Source: a virus (Duplodnaviria; Caudoviricetes). From it: a stretch of DNA of 64,000 bases. The translations under genes and the position numbers were made by a program. Shown here one piece after another: positions 1 through 64,000 of the stretch (the first letter of the stretch is position 1; the number at the start of each line of letters is the position of its first letter). The DNA is taken from the IMG/VR virus record IMGVR_UViG_3300035522_000179, positions 64,001 to 128,000 of that record. One strand, 5' to 3'. A model generated the notes under the pieces. That model did no database searches, was not told the DNA's origin, and worked only from the letters and a program-made list of their open reading frames with translations.

Positions 1-31
1 TATTATTGATATATCATTATTGTGAATTCGA
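1..31 (+). promoter_or_regulatory. Early-type promoter (TATATCAT core at 10-17), duplicated at 1227-1257
   Basis: tattattgatatatcattattgtgaattcga is identical at 1-31 and 1227-1257, and each copy heads an operon. Confidence 0.75.
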
Positions 32-148
32 ATAAATATAACCTTAAGAAAGCTATATTATTCAGAATGAAAGTGAATATCACATCAATCAGAATATCTA
101 GTAGGTTACGAACGATTCTGAAATCTATTAATCATGGAGGAAATGATT

Positions 149-295
149 ATGATTACAGTGGAAACAGGAATGAGCTATGATGACACAAAGAAAATTTTGG
201 ATGAGACCAAGAAAGAAATATTGAACAAAACTCTTCGGAAAATTTTGAAGAAGGACTCAGACAAAAAGGAAACTGACAGTTCATCAAAGAACTAA
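149..295 (+). CDS. Small basic hypothetical protein (48 aa), absent from the ORF track
   Basis: GGAGG RBS at 136-140; reads MITVETGMSYDDTKKILDETKKEIL...SSSKN*. Confidence 0.65.
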   Translation: MITVETGMSYDDTKKILDETKKEILNKTLRKILKKDSDKKETDSSSKN

Positions 296-336
296 ACCAG
301 AACACATTACTTACAAAGAAAGCGAGGAAACAAGTT

Positions 337-795
337 ATGAGAAATGCAAAGTCAAGGTTCGAGAAAAAGTTCCGAAAAGATGTAAAAATCACCACAATCA
401 CTCCTAAGAATTTTACCAAGGTTTCTGGTTCATTCTTCAATGGAGTAAAAGATTCCTTCACTGCTAAGAAACATAGTGATGAGCAATCTCAGAAGCAGGG
501 AGTATTAAACAGCGCACATGATTACTTCTTTAAGCTGAAAGATCTCACTGTTAAGATGACAGTTAAATTCTATGGTCCTGAGCGTGGACAAGAAGTGAAG
601 GCTAATCTGGATAAGTCCATGAGAACATTCTCTGAGATTATCAACTACGAGTATGTGGAGAGTCACCAAAGAGAAGACAGTGAAACAGATCTTTCGGATG
701 CATTTATGGAGTTGATTGGAACCTACGGCGGTCTTACTCAGGAAGAATTCAACAACATCTACATGGAAACCATGCAACGTATTATCTTCGACTAA
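337..795 (+). CDS. Hypothetical early protein
   Basis: 152 aa ORF with GAGG RBS, in operon. Confidence 0.75.
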   Translation: MRNAKSRFEKKFRKDVKITTITPKNFTKVSGSFFNGVKDSFTAKKHSDEQSQKQGVLNSAHDYFFKLKDLTVKMTVKFYGPERGQEVKANLDKSMRTFSEIINYEYVESHQREDSETDLSDAFMELIGTYGGLTQEEFNNIYMETMQRIIFD

Positions 796-815
796 AGAAA
801 GAGAGGAAAAAAGTT

Positions 816-1124
816 ATGGAAACAAATACTATTGATTATGATGTTATGATTGACAAGATCATTGAAACACTCAACACAGTTTGCAAAATAGAGAATCCTT
901 GTTGTTACACAGCAGCTGTGGTAAGATTGCAAGGTATTGGATATGGATTCGAATATATCTATATTGACACTAATGCATTAGGTGATTACAAACTTGCCAA
1001 TTTGAAATCATTCGAGAGTTTGCAGTATCCGATCAAATGCGAAATCATTAGGAAGACTAATCCAAACACCGGAAATGACTGTTATGGACTGGAGTTTTCC
1101 AGAAGTGTCAAGTGGATGTTCTAA
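816..1124 (+). CDS. Hypothetical early protein
   Basis: RBS upstream and terminator downstream. Confidence 0.75.
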   Translation: METNTIDYDVMIDKIIETLNTVCKIENPCCYTAAVVRLQGIGYGFEYIYIDTNALGDYKLANLKSFESLQYPIKCEIIRKTNPNTGNDCYGLEFSRSVKWMF

Positions 1125-1130
1125 AAACGA

Positions 1131-1168
1131 AAGAGGAGCTTGCTGGATTTGGCGGCTCCTCTTTTTTT
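1131..1168 (+). terminator. Rho-independent terminator
   Basis: aagaggagc...gctcctctt stem followed by a T-run. Confidence 0.8.
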
Positions 1169-1226
1169 GTATCTTTTTGTGTGTTCCATGAAATGATAAT
1201 ATTCCTATATGGCGTAAAGTCGTTTT

Positions 1227-1257
1227 TATTATTGATATATCATTATTGTGAATTCGA
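1227..1257 (+). promoter_or_regulatory. Early-type promoter, second copy
   Basis: Identical to 1-31. Confidence 0.75.
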
Positions 1258-1393
1258 ACAAATATAACCTTACAGCAGTTACATTTGATCGAGTTTGATC
1301 TTTACAACTGAATATAGAAACATCTTCGATTGTGATTTACATAGTCGAAGGCAACCAACAAATCGATGGGAGAAACCCAAGGAGGAAATGATT

Positions 1394-1723
1394 ATGAGTA
1401 TTGATGTAAAGGCTGCAAGAAAGAAGTTTGACAAGAAGGTTGACGCTGTTGGTAAGAAGGCTGGTATGAACTATTTCGAGAGAAAGAAGTTTGTGAAGAC
1501 TGCTAACAATTTCTGCTATGACACCGGCGTAAACGTTGCATCTCAGCTGATCGTTGATGGTGCAGAGACCACTGCATACTATGCAGGTAGATTGGCTTTC
1601 ACTGCTGTATCCACGGGAGTTCGTGGAGTGAAGGCTGGAGCAAAAGGAGTTGCAAATACTTGCCGTAAGATTACTGGTAAGAACTCCGGGGAAGTTGATC
1701 AGCTCGAAGACGATGATCAGTAA
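1394..1723 (+). CDS. Hypothetical protein, paralog of the N-terminus of 2152-3168
   Basis: GGAGG RBS at 1381; shares GKKAGMNYFERKK and YDTGVNV.SQLIVDG. Confidence 0.8.
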   Translation: MSIDVKAARKKFDKKVDAVGKKAGMNYFERKKFVKTANNFCYDTGVNVASQLIVDGAETTAYYAGRLAFTAVSTGVRGVKAGAKGVANTCRKITGKNSGEVDQLEDDDQ

Positions 1724-1807
1724 TTTTCTATGCTCCAAAACTGCGAGGGGTGATGAGTTGATTCATTGCCCCTCATTACAACTGAATATCGAAAGGGAGG
1801 TGATCAC

Positions 1808-2047
1808 ATGAAACTTTTCCAGGTTTTCAAAAGAGGAAAAGTCAAGTGTGAAGAAAAACATCCTCACACTTGCACTGGTTCTATTGAATGTGCTGAATCA
1901 CTGTCTGGGTTAGCAATACCAAATTTATCGGACGCTGAAGATTTAGACAAATTCATGGAACTGTTTTCCATCTATCTTTCCGCAGAAGTGCAAGCAATGA
2001 TTGCAACAGGAAAGATCAGTATTAAAGTAGCGGATTCACCGGTATAA
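1808..2047 (+). CDS. Hypothetical protein
   Basis: GGAGGTGA RBS before ATG at 1808. Confidence 0.7.
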   Translation: MKLFQVFKRGKVKCEEKHPHTCTGSIECAESLSGLAIPNLSDAEDLDKFMELFSIYLSAEVQAMIATGKISIKVADSPV

Positions 2048-2151
2048 AAACCGTGAATTATAACCGACCCACAATTTCATATGGAACTTCTTCGATTATA
2101 AAAACTTAATCGGAGGCAAAAATTTAATAGTAACCAAAGGAGGAAAAGGTT

Positions 2152-3168
2152 ATGAGCGTAATCACAATTAAGAAGGTTGACAAGAAGGTTGATTCATTCG
2201 GTAAGAAGGCTGGTATGAACTATTTCGAGAGAAAGAAGTTGGTGAAGACAGTTCATCGTTTTGGCTATGATACCGGTGTAAACGTTACATCTCAGCTGAT
2301 TGTTGACGGCATCGAGACAACAGTTTACCACACTGGCAAGCTTGCAATTTCCCTGGCTAAGACTGGTGGTAAGGGAATCAAGGCTGGAGCATCCAATGTG
2401 GCTAAGATCGCTGGAGAGACTACCGGAAAGATCAAGACCAAGATCAGTAAGAAGGAAGAGGTTGAAGAAGAGATTCCTGCAATCGTTGAAGTTGATCTTG
2501 AAGACCAGGTTGAATCTCAGGAATCCAGTGATGGATCTGACACTTCTGCAGAGAAGACTTCCAACAAGAAGACTCACGCGGAACTTGTTGCAGCATTAGG
2601 AATGTCCATCAGTCGGATGAGAATTATGACTGAATCATTTGCAAATGTTGTACTTGACATGCTTGGAATTGTTGATGAGGAGGCTTCCAAAATATACCAC
2701 GACGCTATGTTGGATGAGTTGGATGACACTATTCTGGAGGTGGCTGGAGTTGATGACTTTGCAAAAATCTTTGCTTTAACTGATGAGAAACTTGATGAAA
2801 TGAATGAAGAATTGAGATCCAGTACGGATGATGCAATAGATTCCATGATGGATTTACCCAATACCTCCAAGCGTGTTAAAAATGAACTGATGATGGAGAT
2901 GGCAGATATTTTAGCTAATCATGGAATCAACATCAACGACGTCATCACAAAGACTCCGGAAACCGAGCAGACAGCAGAGCAGGTTGATGAAGTTGTAGAG
3001 GAGAAGACGATCGAAGAGGAAGTTGGTCCGGAGCAGATTGTTTGTACTGCAAACAGCACTGAGGAGCTCAACGCAAAGGATCCGATCCTGAAGGAGACCA
3101 TGAGCAAGCCTCAGGCAGAAGCACCGAAGACTTCCAACAAGAAGGCTCAGACTTCTAAGAAGAAGTAA
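2152..3168 (+). CDS. Hypothetical acidic protein with an N-terminal domain paralogous to 1394-1723
   Basis: GGAGG RBS, 338 aa ORF, terminator follows. Confidence 0.85.
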   Translation: MSVITIKKVDKKVDSFGKKAGMNYFERKKLVKTVHRFGYDTGVNVTSQLIVDGIETTVYHTGKLAISLAKTGGKGIKAGASNVAKIAGETTGKIKTKISKKEEVEEEIPAIVEVDLEDQVESQESSDGSDTSAEKTSNKKTHAELVAALGMSISRMRIMTESFANVVLDMLGIVDEEASKIYHDAMLDELDDTILEVAGVDDFAKIFALTDEKLDEMNEELRSSTDDAIDSMMDLPNTSKRVKNELMMEMADILANHGININDVITKTPETEQTAEQVDEVVEEKTIEEEVGPEQIVCTANSTEELNAKDPILKETMSKPQAEAPKTSNKKAQTSKKK

Positions 3169-3191
3169 TTAGTTGCGTAATAGCAACAACG

Positions 3192-3228
3192 AGAAGCTGT
3201 GGGTTTTCCACCACAGCTTCTTTTTTTG
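3192..3228. terminator. Terminator between convergent genes
   Basis: agaagctgtgg...ccacagcttct stem with a T-run. Confidence 0.8.
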
Positions 3229-4455
3229 TTATCCTTCATATCCAGCAGGATAAATACTGGTAAATCCAAATTTGTTTTCATCGATCTTTTTATTCAGTGC
3301 AAGCATTTGAAGTCGATCCATTCTCTCTTTGTATGCTAACAGGTATTCCATAGAATGAGGAACTTCATATTTTTTTGCATATTTCGGATTGTTTAAAATA
3401 TCAATGTAATACTGAGCCGTATCCTGTTTGCTTCGAATATAAGATAAAATCAGAAGTTTATCATCATGACTCTTAATCTTATCAATCTCCACGGCGATAT
3501 AATCGATATCATAATTACTTAATTTCTTCAGTTTCTTTTTAGAAAAGAAAAATTCCGTGTAATAAGAATCAACAATATCATTTGCTCTTTCACAAGTAAT
3601 TTTCATTTGCATGGAATCAGTTGTAACAGAAGTATCATTACACCCTTCCGTGTAAATACTCCTTGCATTTCTAATCCATCCTCCAATGTAATCACTGGGT
3701 GCATTCATAAGTAGCTTATCAAAGATTCTCTGATTCAATCTTCCTTTGCGATATCTGAAGTTATTTACAATCTCTTCTGATAATTGTACACAGTTTTTCA
3801 TAGAGGTCTCTTTGTCACTGAACCGATCAATAAACTTATTTAACACGGAAGTTAATTCTGCATTGTACCCAAGTTGAGAAGCAAATTTATCAGCAGCGAT
3901 TTCTCTCTTGATATCCTTTGCAGAAAAGGTACAGGTATCCATAATCGGTAAAGAAAGGATTCCTTTAAACCGATCAGAATTTAAGATTTTCTTTACTCCC
4001 GTTTCCATCTGAGCATACTCGTATTTTAATACGTTCACAATTCGAGTAGGAACAGAATTATTGTCGATCACATGACCAATCTCATGAAGAAGCAAAGCGG
4101 TCAGTTCTCTTGGAGAAATCGTAACGATGGAATCATCCAAAATTCTTCGGTCAATTTCTATGTACCAAGAAGTATTTTTACTCCAGATCTCATGAATCAT
4201 ATTTACCGGTTCTTCTTTTACTATGGAGTTTACGATCTTATCCATGGTAGAAGTTTCCGGAAAGACACTCATTACAAAGCAAGGGTCTGATTTTTTCACA
4301 TTCGTCATGACTTTGATAGAGAATGTCTGATTAAAGATTTCTTTCAAATATCTTTCAATCTCTCTAAGTGGTACGGTATCATTTATATTCTTCTTTAAAG
4401 AAGAAAACGCCTCATCGATTTTCGCGAGACGGATTTTCTTAGCTTCTGCATTCAT
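3229..4455 (-). CDS. Zincin-like metalloprotease domain protein, probably virion-associated
   Basis: LLHEIGH (HEXXH) plus downstream EIAADKFA; late-type promoter upstream. Confidence 0.7.
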   Translation of the reverse strand: MNAEAKKIRLAKIDEAFSSLKKNINDTVPLREIERYLKEIFNQTFSIKVMTNVKKSDPCFVMSVFPETSTMDKIVNSIVKEEPVNMIHEIWSKNTSWYIEIDRRILDDSIVTISPRELTALLLHEIGHVIDNNSVPTRIVNVLKYEYAQMETGVKKILNSDRFKGILSLPIMDTCTFSAKDIKREIAADKFASQLGYNAELTSVLNKFIDRFSDKETSMKNCVQLSEEIVNNFRYRKGRLNQRIFDKLLMNAPSDYIGGWIRNARSIYTEGCNDTSVTTDSMQMKITCERANDIVDSYYTEFFFSKKKLKKLSNYDIDYIAVEIDKIKSHDDKLLILSYIRSKQDTAQYYIDILNNPKYAKKYEVPHSMEYLLAYKERMDRLQMLALNKKIDENKFGFTSIYPAGYEG

Positions 4456-4480
4456 TCGTTTTTCACCGACCTTTCCAATA

Positions 4481-4493
4481 TTAACAGATTGTT
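4481..4493 (-). promoter_or_regulatory. Late-type promoter AACA-N6-TAA
   Basis: Minus strand reads aaca atctgt taa. Confidence 0.65.
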
Positions 4494-4523
4494 TTTTCCA
4501 TTAGAATAAGGAAAATTTAAACA

Positions 4524-4531
4524 TATATTAT
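4524..4531 (+). promoter_or_regulatory. Early-type promoter core TATATTAT
   Basis: Lies upstream of the 4612-5835 operon. Confidence 0.6.
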
Positions 4532-4611
4532 TTTTATAGATAAATACACGAGGTTTTGACTGAAAACTTATGTTTTTATTCACAATTTATTAGGAGAAAG
4601 GGGAGTTAGAA

Positions 4612-4737
4612 ATGAAGAAAAAGAAGTATAGTGATAAGTATGAAAACTTCAATATCTCAGAAGCTTTGGAGAAGTTGCTCTCAAAAAGAAGAGCGAAAGA
4701 AGATACCAAGAATCTTTGGAACAAAAAGAAAAAGTGA
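4612..4737 (+). CDS. Small lysine-rich protein (41 aa), absent from the ORF track
   Basis: GGGGAG RBS; MKKKKYSDKYENFNISEALEKLLSKRRAKEDTKNLWNKKKK*. Confidence 0.55.
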   Translation: MKKKKYSDKYENFNISEALEKLLSKRRAKEDTKNLWNKKKK

Positions 4738-4785
4738 TTGTAAAGGGAAACCTTTTCAATAGATTTTATTAAGGAGGAGAAAGAA

Positions 4786-5382
4786 ATGACAGAAACAGGT
4801 ATTTCAGAAGCATTGAATGATCTGGCTGATGAAGTAGTTCAAGAAAGAATGAAAGATATGCTAGATGAAGAATATGCAAATGACACGAAGAAAAAGAATC
4901 GTTTTAACCGTGAAGTCTTCAATAAGTTCCTTGTTACTGCGGCAAGTGATCCGAATTTCACTGCTTATGTAGCGCGTATAAAAAAGGGCGAATTTCAGGG
5001 TTACCAAGATATTGCTGTAGGAAAAGAGTTCCGCAAGTGGATAAGAAATCTGGTTGAAAAAGCAGGAGTTGATCCGGTAGAATCTGTGATTGTGGAAAAT
5101 GAAGATTTCCCTATTGGAAAAATGGATTGGATGTATGATTTCTTTGCAGAGGTTCTTTGGTTATACCTTCAGACATATCGGTTTGAACTTCCTAAGAAAG
5201 AAGGATTTGAAGCGATCTTGGAGTTACGAGATGTTCCGGGAGGTACGAAAGTATCTAAGAGTAAGAAACCTGGAACTTCCGAAGTCATTGGAACCTTTGA
5301 GATTACAAAGCAACCGCATAAGACCCTGGCGGTAAAGAGCCGTTGCCCTAGTTATTTAACATCAAGAAGAAAGGTGGATTAA
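4786..5382 (+). CDS. Hypothetical protein, possibly DNA-binding
   Basis: AAGGAGG RBS; the basic C-terminal beta-hairpin only weakly recalls an HU arm. Confidence 0.6.
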   Translation: MTETGISEALNDLADEVVQERMKDMLDEEYANDTKKKNRFNREVFNKFLVTAASDPNFTAYVARIKKGEFQGYQDIAVGKEFRKWIRNLVEKAGVDPVESVIVENEDFPIGKMDWMYDFFAEVLWLYLQTYRFELPKKEGFEAILELRDVPGGTKVSKSKKPGTSEVIGTFEITKQPHKTLAVKSRCPSYLTSRRKVD

Positions 5383-5385
5383 TTT

Positions 5386-5835
5386 ATGTTTGAATTCCTT
5401 CGTCCACGTAAACGTGTTGTAATTCGCGTTACAAATATAGGATTACTCCCTGTTAAAAGTGAGAATGGTGACTGGTACGATTTAAAGTGTGGTCAGGCGA
5501 TAGTACTTAAGAAAGGAGAACGTGTAGACATTCCTATGGGAGTTGCAATGAGGCTTCCCAAAGGATATGAAGCAATCGTTCTTCCTAGATCTTCCACCTG
5601 CCGAAAATTAAATATCGTAATGGAGAATTCCATGGGAGTTATCGACAATTCCTACAACGGAAATGAAGATATCTGGAGATTCCGTGCATATGCTTTGGAG
5701 GATACTGTGATTCCTTACAAAGCAAGAATTGCACAGTTCAGGATTCAGAAGAATCAACCGAAACTTCAGTTTCGTGTAGTAAAATCCCTCAGCAGAAAAT
5801 CCCGCGGTGGATTTGGAACGAGTGGATTGTTTTAA
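5386..5835 (+). CDS. dut: Trimeric dUTPase
   Basis: Motifs YDL, PRSS, GVIDNSYNG, RIAQ and C-terminal RGGFGTSG. Confidence 0.95.
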   Translation: MFEFLRPRKRVVIRVTNIGLLPVKSENGDWYDLKCGQAIVLKKGERVDIPMGVAMRLPKGYEAIVLPRSSTCRKLNIVMENSMGVIDNSYNGNEDIWRFRAYALEDTVIPYKARIAQFRIQKNQPKLQFRVVKSLSRKSRGGFGTSGLF

Positions 5836-5840
5836 CCTTT

Positions 5841-5883
5841 AAAGAAACTAGATACGATTTTATTCGTATCTAGTTTCTTTTTT
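5841..5883. terminator. Bidirectional terminator
   Basis: aaagaaactagatacga...tcgtatctagtttcttt between convergent genes. Confidence 0.8.
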
Positions 5884-7132
5884 ATTCTAATTTGAAAATT
5901 TTTGAAATCAAGTTGTTAATCGTTTCTGGGCTAATACATATCATAATCGTATAAGTAAAGAATCCAAAATCTTCATTGAGGAATTGAATTTCAAAGTTAT
6001 TGAAGTCAACTTTAAATTCTGTTTCGGGATTCATAAATCTTCCCTGTTCTCGAATCTTAATATCTATAATTTCTCCTAAGTAATATCCTTTTTCTACGTA
6101 ATGATTTACGGCAGCGATAATCGATGGTGATAACATGGATTTGAAATTGATCGTATCATGCACTTTTCCCAATCGACAAGTTGCTCGATTATACTGGCAC
6201 CATCCCGTCTTCAATTGCCAATCTTCTCGTAATAACACATCGGTGTAAATTGGAATAATCGAACTATCATCCGGAAGACTTGGCTTCTTAATCTTAAATA
6301 CCTTATCCGAAAATAAGAAATAAAATCCTGTGGAATAAAACTCCATCTTGATGGTCATTGTGATACGATAATCATCACTGATCTGTCCACTTCGTTCTCC
6401 ATCATCTACATCCATATTCTGAACCGTTGTAATTACTTTAGCAGGATAATAACGATAGAACTCTTTGGAGTTTGTGCTTCCTTGTAATTTGTAAGTAACT
6501 GGTGTATTGGAGTGTTGATTCATATAAGAAAGAAACGGTTTTATTGATCCATCTCTCTCAATCGGAACGCCAGACAACTCAGAAATCATTTCCATTAGTT
6601 CTACCGAAAGATAACTCTCAAAACAAGTATCCAAATCAAACGGAGAATTTAATGGTAAGGAATTCTTTAAAAATGTTGCATAATCCAATTGTTGCATCAG
6701 TGTAGCAAATACCATAATAACATCAATATACATCACTGTTCGATTCATCTGATACTTAATTGCAACCTTGTTCTCTCGATCAAAAAAGAAGGGTTGTAAT
6801 CCATCTCTTCCAAAATTAATTTGGTTATAGATGAGTCGGTCGGTTAAAGGAGTTCCTTGTAAAAAACGATCCTCTTGGAAGTCAACTCTCGGTCGAATTG
6901 CAAGGATTGGCTTTGTATTTTTACTAATCTCTTTCGGAGTTCTTCGAAGTTGCATATGAGCAATCTTAGAACTGACGTTAATGGATCGAAAAATGCTATC
7001 TCCGTTATCTCTTTTTGGGAATAGATCAATCAACCATTTTTGTATAAATGCAACGGCATTACCGTAGGTATGAGCACTTGAGGACATCATCTGAAGATAT
7101 TTCACTGGATGATTTTTTTCTTGTTCTTCCAT
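5882..7132 (-). CDS. Probable virion structural protein; start reassigned to 7132
   Basis: AAAGGA RBS and GACA-N6-TAA at 7156-7168 precede ATG at 7132; divergent from the tape measure gene. Confidence 0.6.
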   Translation of the reverse strand: MEEQEKNHPVKYLQMMSSSAHTYGNAVAFIQKWLIDLFPKRDNGDSIFRSINVSSKIAHMQLRRTPKEISKNTKPILAIRPRVDFQEDRFLQGTPLTDRLIYNQINFGRDGLQPFFFDRENKVAIKYQMNRTVMYIDVIMVFATLMQQLDYATFLKNSLPLNSPFDLDTCFESYLSVELMEMISELSGVPIERDGSIKPFLSYMNQHSNTPVTYKLQGSTNSKEFYRYYPAKVITTVQNMDVDDGERSGQISDDYRITMTIKMEFYSTGFYFLFSDKVFKIKKPSLPDDSSIIPIYTDVLLREDWQLKTGWCQYNRATCRLGKVHDTINFKSMLSPSIIAAVNHYVEKGYYLGEIIDIKIREQGRFMNPETEFKVDFNNFEIQFLNEDFGFFTYTIMICISPETINNLISKIFKLE

Positions 7133-7212
7133 ACTTTTTACGTCCTTTCTTTTCTTTAACATATTGTCGTTTTCCGAAATAAAAAAGAGAATACCATGAT
7201 TTTTAGGCAAAA

Positions 7213-7225
7213 AACAATTTGTTAA
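7213..7225 (+). promoter_or_regulatory. Late-type promoter AACA-N6-TAA
   Basis: aaca atttgt taa before the tape measure gene. Confidence 0.7.
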
Positions 7226-7257
7226 TACTTCACAGAAGGGAAGTGAAAAGAAATATT

Positions 7258-10200
7258 ATGGCGGGTAATAAAAGAGAAATCAAACCCACTGATAGTTATC
7301 AAACTCGCTCTTTTAAGCTAAATGCGCAATGGCTTAAAAACGCGACAAAATCAATTGGATCAAACGCTGCAGAAGTTTTATCTGACGTTACTCCAAGTTT
7401 GTATAGTGCCGCTTCCACTTCAGCTGATATTGTACGCTCCATAAAAGGAAGTAGTGCAACATCAAAGAATGTAAAGAAACTGATCGATAATAATACCTAT
7501 GTGAAGAATGCCAGAAAAGCAATCTCAAATGCTTTTAAGGATTTATCCACAGGTAATTTTAACAACACGGATCGATTCGGTGATGTAGATGATGGAAAGT
7601 CACACACTTATATGTCTGACTTTGATGACGGTGCTGAGGGAGAAGGAAGTAATCAAACAGTTATTAATTTTAATCCCGAAGGATTAAATTCGATCAATAG
7701 TTCAATCAATAATCAAACGAAAGCACAGCTGCAAGCAGCAAAAGCAAATGCAGATATCGTAGTAGCAACATCGTCAGCAATGATGACGATGAATCAAAAG
7801 AATGCAGAAGCTACTCTGAATATGCTTTCGAATATCAACAATGGAATTCAGGCGTTAGTAAAATACAATAATGATACCATGACGAACTTTATCCAAAGTA
7901 GCATGGGATTTTACGACGCGATTGGGAAAGCATATACTTCGAATAAAAACGATAAGAAAAACGATGAAGATAAGAGACTTGGATTTAAAGACATCCTCGA
8001 TGCCAACGGAAATTTAAAAGGAAAAGACTTAGTAAAATTATTAGGTCAGAATACCAAAGATGCGTTTAATACATCTATGGTTGGTACTTTGAAAACCATG
8101 TTGGATACCGGAATGGATAATATCGTTTCCAATCCGTTGAATGTTATATCAACGGTTTTGATGAAGAAGATCCTTCCTGAAAAAATTGAGAAGTCCATGA
8201 AGAGTTTGGATAAAACATTCGCTTCATTCACAACGGAAATGCTTTTGAAAGCATCCGATTATTTTGATAATCTGGATGATGGACCATTAGCTCAGTTTGG
8301 AGGATTTCTTGGAAAATCATTAAATATTGGAACCGATCGAAAGAGTAAATTTAAAACCGGCGGAAAAGTAACAAAAGATGCTGCTGTTTTTGATGGAATT
8401 ACACAACACGCAATCACAACGGAAATCCCGAAGTATTTAAGAGAAAGCACATCGTATTTGAGGCAGTTGGTTGCGTTAAATGGTGGTGATCCAGATAAGG
8501 CTTTAAAGAACTCTGAAATTTTCAATCGTGAAACAGGTACTTTCGATAAGTATGGAGAGTACATGAAAGATATGATGGGTTCGATTAATGAATCGATTAT
8601 CAATACTTTCAACGATAGTGAACTTGGAAAGAATTTAACGAAAGTCTTAAACAGCAATGTCATCGGTAATAATGACAAAGAGTCTTTTCAGGAGTTGATC
8701 AATAAATTCTATCTTGCAATGGAAAAAGATGATAGAAAAGTACTTGATATCAACCGTGGAAAAGATATTTCAGATATCATTGATGGAATTGCTGGAAATA
8801 GTAAATTGAAGGATATTCTGGAGGAGTCCGTTTATTCTGCGATTGACTTAGGAGAAGGAAACCTTGGTGTGAACTCCATTCGTCATAAAGCAAGAAGTAG
8901 CCGTAATGACAGAATCGAGGAATTGGAAACCAATAATCTTTCGGATCTTTCTACCTTTGTAAAGAACGGTAATACCATTGACGATGCGATCGCTGCTGTC
9001 CTTTATGGTGATGATGGAAGAGCGACCCAAGCACAGAATGTCAATCCAAATTCTGTTATGGGTCATTTGAAATCTATCGAAGACTTACTTTACAGAGGTA
9101 TCAATGTAAAGGTAGTAAAAGACTTTGGAGATACAAATGGTATTTTTGATCTTTTTGGATCCAGAAGAAACAATTCGACTCAGACAACGGATTCTACCAC
9201 TCCGCAATCGAATGATTCTGATTCGAAACTGGATGAGAGTGCAATCAAAGATGTATTAGCTGCAGAGGAATCCAACGGAAGCAATGATGGGAATACTTCA
9301 AGATTTATACAAGACAATTCCAAACGATTAAAGAACATGATGCATTTCATGATCACTGGAAACACAGGTCTTGCTTATAAAGAAATGGGTGGTATGTTTG
9401 GAAGTACCATCTCAAATCTTGGATCGAAATTAAACAATTCTGTTTTGGAACCTCTAAAGAAGAAAATCTTTGGAGATAAAAAAGAGGACGAGAACGGTGA
9501 AAAAGAAGAGAGCATCTTTGAAGGAGTAAAACGGGTCTTCAATAATGTGAAGAAAGAAACCCATGATTTCATTTTCGGAAGCAAAGAAGAAGGAAATGAA
9601 AAAGAGGGTATCGTTCAAAAAGGTGCTTCTTTATTCAAAGAAGGATTTGAAGGTTGGAAACTTGCTATCTTTGGAAGTGATGATGAAGCACAGAAATTCA
9701 AAGAAAAAGCTCAGAAGACTTTAAAAGACCGTGCAAAGAGTACCGGAATGGGTGCAGTCGCTGGTGCAGGTCTTGGAGTCACCATGGGTGGTGTTCTTGG
9801 AAATCTTGTTGGTGGTCCTTTAGCTGGAGCAGTTCTTGGTGCTGCTACTGGATTTATCTCGAAGTCATCAAAATTTCAGGAGATCGTTTTCGGTAGGGAA
9901 TCTGATGGTCAAGGTGGATTCAAAGATGGCGAAGATGAAAATGCTGGAATTATAAATAAGAAAACAAGAGAGTTCTTTAAAAATAACAAAACCGATTTCA
10001 TCGGTGGTGGTGTAGTTGGTGCTGGTCTTGGTGCACTGACTGGTGGAGGACTTCTTGGTACTTTGGTCGGTGGTCCCGTAGCTGGTGCTTTGATGGGAAC
10101 GGCTGTCCAGATGGTAAGAAAATCGAGTGCCTTCCAGGATATGTGGCTTGGTAAGGAAGATGAAGAAGGTAAACGTTCCGGTGGTATGAAGGAACGCCTT

Positions 10201-13200
10201 ATGAAAGCTTTCGCTGGTTCTGACGCTGGTAAAGAGGCAAAGAGCTCTGCAAAACTTTTCGGAATGAGTGCTGTTGGATCTGGTGCTGGTATCCTTGCAA
10301 GTTTCTTCACACCTCTTGGACCGATTGGTGGTGCCGCATTGGGACTTGGTGCTTCCATGTTAGCACAAAAAGAAGGATTCCATAAATGGCTCTTCGGTGA
10401 TGAGGATAAGGAAAAAGGCGAGCCTGGTCTGTTAAAGAAGATGGGTAACATCATCGATACTCATGTTATCATGCCTTTAGCAGATACTGCAAAGGACTTC
10501 ATGGATAGCGCAAAAGATGCGATCATTGATAAGATCGTAGATCCTTTGGAAAATCTTTTGGGACCTCTTGCTGGACTTGCAGAAAGTATCCGAGATTCCG
10601 TAAGTGACTTCATGGAAGGAATTAAAGAGAGAGCGAAAAACTTATTTAAAACCATTACAGACAACGCAGTAGATGCTCTTAGTAATGTGACATCGAAAGT
10701 TATGGATTTCATGAAAGGAACAATTTTTGGTAAAATCGCTGGAAAGATTCTTGGAGCTCCTGGAGCTGCAATGAATGCAATCGGAAATAAGATACGAAAA
10801 GGTAACGAAAAGAGATCCTTAAAACGTGTCAAAGGAAAATGGAAAAATAGTAATGCTGGTAAAGAATTTTATGCTGACGTGGATTCTTCATGGGCAAACA
10901 TGTCTGATGAAGAGAAATCTCAGTATGATGATTATGATGATTACTTTAATTCTAGAGCAAAAACAAAATTCTATTATTCCGAAGACAGACGTGGTGAGCA
11001 GGCAAAGGATAGAAAATCTCGAAAAGAGACTCGTGAAGCAAGAAGACAAGAAAGAGCAGACATCACAAATCAAAAGAAGTTAATTGCAAGATTAACTGGT
11101 GGTGCTACGACGGATATCACAGACGAGACAAAACAAGCTGCTCTGAATAACTTCAAAGATTCCAAATACTACGTGAAAAATAAAAAGCTATTAGGAATGA
11201 GTAATGAAGAAGTTATGAGGCTTCTTTCTCCGAAGAAAGATGAAGACGCTGCTAAGACTCAAGAGGAAACGTTGAATAACGCTGAGGAGCAGTTGACTGC
11301 CGCAAAAGAATCTGCTACGAGCCTTAATTCAATTGATACCAAAGTTACTGAGGTCATATCCTATTTAAACCAACGTATTTTTGGTAAAGATGAAAATGAA
11401 CCAGAAAAGGAATATTCTAATCACGACCAAAAATTAATTGATCGAGCTGATAAGAGAAATGCTTCCGCGGAAGCAAATAAGAAATTCGAAGAAGGCTATA
11501 ACGCTGAAAAAGAAAAGAAAGATGCTGAGCGAGCACAGAACGCAATTGATCGGCAAAAAGCAGTTGAACATGGATTTATGTCGGAAGAAGAAGCTGCTGA
11601 GGAACAGGCGGCAGAGGATGAAGACGCAGCTAGAGAAAACCACCAGGGTTTTAAACTTGGGAAGTTTAGAAGAGCTGGGCTTTTTGTAAAATCTATCTTC
11701 AGTAGAAATAAATCTGTTCGAGACAGTGCTTCCGCTGTCCGTAATATGTTAAAAAGCGGAGATGCATCTGGATATGATTTAGAGAATGCTTACAATGCTT
11801 ATCGTGATACGAAAAAAGCTGTAAAGAAAGAAAAGAAAGATTCTAGATTTGCGAAAGCATTTCAAAGGAGAAATCTTGCAGAATCTGTAAAGAATTTTGT
11901 AAAAGCTGGTGGTCGTGCATTCGCTGAAGGCGGTGAAACAGAAGAACCTGGTGTTGTAGCCGTTGGTGAAGAAGGACCTGAACTTGTAAGAGTAAAGGGT
12001 AACGAAGAGATTATCCCGAACGATAAAGCAATCAAAGTTCAAGTGGTTGCAATTGACGATGATGTAACGAAAAAACTGAATGAAGAGAAAAAAGATAACG
12101 CAATCGTGGATGTGAATATCGTAGGTCAGAATGGTTTGCTTGCAACTTACGGTACGAAAGCAACACTGGATGAAAACACTGATAACAAAGCACAGATTGA
12201 AAAAGACTTATCAAAGAAAGATAGTTTGGTAAGTTACGATAACGTAAAAGCTGATAATGATGATGATAATGAAACCGAAGAAAAAGAAGAAAAACAGAGT
12301 TTCTTCTCAAAGATTTTAAGTTTGTTCGGAAGTAGTGGTGGATCTGGATTACTTGGAATTCTTGGTAAAGTTGCAGTTGCAGGTGCTGGAATTTATGCGT
12401 TCTTTAAAAGCGAAACATTGCAGAATATCCTAAAGAGTCTTCTTAGTCTTGGTGGAAAATTGTTAACAAGCCTCGGAACAACAATTGGTGATGTGGCGAC
12501 TGACACCGTTGAGAATGTCAAATGGACTTCTGAAAATAATGCTTATGAGAATGGTGCTGATTTCTCTACCAACCTCAGTAATCAAGCTCAGAGAGCAACA
12601 GCCCTTGCAAGTGGTGACATCGGAACAGCTCTCCTTGGAACCGATGGAGAAGCGGATGGAATTACTAGCGCTGGTCTTAAAGTCGGAAGGAACATCGTGC
12701 AAAAAGTAGCCACCGGTAATACCGGAATGGTTAGAGGAGCTGCATCTCAGGTTAAGTTGGCAAAGAATCTTATCAGTGGAAAAGGATTAGCTGAATCTGT
12801 TACCGATGCAGCTTCTGGTCTGAAAGGTATTTCTGGTGCAGTAGCAAATATGACCAAAAGCGCTGCGGAAGATGGTGCAAAATCTGTTGTCAAAGATGCA
12901 GCGAAAGAAGGTTCTGAAGGAATTTTAAAGAAAGTTCTCGAAAAGATCACGGAAGTTCTAAAAAGTATTGGTGAAACTATTGCTAATAAAGTAAAAGGAA
13001 AAGCCGCAGACATTATAAAACCAGCTCTAAAAGTAGTGGAAGAGGCTTTAGATAAAATCACCAAAGGATTATATGGAAAATTTAAGGATCTGATTGTGAA
13101 AGGTATTAATAAAATACGAAATCTCTTAACTGGAACAGCTGCTGTTGCATCTACTGGCGTTGGACTGATTGGAATTGTTGTACAGAAAGGTGCATTCGTT

Positions 13201-16200
13201 ACGTTAGGTGCACTGAATGCTTCTGGAAAAGCTGGAGCCGCTCATCTGTTTAAATGCCAGCAGGAAGATGTTGACTGGAAAATGAGATTGATCGCAGCAG
13301 CTTGGGGAGGATTCTCACAAACAACCCCAGGATCAATTATCGATATCGTAAATGAAATCTTTGCAGCGATTACAGGTGAGAACCTGATTTGTAGTTTGGC
13401 ATCTTCGTTGTATAAACAAATTTCAGACGATGACGATGACGCAAAACTGGAAGAATCTCAGGCAGCGTTAAAAGAAGATTATCAACAATATCAAGAGAAT
13501 GCATATCAAGAAAGTTATGCACAATATCTAGAAGACAATGGATTGGATGAATCCCAGTTATCTTATGAAGATTATAAGAATGGTGTTTCTTCTGGTGAAA
13601 TTGAAGCAGACATCATGGGATTCGACGAATATAACGATAAAACCAACCAGACTGTCGGTGCGAAACTAATGAATGGTGCTGTTAACGTCGCAAAGACCGT
13701 TGGTGGCGGAATTAAAAAAGTTGGTGGTGCTGTCGTTACTGGTGTGAAGACTGTTGGTAAAGGCGTTGTTAGTGGAGTAAAGGCAGTAGGTAAAGGAGCT
13801 GCTACGATTGCAAAGACCGTTGGTGGTGGAGTAAAAGCCGCTGCATCCTTTGTCGGAAAAGGAATTAAGTCTATCGGAAGTGGAATTGGTAATACAATGA
13901 GTTCTGCAAAAGAAGCATTAGTTGCTTTGAATACCGGTAGAAAAAAGATTGAAGAAGAATTTACCAATGAAGATGGTGATCTTTCTTCTTATATGAAGTT
14001 AGATGCAAATACGTTAAGTGAAGATCATCCGTTCTACGGACTTGTAAACACGATGCTTGGAATTACAAAGATCGTAACCATTCCGAAAATGGTTCTTACC
14101 GGAGTCTTGAAGAAGATCGGTAAATCTGTTGTTAGTAATGTGAAGACACTCATTGGTGGAGTCAAAACATTATTCTCCGCTGGAGTAGATAGCACTGTTA
14201 AGTTACAGCAAATTTCCAAAACCGGCGATCTTTCTGCATTACATGAGTTCGAACCAGAAATAGATGACGAATCTCCTATGGCTGGAGTCGTTCGTGGAAT
14301 TATCGGATTTGAAAAAATGCTTTACTATATTCCTACAGGTGTTAGTTTTGTAGGAAAGAAAATCAAAGACGGCGTTGTTTCAATGCTTGGTGGAGTAAAG
14401 AAAATCTTTTCAACCAATGTGAATAATGCCGCTGAGTTATCAAAAATTGCTGTGAAAGGCGATTTATCTGGATTGCATGAGTACGAGCCCAAGGTAGACG
14501 AAGACGTTCCTTTAGCTGGAATTGTAAAAGCTGTTTCTGGATTCCAGAAGATGTTGTTTTACATTCCTGCGGGAATTAGTTTCGTTGGACATAAGATTGC
14601 CGATGGGGTAGTATCCATTGTTAAAAACATAAAAACGGATTTCACGAATAATGTTAAAAACACTACCGAATTAACAAAAATGGCGGTGAAAGGTGATGTA
14701 TCTGGAATACATTCCTTTGAGCCGGAAGTCAATGAAGATAGTCCTCTTTCCGGAATTATGAGGGGTCTTAATAATGTGGATAAGATCTTCTTCTATATTC
14801 CTGCGGGAATTAGTTTCGTTGGACATAAGATTGCCGATGGAATCAAAGGAATCGTTGACGGTGTCAAGAAAGTGATGAAGACTGGAATTGATAACACATC
14901 TGAATTGATGAAGATATCAAGAACTGGTGATTTCTCTGCATTAGGTCAGTTTGAACCCAAGGTAGACGATGATGTTCCTTTAGCTGGTGTTGTTCGAGGA
15001 CTCGTTGGAATTCAGAAGATCTTCTATTATATTCCTACCGCATTTAGCTTTGTCGGAAAGAAGATTCATGCCGGAATTACAAGCATTGTCGATGGTGTCA
15101 AGAAAGTGATGAAGACCGGAATTGATAACACATCTGAATTGATGAAGATATCAAGAACTGGTGATTTCTCTGCATTAAGTGCTTTCGAACCTCAAGTAGA
15201 CGACGATGTTCCTTTGGCAGGTGTCGTTAAAGGACTTGTCGGAATTGAAAAGATGATTTACTACATTCCTACTGGACTTAGTTTCGTAGGAAAGAAGATT
15301 CATGATGGTATTTCTTCAATGATTGGTGGCATCAAGAAGATGATGTCTTCTAGTCTTGAAAACACATCTCAACTGAAAGAGATTTCCAAAACCGGTGATC
15401 TTAAAGCTCTTGGAAGTTTTGAACCGCAAGTAGATGACGATGTTCCTTTGGCAGGTGTCGTTAAAGGACTTGTCGGAATTGAAAAGATGATTTACTACAT
15501 TCCTGCGGGTATCAGCTTTGTAGGAAAGAAGGTTCATGATGGTATTACGTCGGCTGTAAATGGAATTAAGAAGATGATGTCTTCTAGTCTCGACAACATT
15601 TCACAATTGAAGGAAATCTCTAAAACTGGAGACCTTACTGCATTAGGTCAGTTTGAGCCTCAGGTGGATGACGATGTTCCTTTGGCAGGTGTCGTTAAAG
15701 GACTTGTCGGAATTGAAAAGATGATTTACTACATTCCTACTGGACTTAGTTTCGTAGGAAAGAAGATTCATGATGGTATTACGTCGGCTGTGAATGGTCT
15801 CAAAAAGATAATGACTACGAGTCTTGACAACACGACTCAGCTGAAAGAGATTTCCAAAACCGGTGATTTCTCTGCATTGAATAATTTCGAAGCAGATGTA
15901 GACGATGATGTTCCTTTAGCTGGTGCTGTTCGGGCAATGGTAGGAGTTGAGAAAATATTCTATTATATTCCTACGGCATTCCATTTTGTTGGAAATAAGG
16001 TATCTGATGCATTCCATAGTTTTGTAGATGGAATTCCCAAGATGTTTAAGACATTGAAAAACAGCATGGCAGATCTGAATGATATCGCAAAAGAAGGCGA
16101 CATGGAAGCCCTTGGAAAATACGAAATGGAAATTGATGAAGATACACCAATGTCTGGTTTGATTGGTGGTATTGGATCTATTGCGAAAATACTTTATTAC

Positions 16201-18792
16201 ATTCCTACAACGATTAGTTACGTTGCAAACAAGATAAAAGAGAAATTAGGATTTCTCGGAAATTCCTTGTTTAAGATCTTGAAAAAGGTTGCCATCGGTG
16301 ACAACGATGATCTCGATGACGACGAAGAAGATACCGAAAGCGGAAGTGGTGGTAAAGGTGGATATGGAGGAGTTCCTTTCTATTCCCAAAAAGACCCGAA
16401 ATGGAAAAATATGTCTTATGATAAAGGTGGTTCTGGAGATACCATGGGAACTGCTGGATGCGGTCCTACTGCATTCGCAATGGCAGCTTCTGGAGCTACT
16501 GGAGCAAACATAAATCCTGTACAATCCGCTGCGGTTATGAAAAAAGTAGGTGCTCGCGATGATACGGGTACGAACTGGAGTGGTATCGGTAAAGCAGCAA
16601 ATGCTTACGGTATCAGTTCGAGAATGTCTACATCTCCTTCTACTGGATTTGTAGATTCTGAAATTGCTTCTGGAAATCCTGTTATCTTATCAGGAAGATC
16701 CGGTGGTTATGGCGATACTCCTTATACCCCTCAAGGTCACTATGTAGTGGTAACTGGAAAAGATACAGAAGGAAATTATATTGTGAATGATCCTAATAAG
16801 AAATCGGGAGCTTCTAAATATAATAAGTCTGCAATCATGAAAGAAACCGGTGCGGCTTGGGGTATTGGTGGAAAAGGCAGATCTCTTCGTGGTGGTAGAG
16901 GATTTAGAGGACGTGGAGGTAGAGGTACGGAATCAACCGTTGGTAATGTATACCTGGATGATATGTACAGTGATACCGAGGACGAATCTTACGCTACTTA
17001 TACCGAAGGAAAGAAGAGAGCAACACATACGGCATGGATGAAGATTGTTAAGGCAGTAAAGAGAGCGATTGCAGCTCAATCTCCTGGATACAATCAAAGC
17101 AATTGGATTGATATTACTATTGCAAATAAAACGTTAAAGGTGAGAACAGACTGTTCCGGATTTGTTGGAGCATGTTTGAAATACTTTGGTGTTTTGGACG
17201 ATAACACAAATACAACTTCTTATATGTATGCTAACGCAAACAGTGGTGTTATCAAGAATACTGGATTCACTCCTTACGCTTGGTCAGGATGGGATTCATT
17301 AACAGAGGGTGATATCATTGGAAGAGATGGACATGTTGAAATATTTGCATACAATGAGAATGGTAAACACTATGTATACAACTGCGGAAGTAACGCTTCT
17401 GTAAATAATCCTTCTTCAACTCCAGCAGCATATTCCGCTTATACGACTTACTGGAGGCATATGGATGATCTTCCTGCAAATGCAATTAACACAAGTATGA
17501 TTGAATTGGATGATTCCAAAGCTGGTACAACAACCAGTGGAACGGTTGGAAGTGCTGTTGATTCTTCTGGAGATGCAACAACAGATTCTTCTTCCTCTTC
17601 ATCTAGTACAAGTGGTGGATTCCTGAGTAATATCACAACGTTCTTGTCTGAGTTAGGAACAAGAGCAATTAATGGAATTTCAACTGGAGAATGGAATACA
17701 GATTGGTCTGGTGTCTTTGATGGAAGTGATAGTTCGTCGAGTGATGATGCTACGACTTCAACGGACGACTCTTCTAGTACAGATTCAAGTACATCAGCGT
17801 CCTCTTATTCCAGTACTGCGGATCCTTCAATTGTAAATAATGATATAGCATTAAAAGGATGGAGATACTTTACAAATAATGGATATAGTAAAGCAGCAAC
17901 AGCAGCTATCTTAGGTAACCTTCAGCAGGAATCTAATATAGATCCTACTGCTATTCAAGGAAAGGGAAAAGGACCTGCAGCTGGTATTGCTCAATGGGAA
18001 GACTATAACACTAAAAGTGGAAGATGGTTGGACCTGAAAAACTATGCAGATTCAAAAAACAAAGATTGGACCGATGCTCAAACACAATTTGAGTTTATCG
18101 ATAAAGAGTTACAAGGAAGAACTAACAGGTTCGAAAATGATTATCCGTTTGATAAAAACGATCCATCTAAAGGTACCACACTAGGAAACGCTGGAGCAAC
18201 CACTACTACATTTGAAGATTGGAAAAAGTCAACAGACGTAGATATGGCAACGAGACAGTTTGAGGGTGCTTTCGAAGTAGCTGGAAAACCTATAATGGAA
18301 AATAGAATTAAGTATGCAAATGGATATTATAAAACCTATGGAAATGGACTGAGTAGTGGTAATATTTCTACTGTTGGTGTAGTTGGTCTGGATGATATGT
18401 ACAGTGCAACAGATGAAGAACTCAGTGCAGGAAAAGGTGGTAAAGGTGGATATGGAGGTTTCGGAGAAGCAATATCCGAAGAAAGCTCTATGTCTAGATC
18501 CGTAAACACACTTGCTAATTCTACGAGCTCTGACTTTAATAATACAAGTGATGTATTAAACAACAGTGATGTTGTGAAATACCTGTCACAGATCGTTACG
18601 ATACTTACGGAATCAAATGGTAAATTGGATGGACTGAAAGATATTAAAAATCTTTCTGGAACAACGAATGTTTACCAGTCCAATACCACAAATAATAACA
18701 ATTTAGAAAAGTCAACTGGAACTTCCAGTGCTTCAAAAACAGATGTATCTAAGAGGTTATTGCATCAGAAAATAGCCGCTGATGGTATCTAA
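7258..18792 (+). CDS. Tape-measure-like protein with C-terminal C39-like peptidase, NlpC/P60/CHAP-like and tail lysozyme domains
   Basis: ~3,840 aa, helical, with Gly-rich hydrophobic stretches; FAEGG...VGEEGPELV; YSQKD..GCGPT..GHYVV..NDP; DCSGFV..GHVEI; AAILGNLQQES..GIAQW. Confidence 0.85.
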   Translation: MAGNKREIKPTDSYQTRSFKLNAQWLKNATKSIGSNAAEVLSDVTPSLYSAASTSADIVRSIKGSSATSKNVKKLIDNNTYVKNARKAISNAFKDLSTGNFNNTDRFGDVDDGKSHTYMSDFDDGAEGEGSNQTVINFNPEGLNSINSSINNQTKAQLQAAKANADIVVATSSAMMTMNQKNAEATLNMLSNINNGIQALVKYNNDTMTNFIQSSMGFYDAIGKAYTSNKNDKKNDEDKRLGFKDILDANGNLKGKDLVKLLGQNTKDAFNTSMVGTLKTMLDTGMDNIVSNPLNVISTVLMKKILPEKIEKSMKSLDKTFASFTTEMLLKASDYFDNLDDGPLAQFGGFLGKSLNIGTDRKSKFKTGGKVTKDAAVFDGITQHAITTEIPKYLRESTSYLRQLVALNGGDPDKALKNSEIFNRETGTFDKYGEYMKDMMGSINESIINTFNDSELGKNLTKVLNSNVIGNNDKESFQELINKFYLAMEKDDRKVLDINRGKDISDIIDGIAGNSKLKDILEESVYSAIDLGEGNLGVNSIRHKARSSRNDRIEELETNNLSDLSTFVKNGNTIDDAIAAVLYGDDGRATQAQNVNPNSVMGHLKSIEDLLYRGINVKVVKDFGDTNGIFDLFGSRRNNSTQTTDSTTPQSNDSDSKLDESAIKDVLAAEESNGSNDGNTSRFIQDNSKRLKNMMHFMITGNTGLAYKEMGGMFGSTISNLGSKLNNSVLEPLKKKIFGDKKEDENGEKEESIFEGVKRVFNNVKKETHDFIFGSKEEGNEKEGIVQKGASLFKEGFEGWKLAIFGSDDEAQKFKEKAQKTLKDRAKSTGMGAVAGAGLGVTMGGVLGNLVGGPLAGAVLGAATGFISKSSKFQEIVFGRESDGQGGFKDGEDENAGIINKKTREFFKNNKTDFIGGGVVGAGLGALTGGGLLGTLVGGPVAGALMGTAVQMVRKSSAFQDMWLGKEDEEGKRSGGMKERLMKAFAGSDAGKEAKSSAKLFGMSAVGSGAGILASFFTPLGPIGGAALGLGASMLAQKEGFHKWLFGDEDKEKGEPGLLKKMGNIIDTHVIMPLADTAKDFMDSAKDAIIDKIVDPLENLLGPLAGLAESIRDSVSDFMEGIKERAKNLFKTITDNAVDALSNVTSKVMDFMKGTIFGKIAGKILGAPGAAMNAIGNKIRKGNEKRSLKRVKGKWKNSNAGKEFYADVDSSWANMSDEEKSQYDDYDDYFNSRAKTKFYYSEDRRGEQAKDRKSRKETREARRQERADITNQKKLIARLTGGATTDITDETKQAALNNFKDSKYYVKNKKLLGMSNEEVMRLLSPKKDEDAAKTQEETLNNAEEQLTAAKESATSLNSIDTKVTEVISYLNQRIFGKDENEPEKEYSNHDQKLIDRADKRNASAEANKKFEEGYNAEKEKKDAERAQNAIDRQKAVEHGFMSEEEAAEEQAAEDEDAARENHQGFKLGKFRRAGLFVKSIFSRNKSVRDSASAVRNMLKSGDASGYDLENAYNAYRDTKKAVKKEKKDSRFAKAFQRRNLAESVKNFVKAGGRAFAEGGETEEPGVVAVGEEGPELVRVKGNEEIIPNDKAIKVQVVAIDDDVTKKLNEEKKDNAIVDVNIVGQNGLLATYGTKATLDENTDNKAQIEKDLSKKDSLVSYDNVKADNDDDNETEEKEEKQSFFSKILSLFGSSGGSGLLGILGKVAVAGAGIYAFFKSETLQNILKSLLSLGGKLLTSLGTTIGDVATDTVENVKWTSENNAYENGADFSTNLSNQAQRATALASGDIGTALLGTDGEADGITSAGLKVGRNIVQKVATGNTGMVRGAASQVKLAKNLISGKGLAESVTDAASGLKGISGAVANMTKSAAEDGAKSVVKDAAKEGSEGILKKVLEKITEVLKSIGETIANKVKGKAADIIKPALKVVEEALDKITKGLYGKFKDLIVKGINKIRNLLTGTAAVASTGVGLIGIVVQKGAFVTLGALNASGKAGAAHLFKCQQEDVDWKMRLIAAAWGGFSQTTPGSIIDIVNEIFAAITGENLICSLASSLYKQISDDDDDAKLEESQAALKEDYQQYQENAYQESYAQYLEDNGLDESQLSYEDYKNGVSSGEIEADIMGFDEYNDKTNQTVGAKLMNGAVNVAKTVGGGIKKVGGAVVTGVKTVGKGVVSGVKAVGKGAATIAKTVGGGVKAAASFVGKGIKSIGSGIGNTMSSAKEALVALNTGRKKIEEEFTNEDGDLSSYMKLDANTLSEDHPFYGLVNTMLGITKIVTIPKMVLTGVLKKIGKSVVSNVKTLIGGVKTLFSAGVDSTVKLQQISKTGDLSALHEFEPEIDDESPMAGVVRGIIGFEKMLYYIPTGVSFVGKKIKDGVVSMLGGVKKIFSTNVNNAAELSKIAVKGDLSGLHEYEPKVDEDVPLAGIVKAVSGFQKMLFYIPAGISFVGHKIADGVVSIVKNIKTDFTNNVKNTTELTKMAVKGDVSGIHSFEPEVNEDSPLSGIMRGLNNVDKIFFYIPAGISFVGHKIADGIKGIVDGVKKVMKTGIDNTSELMKISRTGDFSALGQFEPKVDDDVPLAGVVRGLVGIQKIFYYIPTAFSFVGKKIHAGITSIVDGVKKVMKTGIDNTSELMKISRTGDFSALSAFEPQVDDDVPLAGVVKGLVGIEKMIYYIPTGLSFVGKKIHDGISSMIGGIKKMMSSSLENTSQLKEISKTGDLKALGSFEPQVDDDVPLAGVVKGLVGIEKMIYYIPAGISFVGKKVHDGITSAVNGIKKMMSSSLDNISQLKEISKTGDLTALGQFEPQVDDDVPLAGVVKGLVGIEKMIYYIPTGLSFVGKKIHDGITSAVNGLKKIMTTSLDNTTQLKEISKTGDFSALNNFEADVDDDVPLAGAVRAMVGVEKIFYYIPTAFHFVGNKVSDAFHSFVDGIPKMFKTLKNSMADLNDIAKEGDMEALGKYEMEIDEDTPMSGLIGGIGSIAKILYYIPTTISYVANKIKEKLGFLGNSLFKILKKVAIGDNDDLDDDEEDTESGSGGKGGYGGVPFYSQKDPKWKNMSYDKGGSGDTMGTAGCGPTAFAMAASGATGANINPVQSAAVMKKVGARDDTGTNWSGIGKAANAYGISSRMSTSPSTGFVDSEIASGNPVILSGRSGGYGDTPYTPQGHYVVVTGKDTEGNYIVNDPNKKSGASKYNKSAIMKETGAAWGIGGKGRSLRGGRGFRGRGGRGTESTVGNVYLDDMYSDTEDESYATYTEGKKRATHTAWMKIVKAVKRAIAAQSPGYNQSNWIDITIANKTLKVRTDCSGFVGACLKYFGVLDDNTNTTSYMYANANSGVIKNTGFTPYAWSGWDSLTEGDIIGRDGHVEIFAYNENGKHYVYNCGSNASVNNPSSTPAAYSAYTTYWRHMDDLPANAINTSMIELDDSKAGTTTSGTVGSAVDSSGDATTDSSSSSSSTSGGFLSNITTFLSELGTRAINGISTGEWNTDWSGVFDGSDSSSSDDATTSTDDSSSTDSSTSASSYSSTADPSIVNNDIALKGWRYFTNNGYSKAATAAILGNLQQESNIDPTAIQGKGKGPAAGIAQWEDYNTKSGRWLDLKNYADSKNKDWTDAQTQFEFIDKELQGRTNRFENDYPFDKNDPSKGTTLGNAGATTTTFEDWKKSTDVDMATRQFEGAFEVAGKPIMENRIKYANGYYKTYGNGLSSGNISTVGVVGLDDMYSATDEELSAGKGGKGGYGGFGEAISEESSMSRSVNTLANSTSSDFNNTSDVLNNSDVVKYLSQIVTILTESNGKLDGLKDIKNLSGTTNVYQSNTTNNNNLEKSTGTSSASKTDVSKRLLHQKIAADGI
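13960..16250 (+). repeat. About 10 tandem 234-bp (78-aa) coding repeats
   Basis: gatgttcctt recurs at 15205, 15439, 15673 and 15907; YYIP-type motif occurs ten times. Confidence 0.9.
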
Positions 18793-18802
18793 ACTTTCAA
18801 AA

Positions 18803-18842
18803 AACAAGTTCATAAGGAGTCTAACCCACTCCTTATGAACTT
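18803..18842 (+). promoter_or_regulatory. Late-type promoter overlapping a 15-bp hairpin
   Basis: aaca agttca taa; aagttcataaggagt...actccttatgaactt. Confidence 0.65.
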
Positions 18843-18863
18843 TTGTATTTAGGAGGTGAAAAT

Positions 18864-20378
18864 ATGCCAACATACACAGGTGGATCTTCTTCTAATATCA
18901 AAACGATGAATTTAGGAGAGACTGGAACGGTTACAACCAATATGAGACTTTTTGGTTTACCTTACCAGTTCACATCAACAGTAGATCCTAGAATTAGAAC
19001 AACCTCTGAAAAGGTTGGATATAATTATATTGAAAAGATTTTATTGACTGCTCCTACGGTATTTATTATCCCTGGGAAGTCTGTATTCTTACCAAACGTA
19101 AAAAAGAGTGAGAGAGAATCTACCGCTCATGCATTGTTGGAAGCGTCTAATAACAGTTTCCAACCTTTATTGAACAAGGTTTCAGACAAATCCTCTCATA
19201 AATTACGATATTATGATTTTCAGGAATCTTATACGGAATACATGAAGTATGTTAATGCCATGTGTAGAACCGTTGCTGTATTTTTGGAGTTAACTGAATC
19301 CTTGGATGGAACCTCTTTACAGCAATACTCTTGGCAGAACTATCGATTCAACAAAGAGAAATATGCAAGTGGAGCTATCAGTACAGCCAGTTATGTAATT
19401 GGAAGTACACTAAGCATTATCCGAAGTGCTTGGAGTAAGTTTTCAAACGCAATTCGAGGAACCAGTGTATCTGATTTGGATATTTCAAAGACACTTAATG
19501 TTTCTTCTTCCTCTTCTGAAGCAAAAACATGCAACTTCGTTCAGTTTTATGTAGATCCAAGTGCTAGTGTACAACAAAGCATTGGCAATGAAACCTCTTC
19601 CAGTACTATCAAATCTGGTTTGGATAGTTTGTCAAGTACCGTAAGAGAATATACCTCTGTTGCGCAAGCCGCTGGTCTCGACTTAACTGGATTGGAAGAT
19701 CTTACGTCAAGTGGATTGGATGCATTGTCTCAAACTGCGGGAAATAGTAGTGTAGGAAAGATTTTAAGCCAGGTTCTTTCTGCTGGTTCTGCTGTGGTAA
19801 AAGGAGATAACATCATGCTCCCTGAGATCTATCAATCTTCAAGTTATGGTGTTTCTTATGGAATTAATATTCATTTGAAGAGTCCTTATGGAGATAAATA
19901 TGCAGTATACACAGACGTTATTGTTCCTTTGTTACATTTACTCGCTCTTTGTATTCCTAGACAGGGTACAGCAAATACATATGGATCACCGTTTTTGGTA
20001 AAATGTTATTTCCCTGGAGTATTTAACTGCAACCTTGGAATCGTAGAATCTATGGATATCACAAGACCTTCCTCAGATGATGCGTGGAGTGTTGATGGAT
20101 TACCTACGGAAATTGATGTAGAGTTACGTATCAAAGATCTTTATTCGGATCTGATTATGAGTCCTTCCAATGATCCAAACCTGTTTCAGAATAATACTTC
20201 TTTGATTGATTATCTTGCAACGATTTCTGGTTTGTCCTTAATTGAACCACAGATGTCAACGAGAGCAGAGATGTGGATCAATAACTGGGGATCTGCAATT
20301 CGTGATATTGATGATAATGTCAAAGCAGGAATTTTGGATACCATTGAAAGAAAGTTTTCTGGATTTTTATCTTTATAA
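18864..20378 (+). CDS. Probable tail or baseplate structural protein
   Basis: GGAGGTG RBS; follows the tape measure gene; C-terminal beta-rich region PFLVK...GLPTEIDVELRIKDL. Confidence 0.6.
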   Translation: MPTYTGGSSSNIKTMNLGETGTVTTNMRLFGLPYQFTSTVDPRIRTTSEKVGYNYIEKILLTAPTVFIIPGKSVFLPNVKKSERESTAHALLEASNNSFQPLLNKVSDKSSHKLRYYDFQESYTEYMKYVNAMCRTVAVFLELTESLDGTSLQQYSWQNYRFNKEKYASGAISTASYVIGSTLSIIRSAWSKFSNAIRGTSVSDLDISKTLNVSSSSSEAKTCNFVQFYVDPSASVQQSIGNETSSSTIKSGLDSLSSTVREYTSVAQAAGLDLTGLEDLTSSGLDALSQTAGNSSVGKILSQVLSAGSAVVKGDNIMLPEIYQSSSYGVSYGINIHLKSPYGDKYAVYTDVIVPLLHLLALCIPRQGTANTYGSPFLVKCYFPGVFNCNLGIVESMDITRPSSDDAWSVDGLPTEIDVELRIKDLYSDLIMSPSNDPNLFQNNTSLIDYLATISGLSLIEPQMSTRAEMWINNWGSAIRDIDDNVKAGILDTIERKFSGFLSL

Positions 20379-20395
20379 AAGGAAAAGAAACAACC

Positions 20396-21001
20396 ATGCT
20401 AAAAATGGAAAAAGAGTATGACAAAGACTATGGATCAATTCCAAAAAGAAGTGTAGAGAGATTAACAGAATATTTACAAACCATCAAACCAAGTAAATGG
20501 AAAGAATCCATTTTTGATGATATCAAAAGATTATCATCCGTCAAATGGAAGAAAGAATCTTTTATTGTTTATTTGTTACCAAAAGCTACTCCAAGACCTA
20601 GGTCTACTTCTAATGGATCTTTTTTTTATGTCAAAGGAGCTTCGGACAATAAAAAGTTTTTCTTAAGAAATGTAAAGGATATGGATTTACCAATGATATG
20701 CACACCATGTAAATTCAATTGTGTTGCTTATCTCCCGATTCCAAAATCCATGAATCCGAAAGATCAAATCTTAGCAGAATTTGGTTTTATTCGTCCGATC
20801 AGTAAACCTGACTTTGACAATATAGTAAAGACTTATACTGATATGCTTCAGGATGTGATTTTAGTAGACGATGCATTAATTGTCGAGGGAACCTCCATGA
20901 AGTATTATTCTTGGAAACCACGAATTGAGTTTTCTATAGAATATATGGAAGACTTTGATTGCGATTTCAATAAAAAGAAAATATTAAAAAGAAAGGAATA
21001 A
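20396..21001 (+). CDS. rusA: RusA-like Holliday junction resolvase
   Basis: PRPR near the N-terminus; KPDFDNIVK...DDALIV catalytic pattern. Confidence 0.8.
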   Translation: MLKMEKEYDKDYGSIPKRSVERLTEYLQTIKPSKWKESIFDDIKRLSSVKWKKESFIVYLLPKATPRPRSTSNGSFFYVKGASDNKKFFLRNVKDMDLPMICTPCKFNCVAYLPIPKSMNPKDQILAEFGFIRPISKPDFDNIVKTYTDMLQDVILVDDALIVEGTSMKYYSWKPRIEFSIEYMEDFDCDFNKKKILKRKE

Positions 21002-21005
21002 TGAT

Positions 21006-22235
21006 ATGTCCAAACTTTATGGAATTTTTGATAAGACCCTTTATCGAATGTCTACCAAAGTAAATAAGAAACCAAGATGTGTAGACGCGTTCAAATCATC
21101 TACGCTTGTCGTAGAGACTCCAACAGATAAGTCGATTACCACCATGGTTCATATTAACTCTATGGACTTTTACAAAGAGGAAGCGAATGAGGTACTCTAT
21201 GAAAAGATTTTGAATTTCATAGACAAATCAAACGTTACAGGAATCAACACCTTGTTTTACGGATATAAGATTGAGCTTAATTACAACATCTATGACGATC
21301 AAGGAAACCTTCTGGATGGAGGAATCCGCTATATTCAGGCAAATGCAGAAGATGTATTTGTACTTCTTAATATGGATCCACTTACCTTTGCGCTTCCTTA
21401 CCGAAGAGCAATGTGCGTGGAGAAGAAGTTTGTTATTAATAAGATCGGAAGTTCCACTTACGGAGTAATGGATGAGAGACCGGATAAGATTCTGTTTAAG
21501 ATTAACTCCATTCGAATCCTTGCAAACTTTGTAAACAGCGGAATGACCCAGGACGTGATTACTCTTGGAGAATCCGTTCAGGATATGACCTTTGCTTACA
21601 ATTCTTCCACAGTAGTAGATATTAATAAGAACACGGTTGTTTTGTTTGATACCCAGGGAAAAGTAACCTTCCCTACACAACAGATCAACTATCTTCCCAA
21701 TACCATCTATGTAGATTTTGTTGGACTTCTTAATAACTTCTGTGATGTAGCAAATGATGCAGAGATCTGGAAGAGAGTAGAAGCAAACTCTGGTGTTACA
21801 ACCGTAGCTACGAAATGCGAGTGCGCTGAGTGTTCTGACTTTGTTCCAGTTGTGAACAGACCTTCTTGCCATGGAAATTATCCAATGCCTCCTTTGAAAA
21901 AAGAGTGTAAATGCGATGAGACTTGTAAGGTCTGCAATCCTACTACGGATGAAGTTGCAGAAACTCCTCTGGTACCCGATACCGATTGGGATCAAGAGAC
22001 TGATGTTGTTCCGGAACCTGACTATAATCAGGATCATGGGGACATCAATGAAGATGAGTGGTGTTTAGCAGAGTCTTATGAAGAGGGAGATGAAATCTAC
22101 ACCGTTGTTGCAGATGATACTTCCGATGAAGAGTTTGACGCTACCACTATGGTAAAATACTCTGAGGTACAGCCGTTTATTACGGACGTTACCATTGGAG
22201 CAAAAGTAAAGAAAGAATTAGTTATGTACGAATAA
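21006..22235 (+). CDS. Hypothetical protein with a Cys-rich linker and acidic C-terminus
   Basis: 409 aa ORF with AAGGA RBS. Confidence 0.7.
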   Translation: MSKLYGIFDKTLYRMSTKVNKKPRCVDAFKSSTLVVETPTDKSITTMVHINSMDFYKEEANEVLYEKILNFIDKSNVTGINTLFYGYKIELNYNIYDDQGNLLDGGIRYIQANAEDVFVLLNMDPLTFALPYRRAMCVEKKFVINKIGSSTYGVMDERPDKILFKINSIRILANFVNSGMTQDVITLGESVQDMTFAYNSSTVVDINKNTVVLFDTQGKVTFPTQQINYLPNTIYVDFVGLLNNFCDVANDAEIWKRVEANSGVTTVATKCECAECSDFVPVVNRPSCHGNYPMPPLKKECKCDETCKVCNPTTDEVAETPLVPDTDWDQETDVVPEPDYNQDHGDINEDEWCLAESYEEGDEIYTVVADDTSDEEFDATTMVKYSEVQPFITDVTIGAKVKKELVMYE

Positions 22236-22291
22236 AGAAATCACCTCCTTCTACAATCCTTTAATGATTTTTGTAGAAGGAGGTGGACCTT

Positions 22292-22543
22292 ATGTACGAT
22301 TCTATCGATGTTAGTATTCAAAACATAAGAGCTTTGATCTATGAGTCTCTTAAATTAAATAGATGTGGGTTTACTGTACTTGACAATAAATCAATTTTAG
22401 TAAATGAGAATATTGAACAAGTGACCAAGTACATTAAAAACTTTATTATTATCCCAGATGTCATTTTATATATGTTAATTTCCATAGAAAAGATAAATGA
22501 TTTTTGCAAAATAACATTTAAAACCCCTAGTAAGATGGACTAA
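22292..22543 (+). CDS. Small hypothetical protein
   Basis: AAGGAGG RBS before ATG. Confidence 0.6.
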   Translation: MYDSIDVSIQNIRALIYESLKLNRCGFTVLDNKSILVNENIEQVTKYIKNFIIIPDVILYMLISIEKINDFCKITFKTPSKMD

Positions 22544-22561
22544 TCTTACTAGGGGTTATTT

Positions 22562-23578
22562 TTATACCGCTACAGGGAAATCAACTCTCTGCATATGATA
22601 ATAATCTTCTACCTTGACATCATCAATGGTAGTATCAAAGAAGTTCGTTCCTTCGGAAGTAATCTCCAACTTCGGCTCGCAATCGTAAATCTTTACGAAA
22701 TCAAACGTCGGATCTTTCTCCATAAGAGTTTTCACATACTCATTGATTGCGGAGAAGAAAGTTACTGATGCAACATCAAACTCATCATCCTCTAAACTTC
22801 CATTTGCAAGTGCTTCCAGAGTTTTCAAGAAGGTCTCGTTAGTAAACTCCTCCGGATCCTCTTCTTTCTTAGAAGCAAGGTATCTGTCACGGATCTGACC
22901 AACGGACAGAAGCACTCTGTACTGCCCAATCATCTGCTTGCATCCTTCAAACTGATTCTCATAAATGTGAGCATCGGCTGCAACGAAGGTCAAAATCCCA
23001 GGCTCTACTCCAAGATGCTTTGCAAAGAGTTTGTTAAGTACCGTGTACTGGAAGATGTTAAACACTCCTCCGACCAAAATGTCACAGCTTCTGGATACCA
23101 CCAAGACATTCAACTTATTATCGACGATATCCCACGTACTTGTGTAAACACAAGGAGTAATGGACATCTCCGGAAGATCTGCGTTGTTCCACAAATCAAT
23201 CACGGCTCTTCTGGTAGAAGAATCCTTTGCAAGATCATTCAATACCCGATTCACCTGATCGTATTTCTTAATCTGATATCCATAGGTCTTCTGAACGATT
23301 CCGTTCTCATCTGCCCAATCATCCCAGATATGGGGTCTCAAATCATGAATATCATTGCTTCCGTCACGGAAGATCCAGAAGGCTTCCTCAACAGAAGATT
23401 TCCAAAAAGTATGCTTTGATTTTAAAAGCGGGCACTCCGTAGCACAATCTACGGCAAGTACCATGTGAGAGATACGTCTGGTTGCGATTCCAGTTCTCTC
23501 ATTTTTCTGGTAAAAACCATTCTGCATAATGTCAAATACCCAGTTCATAAACTGGTACTCATAGCGTGAAATAGACAT
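22562..23578 (-). CDS. thyA: Thymidylate synthase family protein
   Basis: ERTG, IWDDW, YGYQ, SSTRR, catalytic PC, RSCD..FN, HIYEN and C-terminal FPVAV. Confidence 0.92.
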   Translation of the reverse strand: MSISRYEYQFMNWVFDIMQNGFYQKNERTGIATRRISHMVLAVDCATECPLLKSKHTFWKSSVEEAFWIFRDGSNDIHDLRPHIWDDWADENGIVQKTYGYQIKKYDQVNRVLNDLAKDSSTRRAVIDLWNNADLPEMSITPCVYTSTWDIVDNKLNVLVVSRSCDILVGGVFNIFQYTVLNKLFAKHLGVEPGILTFVAADAHIYENQFEGCKQMIGQYRVLLSVGQIRDRYLASKKEEDPEEFTNETFLKTLEALANGSLEDDEFDVASVTFFSAINEYVKTLMEKDPTFDFVKIYDCEPKLEITSEGTNFFDTTIDDVKVEDYYHMQRVDFPVAV

Positions 23579-23660
23579 ATTCTATTTCCTCCTTTCGTTT
23601 ATTATTCATTTGTCTTTTTCAATATAAGAATCCAATTTGTAAACTGGAAATTTTAATACG

Positions 23661-23668
23661 TATATTAT
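23661..23668 (+). promoter_or_regulatory. Early-type promoter core TATATTAT
   Basis: Lies upstream of the small ORF at 23709. Confidence 0.6.
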
Positions 23669-23708
23669 TGTATTGAATCAAAAGAAATTGAAAGGAGTAC
23701 TACTAATT

Positions 23709-23837
23709 ATGAAAATGCAATTCAAACTTCCTACCAATGATCTTCGAGGTGCTAGAATGGAGTTCAAAATCCGAAGAAAGGATGAGGACGACGACGTGTA
23801 TAGTCCAGATGAGAGTACTGATATTTGCTATTATTAA
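23709..23837 (+). CDS. Small early protein (42 aa), absent from the ORF track
   Basis: Own promoter, AAAGGAG RBS and downstream hairpin; MKMQFKLPTNDLRGARMEFKIRRKDEDDDVYSPDESTDICYY*. Confidence 0.6.
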   Translation: MKMQFKLPTNDLRGARMEFKIRRKDEDDDVYSPDESTDICYY

Positions 23838-23894
23838 AAAGAATAGAGAATACAGACACGATAAAAAATTCGTGTCTGTATTCATTTTCATATA

Positions 23895-24407
23895 TTACAG
23901 ATCGGTTGCAGTTACAGCCTCTTCTACAGGGGTCTCAGCTACTGTTTCTACGGTCTCTGTGGTTTCTACAGGAGTCTCAACGACTTCTTTAACAACCTCT
24001 GCTACAGGCTCTACGCTAGCAGCTTCGGTATTCTTTTTTTGCTTCTCTTCCCACTCAAGTCTCTTTCTCTCTTTTTTGCTCAAGCTAGAGTACTGAGGAG
24101 TTGCAGTTGTCTGTGTAGTTACTTCATCTTTCTTAATCGGCTCCACTACAGGAGTCTCTTCAACAACGGGAGTTGCATTATTTGCAAATGCAGATACTCC
24201 ACAATTTGCAGCGGTAAGAAGAACCTTCTGACCACTTACGAGAGGGTTAATCTCATATACCTTTTTACCGTTACCTACCAGAGTCTGAATCTGAGACGTG
24301 GTAAGTCTACATTTGTATGCCGGTCCATTGATGCAGCCAAGCTCCACAATCGGACCATTAAACATTACATCACACAATCTTTTCTCGCCATTAAGAACTT
24401 TTGCCAT
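23895..24407 (-). CDS. Hypothetical protein with a low-complexity E/T/V/P tail
   Basis: AGGAGG RBS; 170 aa. Confidence 0.75.
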   Translation of the reverse strand: MAKVLNGEKRLCDVMFNGPIVELGCINGPAYKCRLTTSQIQTLVGNGKKVYEINPLVSGQKVLLTAANCGVSAFANNATPVVEETPVVEPIKKDEVTTQTTATPQYSSLSKKERKRLEWEEKQKKNTEAASVEPVAEVVKEVVETPVETTETVETVAETPVEEAVTATDL

Positions 24408-24421
24408 TTTTATTTTTCCTC

Positions 24422-24739
24422 CTATTCGGCATTATCGATCACACCAATGATGTCATCAATGTCAATCTCGTTATCTTCAGATAACAGCATTCTTCCAATT
24501 TCTTCCTTCTCATCACAAGCATCATCCGGAAGTTCATTTAACAGTTCATCAAGTTCTGCATCGTCCATCATGTCAAGTGAAGACTCGGAAAAAATATCGA
24601 AAGAAGCCTGAACAACCAAAGAATCTGCAACAGACTCTTCTACTTCAGAATAAATTTTTTCTATTTTAGCTGTATCCTTCGCTCTTTCCTCAGCGATGGA
24701 ACGAATACCAGTGTTGATTAATCCCATAACAAGTACCAA
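24422..24739 (-). CDS. Small acidic late protein
   Basis: AACA-N6-TAA at 24763-24775; FSES motif. Confidence 0.65.
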   Translation of the reverse strand: MVLVMGLINTGIRSIAEERAKDTAKIEKIYSEVEESVADSLVVQASFDIFSESSLDMMDDAELDELLNELPDDACDEKEEIGRMLLSEDNEIDIDDIIGVIDNAE

Positions 24740-24784
24740 CCTTTCTTAAAGATTTTAAGTATTTACGTTATTGTTTTTCTTCTT

Positions 24785-25372
24785 TTACGCAATTGAAATT
24801 GTAATGCAACGCGTATTCCCATCCCAAGCCACTTTATATCCTTTTTCTGTCAATGTCTCAATGATTCGTTTGGATCTGGTAACAATGTAAGCATCTGGGA
24901 GAGAATACGTCAAATGTGTGAAATCTTTAAACACAACGCTTTCTCCCTTTTCAAAAGATTCAGATTCCTTTAAGAGTAATTCATTGATGTCATTGTAAAT
25001 CTTTTTGTCTGTGATCTCAATGCATTTGATTGCGAGAGAAGCATTGATAATAATCTTTGTTTCGTTATTTTCTTTTTTCGTCCCATAATAGACCTCAGGA
25101 TACGCATAGAAATTTTTATGAAACAAGGAATACAAAGCAGCATCTATAATACCATAAATATCTTTCGGAACTAATGGGGGATGAATTTCGTACTCATAGA
25201 TCTCCTTTGGAACATCAGAAGATAAAGTTTCAGACAATAAGTTGTGTAGAAAATCATTGATAATATTCGATGCCGTATTCATTTTTAGTTTTACTTCACT
25301 ATCATGATCATCCAAGTTATGGTCCACTTTTACGAGTTCCTCGGGAGTACTAATATTTTCCAAGTCAAACAT
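24785..25372 (-). CDS. Hypothetical protein
   Basis: 195 aa with RBS. Confidence 0.7.
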   Translation of the reverse strand: MFDLENISTPEELVKVDHNLDDHDSEVKLKMNTASNIINDFLHNLLSETLSSDVPKEIYEYEIHPPLVPKDIYGIIDAALYSLFHKNFYAYPEVYYGTKKENNETKIIINASLAIKCIEITDKKIYNDINELLLKESESFEKGESVVFKDFTHLTYSLPDAYIVTRSKRIIETLTEKGYKVAWDGNTRCITISIA

Positions 25373-25527
25373 AGTATCACCCTTCTTTTTCTTTTTATAT
25401 TTTTTCCTTAAAGAAATGTGTGCGTTAGAAAAATAAAAAAGTAATCAGAGGTAAACAGAATAGTAAGCGATGAAAATCGCGATAGAAAATACCCGTTCAA
25501 ACTGATTATTTAGTGTGAAACACCCAA

Positions 25528-25566
25528 AGACCCCAACTACTAGAACCCCTAGTAGTTGGGGTCTTC
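25528..25566 (+). terminator. Perfect 17-bp stem hairpin
   Basis: aagaccccaactactag / ctagtagttggggtctt. Confidence 0.7.
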
Positions 25567-25584
25567 CCTATTTTTATACCAAAA

Positions 25585-25597
25585 AACAATCCCTTAA
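25585..25597 (+). promoter_or_regulatory. Late-type promoter AACA-N6-TAA
   Basis: aaca atccct taa. Confidence 0.7.
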
Positions 25598-25623
25598 TAC
25601 GGTTTAAGAAAGTAGGTGAAAGA

Positions 25624-28600
25624 ATGGCTTCAAATACATGGAAACCATACGAAGGTCTTCCTCATACCCTTGAGGAACTTTTAAAAGAAACTGAAATCAA
25701 TAACTCTTTTGTTGATAGTGCGGTTACGAATCAACTGACAAGTACTATGGAATCCTCCTTTGCTTATCTTTATAAGATGCAGAAAGATTCCGTAAGATTT
25801 AAACAGTATCATTTTCAGACAAGAGAGTTTTTACTCAATACGACTTATTCTGATATCCAAAACAATTTAAAGATTTTTGGAGATCAATTGATGGAACTTG
25901 AAAAACAAGAAGACCCGGATCCCGAAGAGATTGCAAAGATAAAAAGAAAGATTGCAGATCTTGGAGAAGTAAGATTTGGGGATTTGTATCTTGATGAGAA
26001 AAGACAAGTTTCCATAATGGTAGATTATGATATTCTGGATTCTGATACGAGAGAAAGATTTCGAGTTTCTTCTTATTATAAAGAAGAAACCCCTTTAACA
26101 ACTCTGATCAAAGAAAAGAATATCTTTCGAATGATTCCTATCGCAATTATAGATAGCGAAGTAAAAATGAATATCAAGATAAAACCTTTGGAACAGGGAA
26201 CAAAAATTATCTTTCCAGATATGAGTGCGAAAGATGTGTATACAAAGATTGAGTCTCAGCAGTTCCATGATGTTTGTATTTTCTTTATTCCAAATGCTTA
26301 TGTAGGATTTGCAAATGCAACCAGCAAAGACGTGTTAACTGGAAAGTTACCAATCATTTCTGGAATGGATAAATTGGAAAAACCAGGATTATGGTTTAGT
26401 GCAATTGATTGTGGAGATTCTCAATCCCATTTGATTCCAACCACAATCGAAGATGGATATATGAATTTGGAATTGGATAATGCTACAAAAGAGTTAGTAT
26501 CGGATGTCACTTCCATTTCCATTGCTGCGATCTTTATACAGAATATGAGAGTTCATAATTATTGCTCTTCCGATGGAACTGTTCCGGTTTCACTTAAGAC
26601 CTATACTACAGAAGAAGAACAGGATAAAATTCCAGAATCAGAGTTCTTCGTTCCTTCTTACGATGGAAACGTTCTTCCAATGCCAGTTCCGGAAGATAAG
26701 TTCTTTATCTTTAAAGCAGTTTATGATGGAACGACCGTTGGATATTATGAGCCTTCTTATGAAACCACTGTTACTCTTTACTATCCGAATATCTATCGTA
26801 TTTCGGATATTAATTTAGCCGCTGATTCTAGATATCGAGTTTATTATTTCTATGAAGAAATGAGTGATATTCGTTATACACCGTTGTTTGATTTTTACTG
26901 GGAGTATATGAAGTATCACTATGATAATAAACTTAGTATTGAAGAAATCATCAATACGGTTTACTTTAATAAAGAAGGATATGATTTAAACTATTCGGTT
27001 TCTGATAAAGAAACGGATCCGAAAACACTTGCAAAGAAAAAGTTAACTGGAGATATGTTAACAGATTTCTATTCATTATTTGAAAAGATGATGGAGTATT
27101 GTGACTATAAGTATGAGTATGGTACTCCGGATTTCATGACCCAGTATGTGGGAGATGAGATTCCTCTACAGTATAAAATTGCTCGCATGAATGAATTTAT
27201 CAAAGCAGACTGGACAACACTTCCTAAGTATGTAAGAAATGAAAAGAAGACAGGTAAGCTCTATCACTTCTTTACCAACACCATTAACTTAAAAGGAAGA
27301 TTTCGAAGATCTACTCGATTTGAAGATCATGAATCAACTCCTTTTATGTTTGCAGATGGGTGTGTAAAATGTGATGCTTCTGATCCAAATGCTTTCCTTG
27401 TTGTAGATTCTGCTTCTTATGATATTACTTATGAAGTAAACATCAATGATGTGAAATGGATCCTTCCTAGTGCAGAAGTAGGAGATTATGTATCCTTTAC
27501 GAATCTGGATGACAAATATGTCTTTGCATTCAAAAACGACAGTGGAACCAAATCTCTTGATTTGAAAATTTTCATTGACGGAATTATTTGTTCCAATGTA
27601 TCTGTCGTTCACAGTCTTGGTGTAGATTATATTTATCTTCCCGTTTCCATGATCGGTGAGAATACGTATATCATGATGGAAAGAGAATATACGATGGCAA
27701 CTCCTCAGGTAGTGGAGTTATCCTTTACGGATGCTTATGAATGGAAGACAATTCATCTGATTGAATATGAGAACCTTCAGTATACTATGAACGATATCAC
27801 CGTTTATATGAATAATGAGATTTTGGATAAGGATTCTTATACGGGAAAATTAGCAAGAACTCAAGTCGATTATTTTATGGAAGATAAGAGACATGAAGTC
27901 GTAAATAAATACGGAATTGTAACCGATGTAAATATTCAACTTTCTGGAATCAAAGAATTCCCTGCAACAATTCGTGTTGTGATTAATAAGAGATCTTTTA
28001 TTTCTTATGGAGTTGCAAATAGAAATGGGTATCCGAGATTTGATTTAACTTCGTTAGCAATTGCACCAGATGTAAAACAAGGAAGGATGTATTTTAAAGG
28101 AAGACTTGCTCCAAAGGAGACCTTCCGACTTGTTACCAGTGCAGGAAGAAATTATATTCAGTCAAGGGTATTTTGCGAAAAAGGAGATTCTTATTTCTTC
28201 GAGTTTTCTCCTTATGCAAAAGAAGTCGTTTGTGAAGTGGATGAATTTGATCCTGATGAAATCTTTGACTTTAGTAAATATATTGACAAACCAATTGACC
28301 CGGAATACTATGAAGTATTTGTAAACGGAAGAAGATTGGGACTTCCAAACCTTTTTGCTTTTGGTCCTTACCATGGAGTATTCCGTGGACTTAATAGTAA
28401 AAACTCTTTGGTGATCTATGAAAGAGAAAGAGATTTTGAATACTTCGGATTTTCCAAAGTAGAAGCAGGATTTGATGAAGATTCGCTCTTTTTCTATGTT
28501 CCGAATGATCTTCTTCATCATAGTTTCATGACAGAAGCGGAAGCAAAAAAGATTGTAAATCGGTATATTGAAACGGTAAAGAATCCAAATGCAATTATCA

Positions 28601-28944
28601 AAGAAAATGAGATATCAGAAGAACCCATTACGTTTGATATTGAAGACGGATTATTAGAAGAGATGAAGATCTTCTTCTTTGAAGAGTTGTTACCTCTTGG
28701 TCTTGCAAATTCAGACACGGTACAATTTAATAAGCTCTACCTCTCAGAAGTATTCCCGAATCTTGCAAAGGAATTCTTGGTTGAGGGAGAAGAGGATGAT
28801 CCAGATACGATTTATTTAAATCCAGATGTGACTGCAAGAATTTATGATAGTCAGACAAATGATTATGAAATCATTCCTACATCGGAAGCAGACCCGGAGA
28901 AAGAGTTTGTCATGCTTATGGGAGAATCTGGAGTAAAAAATTAA
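25624..28944 (+). CDS. Large probable virion (baseplate-type) protein
   Basis: 1106 aa, beta-rich, recurring F/VxxGxx turns (FIDGI, FKGRL, FVNGRRL); late promoter. Confidence 0.65.
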   Translation: MASNTWKPYEGLPHTLEELLKETEINNSFVDSAVTNQLTSTMESSFAYLYKMQKDSVRFKQYHFQTREFLLNTTYSDIQNNLKIFGDQLMELEKQEDPDPEEIAKIKRKIADLGEVRFGDLYLDEKRQVSIMVDYDILDSDTRERFRVSSYYKEETPLTTLIKEKNIFRMIPIAIIDSEVKMNIKIKPLEQGTKIIFPDMSAKDVYTKIESQQFHDVCIFFIPNAYVGFANATSKDVLTGKLPIISGMDKLEKPGLWFSAIDCGDSQSHLIPTTIEDGYMNLELDNATKELVSDVTSISIAAIFIQNMRVHNYCSSDGTVPVSLKTYTTEEEQDKIPESEFFVPSYDGNVLPMPVPEDKFFIFKAVYDGTTVGYYEPSYETTVTLYYPNIYRISDINLAADSRYRVYYFYEEMSDIRYTPLFDFYWEYMKYHYDNKLSIEEIINTVYFNKEGYDLNYSVSDKETDPKTLAKKKLTGDMLTDFYSLFEKMMEYCDYKYEYGTPDFMTQYVGDEIPLQYKIARMNEFIKADWTTLPKYVRNEKKTGKLYHFFTNTINLKGRFRRSTRFEDHESTPFMFADGCVKCDASDPNAFLVVDSASYDITYEVNINDVKWILPSAEVGDYVSFTNLDDKYVFAFKNDSGTKSLDLKIFIDGIICSNVSVVHSLGVDYIYLPVSMIGENTYIMMEREYTMATPQVVELSFTDAYEWKTIHLIEYENLQYTMNDITVYMNNEILDKDSYTGKLARTQVDYFMEDKRHEVVNKYGIVTDVNIQLSGIKEFPATIRVVINKRSFISYGVANRNGYPRFDLTSLAIAPDVKQGRMYFKGRLAPKETFRLVTSAGRNYIQSRVFCEKGDSYFFEFSPYAKEVVCEVDEFDPDEIFDFSKYIDKPIDPEYYEVFVNGRRLGLPNLFAFGPYHGVFRGLNSKNSLVIYERERDFEYFGFSKVEAGFDEDSLFFYVPNDLLHHSFMTEAEAKKIVNRYIETVKNPNAIIKENEISEEPITFDIEDGLLEEMKIFFFEELLPLGLANSDTVQFNKLYLSEVFPNLAKEFLVEGEEDDPDTIYLNPDVTARIYDSQTNDYEIIPTSEADPEKEFVMLMGESGVKN

Positions 28945-28961
28945 AGAAGGAGTAAAAGAAT

Positions 28962-30197
28962 ATGGAAGTTTATGATTCCGACGTAAGATACGGTTCGTCG
29001 TTTCTTTCTGTATCGAATAATAGACAGAGTGCACCTGGTGAAGTAATGACCGATAAACTCACTGGTGAGATTTATATCAAAAGACCGTCTGATGGAAAAA
29101 TTGTAAGCTTTAAGCAAAAATCCCAGACGGTTTATCAAACGATTGAAGAATTTGATATTCAGTTTCAATCTTCCCAAGGATTTAAGTATCCTCGAACAAA
29201 AGGAGCTTTTTTACTTGGTACAAAACTGAATGTTGATGAAATGAAAGCAGAAGATAATCAAAGAGATCTTTTGCAAAATAACTATTCCTTCGGTGAAAAC
29301 GTTGGATCCGAAGAGGATTTAAGATTGGATTTGTCTACCAAAACAAATGGGTTTTTCATTAAGCCGATTACTCGTAATGGTGACCGTTTGAGTTGTGGAT
29401 ACCTATCTGGACTATTCCTGGAACAGGAAAATGCGGACTTCAAGAGCAATGTGAGAAACTTTACGGATTGGTTAGATCTTTCCACACTTTATGAGTCACC
29501 GTATAATTATACAGAGTGGAAAAAATTAGATCAGTGGGAACAGAGCACTGGAATTGTAGAGTATACAATTACCACGGTTGGAACGGATTCCAATGGAAAA
29601 GTAATCACGAATGTAAAAGATGGGGTTGCTACCATAAAGCTCAATGAGTATACCGTTGTTCGATTCCCGGAAGACTATGCGGAAGAGTTGGAAAATATCA
29701 TATCCATCCAGGCAGTTATTACAAAACTTCGTTTCCCGAAGTTACAGTATGAAAGGTATATCAATACAGAGCCTACTGCAGCCAGTGGGATCGATCCTAC
29801 ATTAACACAGCTTTTGGAGCCGGATAATAAGGTGGTCCTTACATCCATTGATACCCTTTACTTTATCGATTCCGCTTCAGAACTTCCAAGCAATCAATCC
29901 ATTATTATCAACCAGATTGTGGATACCGTATTCTTGGAAGAGGCAATGGTTGAGTTATCAAATGCAAATGGTTCGAAATCAGTACAGTCTTATGAAGAAG
30001 AGCCTTCTTCATTTCCTACGGATACCGTATGGGCAGAAGAGATAAGAACCGTGAATGCCGATGGAGAATCAGAAGAAACCTCTTCTACTACAAAATTTGA
30101 AGATTTGGAAAAGAATCTGTATCATGATACCGAAGATGTTGTGGAACTTACGTATCAGATGGAAGATCCTACCAATCTTTATTTTGTTGAAATTTAA
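28962..30197 (+). CDS. Probable virion structural protein
   Basis: 411 aa, same late operon. Confidence 0.6.
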   Translation: MEVYDSDVRYGSSFLSVSNNRQSAPGEVMTDKLTGEIYIKRPSDGKIVSFKQKSQTVYQTIEEFDIQFQSSQGFKYPRTKGAFLLGTKLNVDEMKAEDNQRDLLQNNYSFGENVGSEEDLRLDLSTKTNGFFIKPITRNGDRLSCGYLSGLFLEQENADFKSNVRNFTDWLDLSTLYESPYNYTEWKKLDQWEQSTGIVEYTITTVGTDSNGKVITNVKDGVATIKLNEYTVVRFPEDYAEELENIISIQAVITKLRFPKLQYERYINTEPTAASGIDPTLTQLLEPDNKVVLTSIDTLYFIDSASELPSNQSIIINQIVDTVFLEEAMVELSNANGSKSVQSYEEEPSSFPTDTVWAEEIRTVNADGESEETSSTTKFEDLEKNLYHDTEDVVELTYQMEDPTNLYFVEI

Positions 30198-30209
30198 GGA
30201 GGAGAACTT

Positions 30210-30425
30210 ATGGCTAGTATTACAAATCCGAATAAAAAATATTTGATTGATAACTGCCCGGTAGTCACCATAAATAGTAGTTCGTCAGATCATCCTGAAG
30301 AGTTTGATGAGTATCCGAATTTGTTTGCCATCGAACTGTTCAATGATACGGCAACTGCGGCAGAAGCAGAGTCCGAAAATAACCCAGTTCCCATGTATCA
30401 TACCGGGAACATCAAAAACAACTAA
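30210..30425 (+). CDS. Small hypothetical protein
   Basis: AAGGAGG RBS. Confidence 0.65.
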   Translation: MASITNPNKKYLIDNCPVVTINSSSSDHPEEFDEYPNLFAIELFNDTATAAEAESENNPVPMYHTGNIKNN

Positions 30426-30438
30426 GGGGGATTTTTGA

Positions 30439-30675
30439 ATGGATAACTTTATAAAAGACGTGGTTTTACACGTAAAAACAAAACTGGAAGACGTAGGAAT
30501 CGTGAAAAAAACAATCTATCCCATTACACGGTGGGAAGATGTTTTAGGAGCTCCTAGACTTTTAGATCAAAACAGTATCGACGAAGCTTATCCTTCGGAG
30601 TACGCATTTTATAATGTGGAAGATATTACGATCTCCGATGAGGAATACAAAGCTTGTTTTAAAGATATCATTTAA
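30439..30675 (+). CDS. Small hypothetical protein
   Basis: RBS; IYPITRWEDV; hairpin follows. Confidence 0.65.
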   Translation: MDNFIKDVVLHVKTKLEDVGIVKKTIYPITRWEDVLGAPRLLDQNSIDEAYPSEYAFYNVEDITISDEEYKACFKDII

Positions 30676-30729
30676 GACGATTGTGACAGTAACTTCTAAT
30701 TTAAAGAAGTTACTGTCACATTTTATTCA

Positions 30730-30737
30730 TATATTAT
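30730..30737 (+). promoter_or_regulatory. Early-type promoter core TATATTAT
   Basis: Heads the 30768-32366 operon. Confidence 0.6.
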
Positions 30738-30767
30738 TTACTTGAATAACTTGGAGGTTAATTATAA

Positions 30768-31043
30768 ATGAAAAATGTTTATTATGATGGGATGATTGAT
30801 GTTAATTATATTATAGAAAAAGAAGCATCCCTTCCATCTGATATATTCCGATATAATCAATGTATTATATCACTTGAAGAAATTAGAATGAATGTGGAAA
30901 GATTAGAACCATATGATTTCGGTACTAATTTAAATTTGAAAGTTGAACCGGATACACACTTCTCAGTTGGGAATCGCCTTATCGATCGAGGATACATTAC
31001 ATATGAATTGATTCAGATTGCAAACGAATTGGATCCTTATTAA
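30768..31043 (+). CDS. Hypothetical early protein
   Basis: GGAGG RBS. Confidence 0.7.
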   Translation: MKNVYYDGMIDVNYIIEKEASLPSDIFRYNQCIISLEEIRMNVERLEPYDFGTNLNLKVEPDTHFSVGNRLIDRGYITYELIQIANELDPY

Positions 31044-31054
31044 AAGGAGGAAAG

Positions 31055-31414
31055 ATGAAAAAAGCTAGTTTAAATAAAGATCTTAATAGTATTTTACAAC
31101 AGTCTCGAGCATTTGATCATAAGCGATCAATTTATATAGATTTAGCTCATGACTTATACCATCCGATTGATATGGATGATGCGGATTATAGATATAAAAT
31201 ATTTGATTTTACACATCCTTCTATTCATGACGAAAGATTTAAATATGAGGTACTTCGTATCGAAGACGAATTCATTGATGAAGAACGGCGTAAGAATGAT
31301 TTTTCTTACAATAAACTGATGGTAGAAATTGTTTCGAATCATTTTACCAAATCAAGAATTGAAGATTCGTATATATTAGTAGAAAAATCTAAAGAAAAGG
31401 AGAAGGATAAATGA
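31055..31414 (+). CDS. Hypothetical early protein
   Basis: AAGGAGG RBS. Confidence 0.7.
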   Translation: MKKASLNKDLNSILQQSRAFDHKRSIYIDLAHDLYHPIDMDDADYRYKIFDFTHPSIHDERFKYEVLRIEDEFIDEERRKNDFSYNKLMVEIVSNHFTKSRIEDSYILVEKSKEKEKDK

Positions 31415-31785
31415 AAGATTTTATGAAACCAATTGCAAATGAATTATTACAACAACACCTAGAAGAATCTTCTGATCCTGATCCAAGGGAGATTACAGAG
31501 CCATCTATATATTCTAATTGTCGTCGTATGTATTCACGGTTGAAGACAGATGGGAACGATGGGGAAGAATTTTTATCAGAAGAGATTCATAAAACCGGGG
31601 AAAGGAATGAACTACTATTTCAAAAAGGAGTTGTTCATCCTCAAAAAATGGTTGAATGGGAGCACAGAACCTACCGGAATGACCCAACAATTGACGTTCT
31701 CACTGGTATCATTGTGGACCCTGTGGTGATGGATGACAATGAATATGATGAATGGGATGACGAGGATGAGGATGATGAAGAATGA
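31411..31785 (+). CDS. Hypothetical protein with an acidic tail
   Basis: ATGA overlap with the upstream gene. Confidence 0.7.
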   Translation: MKDFMKPIANELLQQHLEESSDPDPREITEPSIYSNCRRMYSRLKTDGNDGEEFLSEEIHKTGERNELLFQKGVVHPQKMVEWEHRTYRNDPTIDVLTGIIVDPVVMDDNEYDEWDDEDEDDEE

Positions 31786-32366
31786 AGATATATTTGTTTT
31801 ACTTTCGAGATAAGAACGATAAAAGAAATTTAGAGCCGATCCTTTATGCTTATACAAACGATGAAGAGTTAGCAGAAGGATTTCGAAATTTCAGAGACAT
31901 GAAAAAGTTTCTGGAAACAGAACGAGATCTTAGTAAAGATCAGTACAAAGATTTTCAAAGAACTTACCCCTCCAATCAATTAACCTTATCGGAACTAGAT
32001 ACAAAAGATCCGGATAACATCGATAAGAAAATAAAGATTCCAATGATTCTAACTTGGCAGGAAGAAAAATCGGTTCTTCTAAAAGGAGAAGAAACTTATT
32101 CCACCTTTTTCCAAAAGTGCATCTTCAATCCCTACATGTTTGATTTAAAGATTCAAAAATCTCTTTATCAATTAGGATTCTTTTCCATCTATCAATGGTT
32201 GTATTCTAATATGTATATTTACGAACCCTTAAATCAGGATTTGTATTCTGGAGTATTTTCGGAAAAGTTATCCAGAGGATATGAAGATGATAGTTATAAC
32301 GAATTACAAATCGAGTTGGATTCCTTTGGGTTATTCAACCTTTTGTATGGAGGGACGATAAAATAA
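31782..32366 (+). CDS. Hypothetical protein
   Basis: ATGA overlap; terminator at ~32362-32405. Confidence 0.7.
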   Translation: MKIYLFYFRDKNDKRNLEPILYAYTNDEELAEGFRNFRDMKKFLETERDLSKDQYKDFQRTYPSNQLTLSELDTKDPDNIDKKIKIPMILTWQEEKSVLLKGEETYSTFFQKCIFNPYMFDLKIQKSLYQLGFFSIYQWLYSNMYIYEPLNQDLYSGVFSEKLSRGYEDDSYNELQIELDSFGLFNLLYGGTIK

Positions 32367-32405
32367 AGGAAGAGATACATAACTATCTCTTCCTTTATTT
32401 TTTTT

Positions 32406-33674
32406 TTAGTCGAAATTGACAACCAGACTAAATGTAAGTTGATCATCTACATCGATGGTTAAAAGTTCTCGTTCTCTCATTTCTTTTTCTTCCAAACTAA
32501 GACCAAAGACTTTATCCGGATCGGTATCCGATAAGAACAACAAATATTTATGTCCTTCATATTCAATGATCGTAAGCATATCACATTCGTTCTCAGATCG
32601 TTTCAAATTCACAATCATCATTTTACAGTTTAATTCTGCTTTCATATACATTTTAAACTGCTCAGGAACAGAGAAAGATATCTTTACATCGTCTCCTTTG
32701 TGAAGATAAGACTTAATCGTATCAATATTCAAATGAAGCAATTCTTCTTCCAGTAGTTTCTTATCCATCTCTGGATTATAAGAATCTGGAGTAAGCGGAT
32801 CACCGAATACTTCAATAGAACGATTTCCATATCCAATGGTATCTTCACTTTCTTTTATCATCACTTGGTTGATCGCGTCTAAGTCATCTACAACGTTGAT
32901 CAAAGCATCTCTTCCATGCTCTTTGAGCATATTGAGTTTTGCTTTCAACATATTGGAGTACAACTCAAACTCTCTAAAGTAAGATTGATCGCCAAGATTC
33001 GCGTTGTTGCATAAAAACTTAAATACGAAGACATCGTTTTTATCAATGGTTTCAATTGGAATCACATTCCAATCAATCTTGTAACTATCGTAGAAAGAAT
33101 ACAGTGTTCCTGCAAGAGCATCCGTATTATACTTTCCAAGTAAGTTCGCTGCATACTCCAACTTACAAATGGTTTCATATAATCCTTCTTCAATTGTCGT
33201 ATCAATATCACAACTTACTTTCGTATAATGAATACAAGCGGAAACATACGTCTTGTAAATATTAATGAATAAATCTGCTAATCGGTTGAATAATTCTTTT
33301 CTCTGAATCTTTGTAAGTTCATCGACATATCTTCCTAAGAACTTTCCAAGTTCCGTATAAACAGCAATCATACTAGAAGTATCGGACGTTGCTGTAAGAA
33401 CTTTTAAGAAGTTACAAAAGCTATTACGCAATTCCTCGTTTAAATAACCAAAGGGAACGGATTGAAAGGTATGGATCCATTCCTTCTTATAAATATCATC
33501 AATCGTCATAATCGACGGAGACATAACTCCATTTTTAGAATAATGAAGTCTGGAGGGATCCACATAATCCCGGATGTTCATTAAGATCTGTGACTTTATT
33601 TTTGATGGATAAAACTCATAGTATTTTCCAATCTTTAATTTATTCTCATTCTGAAAATAATTCATAGCATTCAT
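32406..33674 (-). CDS. Hypothetical late protein
   Basis: 422 aa, downstream of the nuclease gene. Confidence 0.7.
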   Translation of the reverse strand: MNAMNYFQNENKLKIGKYYEFYPSKIKSQILMNIRDYVDPSRLHYSKNGVMSPSIMTIDDIYKKEWIHTFQSVPFGYLNEELRNSFCNFLKVLTATSDTSSMIAVYTELGKFLGRYVDELTKIQRKELFNRLADLFINIYKTYVSACIHYTKVSCDIDTTIEEGLYETICKLEYAANLLGKYNTDALAGTLYSFYDSYKIDWNVIPIETIDKNDVFVFKFLCNNANLGDQSYFREFELYSNMLKAKLNMLKEHGRDALINVVDDLDAINQVMIKESEDTIGYGNRSIEVFGDPLTPDSYNPEMDKKLLEEELLHLNIDTIKSYLHKGDDVKISFSVPEQFKMYMKAELNCKMMIVNLKRSENECDMLTIIEYEGHKYLLFLSDTDPDKVFGLSLEEKEMRERELLTIDVDDQLTFSLVVNFD

Positions 33675-33680
33675 CCCTTT

Positions 33681-34502
33681 CTAAGGCATAAATATTTTTT
33701 CGGTTTCCCCGTTTTGAAATTTCTCTTTTGCCACGTTTAAGTAGTTTAAGAATTTCAAATGATTCATATTCTCAATCTTGATATAATTAAATGTATTTTT
33801 ATTGGATCGCATTACGTCGTCTTTTAATTTCTCTTTTACTTTATCCACTGCTTGAATTTTCTCATGCATGTTTGGATTGTCTCCACCGTCTTTGATCTCC
33901 ACCTCTAAATTTAAAGAAGGGATAAAAAAGTCGGGAATATAAAAATGGGTTTCTCCTTCATACTGATAATAGTATGTATGAGGACTTGGAGCAATGATAT
34001 CGGTTGCATCGAAGTTTAAATCCAGATCCAAAAACTCCAAGAATTTCTTTTCATAACTTCCTGTGTATGGAATCTCTACATGGAAATCTTTTGACCACCG
34101 ATATACTCCAGAGATTTTTCTATTTGCAAGCATTTTCTTTTGCTGTTCAGGATCATTCAAAAGAGAAACTTTTCCGTACTTTCCGATCATTCTCTTTTTA
34201 AAGATCTCTCGGTAAATCTCTTTGCATTTCGGGTTATCACAAAAGCGATTGTATTTATGAGTAGAGGTGTTCCACCTTGTTTTCTTCTTACAGATAATGC
34301 AACTGCCGTTCATCTTACCTGTTTTTAGATAGTAGTAATACTGCCACCCGTCCATATCTTCTGGGATCATATCTCCATGCACCTCTTCTAAGTGAAGAAC
34401 ATAAGCATCTACATCTATAAAAAAGGTATCGCAATATTTGCAGCGTGTTTTCGATCTCATTTTTTGCATTTCCCTTATTACCTGCCTTCCTGCAAATTTC
34501 AT
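33681..34502 (-). CDS. Zn-finger plus TnsA-like PD-(D/E)xK endonuclease (T4 gp4 head-completion-like)
   Basis: CKYC..HLEEVH, CIIC..C..C, YTGSYE, YIPDFF..LEVEIK; true start probably ~34469. Confidence 0.65.
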   Translation of the reverse strand: MKFAGRQVIREMQKMRSKTRCKYCDTFFIDVDAYVLHLEEVHGDMIPEDMDGWQYYYYLKTGKMNGSCIICKKKTRWNTSTHKYNRFCDNPKCKEIYREIFKKRMIGKYGKVSLLNDPEQQKKMLANRKISGVYRWSKDFHVEIPYTGSYEKKFLEFLDLDLNFDATDIIAPSPHTYYYQYEGETHFYIPDFFIPSLNLEVEIKDGGDNPNMHEKIQAVDKVKEKLKDDVMRSNKNTFNYIKIENMNHLKFLNYLNVAKEKFQNGETEKIFMP

Positions 34503-34596
34503 TAAGGTATTGTCAAATGTATTTAAATAACGATTTCTTATATTAATTTATAATCAAAAATACACTTTTGTAAGGAAAGGCGGGTGAAATAAGCAT

Positions 34597-35016
34597 ATGT
34601 CAGTAGATCCTGCATTTGGCGTTGGTGAATTTGGTACACCAAAGTTGTATTCTGAATCAGAAACCCTTGCGAATAATATTATAGCTAGTTTGTTTGCTGT
34701 ACCTGGGTCTTACCCAACAATGCCTAACTTTGGGATGGCAATACAAGATTATTGCATGGGAATGATGGATGACATTGATATTGATGACCTAAAATCAAGA
34801 CTTATTGATTGCTGTTCCGACTTTAGTCAAGTCGTAAATGACGGACAATTCGACGTAATCAAAACAACAAAAAAAGATAGTAATGGGGACGACGTCCCTT
34901 TATTATTGCTTGTAATACCAACACAGTATCAGTCCAAAAGCAAAAGCTTAATTATTGGAATTACAAAAGATACAAAAAATATCGCTTATAATTTTAAGTG
35001 GATTGACGAAGATTAA
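34597..35016 (+). CDS. Probable gp25-like baseplate wedge protein
   Basis: 139 aa; LF..PGSYPTMPNFG pattern. Confidence 0.6.
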   Translation: MSVDPAFGVGEFGTPKLYSESETLANNIIASLFAVPGSYPTMPNFGMAIQDYCMGMMDDIDIDDLKSRLIDCCSDFSQVVNDGQFDVIKTTKKDSNGDDVPLLLLVIPTQYQSKSKSLIIGITKDTKNIAYNFKWIDED

Positions 35017-35036
35017 AAAAGAAAGGAAATAAAACA

Positions 35037-36743
35037 ATGTCAGATATTCAAATAACACAGGATGAGAATTTGGATGTTGCTGCACTTTTCGAAAGTGCAA
35101 AATCAAGTACATCCACTCCCACTACCGAAGCCGTAGTAACACCTAGTGAGGTAAAGACTCCTCTTCAGAGAATGAGAGAGCAACAAAATCAGGGGGTAGT
35201 GATTCAGAATGTAAACGATGATGGTCCAAAGCTTGGTGGTCAGATGATGAAAGAAGACACCATCAGCGGCGTTCAGAAAACACTCGATGAAATGGATGAC
35301 CTTGCTGAGAAAGCAAGACAGGTAAAACTTGTTTCCAAACCGAAGAGTGATCTCGAGATGGCTCAGATGATTGATGCTCTTGACAACATGGATATTGATG
35401 AGCTTAAGAGTGCAAAGGCAATTGCCAACAACGAAACTGGTAATGATACGATTAAAGAAACAGATCTGATTGGTTCTGATATCAATTCTGGTACAGAGGT
35501 TCTCACTTCTGGTGAACTCCAGGGAAATAAGTTTTTCGTTCCTAGAACGGATGATGAGACCACGGTTACTAAAGAAGCTGCAGAAACTCCCACAGAGGAG
35601 AAACCGGAAGTTACTGAAACAACTGTCACCATTGAGAAAGCAGAAAATCCGGAGGGAACCTCTATCATCGAATTTACCGATGAGGAAAGAGAGAAACTTC
35701 AGAAGTCTTCTAAGATCAATCTGGTTTCTATTAAGAAGATCAATATCAATACTGGAAAGGTGATGAAGCCGGTTCAGAACTTTATGGCAGAGTACACCAC
35801 TCAGATGTACAAAGCAATCGGTGGAAGTGTCAACATGACCTTCGTTGCATCCAGATTTCGTGGAACCGTTCGTGGTCTGACCTTTGGTGAGTACCTGGAT
35901 CTTTCCTTGTCAAATACCATGACTGATGTGGATCAGGTGACGAAAAAGCTTAGTGTGATCTATAAAGCACTGGTAAATACTTCTATTGGGGAGTTCAAAG
36001 ATTTTGATGATTTCCTTCAGAACTTTGCATTCATGGATCTTCCTTTGGGAACCTATGCAGTTTACATTGCTACCAATCCGGAAGTACTTGAGATGGGTCT
36101 TAAGTGTGGTGTAGAAGAGTGTAAGCAGAACTTCACTGTAAACTTCTCTGCAAGAAACCTTCTTGACTATGAGTCCCTTAGCGATTACTTCAAAGAGGCA
36201 ATGGAGCAGGCTGGTACCAAGAGTGGTCCGGAAGCAAAAGAATACCATGAGACTTCTTCTGTGGTAACCCGTCAGGTAATTGAACTTCCCGGAACTGAGG
36301 TTGCTTGTGAGATCGGTCTTCGTTCTTGCTACGAGATGATTCACAACGTCCTTCCGTTCATTAATGGAATTGAAACAACCATGGCAGATAAGTATCCGGA
36401 TGATACAAATAAGGTAAGAGAAATCATCTCTTATGTAACAAATTATGTTTCCGCAATTTATTTGAAGGATGAGAACGGCGAATATACCATTCGTGAGGAT
36501 GATCTGGAGAATATGGTAGACATGATTTACAATCTTCCGATTACGGCTTATGGTGTTATTGCAGCGATAATGAATCAGACCGATGCAGATTACAACGTAC
36601 AGTTTGGTATCAAGGAAGTTACTTGTCCGAACTGTGGAAACGTAACGAAGTTTGTAACGGTAAATATTGATGAAGAGGTTTTTCTGAGATTTCAGGAGCT
36701 CGGAACCTTGCAAATAAATCAAGAAACCTTACCTCGACTTTAG
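35037..36743 (+). CDS. Baseplate hub or tail assembly chaperone-like protein
   Basis: VRGLT.GE, CGVEEC and C-terminal CPNCG; adjacent to the gp25-like gene. Confidence 0.6.
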   Translation: MSDIQITQDENLDVAALFESAKSSTSTPTTEAVVTPSEVKTPLQRMREQQNQGVVIQNVNDDGPKLGGQMMKEDTISGVQKTLDEMDDLAEKARQVKLVSKPKSDLEMAQMIDALDNMDIDELKSAKAIANNETGNDTIKETDLIGSDINSGTEVLTSGELQGNKFFVPRTDDETTVTKEAAETPTEEKPEVTETTVTIEKAENPEGTSIIEFTDEEREKLQKSSKINLVSIKKININTGKVMKPVQNFMAEYTTQMYKAIGGSVNMTFVASRFRGTVRGLTFGEYLDLSLSNTMTDVDQVTKKLSVIYKALVNTSIGEFKDFDDFLQNFAFMDLPLGTYAVYIATNPEVLEMGLKCGVEECKQNFTVNFSARNLLDYESLSDYFKEAMEQAGTKSGPEAKEYHETSSVVTRQVIELPGTEVACEIGLRSCYEMIHNVLPFINGIETTMADKYPDDTNKVREIISYVTNYVSAIYLKDENGEYTIREDDLENMVDMIYNLPITAYGVIAAIMNQTDADYNVQFGIKEVTCPNCGNVTKFVTVNIDEEVFLRFQELGTLQINQETLPRL

Positions 36744-36931
36744 AAATTTATTTGGAGATCTTCAAAGAAGAATTAACCTTTGATGATATCATGAATAAGG
36801 TTCCTTATAAAATGCTGATAGAGCTCCGGGATGCGAGAGCATCTCGCATGGAACGAGATAAAGAAAAAGCGGAAAAAGATGCTGCGAACATGAAATCAAA
36901 TAACATACAAAATTCCATATTGAGAATGTAA
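36674..36931 (+). CDS. Open -1 frame, probable frameshift extension of 35037-36743
   Basis: 85 open codons starting at GGTTTTT; LEIFKEELTFDDIMNKVPYKMLIELRDAR. Confidence 0.5.
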   Translation, partial: RGFSEISGARNLANKSRNLTSTLEIYLEIFKEELTFDDIMNKVPYKMLIELRDARASRMERDKEKAEKDAANMKSNNIQNSILRM

Positions 36932-36957
36932 AAAAATATGATGTTGAGGTGTGACCA

Positions 36958-37275
36958 ATGGAAAGAAAAATGACCACTTTTGCAAGAGAGATTAGTGGGT
37001 GTGATATTGATTTACTCTACACAATCATTTGCAAAAAGTATAAAAACTTCATCCAGTTTTATCGACTGGTTGAAGACATGGCAGAAAACATTGATTCCCT
37101 GAAATACGAATTTTCTTCTGACTCCTCTTTGTATGTTTCTATGACAATGAAGAAAGGAACAGATATCAAAGATACCGTATCTAAGCTGGAATCAAAGATT
37201 GATTCAACGGGACTTTATACCTATAACATCATGTCTGAAGGAAAGAAAGTAAAAATAGAAGTCAATAAAAAATAA
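36958..37275 (+). CDS. Hypothetical protein
   Basis: GAGGTG RBS; terminator at ~37282-37320. Confidence 0.7.
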   Translation: MERKMTTFAREISGCDIDLLYTIICKKYKNFIQFYRLVEDMAENIDSLKYEFSSDSSLYVSMTMKKGTDIKDTVSKLESKIDSTGLYTYNIMSEGKKVKIEVNKK

Positions 37276-37352
37276 CAAAAAAAGAACCAACTGAGAAGAA
37301 GTCTCAGTTGGTTCTTTTTTAAGATAGGATGTTAGATATGAATTGATGTTTC

Positions 37353-38639
37353 TTATTCTTTCCAATATTTTGCAGTATCGAAATTGTGTGCTTTGGACAA
37401 CTCAACTCCAGAGAAGAATGCTCCTCCAGGAGTAAGATTCCCATCATAGAAACGAACTCCCATTTTCACTTCGTCATGTTGATGAATGTATTTAGCTAGA
37501 TCTGTAAACAGCTCCCACCCATTTGATTCTTCTTTGGTTAAATAGATAACTCTGGCATATACTACGTCATCCCCTCTAAGACCAGATGACTTCTCTCTGT
37601 AGAATAACAGTTCTGCCTTGTAAATGGTTCCATCAGAAAGATCTTTCATATTTGTTTTGTAAAGATATGTAGCATTATACTTCTCAATGATTCTGTCAAT
37701 CAAAGGAGCTTCTACATCTTGATCAAAACAGGAAATGACTTCTTGTCTTTCAAATCCACCATTCGGATTGTGGTGCATTGCAACTAAGTTTGTTTTCATT
37801 TCAGTGCAGACATGCACTAAAGAACAGAGAGGCATTTGCAAACCAGATAAGTAAACGATTAATTCTCTTTGCGGTTTTCCATCTTTGAAAGGAATGTTTT
37901 TCGTGATGAATTCACGGCAGATACGTTCCTGATCTTCAAAGTCATCGAATCCATGAATGTCAAAATAATCCGCCTCAAAGATATAATCTTTCACTGGCAT
38001 GTTATGCCTTTCTGCAATCAGACCAACCTTTACAGAAGATTGTAAATCGTTGGCGTCAACAGCTCCCTCAATGATTGGAACAACCTTCATCTGGAACTGC
38101 CCAGTTGGTTCAGGTTTCTTTTCTACGGATACCGGAGAAGGATTGCCAATTTTCCTTTCCTGGATCATAGAAATCTGAGACTTCTTCTTGGGTGCTACAA
38201 CTGGTTCGGGTTCAGGAACTTCCTCTACAACGGTTTCCTTCTTAACCCGTGGTTGTACCAAACCAAGATCCTTCTTGATTTTGTTTACCCGATAAGACGT
38301 TGTATTCATTGTTTTCACAATCTCTGCAACAGATCTCCCCTCTGATAGAAGGTCAATAATTACACTGACATCATCCTTCACTTCTTCTTCAACGATTGTA
38401 GGAATCTCTTCTTCAACCTCTTCTGCTACCTCAACCGGTTTCTTAGAAGCGAGTTCCTTACTCTCCTGAATCAAAGCTTGATGAATTAGTTCCTTGTTCT
38501 GGTTTGCAATCTTGATCACATTTCCAATCTTCATGTTGTTTAGATTTGCGATCTCCTTCTTGCTTAATGTACCAGCTTGCAATTGTGCTACGATGATGCT
38601 TGTCTGTTCTTTGGATAAACTCTTTGATGATTTTGCCAT
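37353..38639 (-). CDS. Early protein with two N-terminal HTH-like motifs
   Basis: LSKKEIANLNNMKIGNVIKI and GRSVAEIVKTMNTTSYRVNKI; TATATTAT at 38686-38693 on minus. Confidence 0.65.
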   Translation of the reverse strand: MAKSSKSLSKEQTSIIVAQLQAGTLSKKEIANLNNMKIGNVIKIANQNKELIHQALIQESKELASKKPVEVAEEVEEEIPTIVEEEVKDDVSVIIDLLSEGRSVAEIVKTMNTTSYRVNKIKKDLGLVQPRVKKETVVEEVPEPEPVVAPKKKSQISMIQERKIGNPSPVSVEKKPEPTGQFQMKVVPIIEGAVDANDLQSSVKVGLIAERHNMPVKDYIFEADYFDIHGFDDFEDQERICREFITKNIPFKDGKPQRELIVYLSGLQMPLCSLVHVCTEMKTNLVAMHHNPNGGFERQEVISCFDQDVEAPLIDRIIEKYNATYLYKTNMKDLSDGTIYKAELLFYREKSSGLRGDDVVYARVIYLTKEESNGWELFTDLAKYIHQHDEVKMGVRFYDGNLTPGGAFFSGVELSKAHNFDTAKYWKE

Positions 38640-38770
38640 AATTAAATTCCTCCTTTTTTATAGATTTTATTCATTTGGCAAGAAAATAATATATCACTGA
38701 CAGAAGGAAGTATACGATATTTGATTTATATATTATTCCTTTGAAATAAAGTAAAGAAAGGAGAAACATC

Positions 38771-38965
38771 ATGATACCTATTACAAAAATGAATTTGGAG
38801 AATCAACTTATGGATTTGAATTATAAGTGGAGAGAGGTATTAGCAAAAATCGACGATCCGAACATACCCGAAGAAGAAAGGAATCGGGCAAGAGAAGAGA
38901 GTAATAAAATCCGCCTGGAAATGCGTGAGACTCTTCATCATTTAAATGATTATGAAGTAAAATAA
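38771..38965 (+). CDS. Small coiled-coil early protein
   Basis: TATATTAT at 38729, AGGAG RBS, terminator. Confidence 0.65.
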   Translation: MIPITKMNLENQLMDLNYKWREVLAKIDDPNIPEEERNRAREESNKIRLEMRETLHHLNDYEVK

Positions 38966-39006
38966 TAAAAATAGGAGTTGTGAACTTAATCACAACTCCT
39001 ATTTTT

Positions 39007-40257
39007 TTATTGCAGATTTTCCAACTGTTCTTTGTACTTCTTTATTTTTTCGTTTAACTCATCCACTTCATCCGATGTCTGAGCGTCTGATTCAAACCCT
39101 CTGGTGTTCTTCTTTTCAATGTTTGCAAGACTTTCCTCGAGTTTGTTAATTTTCTCTTCCAACATCTCTTCTTTTTCTGCTTCTGAGTAGAAATCATTTA
39201 TAGTCGGTCTTCGTTTTCTACTGTTCATCTCATCTCTATTCATTTTTATTATCCTCCATAGTTCTTTCTCTATGTCTTGACTGAGAAATCCGACATCTAG
39301 ATACATGCAAATTCTATAATAATCTTTGAACTTTGCATATTTACCAAAAACATTATATTTTGCTTGAAATGATTTTCGTTTTTTATAGTAATTATCTGTT
39401 GTTTTTTCAGTATACTCAATTTCACAAATTTTATGTTTTCCATCAAAATAAGTGGTTTTACTATTTTCTTGCTCTAAAAGTTCAAGGACAACTCCAGTTC
39501 CTTTCTTCACCTCATTTCCATACTTATCGAAATAGATCTTTTCTTTTTTCAGTGAAGAAAACTTTGGAGCTAAATCTCCGATGAACAACTCGTGATATTG
39601 CTTCATAGCTGATTTATAAATAAAAATCATTGAGACATCATCAGAATCAGCCGATTCATTATATTCGTCTTCGTCATTATATAAATCATCTTCATATTCC
39701 GCTGACTCTTTTCTCGGCTTCACACCAATTAATTTATTGATATCATTTTCAAGTTCTTTACTTATGAACCCACAGTCAGCTTTCATATTGTATAAATAAT
39801 ATTTTTCGAATTCTTGATATTTTGGAGATACTGTCCATATTGCGTATGCATCTTCTTTTTCATTTTGATTTTTTCCCACTTTATAGCGATACCATACCTC
39901 ACAAACTTTTTCATCTCCGTCATACCATTCTCTTTTCTTTCGAGTATCATTTTTTAAATATTTAAGTTTCATTCCCGTTAAACGCTTTTCACCTTTTCCG
40001 TCAGAGTTTATATATTTTTCTTCTCTTCGTAATGTTGAAAAGTTAGGATATTTCCCTTTCATATTGGTTTTCCAATATCCGCGTAACCACTTTTTATATT
40101 CATTTCCTATAGATTTTCCCATTCGGTCATGATATATTTGTTTTCCAGGAGTGGTGTCAGCAGCTAGAGCAGTACCAATTAGAATTCCCCCTGCAATAGC
40201 ACTAGCACTAGCTTCATTTATATAATCATCATCAAGAGATTCATAATCCTCGTACAT
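39007..40257 (-). CDS. Putative internal head protein with a duplicated domain
   Basis: Two related units (WYDGDEKVCEV / YFDGKHKICEI); repeated xES motifs; late promoter at 40293-40305. Confidence 0.6.
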   Translation of the reverse strand: MYEDYESLDDDYINEASASAIAGGILIGTALAADTTPGKQIYHDRMGKSIGNEYKKWLRGYWKTNMKGKYPNFSTLRREEKYINSDGKGEKRLTGMKLKYLKNDTRKKREWYDGDEKVCEVWYRYKVGKNQNEKEDAYAIWTVSPKYQEFEKYYLYNMKADCGFISKELENDINKLIGVKPRKESAEYEDDLYNDEDEYNESADSDDVSMIFIYKSAMKQYHELFIGDLAPKFSSLKKEKIYFDKYGNEVKKGTGVVLELLEQENSKTTYFDGKHKICEIEYTEKTTDNYYKKRKSFQAKYNVFGKYAKFKDYYRICMYLDVGFLSQDIEKELWRIIKMNRDEMNSRKRRPTINDFYSEAEKEEMLEEKINKLEESLANIEKKNTRGFESDAQTSDEVDELNEKIKKYKEQLENLQ

Positions 40258-40292
40258 TACTTATCTCACCTCTTTTTATAGGAGTTTCAAAT

Positions 40293-40341
40293 TTAAAATA
40301 TTGTTTTCTTAGCGGAAACATGTGGGAAAACATTAATTTAA
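40293..40341. promoter_or_regulatory. Divergent pair of late-type promoters
   Basis: Minus aaca atattt taa (40293-40305) and plus aaca ttaatt taa (40329-40341). Confidence 0.7.
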
Positions 40342-40363
40342 ATTATCATTAAATAAAGGAGAG

Positions 40364-41722
40364 ATGAAAAAGATGTTCGTTGACGAAATCTTTTCCCTAA
40401 TGAGGAAAGGCAGAGAATTGACGAAAGACTTTGATGAAATCAGCAAAGCAAATACAAAAAGTCTTTCGAAGAGAGCAAGCGACTCTACGTGCCAATTTCC
40501 TTGTATTATTGCGGACTCTATTCCTTTGGCAATGGCAGCTGCAGTTACAAAGAATATGGACAGGGTCTATGCGTCCTTTGTACAAACGGTAATTGCGTCT
40601 GACCCGTTAATTGATATTACGATTGATCGGGGTCCGCTCGATTATATGAAACGCCTGCATCAGAATCTGAAGTTAGAGTCAGTGATTGATGAAGAGGCTC
40701 TTTATGAATCCAAAAGAAAACAAGAGGAAATAAAATCCTTTATGGAATCGGAGTGTTCCAATCTCATGGTTCCAGATGATTTGTATGGTTCCGTTATGGA
40801 GAAAGCATACAATGGAGAATATAAGTTGTATTTGGATAAGACAGGTTCTTATGGTGTTGCTATTAAAGAATCGGTTCTTTCTTCCGATGCAATGAAATCT
40901 CATCTAAAACAGTTGGAGTCTCATTTGAATTCCTTTGATACCAGACCCTTTGCAGTAACCGAAGCAGATACTACAAAGTCAGATCTGATTCGAGGGATGT
41001 TGGATCAACCAAACTTAAGTAAGATGGATATTGATATCAAAGCAAGCAAAGAGTTGTCTACTCCAAAGCTGTTAGATAGAGATATCAAAAGATACAATGA
41101 GTTACAGCCTTATGGAATTTCTGTAAGACTGATGGCTGTCAATGATAAAAAAGAATTCGTACAGTACATGGACTTCGTTGTTGGAATCAAAGCCATCATG
41201 CATCCTGTAAAGAGTGCAGAGTTGGTAAACAGCGTTGGTGATGTACTAAAGAATCGAAATGCCGTATTTAACTTCATTCGCTGGACCACTGGTGAGATCT
41301 CTTTGGTAAAAGATTTGATTCTTCATATTGATGAGTTGAAAACCGATGCCAGTTACAAAGCGAATGGAAAGAATCCTTTTATTCCCAGTTTGAAGAGATT
41401 AAAAGAAAAGAAAGTGAAATTCTCTAGTTCTGGAATTACAAAGTTGGTTCCCAATGCAACTTTGGTTCTTTCTTCTTTTGAAGTAGAAGACCTGAAGAAT
41501 CAGTTTGGTGTGGATGTAAGAGATACTTATTTTGCAAAGAAAGTAATTAAGGATTTATTCTTACTTGCTTTTGTCGTTGTAGATGAGGGATCCGAAACCA
41601 TCGACATCTTGTATGAGTCTTCCGATGCATTTGAAACTTATACTTTGGAGACTCTAGAGAGAGAAGTTTCTTTGTCTTCGAATAAACTTGGAAAAGAAAT
41701 TGGAAGAATGATTTCCCAGTAA
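40364..41722 (+). CDS. Probable virion head protein
   Basis: 452 aa, first gene of a late operon; KLES, LYES, FMES and IKES motifs. Confidence 0.65.
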   Translation: MKKMFVDEIFSLMRKGRELTKDFDEISKANTKSLSKRASDSTCQFPCIIADSIPLAMAAAVTKNMDRVYASFVQTVIASDPLIDITIDRGPLDYMKRLHQNLKLESVIDEEALYESKRKQEEIKSFMESECSNLMVPDDLYGSVMEKAYNGEYKLYLDKTGSYGVAIKESVLSSDAMKSHLKQLESHLNSFDTRPFAVTEADTTKSDLIRGMLDQPNLSKMDIDIKASKELSTPKLLDRDIKRYNELQPYGISVRLMAVNDKKEFVQYMDFVVGIKAIMHPVKSAELVNSVGDVLKNRNAVFNFIRWTTGEISLVKDLILHIDELKTDASYKANGKNPFIPSLKRLKEKKVKFSSSGITKLVPNATLVLSSFEVEDLKNQFGVDVRDTYFAKKVIKDLFLLAFVVVDEGSETIDILYESSDAFETYTLETLEREVSLSSNKLGKEIGRMISQ

Positions 41723-41743
41723 ACACAGAAAGGATTTAGAAAA

Positions 41744-42748
41744 ATGATTGGATATGATTTTTTCAAAGAAGCATCCAACATCTTAGCAGAATCCGATGAC
41801 TCTGTGAGATTACAGGATGTAAGAGCGGTTCTGGAAGATACCCAATCTCCCGTAACCAATAAGTATATTGAAAATCTGTATGAACAGATTGTGAAAAAAT
41901 CCCATGTAGACTTCGATAATATTCCCCAGTCCAAAGGAAAGATTACCAGCTACCGTGGGTATGCAACTATGATGGAGACTTTAAATACCTTAAAGACTTT
42001 ATCAAGTGAAGAGAGAAATTCCGATGCGGATGGATCCATTGATACTATCCTTACTGCAATTGGTAACATCAAAAATCTGTCTGATCTTTATGAAGAAGGA
42101 TATCGACAGAAAAATGAATATGTGATGTTAGAGTACAACACCTTTGTATTTTGTTGTGTGGAAGCAACCACTGCAGTACTGTCGGAATACGTAGAGTTTA
42201 TCAAAGGGTTTGACTTAGAGGGATTTAAGTTAAAACTAAAGAATAGCAAATATAAAGCAAACGCTTTGTATATCGATAACTTAAAGAAATTCAATAATAT
42301 CGTAGCAAGTTCCAATTATCGTACTTATCTTTCTTCGATGTTAAATACGGAGAGAGATAATTTCATTGGTGCTACCACCGTTGGAATCGCTACGGTTGCA
42401 GCAACGGTTGTAGTTGCAATCGTTCCCGTTACCAGAGAACTGATTTATCAGTTTTATCGACTTAGAAGTAAATTGTCGGACGCTCTTATGTTACAGGCAT
42501 ACTTCTTGGAATTGAATAAAGCTTGTGTAGAAGCAAATAAAGAATTTTCTACGGAGAAGAAATCAAAAATCTTGAAAAAACAAGAGTATACAAGAGCATT
42601 GTTTATCCGTCTCGCAGATAAGATCAAAGTAGCGAATGCTCATGCGGAGAGAGATTCTGCATCGGATCGAAAGAAAGACAATGCAACCCTTACCCTTGGA
42701 GATACAAGACATGATGTGGATTCCTCCTCGTATGATGTTCTTTTATAA
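41744..42748 (+). CDS. Probable virion protein with a hydrophobic helix
   Basis: IGATTVGIATVAATVVVAIVPV segment. Confidence 0.65.
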   Translation: MIGYDFFKEASNILAESDDSVRLQDVRAVLEDTQSPVTNKYIENLYEQIVKKSHVDFDNIPQSKGKITSYRGYATMMETLNTLKTLSSEERNSDADGSIDTILTAIGNIKNLSDLYEEGYRQKNEYVMLEYNTFVFCCVEATTAVLSEYVEFIKGFDLEGFKLKLKNSKYKANALYIDNLKKFNNIVASSNYRTYLSSMLNTERDNFIGATTVGIATVAATVVVAIVPVTRELIYQFYRLRSKLSDALMLQAYFLELNKACVEANKEFSTEKKSKILKKQEYTRALFIRLADKIKVANAHAERDSASDRKKDNATLTLGDTRHDVDSSSYDVLL

Positions 42749-42760
42749 GGAGGTGCCAAG

Positions 42761-43459
42761 ATGATAGAAGCCGTAAATTTGGCAATTGTAAGTGATTTAT
42801 ATACACGGTTTGAAGATATCAAAAACGGTGCATTAGCGTTTGGAACTGCAAATCAGGATCCGGAAAGTGAGTTTAATTACGAAACCGATTTGCATGACTT
42901 TTTGGAATATGTAAAAGACAGTATCAAAAATTTCTTTTATTTGGATCAGGGTGGAAAGAGCATCAAAGATATGGCAGACTTCATTGGAACAAATCCAAAC
43001 AAAGAAGTATCTGTAGTAAACTTTGAATATGCCCTTACCCAGTATTCGGAATATTTAAAAGGAATGAATACTTACATTGGAAAAGCAAAAGAAAATGGAA
43101 CGCTTTCTGAGGAAGCAAAAGCACAACTCGATGAGGTAATCGGTAAGGATGAAAAATTCATAAGATCTTTGTTTGACATTGATGTTTGTAGTGAAAATTC
43201 ACCGGAAAAAATTACTGCAAGAGAGGCATTTGGACTTCCTGCGTTATTGCTTGAGATTAAAAATACTTACATCCCTTCTTGGGAAGAAGTAAATCTTACA
43301 CAGACAGATATTGATAAGCTGATCTTTTTATCTATCATTAGAGTTGCTTATTATTCCACCACTGGAATTATGAAATCCATCGATAGTGTAACAAGTCAGC
43401 TTAACCAAAACGAGACTTCTCCTGAAGTGGAAGAAGATAGAAGCTACGGAGTATTTTAA
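42761..43459 (+). CDS. Hypothetical late protein
   Basis: GGAGGTG RBS. Confidence 0.7.
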   Translation: MIEAVNLAIVSDLYTRFEDIKNGALAFGTANQDPESEFNYETDLHDFLEYVKDSIKNFFYLDQGGKSIKDMADFIGTNPNKEVSVVNFEYALTQYSEYLKGMNTYIGKAKENGTLSEEAKAQLDEVIGKDEKFIRSLFDIDVCSENSPEKITAREAFGLPALLLEIKNTYIPSWEEVNLTQTDIDKLIFLSIIRVAYYSTTGIMKSIDSVTSQLNQNETSPEVEEDRSYGVF

Positions 43460-43477
43460 AAAGGAGGTAGCAGATTC

Positions 43478-44473
43478 ATGGATTCCACACTTTTTATCGA
43501 AAGTATCGATTTTGAATATAGACAGATCAAAATGGAATCTGATGCAGAATGGAAATATTTAATGGATCGATTTGAAGCAATTCAAAATGAAGATCCTTAT
43601 ATGTTTGAAGCAAAGAATGATGAAAAGAAATCCGGCGGATTAGTTGGAGTCATCGGAAGTATGATTCAAGGAATTATTAAATTTCTTGGAAGCATCGGGA
43701 CGAAGATTAAAAATCTTCTTCTTGGTGAGAAAACAGACGAAAAAGGAAAAGAGAATGAACAGGTAAAATTGGATAAAGATCCAAATATGCTCATTAAGTT
43801 TATCAACGGTGATATCAAATCATCGAAAGATATGCTTGCAAAGTGTCAGCGTGGTGAGGTTCCTCTGGATGAAGTCAAAGGATTTATCACAAAGCAGAAC
43901 ATGAATTTTGATGCATTGAAAGGAACTGTTTTAACTCTTGGTGGACTTTTCGTTTCCATGGGGATCATGGATAAATCCATTGCAAAATGGAAAGCAGAAG
44001 CAGAAGAACTTTATAATTCAACAAAAGCAGATGGATCCAACCAGATTGCTCACAAAGCTTCTATGCATATGACCGCAGAAGGACAGCAAGCCGCAATTGA
44101 TGAAGGAACCAAGCTTTTAGTAAATCATATTCGCGATACCACTGCAAAGGGACCTAAAAAAGCAATTGAGATGGCGAAAATTCTTTATCAAAGAAACTAT
44201 TTACGTCAGCGAAGCGAAGAAGACCTTCAAGCTTATCGCGATCCGAAAATGGCGAGAACGTTAAAGAAGAGAGAAAAAGAGCAACTCAAAAACCAGAAGA
44301 AGATGAAGAGACAAGAAGAGAAATTTGTTGGTAAAGATGGTAAGGGCGGAACTCGTGAGAAAACAAAGAACAAACAAAACGAGAGAATGCAGAAAATCGA
44401 TAAAGCAACGAACGAACTTCGAGAAACTCAGAACAAGGGTTACGTTGACTCGAATCAATATGTAAATAAATAA
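43478..44473 (+). CDS. Putative internal head protein, paralog family
   Basis: FIES, KMES and MFEA motifs followed by an amphipathic helix. Confidence 0.6.
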   Translation: MDSTLFIESIDFEYRQIKMESDAEWKYLMDRFEAIQNEDPYMFEAKNDEKKSGGLVGVIGSMIQGIIKFLGSIGTKIKNLLLGEKTDEKGKENEQVKLDKDPNMLIKFINGDIKSSKDMLAKCQRGEVPLDEVKGFITKQNMNFDALKGTVLTLGGLFVSMGIMDKSIAKWKAEAEELYNSTKADGSNQIAHKASMHMTAEGQQAAIDEGTKLLVNHIRDTTAKGPKKAIEMAKILYQRNYLRQRSEEDLQAYRDPKMARTLKKREKEQLKNQKKMKRQEEKFVGKDGKGGTREKTKNKQNERMQKIDKATNELRETQNKGYVDSNQYVNK

Positions 44474-44491
44474 TAAGTGAGGTAAAAAAGA

Positions 44492-46153
44492 ATGGTAAAC
44501 GTATTTGCAATGAGCGACGTTGGTCGCGAAATAGCAATTGCTGAAAAGCAATACGATATCGCTGCAAAAGAAATTGCTTTTTTGGAAGCTATGTCCGATT
44601 CCAAATTGCAGATCAATATTGCAAAAAGCGAATTGAAAGTTATGATGGAATCTACAGAAGACCGTATGGTTTCTGATTTTGTCTATCTTGTAAAAGAAGC
44701 ATCTAATGATAATAAGCAGGGTGATGAAAGTCTGATTCAGAGAATCGGAAGAACAATTCATGAGCTCTTTACAAAAGTATGGAATGCAATCCAGAAGATT
44801 TTTACTGGAAAAAATACAGAAGCTTATAACAAGCTGAAACAGAGTAAAGACCAGATAGAGTTAGGATTCAATCTACAAACTCTGGAAAAAGCAATAAATG
44901 AAATATCTGAAGGTGTCAAGCAACCTGCTTCTTGGCTTGCTGCAAATGGAACAAAACTTATTGGTCTTGTAACTGGAACTGGAATTGTAGCAGTTGCTAT
45001 TGACGTTTTACACAAACCTGAAAGAGCAAAAGAGAGAATAACATATGCGAAAAGTTATGTTCTCGAGACATTCGAAAAAATAAAAGAAAAAATTCCGTTT
45101 ATCAACAAAAAATCGGAAGAGATGGAGAAAAACCCTCCTGCAACAGATGAAAACTCCAAGGAAGGTGCAAGCATTTTCCAGAAAATTACTGCTCCAATTG
45201 CTAGTGTTGTGGGATCACTCGGAAATCTGATCGACTCTTGGGTCAAGAAACTTACCGGAAAAGGATCTGATGAAGAAGGTGCTAAGCCGGATGAAAATCA
45301 GGGAAACGGTGATGGAAATGGTCCCACTACTGGAAATAATGGACAGAATGGTAATAATGGTAATACCGGTAACAATGGACAGAATGGTAATAATGGTAAT
45401 ACCGGCAACAACGGGCAGAACGGGCAGAACGGGCAGAACGGAAAAAACGGCAATAACGGCAATAACGGGAAAAATGTTCAGAATAATGGAAAGAATGGAG
45501 AAAATCCTGGAAATGAAAAAGAGTTTGCTCAAATTCGAAAGAACGGGTTGGAACCCAAAGTATTTAACGGAATAACTTATGCAGTTGATAAGACTACTGG
45601 TAAAGTTACCTTTAAAGACAAAGATGGTCAGTGGAAAGATTCAAGACCTGATAAGACTCCTGATCCAATCAAGGGATTCCAAAAAGGAGTTATGGGCGAT
45701 GTGGCAAAGCAGAGAGATGCAGAAAATGAAGCTAAGAACGCCGGTAAACCCGAGGACACGCTTTGGACGAATAGTAAAGGACAAAGCGTAATGTACAGTG
45801 CAAAGAAAGGAAAGCTTGTTGTAAGGACCAAAAACAAGAAAGGTGAAGTAACACAACAAGAAGAACGTCCTGTAAGTGAGATTGGTAGTTTCTTTAAGGC
45901 ACGTAAAGATAAAGAAAAATGGAAACAGATTCAGGATTGGGCAAAGACCAATAATGTTAATCTAAACGAGAGTGTTGAATTGAATGAGTATGGATATCCA
46001 GATGCAAATTCATTAGCATCTTTCCTGGAATCATGTGGTATCGAATCTAAGGTAATTGGTAATATAGCTTTCTTTAGAGAGTCTGACGAGTTTGATGTTA
46101 TGGCAGAGCTTCAGGCATTAAGAGAGGCTGGATTTGATGTGATACTTGTTTAA
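44492..46153 (+). CDS. Putative internal head protein with a GNN/GQN repeat linker
   Basis: FLEA, MMES, VKEA; SLIQRIGRTIHELFTKVW helix; LNES, FLES, FRES at the C-terminus. Confidence 0.6.
   Translation: MVNVFAMSDVGREIAIAEKQYDIAAKEIAFLEAMSDSKLQINIAKSELKVMMESTEDRMVSDFVYLVKEASNDNKQGDESLIQRIGRTIHELFTKVWNAIQKIFTGKNTEAYNKLKQSKDQIELGFNLQTLEKAINEISEGVKQPASWLAANGTKLIGLVTGTGIVAVAIDVLHKPERAKERITYAKSYVLETFEKIKEKIPFINKKSEEMEKNPPATDENSKEGASIFQKITAPIASVVGSLGNLIDSWVKKLTGKGSDEEGAKPDENQGNGDGNGPTTGNNGQNGNNGNTGNNGQNGNNGNTGNNGQNGQNGQNGKNGNNGNNGKNVQNNGKNGENPGNEKEFAQIRKNGLEPKVFNGITYAVDKTTGKVTFKDKDGQWKDSRPDKTPDPIKGFQKGVMGDVAKQRDAENEAKNAGKPEDTLWTNSKGQSVMYSAKKGKLVVRTKNKKGEVTQQEERPVSEIGSFFKARKDKEKWKQIQDWAKTNNVNLNESVELNEYGYPDANSLASFLESCGIESKVIGNIAFFRESDEFDVMAELQALREAGFDVILV
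45300..45512 (+). repeat. 9-bp-period G-N/Q-N coding repeat
   Basis: aatggacagaatggtaataatggtaataccgg twice; aacgggcag three times. Confidence 0.85.
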
Positions 46154-46252
46154 TTAAATCCTTTTAAGATAGAACTTGAGGAGGGAATCCTAAATGGATC
46201 TAACTCTTCAAGTTCTTCTTAATTTGAATTTTGAATAAAGGAGAAATTTCAT

Positions 46253-47227
46253 ATGGAAACGAATGTATTTCAGGCAGATATGGATTTCTTTTTGGAAAAT
46301 AGAAATCAGATAGATATTATCAAAGAATGCACGAAGGAAGTAAATCGAATCGATGTAATCTATTGTTTCGAAGCCGGAGGGAAGAAAGAAGAAAAAGAAG
46401 GATTTATTATGAGAGCGATTAACACTATTAAATCCATTATTGAAACCGCATTTCAAATGATTAAGAAAGCCCTCGGAACAATCGATAACAAAATTCGATA
46501 TGGACTCCTTAGTAAAAAGAAAAAAGAAGAGTTTAATAAATTTCAAGAATATGTGAAAAACAATCCGAATGTAAAAAACAAACAGATCAAAGTAAAAGAC
46601 TGGAATCGGATTAATCGAGAATATGATAATGTGGAAAAGAAATTGGTTGCAATGATGAACGATGATTCCGTAGATGCCAACGGGTATAATGCAAAGTCGT
46701 TGGATTTGTTTAATAACCTTGCAGCATTAACAAACACTGCAACTGCATCTATCTCAGTAGATATGGCGATGGTACTTGCAAGAAAATCACCAGAGATGGC
46801 AAAAAAAGTAGAGTTGAGTTTACAGCATTCCCAAGCGGCTCTTCAGAACATTCAAAACACTTTGGGTGAGAAAGAAGTTATGAAATTACAAAATAAAGTT
46901 CATAAGTTGACCAAAGAAACAATGGCTCAAAAAATCATGGCAAAGTTTTATGTTCGGAAAGAGGAATCCATTAGTGATTGCTTGCATGAGATGTATGACA
47001 GCTTCGGCAAGTTGATGGGTACTGGAACGAAAACTGAACAAATAAAAGCTGGTATTGAACATCGGGATTTGATTCGTAATGGTGCAAAGAAGTGGGTTAC
47101 CAATAAAGATGTACGAAAAGGAATAAATCAAGCTTGGACACTGAAGAATAAAATTGGTGAGGAACTTAACACTCCTGGTACCCTCGCAAATACTGCAAAA
47201 GAATTCATTAACCCTAGTACACATTAA
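46253..47227 (+). CDS. Putative internal head protein, paralog family
   Basis: CFEA followed by GFIMRAINTIKSIIETAFQMIKKAL. Confidence 0.6.
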   Translation: METNVFQADMDFFLENRNQIDIIKECTKEVNRIDVIYCFEAGGKKEEKEGFIMRAINTIKSIIETAFQMIKKALGTIDNKIRYGLLSKKKKEEFNKFQEYVKNNPNVKNKQIKVKDWNRINREYDNVEKKLVAMMNDDSVDANGYNAKSLDLFNNLAALTNTATASISVDMAMVLARKSPEMAKKVELSLQHSQAALQNIQNTLGEKEVMKLQNKVHKLTKETMAQKIMAKFYVRKEESISDCLHEMYDSFGKLMGTGTKTEQIKAGIEHRDLIRNGAKKWVTNKDVRKGINQAWTLKNKIGEELNTPGTLANTAKEFINPSTH

Positions 47228-47277
47228 TTAGACTTAAAAATAAGGGGAAAACAATTTCCTAAAAACGGTATGGAAAG

Positions 47278-48288
47278 GTGGTTAATAGTAGAATGATTTC
47301 AACCAATTATTTGCATGAATATGCCCCATTTGACCAGTTCATGTATGAGTCTTACTATCTTCTACTTGATATGAAGGATGCAGAAAACCAATTGATCGCA
47401 TTAGAGTCTACCATTCAGGAAAAGATTTTCTTTGGAGAGAGAGTAGACGGAGAAACATTGGTGTTAGAATCCGAGAAACAAAATATATTCGCAAGAATTG
47501 GAGAAGCGGTAATTTCTCTGTTCGAATCTTTTGTGGATTTCTTAAAGAAAGTTGGAAATACCATAAAAGAAAGTGTTGGAAACATAAGAAAGAAAACTTC
47601 TTCTGATAAAATAAAAGAAGCAATGAACAAAAACCCCGAGTTAGCAGATCAATTCTTACAAGGGGTGATGAGTGGAAAAGTGAATGCTCATACGGTAAAA
47701 GATCTGGATGAGCTTTTAGATGAAGCAACGAAAATATCAAATGAGCTTGCTACAGGAAAGATTGATAAAAAAGATCATGCTAAGAAGATTGATGAAGCAT
47801 TAGAGAAATTTGGTAACAGAGCAAGAAATATTGCATCAATAGTCGGTCTCGTTGGAGCGGTTGGTGGCGCGGTTCAAGCAATCGATAAATTAGCATCTAG
47901 AAAAAGTGATAAGGAAAAAGAGAAACAGGAGTGGGAGTGGAAACAAAAGAACCAGAAAGCAAAGGAGAAAGAGAAATCTAAGTTTTATGCATCGGCTTCT
48001 GATATAGTGGATGGAGACTATGTTTCTGAGTCGGTTAATCCCATCAACGCTATCAAAAAGGTTGTGGATTACTTCTCTGATTATTTGGGATTTTGTGATA
48101 AGACCGTATCAAAAGTCAATAAGACAAAAGAAGATCTTGTTCGAAAAGTGCAGTCTTCCCAGAACGCAGATGATGCTTCGAATGTAAGTGCGATCACTTC
48201 TGGGTTTAATAAGGTTTTGTCAGCGATTTCCAAAGATGTAAATACCGTAAAGAATGCTTCCAAATCTTTAGAAGCAAAACTTGCATAA
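47278..48288 (+). CDS. Putative internal head protein, paralog family
   Basis: AACA-N6-TAA at 47250-47262; MYES, ALES, VLES then NIFARIGEAVISLFESFV; start may be 47293. Confidence 0.6.
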   Translation: MVNSRMISTNYLHEYAPFDQFMYESYYLLLDMKDAENQLIALESTIQEKIFFGERVDGETLVLESEKQNIFARIGEAVISLFESFVDFLKKVGNTIKESVGNIRKKTSSDKIKEAMNKNPELADQFLQGVMSGKVNAHTVKDLDELLDEATKISNELATGKIDKKDHAKKIDEALEKFGNRARNIASIVGLVGAVGGAVQAIDKLASRKSDKEKEKQEWEWKQKNQKAKEKEKSKFYASASDIVDGDYVSESVNPINAIKKVVDYFSDYLGFCDKTVSKVNKTKEDLVRKVQSSQNADDASNVSAITSGFNKVLSAISKDVNTVKNASKSLEAKLA

Positions 48289-48309
48289 TCATGAAAGGAG
48301 GAAATCACA

Positions 48310-51036
48310 ATGGACGTTTTAGATTATCAATATCGTATTATTACAGAATCTTCTGAGAATGTATTTAATTACGATAAGAATTGTGCAAGACTTCTTCGTG
48401 AAAAAGCAACGATTGACACGGTAGAAGACAAAGGAATTGTTCCTGTAATTCCAATTACAACCGAAGGGTATATGAAAAAGATTGATGACTCGTTTTCTTT
48501 GTTGGATAGTGTAACACTTGACAATGATAAGATTGCAGAGTTTTTCTCATCGATTCATCAATCCTCTATTTTTTCTGAGATTCCTTTGAATACTCCAGTG
48601 AGGGATATCAATGATATTGGAAGAATCAATCCAGAGTATTTGACTCAGTATGTAAAAGACATGGCAAATACCATCAATGATATCGTCAATGGAAAAGTAA
48701 CGATGCGGAATCTGATGAATTATTATTCGAAGTCTCCCGCAGTAAAGATTAAGAAACAAATCGTCATTCGAACTCCTGCAGCGCTATCTGGAACGAATGA
48801 TATCAAAGAGTACTTTAAATCACAACCGCAAGTAACCATCATTCAGATTGATGGTCAATCTCTTGATAACACTTGCATTCCATTTCTTCGTTCTTTCCCT
48901 ATAAAGAAAAAAGAAATGGCACAGGAAGTTGGATTGGTAAAGAATGCAATTACGGAATCTTCTAACTTGCTCAATAGTTACACAGATACCATTGTTGCAT
49001 TGAAGAACAAAGGGAAGTTAACACCCGATGTGGTAAATACCCTTAACTATTATCTCTACAACCAGAATCGCGTGGTAGAAGAGTTAATCACTTATACCAC
49101 ATTTATGTTGGTAACAAAGATTAATGCTTATACCTTCAACATCAATTCTTACAATGAACTTTATACCAAAGTAGTGAATTATGTTCCAGAAGGAGAGAGG
49201 GCATTTCATGAATCCGTATTTGAGTATTCCTTGGCATCTGCAGATATCAATGATATCACAAATGATTTGATTCATGGAAATGGAACGGCGATTATTGACT
49301 GGGCACAAAGAGTTTATGATTCCGTACTGAGCCAGTATAACTTCAATTCTGGTTCTTCTGCAGTTGAGTTTTTGGTGGATAAGTATACGGGATATGCAAA
49401 TCCTTATGGAGGGATTAGCAATTCCATTACAGAAATTTCGGAAGGATTAAAACAGATTCCTATGGTAATGAGAGATCGGTTTTCTTCTCCTGTTGAGATT
49501 ATGAAAAAGATTGGATTAGATAACCAGTTACTCGACAGGTTTAACGCGATCCTCAATACCATCACAGATATTTCCGAGTATCAAGACAATGATCCAAATG
49601 AGAAAACTCTCTTAGCTATTTTAGGAGAGTTGAAAGATGCTCCTGAGGCTTGTGAGAATTTAGCTTCTGTTATCGGAAATTGCTATGGGGCAATTGGAGA
49701 TCTTAAGAGATTCATTGATGCAAATATTTCTGATGAAACTCTGAACCCTGTCTCTATGAAAGAGATGAAGGAACTGTTGGAGAGTACGGAAAGAGATTAT
49801 TGTAATCTCGTAGGAATCATTGCTCAGAATGTGATTCAGCGATACAAAGCGCTTGAAAACTTAGCAACTTCTTTGACTCATGACTTACATGGATCAGAAG
49901 AGATCGACTGTACGGATATTGCTCCTACCATGAAACCTGATTACAACAAGACCGCTATGGAGTCTTGCATGGATATTCAGGATATTGTAAATATGTTCAT
50001 GATTGAGTCTGAGGTACTTAGATTCAAAGAGGATAAATATGCAAAAGAGTATGGAGTTCCTTTGTTTGAAGAGGTTACTAATAACTCTGGTGGTGATACA
50101 AACAATAATGGAGGTACCCAACAGGAAGAAAAGAAAACTCCTGATGTAACGGAAAATCCTTCGGAACAAACTGGAACGGATAAGAAGCAAAATGAAGATG
50201 CTGCTAATCAGGTGAATGCTCAAGATAATAAGAAGTTATCTGAAAGAATCAAAGATCTTTGTAAAGAACTTAGTAAAAAAGTAGAAGATTTCTTTTCAAA
50301 AGTAATTCCTGATTTTACGAAGTATATTTCCACAAAGCTTAGTGATAACAGTAAATTCTTGAATGAGAATAGAGATGCGATTGCCAACAGAAGCTTCACA
50401 GGAATCAACGTGAAAATCTACAATTACTTTGGATTACCTGCTGCTTCTATTCTTTCAGATATTCAGAAGGTTTCCAGTGGAATATCTTCTCTTACCGCGC
50501 AAGATCTCTCTAGTTTCAAAGATGAGAAAGCACTTCAAAAGAAGCTGTTTCCTTTTCTTACTCCGGCATCTGGGATGGAATTTGATGAGTATATGAAGAA
50601 TTACTACAAGGTTGGTCCGAACTCAAAAGCACCTGAAAAGGTTACTCTTTCTGGAGCTCAGTTGAAAACAAGAGTTCAGGAGATGATTACCTTCTGTGAT
50701 GATTGCTATACGAATAACGGTTATACTCAGATTTCTGATGCAATGGAAGCTCTTCGAAATGCAACGAAACAAAAGTTAAAAGCTTTTGAAAAAGAGCAGA
50801 ATATAAGTGATGATGCGAAGAAGAACCTGAGTCTCATATCAAGAGAAATTCAGGTATTCGCATCGGCAGCTTTGATGGGTTATAGAGATCGTGGAACTCA
50901 TTTCATGTTTACTCTTCGTAGACTTGTTCCTAAGAATGCGAATAAGGGAAAGTCAGATAAGGGTAATAATACCGAGACCGGACAAACGACTGATCAGGGA
51001 ACAACCGATCAGAACACAGAAACAGAAACCACTTAA
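48310..51036 (+). CDS. Large putative internal head protein
   Basis: 908 aa; ITES, FHES, AMES, MIES, LFEE; related helix KLSERIKDLCKELSKKV. Confidence 0.6.
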   Translation: MDVLDYQYRIITESSENVFNYDKNCARLLREKATIDTVEDKGIVPVIPITTEGYMKKIDDSFSLLDSVTLDNDKIAEFFSSIHQSSIFSEIPLNTPVRDINDIGRINPEYLTQYVKDMANTINDIVNGKVTMRNLMNYYSKSPAVKIKKQIVIRTPAALSGTNDIKEYFKSQPQVTIIQIDGQSLDNTCIPFLRSFPIKKKEMAQEVGLVKNAITESSNLLNSYTDTIVALKNKGKLTPDVVNTLNYYLYNQNRVVEELITYTTFMLVTKINAYTFNINSYNELYTKVVNYVPEGERAFHESVFEYSLASADINDITNDLIHGNGTAIIDWAQRVYDSVLSQYNFNSGSSAVEFLVDKYTGYANPYGGISNSITEISEGLKQIPMVMRDRFSSPVEIMKKIGLDNQLLDRFNAILNTITDISEYQDNDPNEKTLLAILGELKDAPEACENLASVIGNCYGAIGDLKRFIDANISDETLNPVSMKEMKELLESTERDYCNLVGIIAQNVIQRYKALENLATSLTHDLHGSEEIDCTDIAPTMKPDYNKTAMESCMDIQDIVNMFMIESEVLRFKEDKYAKEYGVPLFEEVTNNSGGDTNNNGGTQQEEKKTPDVTENPSEQTGTDKKQNEDAANQVNAQDNKKLSERIKDLCKELSKKVEDFFSKVIPDFTKYISTKLSDNSKFLNENRDAIANRSFTGINVKIYNYFGLPAASILSDIQKVSSGISSLTAQDLSSFKDEKALQKKLFPFLTPASGMEFDEYMKNYYKVGPNSKAPEKVTLSGAQLKTRVQEMITFCDDCYTNNGYTQISDAMEALRNATKQKLKAFEKEQNISDDAKKNLSLISREIQVFASAALMGYRDRGTHFMFTLRRLVPKNANKGKSDKGNNTETGQTTDQGTTDQNTETETT

Positions 51037-51040
51037 AAAT

Positions 51041-51080
51041 ATAAATCCAAGATACTAAAAATAGTATCTTGGATTTATTT
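51041..51080. terminator. Bidirectional terminator
   Basis: ataaatccaagatacta / tagtatcttggatttat. Confidence 0.8.
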
Positions 51081-51736
51081 TATTTAACGATAATTTTACG
51101 ACCACTCTTGAAATACTCTGTCAATTCATCCACATGGCTTGCATCGACAATCTGATTGAAACTAACCGGAAAGCTATGAGAGTTTTTATTGGTTGTTTCA
51201 TGAATGAACAAAGTATACAAACCATAAAGTTCCATATACTTTGTGGGAAGAGCTTTCAATCGATCAATCATAGTCTTTTCTGTGATTCCTCTTCTGTCTG
51301 CTTCTGCTTTTACAAATCCTGAACCAATCACAATATCATCAGTTGTATCCAGATCCAAAACAGAAAGTATCGAAGAAACAAACTTAATATCTGCAAAAAA
51401 CTTATCATTGAACTTCTTTTCTACAATACGAACTCCAGTCCCTTTGTAATGCGCAAAGATCTGGTTTAACAAAGTCTCATTGTAATACTTCCCATCTGTA
51501 GGAACGTCAGTATTAAACGTGACTTTCTCATCACTTTTGATTGCGATGGTATCTTTCGTGATTTGACCTTCCGTTATGGTAACACTAACCGCATCTTCTA
51601 TTGGGATATCTAATTTTACAGGAGCACCGAAATTCGGATCAATTGACTTGTTAGACGTTGCTGATGGTTTACTTTCTGGTTTCTTTTTTGAACTAGCAAA
51701 TATATTCGTAAACGCATTAATCAGTGATTTAATCAT
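51080..51736 (-). CDS. Hypothetical early protein
   Basis: TATATTAT at 51758-51765 on minus; RBS. Confidence 0.7.
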   Translation of the reverse strand: MIKSLINAFTNIFASSKKKPESKPSATSNKSIDPNFGAPVKLDIPIEDAVSVTITEGQITKDTIAIKSDEKVTFNTDVPTDGKYYNETLLNQIFAHYKGTGVRIVEKKFNDKFFADIKFVSSILSVLDLDTTDDIVIGSGFVKAEADRRGITEKTMIDRLKALPTKYMELYGLYTLFIHETTNKNSHSFPVSFNQIVDASHVDELTEYFKSGRKIIVK

Positions 51737-51835
51737 TTTATTTCCCCCTTATTTAAAATAATATAAAAAAATTAAAGGGTTATAGAAACCCTTTAATTTT
51801 TTGTTAATAACATAATTAGTCAATCTGAGAATGAA

Positions 51836-53341
51836 TTACATATCGTCGTCGTCATCATCCTCATCATCGATTTCCCATTCGTTCTCATCCTCGTCGTCAT
51901 CCTTATCTTCATCGAAATACGAAGCAGGTGCATAGTTAAACTTACGAGGCTCAGCGGTACCAATGAAACTATCCAGTGAATTACGCTTGAGAGTAACCGT
52001 GCCATCATCATCAGATTCCTTTACTTCTTCAGGTTTCTCTTCCTCCTGCAGACCGAGCTCCTCATAACTAGCCACATTCTTCTTGAGCATGTTGTTCTTT
52101 TCAAGCACATTCTGGATGATTATCTGCTCAAGCTCTGCAGGATTCACAGGGAAGGTAATACCCTTAAGAACTTCCTTCGGATCGCCACCGCGATTCTCAA
52201 CCATCACCTTTGCATACTCCTCAGACAGGTCATCCATATCTATGCAGATATCAAATCTTCCAGATCTTCTAAGAGCGGGATCAAGCTTCTCCGGATAGTT
52301 AGTAGTTGCAACAACGATTGCACAGTTGTCCATGGTATCCATTGCTCTAAGAAGCTGTAACAATCTTCTGGAATGAGTCAGTGCATTGGTAATCTCTTTC
52401 TGAGAAGTCTCTGCACGATTGATCAACTGAGAGTCAATCTCATCGATGACGAACACAGTGTTCGGTTTGTTGAACTGGTTATCTCCCTCCTCCTTATCGA
52501 AGTAGTCCAGGTTCACAGAAACACAGTTCATATCCAGATGCTGTGCAAGAGAGAATGCAAATGCAGTCTTTCCTGTTCCAGGCTTACCGGAAAGAAGGAT
52601 TCCCAAACGATAAGGAACACTGAACTCTTTGTAGATTGCTTCCTTTGCAACGAAGTCAGAAATCTGTGCAAGGAGTTCCTCTTTTGCAGGGAAGGTAAGG
52701 AAGTTCATCGGGCGAATGCGAAGATCATTAGAAGCCTCACCTGCGGAAGAGATGGACTGATAACGAAGTCTGTTATTTCCCTGGGAGGACTTACTTACTT
52801 CAGATACCAGATCATCAATCTCTTTTCTTACTTTGTTATACCACTTCTCTCTGTGAGGACCAACGAAGAACATCTTTGTGGAGAAGTTCATCACCACGCC
52901 GGAAATGCCGTTGGAAGAACGATCGTCATCATTTAAGATCGGCTCTTTCACCACAATCATTCTGGTTCCGTCTTTGTCCATGCGAAGGCTGTAAAGTCCA
53001 GGAGCAATGGTTTTGTTTACCAGTTCCGGGAAGCAAGATACTTTCTTCTTTACTCTCTCGATAGATGCAGAGCAAAGTGCGAAGGAAGGATCCACATCCA
53101 TCAGGGTGGAGCCATACTTCTTGGATAAGTACTTGTTCTCAAGAACACTCACGCAGGACTTGGAGATATAAGTATCATAGTGACCGCTCACCTCAAAGAA
53201 GTTGCAGACATTCTCTTCCACTGCCTTCTTCAGACTCAACTTAATCGGGTCGATAATACGCTGTACTGAATAATGGGTGGCGTCAATTACTTTCTCGGTA
53301 ATTTGATTTGCAATAGCGAAATTTACTCCGTTAAAATACAT
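51836..53341 (-). CDS. BCS1-like AAA+ ATPase with an acidic tail
   Basis: PYRLGILLSGKPGTGKT (Walker A), VIDEID (Walker B), TTNYPEKLDPALRRSGRFD (SRH). Confidence 0.9.
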   Translation of the reverse strand: MYFNGVNFAIANQITEKVIDATHYSVQRIIDPIKLSLKKAVEENVCNFFEVSGHYDTYISKSCVSVLENKYLSKKYGSTLMDVDPSFALCSASIERVKKKVSCFPELVNKTIAPGLYSLRMDKDGTRMIVVKEPILNDDDRSSNGISGVVMNFSTKMFFVGPHREKWYNKVRKEIDDLVSEVSKSSQGNNRLRYQSISSAGEASNDLRIRPMNFLTFPAKEELLAQISDFVAKEAIYKEFSVPYRLGILLSGKPGTGKTAFAFSLAQHLDMNCVSVNLDYFDKEEGDNQFNKPNTVFVIDEIDSQLINRAETSQKEITNALTHSRRLLQLLRAMDTMDNCAIVVATTNYPEKLDPALRRSGRFDICIDMDDLSEEYAKVMVENRGGDPKEVLKGITFPVNPAELEQIIIQNVLEKNNMLKKNVASYEELGLQEEEKPEEVKESDDDGTVTLKRNSLDSFIGTAEPRKFNYAPASYFDEDKDDDEDENEWEIDDEDDDDDDM

Positions 53342-53422
53342 GGTTTTAATCTCCTTTTTGTTTAATAATGTTTCATAAGGTATTTTGATGTGGTAATGAA
53401 ATGAATCATTACCACATCTTTG

Positions 53423-53932
53423 TTAAACGATCTGATGCTTACGTACTCGTTTTTGCATCCGTTTGATTTTTAGGTGTCTCCATTTGATAATATCTTTTTC
53501 TTCAATCATCTTTTTATGACAAAGATACTCGATACTTAATTCCACACCTACAATGGCATCAATAATATCTTTCTTATTATGACGCCCTCTTCCTTTTTTG
53601 CAAATGACTTTTTGAAGATTTGCAAGTTCCCAAATACAAGAGTTCAAGATTTTTCTTTCTGAGCAAGCGTCACAATACTGCTTGTGATCTTTTCTCATTT
53701 TCTCTTTCTCCTTGTCAATGGTTTTTCGTTTGATGGTGAAAGTGTTCATGATTAGAGAAGACATGATTTCCACATCTGCAATCTCTTCACATAAGTCTTC
53801 AATGTTTCCCGTCTTTTCTAAGATATTCGAAAATTCGGTAATGAGTTCAGAGATCTCTTCTAACGCTAAAATACACGCTTGAGATTTTCTGAGACTTTTT
53901 GTTACTTCGTTTAGAACCTTATTCTCCTTCAT
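53423..53932 (-). CDS. MazG-like nucleotide pyrophosphohydrolase with a tandem degenerate copy
   Basis: EEISEL...EEIADV; second unit WELANL...DAIVGV. Confidence 0.65.
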   Translation of the reverse strand: MKENKVLNEVTKSLRKSQACILALEEISELITEFSNILEKTGNIEDLCEEIADVEIMSSLIMNTFTIKRKTIDKEKEKMRKDHKQYCDACSERKILNSCIWELANLQKVICKKGRGRHNKKDIIDAIVGVELSIEYLCHKKMIEEKDIIKWRHLKIKRMQKRVRKHQIV

Positions 53933-54627
53933 ACCGCAATTGTCTCAATCCTTTCATTGACTACCAAATTGTTCAGACTGCCGGAAGTAAGAAATGAATT
54001 CGAAGATACAAGTCCAAAATCCCGTGCAGCCTTTCTCTCCATCTCTTCTTCTTCCTCATCATCTTCTTGGTACATCAGAACTTCGATATCCACATCTCTT
54101 AAATCTGACTCCTCCCGTTTCTTACTAAAATCCATTAATACAAATTCGGGTCTTAGTATTTTTGCTTCTCGATATAATAATGTATCAATTAATTCTGTTT
54201 TAGTAATGTTAAATGAGAGGTCGCATGGAGATATTCCAAACTCCGATTCAAACTGATCCCACCGTTTAACCAGATCATCATGTATTATGCTTGTCTGATT
54301 ATCCTTCACATACCGATACTTTAAATTCCCAAGCGAGTTGGAAGAAGTGATTGTCAGATCAGAAAATGCAAATGAAGTGGACGTTTCAAAACCATCGTCA
54401 GAAACTCGAAACCAATGATTGGTATCAATCAAATTCCAATTTTGAGAGGAAACCCAATCTTGCGCAGTACCAGCCGTATAGAGGAATTCAAAAGGTCTAC
54501 TAAGAAATTGATCTTCCTCGTTGTGCTCTCTTTTTACCCAAGGAATACGTTGACTGCGCGAGATTGAGAAAGGTTCGTTAAAGTCACGGTCTACCGTTAA
54601 GTCAATATCTGCCGGTAAGCTTTTCAT
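53929..54627 (-). CDS. Hypothetical protein
   Basis: Overlapping start and stop with both neighbours. Confidence 0.7.
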   Translation of the reverse strand: MKSLPADIDLTVDRDFNEPFSISRSQRIPWVKREHNEEDQFLSRPFEFLYTAGTAQDWVSSQNWNLIDTNHWFRVSDDGFETSTSFAFSDLTITSSNSLGNLKYRYVKDNQTSIIHDDLVKRWDQFESEFGISPCDLSFNITKTELIDTLLYREAKILRPEFVLMDFSKKREESDLRDVDIEVLMYQEDDEEEEEMERKAARDFGLVSSNSFLTSGSLNNLVVNERIETIAV

Positions 54628-55379
54628 GCATTCATCCCCTTAGAGAAATCTTCCTTCGTCTCAACTGGTGTTACTCGAACTACCGGATTTACGCCTGTTT
54701 CAATCACCATTTTACCAACGAGTTTCTCGAAGGTAAGATCACAGTATTCATCCACCCAGTCTGCAATGCAGAAGAGTTTCTCATACATATTTCCAGCCAT
54801 GCTTTTACGGGAGCTGTCTACTTTCAGAGCACCAAACAAAATTGGGTCTTTCTCTTTACGAGTTTTCTCGACCTGTTTTTCTGCCTCTCCTGTGTAATCC
54901 GTAAACACAATGTAGCCTTTGTCAAATTTATCTTTGATTGCCAGCCACTTATCTGCAACATCATCTGGAATCTCTCTCGGATAATCTTCAATTGCAATAA
55001 TCTTAATACATCTGCCGGATACATTCTCGATGAAATTGCGGACGTTCTCCGCATTCACGTAAATATCGTACCCAAGATCCAGAAGCTCTAATTCTCTTCT
55101 TAACACTTCCATGTGAAGCTTTGCTTTTGTCGCTGCTGGCACCTGACCGAGCTTTTCAAATTTCTCAATCATCTGCTTGCAAATATCATAAGCTTTCTTC
55201 ACATATTCAGAATTCGTTGTCTCTTTCATCCCTTTTACATAATCAAAATACTCCTTGGGAGAAAGAGTTGTGACGTCTACTTTCTTCGTCTCTTCGGTAG
55301 TGGTTTCCTCAGTTACTTCCTCTGCCGCTACCACTTCTTCGGTGAGTTCTTCACTCTTTTTCTTTCTAGGCATTTTCAT
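54624..55379 (-). CDS. Hypothetical protein
   Basis: 251 aa, AGGAGG RBS. Confidence 0.75.
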   Translation of the reverse strand: MKMPRKKKSEELTEEVVAAEEVTEETTTEETKKVDVTTLSPKEYFDYVKGMKETTNSEYVKKAYDICKQMIEKFEKLGQVPAATKAKLHMEVLRRELELLDLGYDIYVNAENVRNFIENVSGRCIKIIAIEDYPREIPDDVADKWLAIKDKFDKGYIVFTDYTGEAEKQVEKTRKEKDPILFGALKVDSSRKSMAGNMYEKLFCIADWVDEYCDLTFEKLVGKMVIETGVNPVVRVTPVETKEDFSKGMNA

Positions 55380-55725
55380 TTTCCTCCTGATCTTCCTCTA
55401 TAAAACTTTTTGCAAAGGATTCCAACTCTTCGTAGAAATCTTTATCAGTATCTGTTTCTTTATCGAAGTCATCGATTTCCACGCCGTATCCATCCACAGC
55501 CTGCAGCTTCGAAATGGTTTTCTTCTCAGAATCATCTACCATGAAGGTAATCACAACTTCATTATTCTCCGAAGGAAACTCCATCTCAATTTCATAGAAA
55601 TCCTTCGGTTCACGATTCGGGGAATCCGAAGAATCAGAAGGGACTGCACTAAACTCTCTGTAAGAGACGACACAATCCTCTTCATCAATCTCTTCTCCCA
55701 AAATCAATTGATCAAACAGTTTCAT
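55366..55725 (-). CDS. Acidic hypothetical protein; start reassigned to 55725
   Basis: AGGAGG RBS before MKLFDQL. Confidence 0.65.
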   Translation of the reverse strand: MKLFDQLILGEEIDEEDCVVSYREFSAVPSDSSDSPNREPKDFYEIEMEFPSENNEVVITFMVDDSEKKTISKLQAVDGYGVEIDDFDKETDTDKDFYEELESFAKSFIEEDQEENENA

Positions 55726-56047
55726 CTTCTTTACCTCCTGTATGTGACTTATTGTATTCGGTTTTACTAATACTAGTAGCCCATAAAGGATCCAGTAAAT
55801 CAATTTTGCTAGAGCAACTAATACACGTGGTACTTGTATCCAGTGCATTTTGAAGGGTGACGATTTCAAAATGCGTTCCACATCGTTTGCAAGTGCATTT
55901 GTAGTATCTTGTCATTTTAGTAGGGGAACCATTACGATTCCCCTTTTTGTTTTCTCTGCAGCGAAGTTCCATATCGACTAAAACAAAGCCGATAAGCGCT
56001 ACAATGAACACGAATAAGCAGGACACGAATATTTCTTTTGTCTTCAT
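55712..56047 (-). CDS. Membrane-anchored Zn-ribbon protein
   Basis: N-terminal TM helix; CKRCG...CISCS. Confidence 0.65.
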   Translation of the reverse strand: MKTKEIFVSCLFVFIVALIGFVLVDMELRCRENKKGNRNGSPTKMTRYYKCTCKRCGTHFEIVTLQNALDTSTTCISCSSKIDLLDPLWATSISKTEYNKSHTGGKEDETV

Positions 56048-56076
56048 GTTAGTTTGTCTCCTTTTCTACTCATTTC

Positions 56077-56613
56077 TTAATCGTTCTTCGCTTCTTCTAA
56101 AAACATGCGAGAATCAAGGAACTCGTTAATTCCTGCATTAACTCCCTTGCTAAGATATTTCCCATCCGACCAGTTATCTCTGATATGATACCACGAAATA
56201 TTCATGTAGCAACGAAAGTTGGCAGGATAACCGGTGCTACCAAGGACTTCTGTTTCAAATCCCATGTTTTTGAAAACTTCCTCAATCGGTTTAATAGTAT
56301 CACCATATGCAATCGATGACGGGATTTTTAACCGCAACTGAAAATTTTCGTCAATAACTTTAACGTCATTTGTTTCAGCACCAATGAATATGATATCTGC
56401 AGAATAATTCCCCTGATGTTTCATTTTGCTTAAATATGACATGATATGAAATCCTATTTTCGTGCCATATTTAAAACCCTCCTGTTTATAGTCAGAATTA
56501 ATGCAAATACCAGGGTTTTTATTCCAAAATTCTTTGATCAATGTTTCAATCCTATTCAGATCGTTTGTAAGACTATTACTCATGGTAACCGGAGCCTGCT
56601 CTTTTTTCTTCAT
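56077..56613 (-). CDS. Hypothetical protein, possibly related to the repeat units of 56615-58519
   Basis: KIP...IEEVFKNMGF...MNISW. Confidence 0.65.
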   Translation of the reverse strand: MKKKEQAPVTMSNSLTNDLNRIETLIKEFWNKNPGICINSDYKQEGFKYGTKIGFHIMSYLSKMKHQGNYSADIIFIGAETNDVKVIDENFQLRLKIPSSIAYGDTIKPIEEVFKNMGFETEVLGSTGYPANFRCYMNISWYHIRDNWSDGKYLSKGVNAGINEFLDSRMFLEEAKND

Positions 56614-56614
56614 A

Positions 56615-58519
56615 TTATTCTACCTCTTCATCGTAATCAATGAAAACGGGATTGTAAGGACTCTGATCTCCAGGAGTAATCCAATCAATATGGATATTGT
56701 AGAAGAAGTCTCCATATCCGTTATATTCAGTCTTTTCGAAGATCACCCGAAATCTTTTGCTTGTATATCTATAATAGATGAAAGCCATGATATCATCAAA
56801 GTTCTTCTTGTACTTATCCGGGATAATCAGTTTCACTAGATTGTCATCTCTGTTGTACTTCTCGGTCGTAGCAAAGATGTTGATTCCATCATACCCATTC
56901 GTAGCGCAGGAAACCATATACTTGTCGATGATCTCTGCAAACTGATCTATCAGATCGTGACAAGGCAAGGGAATTGCATGTTTTGCATAGAAGCTCGTAT
57001 CCTGCAAATACTCCAGAGTGATAGGACCTTTGGAAACCTCCTTTTCATTGTTTTCTTTCTTTTCAATTTCTTTCTCTTCCATTGCTTTCTCCTCTTCTTT
57101 CTCGGTATTGGATTTTCTTGTGATTGAACATTTCACACGATTATTGATTCCTATAATATCCTTTTTATCAACTACAGAGAATCCTAAGTCGTTGATCTCC
57201 GAAATAATAGCATCTACCTCAGAAGACAACCCAAGTTCTGTAGGAATATAGATGTTTGCAAAGTCTGATTTCGCATAACAACTTCCATCTTTAATCGGTC
57301 CCACTCCTACATACTCGCGGAAATTGATAGGTACTTCCGTCTTTCCAAGGTCCATTTCTTCTTTTGCATATTCAACGATTTCCCGAGCTATATTAGATAC
57401 ATACAGATTCTTTTCAGGAGTAGGGGTGGTTCTCATGTTTTTATCAAGAGAATCAAATGTTTGAATAGGAATACTCATCTTGTAGTAATCGTCTCCGGAA
57501 AGATTTCCTGAGAGTTCCTTCGTTTCTTCCTCAGATTTCCTTCCCCAAGTGAATGCCAGATGAGCATATCCAGCACTCGGGCTATTAAAGCATCCGATCG
57601 TATATTCATAGTTGCATATAGATGAACTGATATATCTCCGTATAGCATCCACGATAAAATTAACACTAACGGGAGTCTCAAACGGTATTTTCAAAGCATG
57701 TGTAGCTTCAGTATATGCTTTTACTACTCTCGGATCTTCCGGGTCTGATACAAGGAAAACTTCTGCCGTGGAAAATCCACTGTCATTACATCTACAAATA
57801 AAACTCTTAATTTCATGAAGAATGCGATGCACCTCATACTCTCTCTTATGTCTGTTCATCAGGGTATCTCCTTTCACCTTGAATAAATTGGAATAACTAA
57901 AATCCTCTCTAGAGGATGAGTAGTAGGGATCATTCTTCACTCGTACCATATCTTCTTCCTCTTCCTCGCAGTAATTATCCCTGGAAAGATTTCCCAGTTT
58001 GCCGTAGTTCTCGTTCAATTGAATCGTTATTATAACGGAATACGGGTTGACATCTGTGGAGATAGTAATAGAAAATCCGCATGGGTTTATAGATTGTATA
58101 TAATCCCGCACTTTACCTATGATATAATCCGTTTGCTCATTCGTAAATGCTGACGGAATTTCAAAGGTTACGTCAGGGTTGTACCGCTTCAAAACTCTCT
58201 GATTTTTCACGTCTGTTAAAAGTAAAATTGTTACCGGTGAGGTTTCTTTACTAAAATGCTCAATGAAGAAACTCTCAATTTCATAAATAACGTGATGCAC
58301 CTCATACTCGGTCTTATACTTCTCCATCACTACATCTTCTTCCCCATCATCTGACACCGCCCGGACATAGTCCATATAAGCCTGCTCATTTTTTACGTCT
58401 TTTGCTTCTTTCTCCTTTGTCGTTTTTGCCTTTTTGGTCTTCTGGTTTTCTTTCTTACCAGATTCCTTCTTCGTGGTTTCGACCTTTTCTTCTTCTCCGG
58501 GCACTTTCTTTTTCGTCAT
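56615..58519 (-). CDS. Early protein with tandem repeated domains
   Basis: EYEVHHVIYEIESF / EYEVHRILHEIKSF; GNLSRDNY / GNLSGDDY; TATATTAT at 58597-58604. Confidence 0.75.
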   Translation of the reverse strand: MTKKKVPGEEEKVETTKKESGKKENQKTKKAKTTKEKEAKDVKNEQAYMDYVRAVSDDGEEDVVMEKYKTEYEVHHVIYEIESFFIEHFSKETSPVTILLLTDVKNQRVLKRYNPDVTFEIPSAFTNEQTDYIIGKVRDYIQSINPCGFSITISTDVNPYSVIITIQLNENYGKLGNLSRDNYCEEEEEDMVRVKNDPYYSSSREDFSYSNLFKVKGDTLMNRHKREYEVHRILHEIKSFICRCNDSGFSTAEVFLVSDPEDPRVVKAYTEATHALKIPFETPVSVNFIVDAIRRYISSSICNYEYTIGCFNSPSAGYAHLAFTWGRKSEEETKELSGNLSGDDYYKMSIPIQTFDSLDKNMRTTPTPEKNLYVSNIAREIVEYAKEEMDLGKTEVPINFREYVGVGPIKDGSCYAKSDFANIYIPTELGLSSEVDAIISEINDLGFSVVDKKDIIGINNRVKCSITRKSNTEKEEEKAMEEKEIEKKENNEKEVSKGPITLEYLQDTSFYAKHAIPLPCHDLIDQFAEIIDKYMVSCATNGYDGINIFATTEKYNRDDNLVKLIIPDKYKKNFDDIMAFIYYRYTSKRFRVIFEKTEYNGYGDFFYNIHIDWITPGDQSPYNPVFIDYDEEVE

Positions 58520-58629
58520 ACGATATGTCTCCTTTCATTTATAAACTCAAGAAATTACTTTTTAAATTCCTCGAGTTATTTATTCAATTCTAATAAATAA
58601 TATATGGTTTAATTTTTAAAGTAATTCAG

Positions 58630-58770
58630 TCACCTACACGCCCATAAAAAAGCAAAGACAAATACATTAAGTATTTCCAATGCAGCTAACAAATAGTATT
58701 TATGTTCAAACATAATAATCAGTTGCAACGCCCAAATGATAGCGAAGCAAGCCGTCCAAAAAATCCTCAT
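58630..58770 (-). CDS. Small two-helix membrane protein (46 aa), absent from the ORF track
   Basis: GGAGGT RBS; MRIFWTACFAIIWALQLIIMFEHKYYLLAALEILNVFVFAFLWACR*. Confidence 0.65.
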   Translation of the reverse strand: MRIFWTACFAIIWALQLIIMFEHKYYLLAALEILNVFVFAFLWACR

Positions 58771-58782
58771 ACTGGATACCTC

Positions 58783-58938
58783 CTAATAACTCATCAATAA
58801 TATGACTATTATTAGAATTGCTATTATAATGGATCGAATAATACATCGGATAGATCTATTCATTATTTCTCCAATGAGGTCAAATACTAACATAAACATG
58901 ATTAAAGTCAGAATGCTAGTCTTTAACAATACTTCCAT
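58783..58938 (-). CDS. Small two-helix membrane protein (51 aa), absent from the ORF track
   Basis: AAGGAG RBS; MEVLLKTSILTLIMFMLVFDLIGEIMNRSIRCIIRSIIIAILIIVILLMSY*. Confidence 0.65.
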   Translation of the reverse strand: MEVLLKTSILTLIMFMLVFDLIGEIMNRSIRCIIRSIIIAILIIVILLMSY

Positions 58939-58951
58939 CAATTTTATCTCC

Positions 58952-59116
58952 TTATTGATATTCTCCTTTGAGTATAGAATATACTGCCCACACGAAAAAG
59001 CACAAGAGAAAACCTATAAGAAATCCTTTCTTACTCATTCTCATTCCTTCTTTTATACAAAGAATCATCAAAAGGATCTCTACTATAAGTGAAGCAAAAA
59101 TCTTAAATATGTCCAT
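58952..59116 (-). CDS. Small two-helix membrane protein (54 aa), absent from the ORF track
   Basis: GGAGG RBS; MDIFKIFASLIVEILLMILCIKEGMRMSKKGFLIGFLLCFFVWAVYSILKGEYQ*. Confidence 0.65.
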   Translation of the reverse strand: MDIFKIFASLIVEILLMILCIKEGMRMSKKGFLIGFLLCFFVWAVYSILKGEYQ

Positions 59117-59201
59117 TTTCGTCCTCCGCATTTATTTCTGGTTAGACAGTAGTATTCGCCCAGAGAAACCAAATTCTTAAGACGAACACTACTGTTTTTT
59201 A

Positions 59202-59378
59202 TTACAGGGTACAGAAGTTATACAGATCAATCTTCTGTCCTTTGGTTACAGAAAAGTAATCATTTAACAAACCAGTATCTCTCGATGTAATCATATGCTT
59301 TACTGGATCATACTTACGAAACATCTTCTTTACTGATTCATCCATAATTCCGATGATGTTTAAAATATCTCCGTCAAA
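59202..59378 (-). CDS. RNA polymerase beta' N-terminal subunit, exon 2
   Basis: FDGDILNIIGIMDESVKKMFRKYDP...YNFCTL* completes the NADFDGD motif. Confidence 0.92.
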   Translation of the reverse strand, partial: FDGDILNIIGIMDESVKKMFRKYDPVKHMITSRDTGLLNDYFSVTKGQKIDLYNFCTL

Positions 59379-59808
59379 CACGAGATCCCATATTTTTCAA
59401 TATGGCGTGGACTATATCTTCATCCTTAATCTATGTACACATTAAGGAGTCACGCGCTCCCACTCTAGCCCGCAAACTAGAATGTACCCTACTCAGAATC
59501 TTGATATCTTAGATATGATATTTCAAAATTCTTTTCAATAGTCTCTACACTTTATTATCTGTATTGCTAGATAATCTTAGCACGGTATTATCTGCTATCC
59601 ATTTCTGGACCGTAGGTTTTCTTACGAAGCTTATTCGCTCATGGATACTATATATATATATATAAATATAGCAGCTTATAATTGTCATATAAGCAATCTT
59701 AGTTCACTTCTACCGTTAGCAAGCTATATTATAACTCACACCGCTTGTTAGGCGTTCACGTGAAGCTCTGTATAGTATTACTACTATACACCGACAATGA
59801 CTTAGCTC
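59379..59808 (-). ncRNA. Group I self-splicing intron (430 nt, no ORF, probably subgroup IA)
   Basis: 5' exon ends in U, paired in P1 (GCCGAU/GUCGGU); terminal G; R-like GUAGAGACUAU; S element AAGAUAUAGUCC; P9 with a GAAA loop. Confidence 0.93.
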
Positions 59809-61038
59809 ATCGGCATTTAACCCACTAAGGATCGAGAGTGGAACCATCAATGTCAGGCACCCTTTATCTGGTCTAATCGTTCTTATATCCATCAGAATTA
59901 TGGAATAATAATTCAAAGTGGGGTTTCTGTTAATCACAACCGAAGGATGCTCGATATTAATGATCATCAACATAATCTCATAGATTCGTTGATCAAAATC
60001 GTATCCTTGTTCCCAAATGGTATTGGCTGCGGCTAACGAGATTCCATACATCTTCATTAAGTAATAAATGATTTTAAACTTAAACATGACATAGAAACAA
60101 CTGTATCCAAGATCTATTTCGTTATCTTTTAAACTAGGATCTGGACAAATGACATTTCGGGAAGTGAAGTTTAAAGATCCTCCAATCAACTGGTCTCTGA
60201 TCAAACCGTCTTTGGAGTTGATCAAATTAAAATTAAATTCCCAAATGGCATTGACTCTTTGTTGGATTCTTCCTAAGATCACAGGAGTTTCAATGTCTTC
60301 CGAATCCCTCAAATTCCTAGCAAGGTTTGTGAGGGTATTAATATCTTTATCAATTCCCGTAAAGTAAAAATTCTCACTGGTTACGGATTGTTGACGAAGA
60401 AGCGTAGTATAAACGGGAGCGTATGATGTAAATACTTTCAAACGCTCTTTGGAAATCAAATCAAAGGTACTGGCTTTGTTGGGTTTCTTCTTTCGATAAA
60501 AGTCTAAGACTTCATCAAAACGAAACCGGAATGATTCTAAGCCAATGCCACAAAACGGTGACTTGGGATCAAATTCTTTCATTTCCTCCGTAGTTAAATC
60601 CACTCTTCTTCCGTCTCGGTCTACTTTCTTCTTCGTATAAATAATTTCTGGGAATTCGTCTTTCCCAATCGCTGCTTGTAAGATGCGATAATAATGGGGA
60701 GCAACGATCTTCTTATTCCCAAAGGGAATCCATCCAGTCATTTTTGGATTCACGTCCTTAAACTCTACCTTTTGACCACACTTCGGACAAATCTCATCCT
60801 TAAAGGCAACCCCTGTGAATGCGCCACAATCACAAGAATACCGTTCTGCAAATGCCTGTTCGTCTGAAAATGTGGTACCAAACCGTGGGGACTGTGGACC
60901 ATTCAACGCTTTCTTTCGGGTTTCATCAATATCCACTTCCGGTGGATCTGTAATGAAAAACCCTCGTCCTTCGGCTACATCGGTGAATGCACAAACATCG
61001 AAGTTGAGCCTATTTACTTCTACTCTTCGTTTTCCCAT
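59809..61038 (-). CDS. Phage multisubunit RNA polymerase beta' N-terminal subunit, exon 1 (410 aa; 468 aa spliced)
   Basis: CDCG...CPKCG Zn finger, GWI, KDGLIR, SRNVICPDP, INRNPTL, GLNAD. Confidence 0.92.
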
Positions 61039-61070
61039 TGTTTACTCCTTTCTTAGTGCATAACGAGAAA

Positions 61071-61078
61071 ATAATATA
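61071..61078 (-). promoter_or_regulatory. Early-type promoter core TATATTAT for the RNAP gene
   Basis: ataatata on plus, 33 nt upstream of the ATG. Confidence 0.65.
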
Positions 61079-61238
61079 TTAGTAAAACTGAATTTAGAAA
61101 AGAATTCACTATTTCTCGTTATGTAACACGTTTTTTAAAAAATGGTATTTCATCTGTTTCAAAAACACTGACAAAAAAAAACAAATTAATAAATGATTTC
61201 AATAACCGAAAATTAAGAAAGATAAGAGGGTAAAAGAA

Positions 61239-61970
61239 ATGGCGCAAAATTACGGAACAAGGGACACACGTAAAGAATTAAAAGATACAAAATTTTTACT
61301 GAAAGATGTTGCAAAAAGAATCACGGAAGCAAAAAAAAACGGGGACGTGGATGAATTGGAAAAATGCACTCATGAAATTGATGCATTTATAGATCATCTG
61401 AAAAAGGTAAAATTGAATGGGTATGACCTTAGACTCAGTAAAGAATTATTTGAACAATTGAGCAAAGGAGCGATGCAAGCTGGAGCAATAATCGGTTTGG
61501 GATTTGGTGCATGTGCTGCTTTAACAAATAGGATGAAAAAAACGGACGCTAAATACCGGAAAATGTGTTATGATAACTTCCGTAATATGGATGGAAACAT
61601 GAGTACTAATCCGGATAAGTTGAGATACGGTCTGGAATTAACGAAAGTTGCCAATAAGTCGGATAGACGCATTAAAAGTGCTGAAGCGTTAACAAGATCT
61701 ATGGGAGCTAATGCAGCAGTGGCTATCACTGGTGGATCTTTATGTGGAATAAACAGTATGCGAATTGATCAATTGCAGAAGAATTTGGACAAGCAAATAA
61801 AAAAGTTAGAAGACATGAGTAGAGAGTTAAAAGCAGAAATCAAACAATTGAAATCTCAACAGCGTGCTATAAAAGAATCAGTAGAGGATATTAAGTTGGA
61901 GATTTATGAGTCCTGTCGGTATGGAGAAATCAGTGAAGAGGAAATGGAAATACTTTTAAATATGATATAA
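61239..61970 (+). CDS. Putative late head-packaged protein
   Basis: AACA-N6-TAA at 61180-61192; hydrophobic Gly/Ala helices; C-terminal ESVEDIKLEIYES..GEISEEE. Confidence 0.65.
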   Translation: MAQNYGTRDTRKELKDTKFLLKDVAKRITEAKKNGDVDELEKCTHEIDAFIDHLKKVKLNGYDLRLSKELFEQLSKGAMQAGAIIGLGFGACAALTNRMKKTDAKYRKMCYDNFRNMDGNMSTNPDKLRYGLELTKVANKSDRRIKSAEALTRSMGANAAVAITGGSLCGINSMRIDQLQKNLDKQIKKLEDMSRELKAEIKQLKSQQRAIKESVEDIKLEIYESCRYGEISEEEMEILLNMI

Positions 61971-61984
61971 AGGAGAAAACGGAT

Positions 61985-62161
61985 ATGATTTCTTTAGATC
62001 TTGATTCAACTATAGATAACGAAAGATCGAATTCACTCAAAGACAAAGATTCACGGAACGCAGAAATCTGTAAGAATGAATCTGTGGAAGATTTTAAACT
62101 TTCTATCTTTGGAGTGAAATCTCTGAAAGGGAAAGGGATTTTCGTTTAGAACCTGATATAA
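61985..62161 (+). pseudogene. Truncated, frameshifted paralog remnant of the C-terminus of 61239-61970
   Basis: ESVEDFKLSIF in frame, then EISERERDF in another frame. Confidence 0.5.
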
Positions 62162-62230
62162 AAAATCAAAAAAAAAAGAGAGGGATTTTAAATCCCTCTC
62201 TTTTCTCTTTTTTTTGTTTACTTGTTGATA

Positions 62231-62803
62231 TTACTCTTCGATCTTCCTCGCAATTCCGAGTACTTCGCCATTCATGGAATCCACTACTTCAATTCCTACT
62301 GTAGGAAGACCAAAGGAAAGTGCGCGATTGTATGCTGCAGTCCTGTAGATCAAACCAGTGTTGATGTCCATAAAGTCAGCGTTCTGATACATTGGGGACT
62401 TTGCAATCTCATAGACGTCAGGTCCGTTTGAATTAGAATGATGCTTTTTAGGACTTCCAGTAGGTTCCGCAGACATCTTTGATTTTTCATCATAACGTAA
62501 CCTTTCATTCCAGTCCTTCTCACTACGCTCAATATTCCATGCCTTATACATCTTCTCGATGTAATCTTTTACAGCACATGCAATGTCATCAAACCACCCA
62601 AAGTGATCATATACAATCTCGTCATTAAGTACCCGTTTGCAATATTCCTTGAAATCATCCGACGAGTTAGAATAGAAAATGTTATCCAGTTCGGAAACAT
62701 CCTGGTTCTTAAGCCAGTCGCGAAACCCAATAGCATTAATCATCCAGGAATAATCATTACTCATGAGAAACGCGGATAACCGTTCACATCTTATTGTGAT
62801 CAT
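62231..62803 (-). CDS. Hypothetical protein
   Basis: GAGGAG RBS, 190 aa. Confidence 0.75.
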   Translation of the reverse strand: MITIRCERLSAFLMSNDYSWMINAIGFRDWLKNQDVSELDNIFYSNSSDDFKEYCKRVLNDEIVYDHFGWFDDIACAVKDYIEKMYKAWNIERSEKDWNERLRYDEKSKMSAEPTGSPKKHHSNSNGPDVYEIAKSPMYQNADFMDINTGLIYRTAAYNRALSFGLPTVGIEVVDSMNGEVLGIARKIEE

Positions 62804-62828
62804 AATTCAATACTCCTCTCTCTTTGAT

Positions 62829-63254
62829 TTAGATCGTATAGAACTTAATTCCGTAATTCTTCTCTCTTCTGTCATAGAACACCCCGCAAACAACACCAGG
62901 AAGAGAATTGAGTTTGATTATCTCATCCACAGAAACGTTGTCAATGTCACGATTTCTGAACTCGCAACCAAGACTGAGATTGTACAGAAACATTGCTGCA
63001 GAAGGTGCATCATGAAATCTTCTCTTGTGATAGATTCTATTCAGAACGGTAACGGTTACTTCATCGTCCTTGCGTGCGTTCTCTTCTGCGTAGTTGATGC
63101 TAATTCCATACTCGTCCAAGTCGTACTTGCGGCACTTGCTGTTGAAAGCTCTGATTGTAATCATTATTCTTGATCTTTCGGAATCAAGATGCCTCTCAAT
63201 CTCTCTTACAGCATTTTTCATTTTAGCTTCTGTCAACTCTGTCAATCCGATCAT
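62829..63254 (-). CDS. Hypothetical early protein, paralog of 63498-63917
   Basis: GGAGG RBS; I.xFNx.C..., LNRIY, L.LG. Confidence 0.7.
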   Translation of the reverse strand: MIGLTELTEAKMKNAVREIERHLDSERSRIMITIRAFNSKCRKYDLDEYGISINYAEENARKDDEVTVTVLNRIYHKRRFHDAPSAAMFLYNLSLGCEFRNRDIDNVSVDEIIKLNSLPGVVCGVFYDRREKNYGIKFYTI

Positions 63255-63452
63255 AAGTACCTCCAGGCTCTTGATATTATCTCCACCTAAAATGTTTTTT
63301 TTGTTTTTACTTTCGTCCGTTCATTCATACTAGGACCACAGTAAATTATATGAAGTTTTAAATCAGATTTGAGTAATTAAATTACTTTATTTATTCTGAT
63401 TCACGAAAATGATATATCATTAATAATATTGACTTTCCGGGACCGCGATAAA

Positions 63453-63490
63453 AAAGAAAGAGTTTGGATTATTCCAAACTCTTTCTCTTA
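63453..63490. terminator. Terminator, near-identical to the one at ~63929-63963
   Basis: aagagtttggatt(a/t)ttccaaactctt. Confidence 0.75.
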
Positions 63491-63497
63491 TGTATTT

Positions 63498-63917
63498 TTA
63501 GATATAATAAAATACCATCTTACAGGTACGGTCAATAAACTCTTCATGAAGAAACACCTTCTTACATACAATTGGGTATTTCTTGGATTTGTAGGTAGAC
63601 ATACTAAAAGCATATTCTTTACTAATTACAAAGCCTAAATCAAGTTTAGAGAGTTCTGACAACAAGTCGTAGTCATGTCCAAATATATGATCTCCATAGA
63701 TCCTATTCAAATTTTCAACTGTTTCTTTTATGGAACTTTCAACAGTCACCATAGAATTCGTGATACCATCATTTTTAATCCAAATCATTTTATCCTTGAA
63801 TCCAAGTTGTTCACATTCCTTGTTGAATGTTGCAATTGACTGTAAGAGGAAATCTCTCTTTACCTGAATAAGTCCTTTTGCATTTACTGAATTTTCTGTG
63901 TTCATAATTACCTCCAT
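63498..63917 (-). CDS. Hypothetical protein, paralog of 62829-63254
   Basis: IATFNKECEQLG, LNRIYG, LDLGFV. Confidence 0.7.
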   Translation of the reverse strand: MEVIMNTENSVNAKGLIQVKRDFLLQSIATFNKECEQLGFKDKMIWIKNDGITNSMVTVESSIKETVENLNRIYGDHIFGHDYDLLSELSKLDLGFVISKEYAFSMSTYKSKKYPIVCKKVFLHEEFIDRTCKMVFYYI

Positions 63918-64000
63918 TTGTTGATAATAAAGAAGAGTTTGGATTTTTCCAAACTCTTCTTTATGTAGGGATTACTCTTCGTATCCCATCACTTGAATTC

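Follow-up and report, generated by a model that had tools for sequence, protein, structure and literature searches.

The late promoters of AR9/PBS1 are read by a holoenzyme made up of non-virion RNA polymerase (nvRNAP) plus gp226 (Lavysh 2017, PMC5312081; Sokolova 2017, PMC5449584; Fraser 2022, PMC9209446). The AR9 genome is uracil DNA, and deoxyuridine (dU) is needed at promoter positions -11 and -10 (PMC5449584, PMC9209446). The contact at -11 excludes a C5 methyl group, and Val206 in the 2.1bis helix of gp226, which is conserved in all dU-phage homologs, selects uracil. The toolkit for dU-DNA combines the dCTP/dCMP deaminase Dcd, whose role in dU-DNA synthesis as supplier of dUTP has been demonstrated, with Dtm (PF06941/PF12917) or Dtt (PF01725), which remove dT nucleotides, and includes no phage dUTPase or thymidylate synthase (TS) (Li et al. 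2025, PMC12697855).

The window analyzed here is a 64,000-nt stretch, positions 64,001-128,000 of IMG/VR record IMGVR_UViG_3300035522_000179, from an uncultured jumbo phage (Duplodnaviria; Caudoviricetes) with a genome of ~250 kb. The late genes of this phage are probably served by the short AR9 promoter and a phage-made RNA polymerase, in DNA that the encoded genes indicate to contain thymine. Uracil is probably not needed by this AR9-type transcription system, as a sequence-only reading of the window had proposed. That proposal is supported by the behavior of the motif, by an AR9-type nvRNAP with a gp226 homolog, and by a gene content reversed relative to the dU-DNA toolkit. The analysis itself yields the motif statistics, the conservation, the homology of the polymerase and gp226, and the gene content; the identity of the enzyme acting at the motif, the position of the start site and the bases that make up the DNA are inferred.

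The ten AACA-N6-TAA sites and five G/T/C-ACA variants first reported in the window are all present, each on the strand and at the position given for it. Two further exact matches, at 38486(-) and 51793(-), and one further variant, at 22252(+), were found. The sites are as follows.

4481..4493 (-): putative late promoter AACA-N6-TAA, 26 nt before gene 3229-4455(-); ortholog in the relative G002 also AACA-N6-TAA
7156..7168 (-): GACA-N6-TAA variant, 24 nt before gene 5882-7132(-); G002 ortholog also GACA
7213..7225 (+): putative late promoter before the tape-measure-like gene 7258-18792 (3844 aa); identical 13-mer in G002, AACA-N6-TAA in G006
18803..18815 (+): putative late promoter before virion gene 18864-20378, AR9 gp204 homolog
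22252..22264 (+): TACA-N6-TAA variant, 28 nt before ORF 22283-22543
23602..23614 (-): GACA-N6-TAA variant, 24 nt before the ThyA gene; G002 ortholog TACA
24763..24775 (-): putative late promoter, followed on the minus strand after ~36 nt by an ATG with Shine-Dalgarno sequence
25408..25420 (-): CACA-N6-TAA variant before gene 24785-25372(-); G002 ortholog CACA
25454..25466 (+): putative late promoter heading an ORF-less unit of ~105 nt
25585..25597 (+): putative late promoter before gene 25624-28944 (1106 aa)
34502..34514 (-): GACA-N6-TAA variant before gene 33681-34370(-), AR9 gp232 homolog
34561..34573 (+): TACA-N6-TAA variant before gene 34597-35016; G002 ortholog TACA
38486..38498 (-): exact AACA-N6-TAA match, the only intragenic one in the window, probably there by chance
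40293..40305 (-): putative late promoter before gene 39007-40257(-), divergent pair with 40329
40329..40341 (+): putative late promoter before virion gene 40373-41722, AR9 gp213 homolog
47250..47262 (+): putative late promoter before gene 47293-48288
51793..51805 (-): putative late promoter, 57 nt before gene 51080-51736(-)
61180..61192 (+): putative late promoter before gene 61239-61970

The expected enrichment of the motif over a shuffled background did not appear in the raw count for the window, but it did appear in placement. The 12 copies of AACA-N6-TAA in the window are not above chance (17.05 +/- 4.2 in shuffles); 11 of them are intergenic, and intergenic DNA is 8.8% of the window. Across the genome, which is 11% intergenic, 50 of 59 copies fall between genes, compared to 10.2 +/- 3.4 expected from dinucleotide shuffles (maximum 21 in 300), and coding DNA contains 6 rather than 57 +/- 6.6. 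Synonymous-codon shuffles give the same picture, with 3+3 intragenic copies (sense + antisense) against 24+24, an approximately 8-fold depletion on both strands; the values for G002 are 4+5 against 33+32. In AR9 the depletion is mild, about 1.2-fold. Avoidance inside genes on both strands fits a DNA signal better than an mRNA element.

When the regions upstream of genes were scanned without bias for every 4-mer/gap/3-mer pattern, AACA-6-TAA ranked first once Shine-Dalgarno and poly-C patterns were set aside (39 vs 4.4, z 16), and GACA-6-TAA occurred 12 times vs 1.5. The TAA end lies mostly 24-36 nt upstream of start codons and coincides with an upstream stop codon in no case. Of the 144 ortholog pairs shared with G002 (53% amino acid identity), the motif is upstream of both members in 42, of neither in 84, and discordant in 18 (p 7e-19). 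Two relatives show the same placement pattern. The consensus recurs in G006, a relative of 262 kb. The ORF-less unit that begins at 25454(+) ends in a 17-bp hairpin followed by a U-run (about 25527-25573; MFE -43.2 kcal/mol, z -8.9).

The consensus among correctly placed sites is [A>B]ACA-N6-TAA, in which ACA, T, A and A are near-invariant. The elements that define the late promoter of AR9-type nvRNAPs, namely AACA on the non-template strand from -11 to -8, a spacer of 6 nt, T at -1 and A/G at +1, are all found. By analogy with AR9, [A>G/T/C]ACA-N6-TAA is the putative late promoter of this phage, and it probably also serves as a middle promoter. In the AR9 register, ACA would occupy -10 to -8, T would be -1 and the first A of TAA would be +1, giving leaders of about 26-38 nt that carry a Shine-Dalgarno sequence. 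The AACA core, the spacer and the T-A at the start site are thus those of AR9/PBS1. Unlike in AR9, -11 is degenerate and falls into two classes, and +2 is fixed as A, whereas AR9 has T-A/G.

The polymerase that would read this promoter is AR9-type. The genome encodes homologs of the AR9 nvRNAP subunits betaN, betaC, beta'N and beta'C, together with homologs of the virion RNA polymerase subunits. The split beta/beta' arrangement is that of AR9/PBS1, as are the HNH-carrying introns that interrupt polymerase genes in both and the conserved early promoter core, TATATTAT, which precedes an nvRNAP gene.

4524..4531 (+): core TATATTAT of an AR9-type early promoter, upstream of the pair formed by gene 4786-5382 and the dUTPase gene
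61071..61078 (-): early promoter core, with the nvRNAP beta'N gene 33 nt downstream
59716..61038 (-): homolog of AR9 gp269/270 (E 1.6e-25), the N-terminal subunit of nvRNAP beta'

The sequence-only reading had called for the promoter-specificity subunit to be found, and a gp226 homolog is indeed encoded at the place syntenic with AR9, between GroEL-like, gp226-upstream and primase genes in the same arrangement. The cognate set of four nvRNAP polypeptides and a sigma-like gp226 subunit is present. The gp226 gene is interrupted by an HNH-carrying intron. An HMM of the gp226 proteins of the clade matches AR9 gp226 over residues 10-461 of 464 (E 3.4e-31), and the family comprises 367 cluster representatives. 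In Foldseek, the model of an intact gp226 protein from a relative (pLDDT 87.8) matched only AR9 gp226 (7S01_A, E 3e-17; 7UM0_A, E 2.7e-15) and, much more weakly, phiKZ gp68 (E 2.9e-5). Like phiKZ, this jumbo phage has two multisubunit RNA polymerases, a fifth subunit of the gp226/gp68 family, a PhuZ tubulin and, by inference here, thymine DNA. However, the phiKZ nvRNAP with gp68 uses the late promoter TATG with no -10-like element, which is unlike the promoter described here. phiKZ combines thymine DNA with a phage nucleus; no chimallin was identified in the 250-kb phage.

The base pocket, which had been suggested as a test of specificity, is altered but gives no U/T call in this clade. Relative to AR9 gp226, Val206 is replaced by Arg (this phage, L010) or Lys (L012, L015) and Tyr210 by Gln, while I207 and W208 keep their hydrophobic and aromatic character. 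In betaN, Lys375 is replaced by Asn, whereas the residue that stacks on the -10 base in AR9, Arg363, is conserved. Other relatives have Val, Thr, Met or Ile at position 206, and across the family (n=104) the position is variable, with V 24, K 15, T 11, P 10 and G 10. Relatives with Val206 also encode dUTPase and ThyA; position 206 does not track gene content and is therefore not diagnostic of U versus T specificity. The engineered AR9 V206G holoenzyme accepts thymine at -10 with the promoter sequence unchanged, as the polymerase of this phage would, but it is a laboratory point mutant that still disfavors T at -11 (Fraser 2022). Here the whole 2.1bis helix differs naturally, with Arg/Lys rather than Gly at 206.

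The nucleotide metabolism of the phage is the reverse of that in known uracil-DNA phages. The dUTPase and ThyA reported earlier proved to be both real and intact.

5386..5835 (+): trimeric dUTPase with all five motifs, following gene 4786-5382 downstream of the AR9-type early promoter
22562..23578 (-): ThyA-type thymidylate synthase, 338 aa with an ~85-aa insert

The dUTPase is 50% identical to B. subtilis YncF/YosS (E 3.7e-36 to YncF). The five conserved motifs of trimeric dUTPases, including the C-terminal RGxxGFGSTG arm, are present as GDWYDL, PRSS, GVIDNSYNG, RIAQF and RGGFGTSG. A dihydrofolate reductase (DHFR) is also encoded. All three enzymes occur in the relatives G001-G003, and dUTPase occurs in 11 of 13 complete genomes of the wider clade. 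None of the three was found in the AR9-type uracil phages AR9, BpSp, LPJP1, S6 and phiR1-37 (0/5). Conversely, these five all encode a Dcd of the dCMP-deaminase family (PF00383), which is absent from all of G000-G003. ThyA and DHFR would make dTMP, dUTPase would destroy dUTP, and the deaminase source of dUTP is missing, so the DNA most likely contains thymine. The polymerase must then accept thymine, or make no pyrimidine contact, at template positions -11 and -10. The ThyA promoter is late-type (GACA), later than expected for a precursor enzyme, and this timing counts against such a reading, as does the conserved betaN Arg363. Over 100 ORFs also lack a family match and could hide a base-modifying enzyme or a non-homologous route to dUTP. 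Taken as a whole, the best explanation, and a likely one, is an AR9-type nvRNAP and AACA-type late promoter working in thymine DNA without uracil.

Among the alternatives, the one that survives best, though it is improbable, is DNA in which another C5-substituted uracil takes the place of thymine (5-hydroxymethyl-dU or a hypermodified thymidine). In that case the ThyA homolog would be a dUMP hydroxymethylase, the dUTPase would keep out plain dU, and the polymerase would again work without uracil. Known dUMP hydroxymethylases belong to the TS family, and dUTPase-type enzymes are encoded by hmU phages as well. With at most 37% identity to annotated phage TS, the ThyA homolog is divergent; its ~85-aa insert is conserved, and many ORFs are without assignment. 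However, it scores 206 bits against PF00303, near T4 td (215+83 bits) and far above the hydroxymethylases (SPO1 gp29, 78; T4 gp42, 58; ViI, 54; phiW-14, 51), and it passes the NCBIfam TIGR03284 cut-off (118 bits; cut-off 108). It retains the catalytic Cys, the R-S-x-D motif, Asn177, and the TS-only Trp80/Trp83 (IWDxWAD) and C-terminal PVAV, and it lacks the pre-Cys insertion common to all four hydroxymethylases. Only a true TS reaction creates a need for DHFR, which the phage encodes, and no DNA-modification enzyme was found among roughly 45 proteins scanned. The homolog is therefore predicted to be a true thymidylate synthase rather than a dUMP/dCMP hydroxymethylase.

Less probable still is a uracil-DNA genome as in AR9, in which dUTPase, ThyA and DHFR act in an early phase or moonlight and dUTP comes from an unrecognized enzyme. 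The promoter core and polymerase are of the type that strictly requires dU in AR9 (PMC5449584, PMC9209446), betaN Arg363 is conserved, and dU-DNA pathways of independent origin use unrelated enzymes (PMC12697855). On the other hand, dUTPase and ThyA, conserved across the clade, directly oppose dU incorporation, and the distribution of these enzymes and of the deaminase is opposite to that in uracil phages. No homolog of Ugi, dCMP-deaminase, gp150 or gp209 was found in this phage; BLAST with AR9 gp150 and a PF12917 search gave no match. HAM1-type dTTPase (PF01725) was not found, while the phiR1-37 Dtt control was recovered; PF06941 gave no match either, but its search also missed the AR9 dTMPase control and so carries no weight. 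Position -11 is degenerate here and strictly A in AR9. A PhuZ-like tubulin, typical of thymine-DNA jumbo phages that encode RNA polymerases (PMC7598289), was found in every one of 8 clade genomes and in none of the five uracil phages.

Least probable of all is that the motif, which does lie close to ribosome-binding sites, is a site for some other factor than the nvRNAP, such as a sigma factor of the host or a regulator of the phage, or acts in the RNA as a leader element. Base by base, and in its spacer, it agrees with the AR9 nvRNAP consensus known from experiments (PMC7598289); it also lacks sigma-70 geometry, is purged from both strands of genes, heads an ORF-less unit ending in a terminator, and has a complete cognate polymerase encoded with it.

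Returning to thymine DNA read by an AR9-type nvRNAP, the first position of the motif, which the sequence-only reading described as relaxed, is not simply so. The choice of A or non-A at -11 is conserved between orthologs (p 3.5e-7), with AACA upstream of virion genes and G/T/C-ACA upstream of replication genes. Tentatively, the clade, a large and uncultured one, may have kept the template-strand promoter system of AR9 and moved it to thymine DNA with the -11 contact freed. The -11 base could then act as a timing or strength code, with AACA directing virion (late) genes and G/T/C-ACA directing replication, nucleotide and transcription (middle) genes. Without a uracil mark, the polymerase may be kept off host DNA by the longer start-site element (TAA), by strictly keeping the motif out of phage genes and, possibly, by PhuZ-linked compartmentalization.

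The uracil requirement is seen as the AR9 polymerase's defining oddity, and reviews regard it as the means by which non-nucleus jumbo phages prevent transcription of host DNA by their polymerase (PMC7598289, PMC13282480). If the explanation favored here is true, a natural and widespread branch would combine the same promoter and specificity subunit with thymine-DNA metabolism, and the uracil requirement would be a lineage-specific add-on. The branch would also supply natural base-pocket variants for structure-function work and a compact, host-independent, seven-base promoter system for ordinary DNA. For jumbo phages known from metagenomes, it would offer a gene-content rule, in which Dcd points to uracil DNA and dUTPase, ThyA and DHFR point to thymine DNA.

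The sequence-only reading proposed AACA-N6-TAA, with GACA, TACA and CACA variants, as the late promoter of this phage, and every site it listed is present. The motif signal lies in the position of the copies, not in their number over the whole window, where 12 were counted against 17.05 +/- 4.2 in shuffles. Intergenic DNA makes up 8.8% of the window and holds 11 of these 12 copies. Genome-wide, 50 of 59 copies fall within 27.3 kb of intergenic DNA, for which dinucleotide shuffles (n = 300) predicted 10.2 +/- 3.4 and never gave more than 21, and coding DNA contains 6 copies versus 57 +/- 6.6 expected. A scan of upstream regions for all 4-mer/gap(0-12)/3-mer patterns, with no prior assumption, returned AACA-6-TAA as the best pattern apart from ribosome-binding site and poly-C patterns (39 vs 4.4, z 16.4); GACA-6-TAA was likewise prominent (12 vs 1.5). 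Enrichment over a shuffled background, which the sequence-only reading had left to be checked, holds both upstream of genes and in intergenic DNA. The end of the TAA is mostly 24-36 nt upstream of the start codon, a weak A-tract lies 5' of the core, and the TAA never doubles as the stop of the gene before it. An in-house EM motif finder was dropped because it settled on T-runs and the reverse complement of Shine-Dalgarno sequences.

The intragenic expectation was obtained by shuffling synonymous codons within each gene, which leaves proteins and codon usage unchanged. The genes of this phage contain 3 sense and 3 antisense copies versus 23.8 and 23.5 predicted, and those of its relative G002 (complete, 275.5 kb) contain 4 and 5 versus 33 and 32, a depletion of about 8-fold on both strands in each phage. 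By contrast, depletion is mild (approximately 1.2- to 1.5-fold) in AR9, a Bacillus phage with uracil DNA, which has 37 sense and 22 antisense copies versus 45 and 34 predicted. Purging of a seven-base word from genes on both strands fits a signal that acts in DNA and is nearly self-sufficient. Among 144 reciprocal-best ortholog pairs with G002 (mean protein identity 53%), NACA-N6-TAA is found upstream in both genomes for 42, in neither for 84 and in only one for 18 (odds ratio 46, p 7e-19); in the ortholog promoters the core is kept and the spacer sequence drifts. In the more distant relative G006 (complete, 262 kb, 39.5% GC), AACA-6-TAA is again the top upstream pattern bar Shine-Dalgarno (38 vs 3.1), and 46 of 54 copies are intergenic.

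The motif matches the AR9 late promoter consensus, defined experimentally as 5'-A(-11)ACA-N6-T-A/G(+1) (PMC7598289, PMC9209446), except that the start-site element TAA is longer than in AR9, whose third base is free. The source, a single IMG/VR virus contig of 249,613 bp and 36% GC (the window is its 64001-128000), has AR9 matches by tblastn for 49 of 246 called proteins, at 21-50% and mostly 21-39% identity. Virion RNA polymerase (RNAP) subunits and many virion proteins are among those with matches, as are homologs of the non-virion RNAP (nvRNAP) subunits:

genome 155217-156695, nvRNAP betaN homolog
genome 177600-179849, nvRNAP betaC homolog
window 59716-61038, nvRNAP beta'N homolog
genome 198818-200914, nvRNAP beta'C homolog

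No close DNA-level relative was found among isolate phages (megablast of 12 kb against an isolate-phage collection gave no match).

The promoter-specificity subunit of AR9 nvRNAP is gp226 (RefSeq gp225). The sequence-only reading suggested looking for this subunit, and a homolog was located at the AR9-syntenic place, in the order GroEL-like gene, gene upstream of gp226, homolog and primase gene. It lies outside the window, in two pieces spanning G000:C1:50655-53353 of the phage's own whole genome (L009:3656-6354 in the numbering of the gp226-like locus):

genome 50655-51413, gp226-like gene, first piece
genome 52442-53353, gp226-like gene, second piece

The pieces are split by about 1.03 kb with an HNH endonuclease ORF, and the gp226-like ORF is uninterrupted in six IMG/VR relatives. 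The last bases are ...GT for exon 1 and ...G for the intervening sequence, as a group I intron would give, and joining the exons yields the relatives' peptide ...VYVKTKVM.... An Rfam search of the gene at E <= 1 did not recover a group I intron; the putative intron is therefore called from the logic of the exon junctions only. A clade profile aligns with the whole length of AR9 gp226 (E 3.4e-31), and the C-terminal piece had no tblastn match in the isolate-phage collection. For the AlphaFold model of the uninterrupted protein from a relative (pLDDT 87.8), the only matches are AR9 gp226 (7S01_A, E 3e-17; 7UM0_A) and phiKZ gp68, the latter weaker. With a cut-off of E <= 1e-3, the gp226-like family numbers 367 cluster representatives. 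Conservation extends to the early-promoter core of AR9, TATATTAT (50 copies, 38 intergenic), and copies in the window include:

window 4524, 5' of the dUTPase-containing operon
window 61071, 5' of the nvRNAP beta'N gene

The first base of the core, position -11, had been described as relaxed. The base does vary, with A at 40, G at 11, T at 7 and C at 3 of 61 correctly placed sites, whereas AR9 has an essentially strict A. This degeneracy is not noise. The class is conserved in ortholog pairs with G002: 23 pairs are A/A, 14 non-A/non-A and 4 discordant (37/41 concordant, p 3.5e-7). AACA lies upstream of virion genes in 9 of 10 cases, and in 7 of 10 cases the gene behind a non-A variant is a replication, recombination, nucleotide or transcription gene, examples being those for primase, DNA polymerase, UvsX, SbcC, SbcD, ThyA and nvRNAP beta'C. 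The class may be a middle/late or strength code. Examples of non-A variants in the window are:

window 7156 (-), non-A variant
window 23602 (-), non-A variant
window 25408 (-), non-A variant
window 34561 (+), non-A variant

Other elements were observed upstream of genes. At window 25454-25575 (+), a late-type promoter without an ORF is followed by a unit of ~105 nt that might be a small late RNA; a 17-bp hairpin and U-run (MFE -43.2 kcal/mol, z -8.9) close the unit just 5' of the promoter of gene 25624. Over-represented upstream of genes genome-wide are C-runs of at least 7, strongly so (15 vs 0.2 expected), and the palindrome-like patterns GTAT-N10-TAC and TGTA-N11-TAC (13 vs 1.7).

Gene content strongly indicates that the DNA base would be thymine, not uracil. 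The dUTPase and ThyA recognized earlier from sequence are both upheld. All five motifs are present in the dUTPase, which shares about 50% identity with the B. subtilis enzymes YncF/YosS, known from crystal structures. The ThyA homolog is divergent, yet bears the marks that set thymidylate synthase apart: it has the catalytic Cys and an R-S-x-D motif, its base-specifying residue is Asn and not Asp, and both the tryptophans of IWDxWAD and a C-terminal PVAV are present. It lacks the insertion before the catalytic Cys common to the SPO1 gp29, T4 gp42, ViI and phiW-14 hydroxymethylases, all of which lack the tryptophan motif and C-terminus. The Pfam thymidylate synthase model scores it at 206 bits, compared to 215+83 for T4 td and 50-78 for the four hydroxymethylases. 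ThyA (window 22562-23578, -) also contains a ~85-aa insert (residues ~215-302) that separates the H-x-Y motif from the C-terminal segment; the insert is present in relatives (frames of 336-378 aa) and missing from matched bacterial ThyA structures. DHFR is needed only for recycling dihydrofolate from true thymidylate synthase, and a DHFR domain adjoins the gp226 gene. This domain (residues ~205-366) is encoded within G000:C1:53459-54598 (L009:6460-7599), fused after a ~190-aa hydrophobic N-terminal region that looks membrane-spanning; the relative G001 has a similar DHFR frame of 404 aa.

This phage and its relatives G001, G002 and G003 all have dUTPase and ThyA, and three of the four have DHFR. 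None of these enzymes was found in the uracil-DNA phages AR9, BpSp, Listeria LPJP1, Staphylococcus S6 and Yersinia phiR1-37. A dCMP-deaminase-family enzyme, which makes dUTP for dU-DNA (Li et al. 2025, PMC12697855), is encoded by all five uracil phages and is absent from the same four clade genomes. The HAM1-type dTTPase of phiR1-37 is absent here, and BLAST gave no match to the Ugi, gp150 nucleotidase or gp209 kinase of AR9. The PF06941 profile search missed its own positive control, the AR9 dTMPase; neither UDG (PF03167) nor thymidylate kinase (PF02223) occurs in either group, which makes both uninformative. A broader comparison took in 13 near-complete genomes with a gp226-like gene: 11 have dUTPase, 7 ThyA and 2 the deaminase, both of the latter also with ThyA. 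No base-modification enzyme turned up in non-exhaustive Pfam/PHROG scans covering about 45 proteins; of the scanned proteins, only a weak radical-SAM-like one at G000:C1:234062-235054 (+) (PHROG E 3.5e-11, Pfam below cut-off) hints at unusual chemistry.

PhuZ-like tubulin, which has been linked with thymine-DNA RNAP-encoding jumbo phages (2020 review, PMC7598289), is found in 8/8 clade genomes versus 0/5 uracil phages. The gene here is:

G000:C1:243951-245108 (-), tubulin/PhuZ-like gene with an early promoter 5' of it

No chimallin was identified in the phage's own genome. One candidate, a 634-aa acidic ORFan with an early promoter (window 56615-58519, -), was rejected because Pfam and PHROG gave no hit and even G002, at 53% identity, has no homolog of it.

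In AR9, gp226 Val206 keeps out the C5 methyl at -10, and the V206G variant takes thymine there; the -10 base is sandwiched by Ile207 and betaN Arg363 and hydrogen-bonded by betaN Lys375, Tyr210 stacks on -9G, and uracil selectivity at -11 results from packing against the DNA backbone (PMC9209446). MAFFT and profile alignments agreed on the equivalent positions. Val206 is replaced by Arg in this phage and by Lys in two relatives, Ile207 is still hydrophobic, Trp208 is still aromatic and Tyr210 is Gln; in betaN, Arg363 is retained and Lys375 is Asn. These changes relative to AR9 indicate that the pocket is remodelled. Position 206 was dropped as a predictor of U/T specificity and is not considered diagnostic, since relatives with Val there (G006-G009 and G011) all have dUTPase, and four of the five ThyA.

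Judged from sequence, the motif is a genuine and conserved promoter of the AR9 type, and its cognate polymerase and specificity subunit are encoded in the phage's own genome. A literature search found no publication on an AR9-type promoter system in thymine-DNA phages of this kind. Candidate explanations for uracil-independent recognition are that the -10 pocket has been remodelled, that the contact at -11 has been lost, and that the enzyme leans more heavily on the non-template AACA, which is free of U/T and is also bound by AR9 gp226 (PMC9209446).

Follow-up and report, generated by a model that had tools for sequence, protein, structure and literature searches.

What separates the two halves of a catalytic motif in this phage RNA polymerase gene, and does the interruption serve any purpose of the phage? 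The window, by which we mean the whole stretch of 64,000 nucleotides analysed, comprises bases 64001-128000 of a 249,613-bp IMG/VR virus record that is rated complete, and has a G+C content of 36%. It includes a single ORF of 3857 aa at positions 7219-18792 (plus strand). The interrupted gene lies on the opposite strand, and its features are collected in Table 1; in protein and RNA motifs at insertion sites, a slash marks the point of insertion.

Exon structure

The original prediction, which was made from the letters of the DNA, started from a 440-aa ORF (59716..61038, minus strand). Its translation runs up to ...PLSILSGLNAD and then continues into 30 unrelated residues. The downstream exon that had been proposed is indeed there: FDGDILNII begins at 59378, 430 nt past exon 1, and this frame runs to 59202. 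When 59809 is joined to 59378, the reading frame is kept, NADFDGD is restored and a protein of 468 aa results. At the predicted spliced junction the RNA would read GCCGAU/UUUGAC, and the peptide spanning it would contain ...GLNADFDGDILN...

A protein database search with the 440-aa ORF as the query returned 215 homologues. Many of them are 466-471 aa long, carry NADFDGD and end in ...LNDYF.VTK.QKIDLY.FCTL, exactly as exon 2 does. The segment of the intron-less homologue P0003 (469 aa) that matches exon 2, residues 412-469, is identical to it at 49 of 58 positions (84%, E 2e-33) and begins directly after the NAD of P0003. A set of 80 related IMG/VR loci was compared; its three nearest members (L004-L006, 79% identity) are colinear with residues 1-468 and have no insert, and the same precise, in-frame absence of the intron across the junction is found in many other orthologous genes. 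The comparison with intron-less homologues thus sides with the proposed join.

Dozens of other homologues stop after NAD, and their read-through tails have ..CERLTSGV.. in common; evidently, gene-calling programs have here translated conserved RNA of the intron. The 30-residue tail of the 440-aa ORF is unrelated to any homologue. At the present locus, gene callers give a truncated, catalytically dead beta' fragment of 440 aa and miss exon 2, and, as dozens of similarly truncated homologues are in the database, this points to a systematic error in the annotation of metagenomic jumbo phages.

On these comparisons, the insert is confirmed as a group I intron inside the codons of the catalytic Mg2+-binding motif (NAD/FDGD), and the sequence evidence for the exon-intron structure is far beyond chance. 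To encode the catalytic aspartate triad, the primary transcript would have to be spliced.

Table 1. Features of the interrupted gene and its intron. Positions refer to the window; RNA strands are written 5' to 3' on the minus strand.
Feature	Position	Strand	Details and evidence
Early (virion-RNAP) promoter-like motif of AR9 type, TAATATATTAT-TTTCTC-G	61064..61081	(-)	41 nt upstream of ATG
Exon 1, nvRNAP beta'-N gene	59809..61038	(-)	410 codons, ends ...GLNAD, last base is the U of GAU; phrog_2987, E 4e-44; PDB 7s01_d/7s00_d (AR9 nvRNAP beta'), E about 1e-24
Group I intron, 430 nt, without ORF	59379..59808	(-)	RF00028 match, family profile, MFE z-score, RNAalifold
P1	59791..59813	(-)	exon CCGAU (59813-59809) with guide GUCGG (59795-59791); U.G at splice site
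P2 hairpin, GUAA loop	59769..59790	(-)	compensatory changes in 7/8 pairs
P3, 5' strand UCACGUG	59757..59763	(-)	partner 59456-59450; covariation, RNAalifold
Two extra P3-P4 hairpins (P3.1/P3.2-like)	59719..59754	(-)	covariation; invariant loop YUAACAA in the first
P4 (ACGGU/ACCGU), P5 (GAAGU/GCUUC) and P5 extensions	59582..59716	(-)	P4 invariant; P5 canonical in 14/15, 3-5 pair types
P6/P6a	59549..59581	(-)	P6 canonical in 15/15 with covariation; GIY-YIG ORF of relatives occupies the P6 loop
P7, 5' strand GACUAU (R element)	59538..59543	(-)	pairs with AUAGUC 59415-59410 (S element GAAGAUAUAGUCC)
P7.1 (59531-59496) and P7.2 (59482-59463)	59463..59531	(-)	between P7 and P3; P7.2 canonical in 13-15/15, many pair types
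P3, 3' strand CGCGUGA	59450..59456	(-)	covariation
P8 hairpin	59423..59448	(-)	covariation, RNAalifold
P9 and terminal G	59379..59405	(-)	P9 59405-59388, CCAUAUU-GAAA-AAUAUGG; G at 59379
P10 partner UGAC in exon 2	59373..59376	(-)	pairs with GUCA 59800-59797 in the P1 loop; read from sequence
Exon 2, 58 codons and stop	59202..59378	(-)	FDGDILNII...LYNFCTL; 84% identity to P0003 residues 412-469

Structure and conservation of the intron RNA

Every RNA element that had been named beforehand could be located in the insert, namely P1, P7, the extra stems between P7 and P3, P8, a GAAA-capped P9 and the terminal G. The group I core, made up of the P3-P8 and P4-P6 domains with the P3/P7 pseudoknot and a P7 formed by the R and S elements, is conserved or covarying, and the folds agree. 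The P10 helix is short and is therefore weaker evidence; in relatives with GAU in exon 2, the P1 loop reads AUCA(A) instead. The P5 extensions include a (UA)n-rich hairpin and a GAAA-capped helix. The (UA)n-rich run (59641-59672, minus strand; CUAUAUUUAUAUAUAUAUAUAUAG) forms an extra hairpin of the P5 extension that is absent from the same-site introns of L007, L009, L014 and L015.

The location of P7.1 and P7.2 between P7 and the 3' strand of P3, the criterion for subgroup IA (PMC3984707), argues for a placement in this subgroup, and we describe the predicted architecture as IA-like. Between P3 and P4 lie two hairpins that covary; they are peripheral additions outside the canonical core, relatable only to P3.1, an optional pairing of group I introns (PMC3873408). 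Two other pairings were considered and rejected: an alternative P4 (GCGGU/ACCGU), in which the variable base covaries with a local hairpin and not with P4', and a pairing of the P3.2 hairpin with the P7.2 loop, which shows no covariation.

The expectation that the Rfam group I model would recognize the insert came true in part. RF00028 does match 59388-59536 with an E-value of 1e-6, but the score of 34 bits falls below the gathering threshold of 50, which is a curation threshold and not a biological feature, and the alignment is sensible in the J8/7-P7-P9 part, the 3' half, only. At gathering thresholds Rfam gives no match in the whole window, and the locus likewise had no blastn match among the phages of GenBank. 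A third sub-threshold RF00028 match in the genome (C1:205799-206039) lies within an uninterrupted ORF of 312 aa and was therefore dismissed as chance.

The comparative evidence comes from introns at the same site in related phages. Those of L007, L009, L014/L025 and L015 (44-61% protein identity) can be aligned with the window copy over the whole length. For five same-site introns, RNAalifold predicts 71 pairs, of which 33 show compensatory double changes, and recovers P1, P2, P3, the two hairpins after P3, P4, P5, the GAAA-capped side helix, P7.2 and P8. A pattern search for the conserved core retrieved 35 viral loci, and pairs were counted on a set of 15 sequences. In this set, P3 is canonical at all seven pairs in 15/15, with three to four pair types at four positions, and P5, P6, P7.2 and P8 covary; P4 is invariant throughout and P7 (GACUA/UAGUC) almost so. 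The guide tracks the wobble base of the Ala codon, with GCC-GAU facing GUCGG in the window copy and four others, GCG-GAU facing GUCCG and GCA-GAU facing GUCUG.

The same helices are obtained from an unconstrained MFE fold of the window copy (z = -3.8 against shuffles), and an nhmmer family profile built without this copy has the window locus as its sole match in the genome (E 1e-58). The terminal G is present in eight of nine same-site relatives with boundaries set by protein alignment; L014, together with its near-identical copy L025, apparently has an A. By the same alignment, the L014 intron (L014:4710-5079) ends in ...GCACA/UUUGAU, perhaps because its splice site has shifted or because the copy is defective.

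Could the locus do without splicing altogether, either by producing two polypeptides, one of 440 aa and one of 59 aa from a GTG at 59381, or as a pseudogene? A GTG with a weak GGGA upstream does precede FDGD. However, the RNA of the insert resembles a ribozyme, is conserved and covaries, its guide pairs with both exon ends, the read-through tail has no counterpart in any homologue, and both exons are intact and conserved in a genome that is rated complete. Moreover, AR9 gp270, whose gene contains an intron, was obtained as a single polypeptide in the purified non-virion RNA polymerase (nvRNAP; PMC5449584). Two polypeptides or a pseudogene thus appear extremely improbable.

Host gene and promoter

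By homology, the host gene is that of the N-terminal beta' subunit of a non-virion multisubunit RNA polymerase, orthologous to AR9 gp270 and phiKZ gp55. Among solved structures, the best matches are the beta' chain of AR9 nvRNAP (7s01_d/7s00_d) and phiKZ gp55 (7ogp_A). AR9 g270, which carries the annotation 'non-virion RNAP subunit, beta' N-terminus', is among the best phage matches. The protein is nearer to nvRNAP than to vRNAP beta' homologues, and its C-terminus follows shortly after the DPBB with DxDGD. The other beta' paralogue, of phrog_2986 type, is encoded by a separate gene of the same genome (G000:C1:22250-23623), which is an uninterrupted ORF of 934 aa.

Upstream of the host gene lies the promoter-like motif listed in Table 1, which has four matches in the window against 0.66 expected. 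The genome as a whole has 31 ATATATTAT-N6-R sites, nearly all of them 30-90 nt upstream of correctly oriented ORFs; those in the window are at 4523, 30729, 38694(-), 38728, 58605(-) and 61079(-), and 25 more occur genome-wide. The consensus of the AR9 early promoter, which is used by the vRNAP, is AAATATATATTAT-N6-G (PMC5312081), and the motif of the present genome is nearly identical to it. Given this agreement, the step from an early-type promoter to a non-virion enzyme, taken in the original prediction, holds by analogy. The ATATATTAT-N6-R sites would also permit an early-gene map of the phage.

Distribution of the intron family

The intron had been described as lacking an ORF, and so it does: its open frames do not exceed 56 codons (the longest being 52-56), overlie the conserved RNA core and have no protein match. 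A tblastn search with the GIY-YIG proteins of relatives gave no match in the intron or in the whole genome, and hence no endonuclease remnant. Such proteins are encoded by the longer same-site introns of L036, L041, L058 and L069 (1071-1296 nt), after P4', in the P6 loop. Other family members interrupt distant phrog_2987 genes (...LLAAD/) or the phrog_2986 paralogue (...GMGAD/, ...GLGGD/), and in every such member the insertion site is the aspartate before FDGD (xAD/FDGD). By this kinship, the window intron is one copy of a mobile family that targets xAD/FDGD in both beta' paralogues. In L108, L110, L113 and L114, some 800 nt separate the S/P9 region from the FDGD exon that follows it; the DNA in between resembles coding sequence of the opposite strand and may be an antisense ORF in a 3' extension of the intron.

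The host gene has 69 near-complete orthologues in the comparison; 43 are uninterrupted, 14 have one interruption, 11 have two and one has three, and the sites cluster near residues 290-298, 375 and 403-413. In L008, L034, L035, L039-L042, L058, L066, L075, L076 and L078, interruptions are seen near residues 278-298 (GGSLN...), 375 (NRNPTL/) and 403-413, with up to three in one gene (L041). Three loci, L012, L017 and L026, use the site NADFDG/D instead. This patchy distribution, the intron-less state of the nearest relatives and the endonucleases of sister copies fit a selfish homing element aimed at an invariant site that cannot be deleted, a pattern that has been described in reviews (PMC12908238; PMC3984707). 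As a multi-site intron hotspot, the beta'-N gene would offer a natural system in which to study intron homing and interference between phages at the active site of a polymerase.

Introns are also found elsewhere in this genome, outside the window. One of about 448 nt, likewise without an ORF (L123:2360-2807, minus strand; G000:C1 about 154.86-155.31 kb), interrupts the homologue of AR9 g105, the beta-N gene of the nvRNAP, between ...LLTCGNSD and PGTSGILSPF... It has a P1 (CUGAU/GUCAG) with a U.G pair, an R/S-like P7 (GAUUA/UAAUC, within GAUGAAGAUAUAAUC) and a terminal G, and no Rfam match at E<=1. A group I intron with an HNH ORF (L124 about 2390-3430, plus strand; G000:C1 about 51.39-52.43 kb) matches RF00028 with 28.5 bits, has the S element AAGAUAUAGUC and holds an ORF for a 202-aa HNH_3 endonuclease between exon frames of 252 and 303 aa; for its host gene, no match was obtained in PHROG or PDB, nor by tblastn against phages.

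Physiological role of the intron

What can be said about the role of the intron in the phage? Our best explanation, which we hold with a probability of about 0.88, is that the nvRNAP beta'-N gene is interrupted by an ORF-less, IA-like intron of a mobile family, most likely a neutral passenger. The early transcript would fold into the ribozyme, guanosine would attack after the U of GAU in P1, and the exons would be ligated at the terminal G under the guidance of P10, by which the Mg2+-binding triad would be restored; this self-splicing we infer from the intron family, for which the mechanism is the standard one. As to its evolutionary history, we infer that the window copy lost its endonuclease or never had one, and that it persists most likely as a neutral passenger: imprecise deletion of the intron would destroy an essential active site, and the presence of the intron would remove the target of the endonuclease.

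The original prediction went further, in that splicing was thought to gate the activity of the polymerase and to time late transcription. Its premise, that an unspliced message leads to a product without FDGD and thus to a dead subunit, is true by sequence, but trivially so; as any intron in an essential gene gives the same result, this is not special to the present one. For splicing efficiency to be a selected control that delays or conditions the assembly of active nvRNAP, there is the early-type promoter in front of an nvRNAP subunit gene, the second ORF-less intron that this genome has in its nvRNAP beta-N gene and the uninterrupted state of the other beta' paralogue. In addition, phage group I introns are reported to splice in a condition-dependent manner (Sandegren and Sjoberg 2007, cited in PMC10914365). 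However, one would expect a dedicated regulator to be conserved together with the gene in which it resides, and this intron is not: the nearest relatives lack it, most orthologues (43/69) are uninterrupted, and the remainder vary in the site and number of their interruptions. Such patchiness argues against a gate on late transcription, as do the homing endonucleases in the introns of relatives and the occurrence of the same intron family in the other beta' paralogue of other phages. A sensor or riboswitch element was looked for in the insert and the window, and none was found. The proposed timing function is thus unsupported; a selected timer would fit the data less well than a selfish homing element, and we consider it very unlikely.

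A role that would be compatible with the neutral passenger is protection. An occupied homing site would shield the essential gene from the GIY-YIG enzymes of co-infecting relatives, so that the intron would be retained for the immunity it confers. GIY-YIG introns at exactly this site do circulate in related phages, and gp210 of PhiPA3, the endonuclease of an intron in an RNA polymerase gene, cuts the intron-less allele and cripples co-infecting phiKZ (PMC11620839). By this analogy, a protective or competitive role is conceivable. However, the present genome has no cognate endonuclease, and many intron-less alleles persist in the clade, for which reason protection seems to us possible but not probable. 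A broader proposal takes in both subunits: the nvRNAP would need at least two independent splicing events, one at the Mg2+-binding motif of beta'-N and one in beta-N, with a third intron in a further gene and the other beta' paralogue intact. The occupancy of these sites would have been selected as immunity or as a weapon when co-infecting jumbo phages interfere with one another by endonucleases, or else for a splicing-dependent delay of the switch from early to late transcription. This we regard as rather unlikely, and the neutral passenger remains our preferred reading.

Comparison with known systems

The closest known counterpart is AR9 g270. It is the orthologue of the host gene, its intron lies inside the catalytic DxDGD, an early promoter is found upstream, and its product is needed for the late-gene polymerase. 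It is annotated as a joined CDS. In contrast to the present intron, which has no ORF, that of g270 holds the HNH endonuclease g271; its splice site (...GDYDG/D, with a P1 of GACGGU/GCCGUC) lies 9 nt downstream of the present one, and it has no sequence similarity to the present family. The AR9-type insertion site is also the one used by the IMG/VR relatives L012, L017 and L026. Thus, the intron and the exon model appear genuine, and this is well supported by the sequence comparisons; AR9 g270 is a direct precedent, and the locus by itself would reveal no new mechanism.

The phage introns of subgroup IA, such as those of T4 td, nrdB and nrdD, of the SPO1 DNA polymerase gene and of Twort, have P7.1 and P7.2 between P7 and P3 in common with the present family, as well as an endonuclease ORF in the P6 loop, here in the relatives, and a location at a conserved site of an essential enzyme. 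We also take the P4/P6 sequence of the present intron (..UAACGG.., AAUACCGUGCUAA) to be td-like. The present family differs in that P3 and P4 are separated by two additional hairpins, both covarying, in the branched extension of P5 and in a sub-gathering Rfam score.

A precedent for a group I intron as a gene-control device is the c-di-GMP-dependent allosteric intron of Clostridioides difficile (PMC3984707). There, the intron is joined to the aptamer of a riboswitch, whereas no such element was found in the present one.

[quoted passage not shown] 2024, PMC11620839). It differs in that the phage is a chimallivirus, that the interrupted gene encodes the beta subunit of the virion polymerase and that the endonuclease is an HNH nicking enzyme, whereas the present intron resides in the non-virion beta' gene and has no ORF. 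The precedents of AR9 and PhiPA3 are thus extended by a GIY-YIG-associated intron family that recurs, in many uncultivated jumbo phages and in either beta' paralogue, at the DNA for xADFDGD, a universal motif.
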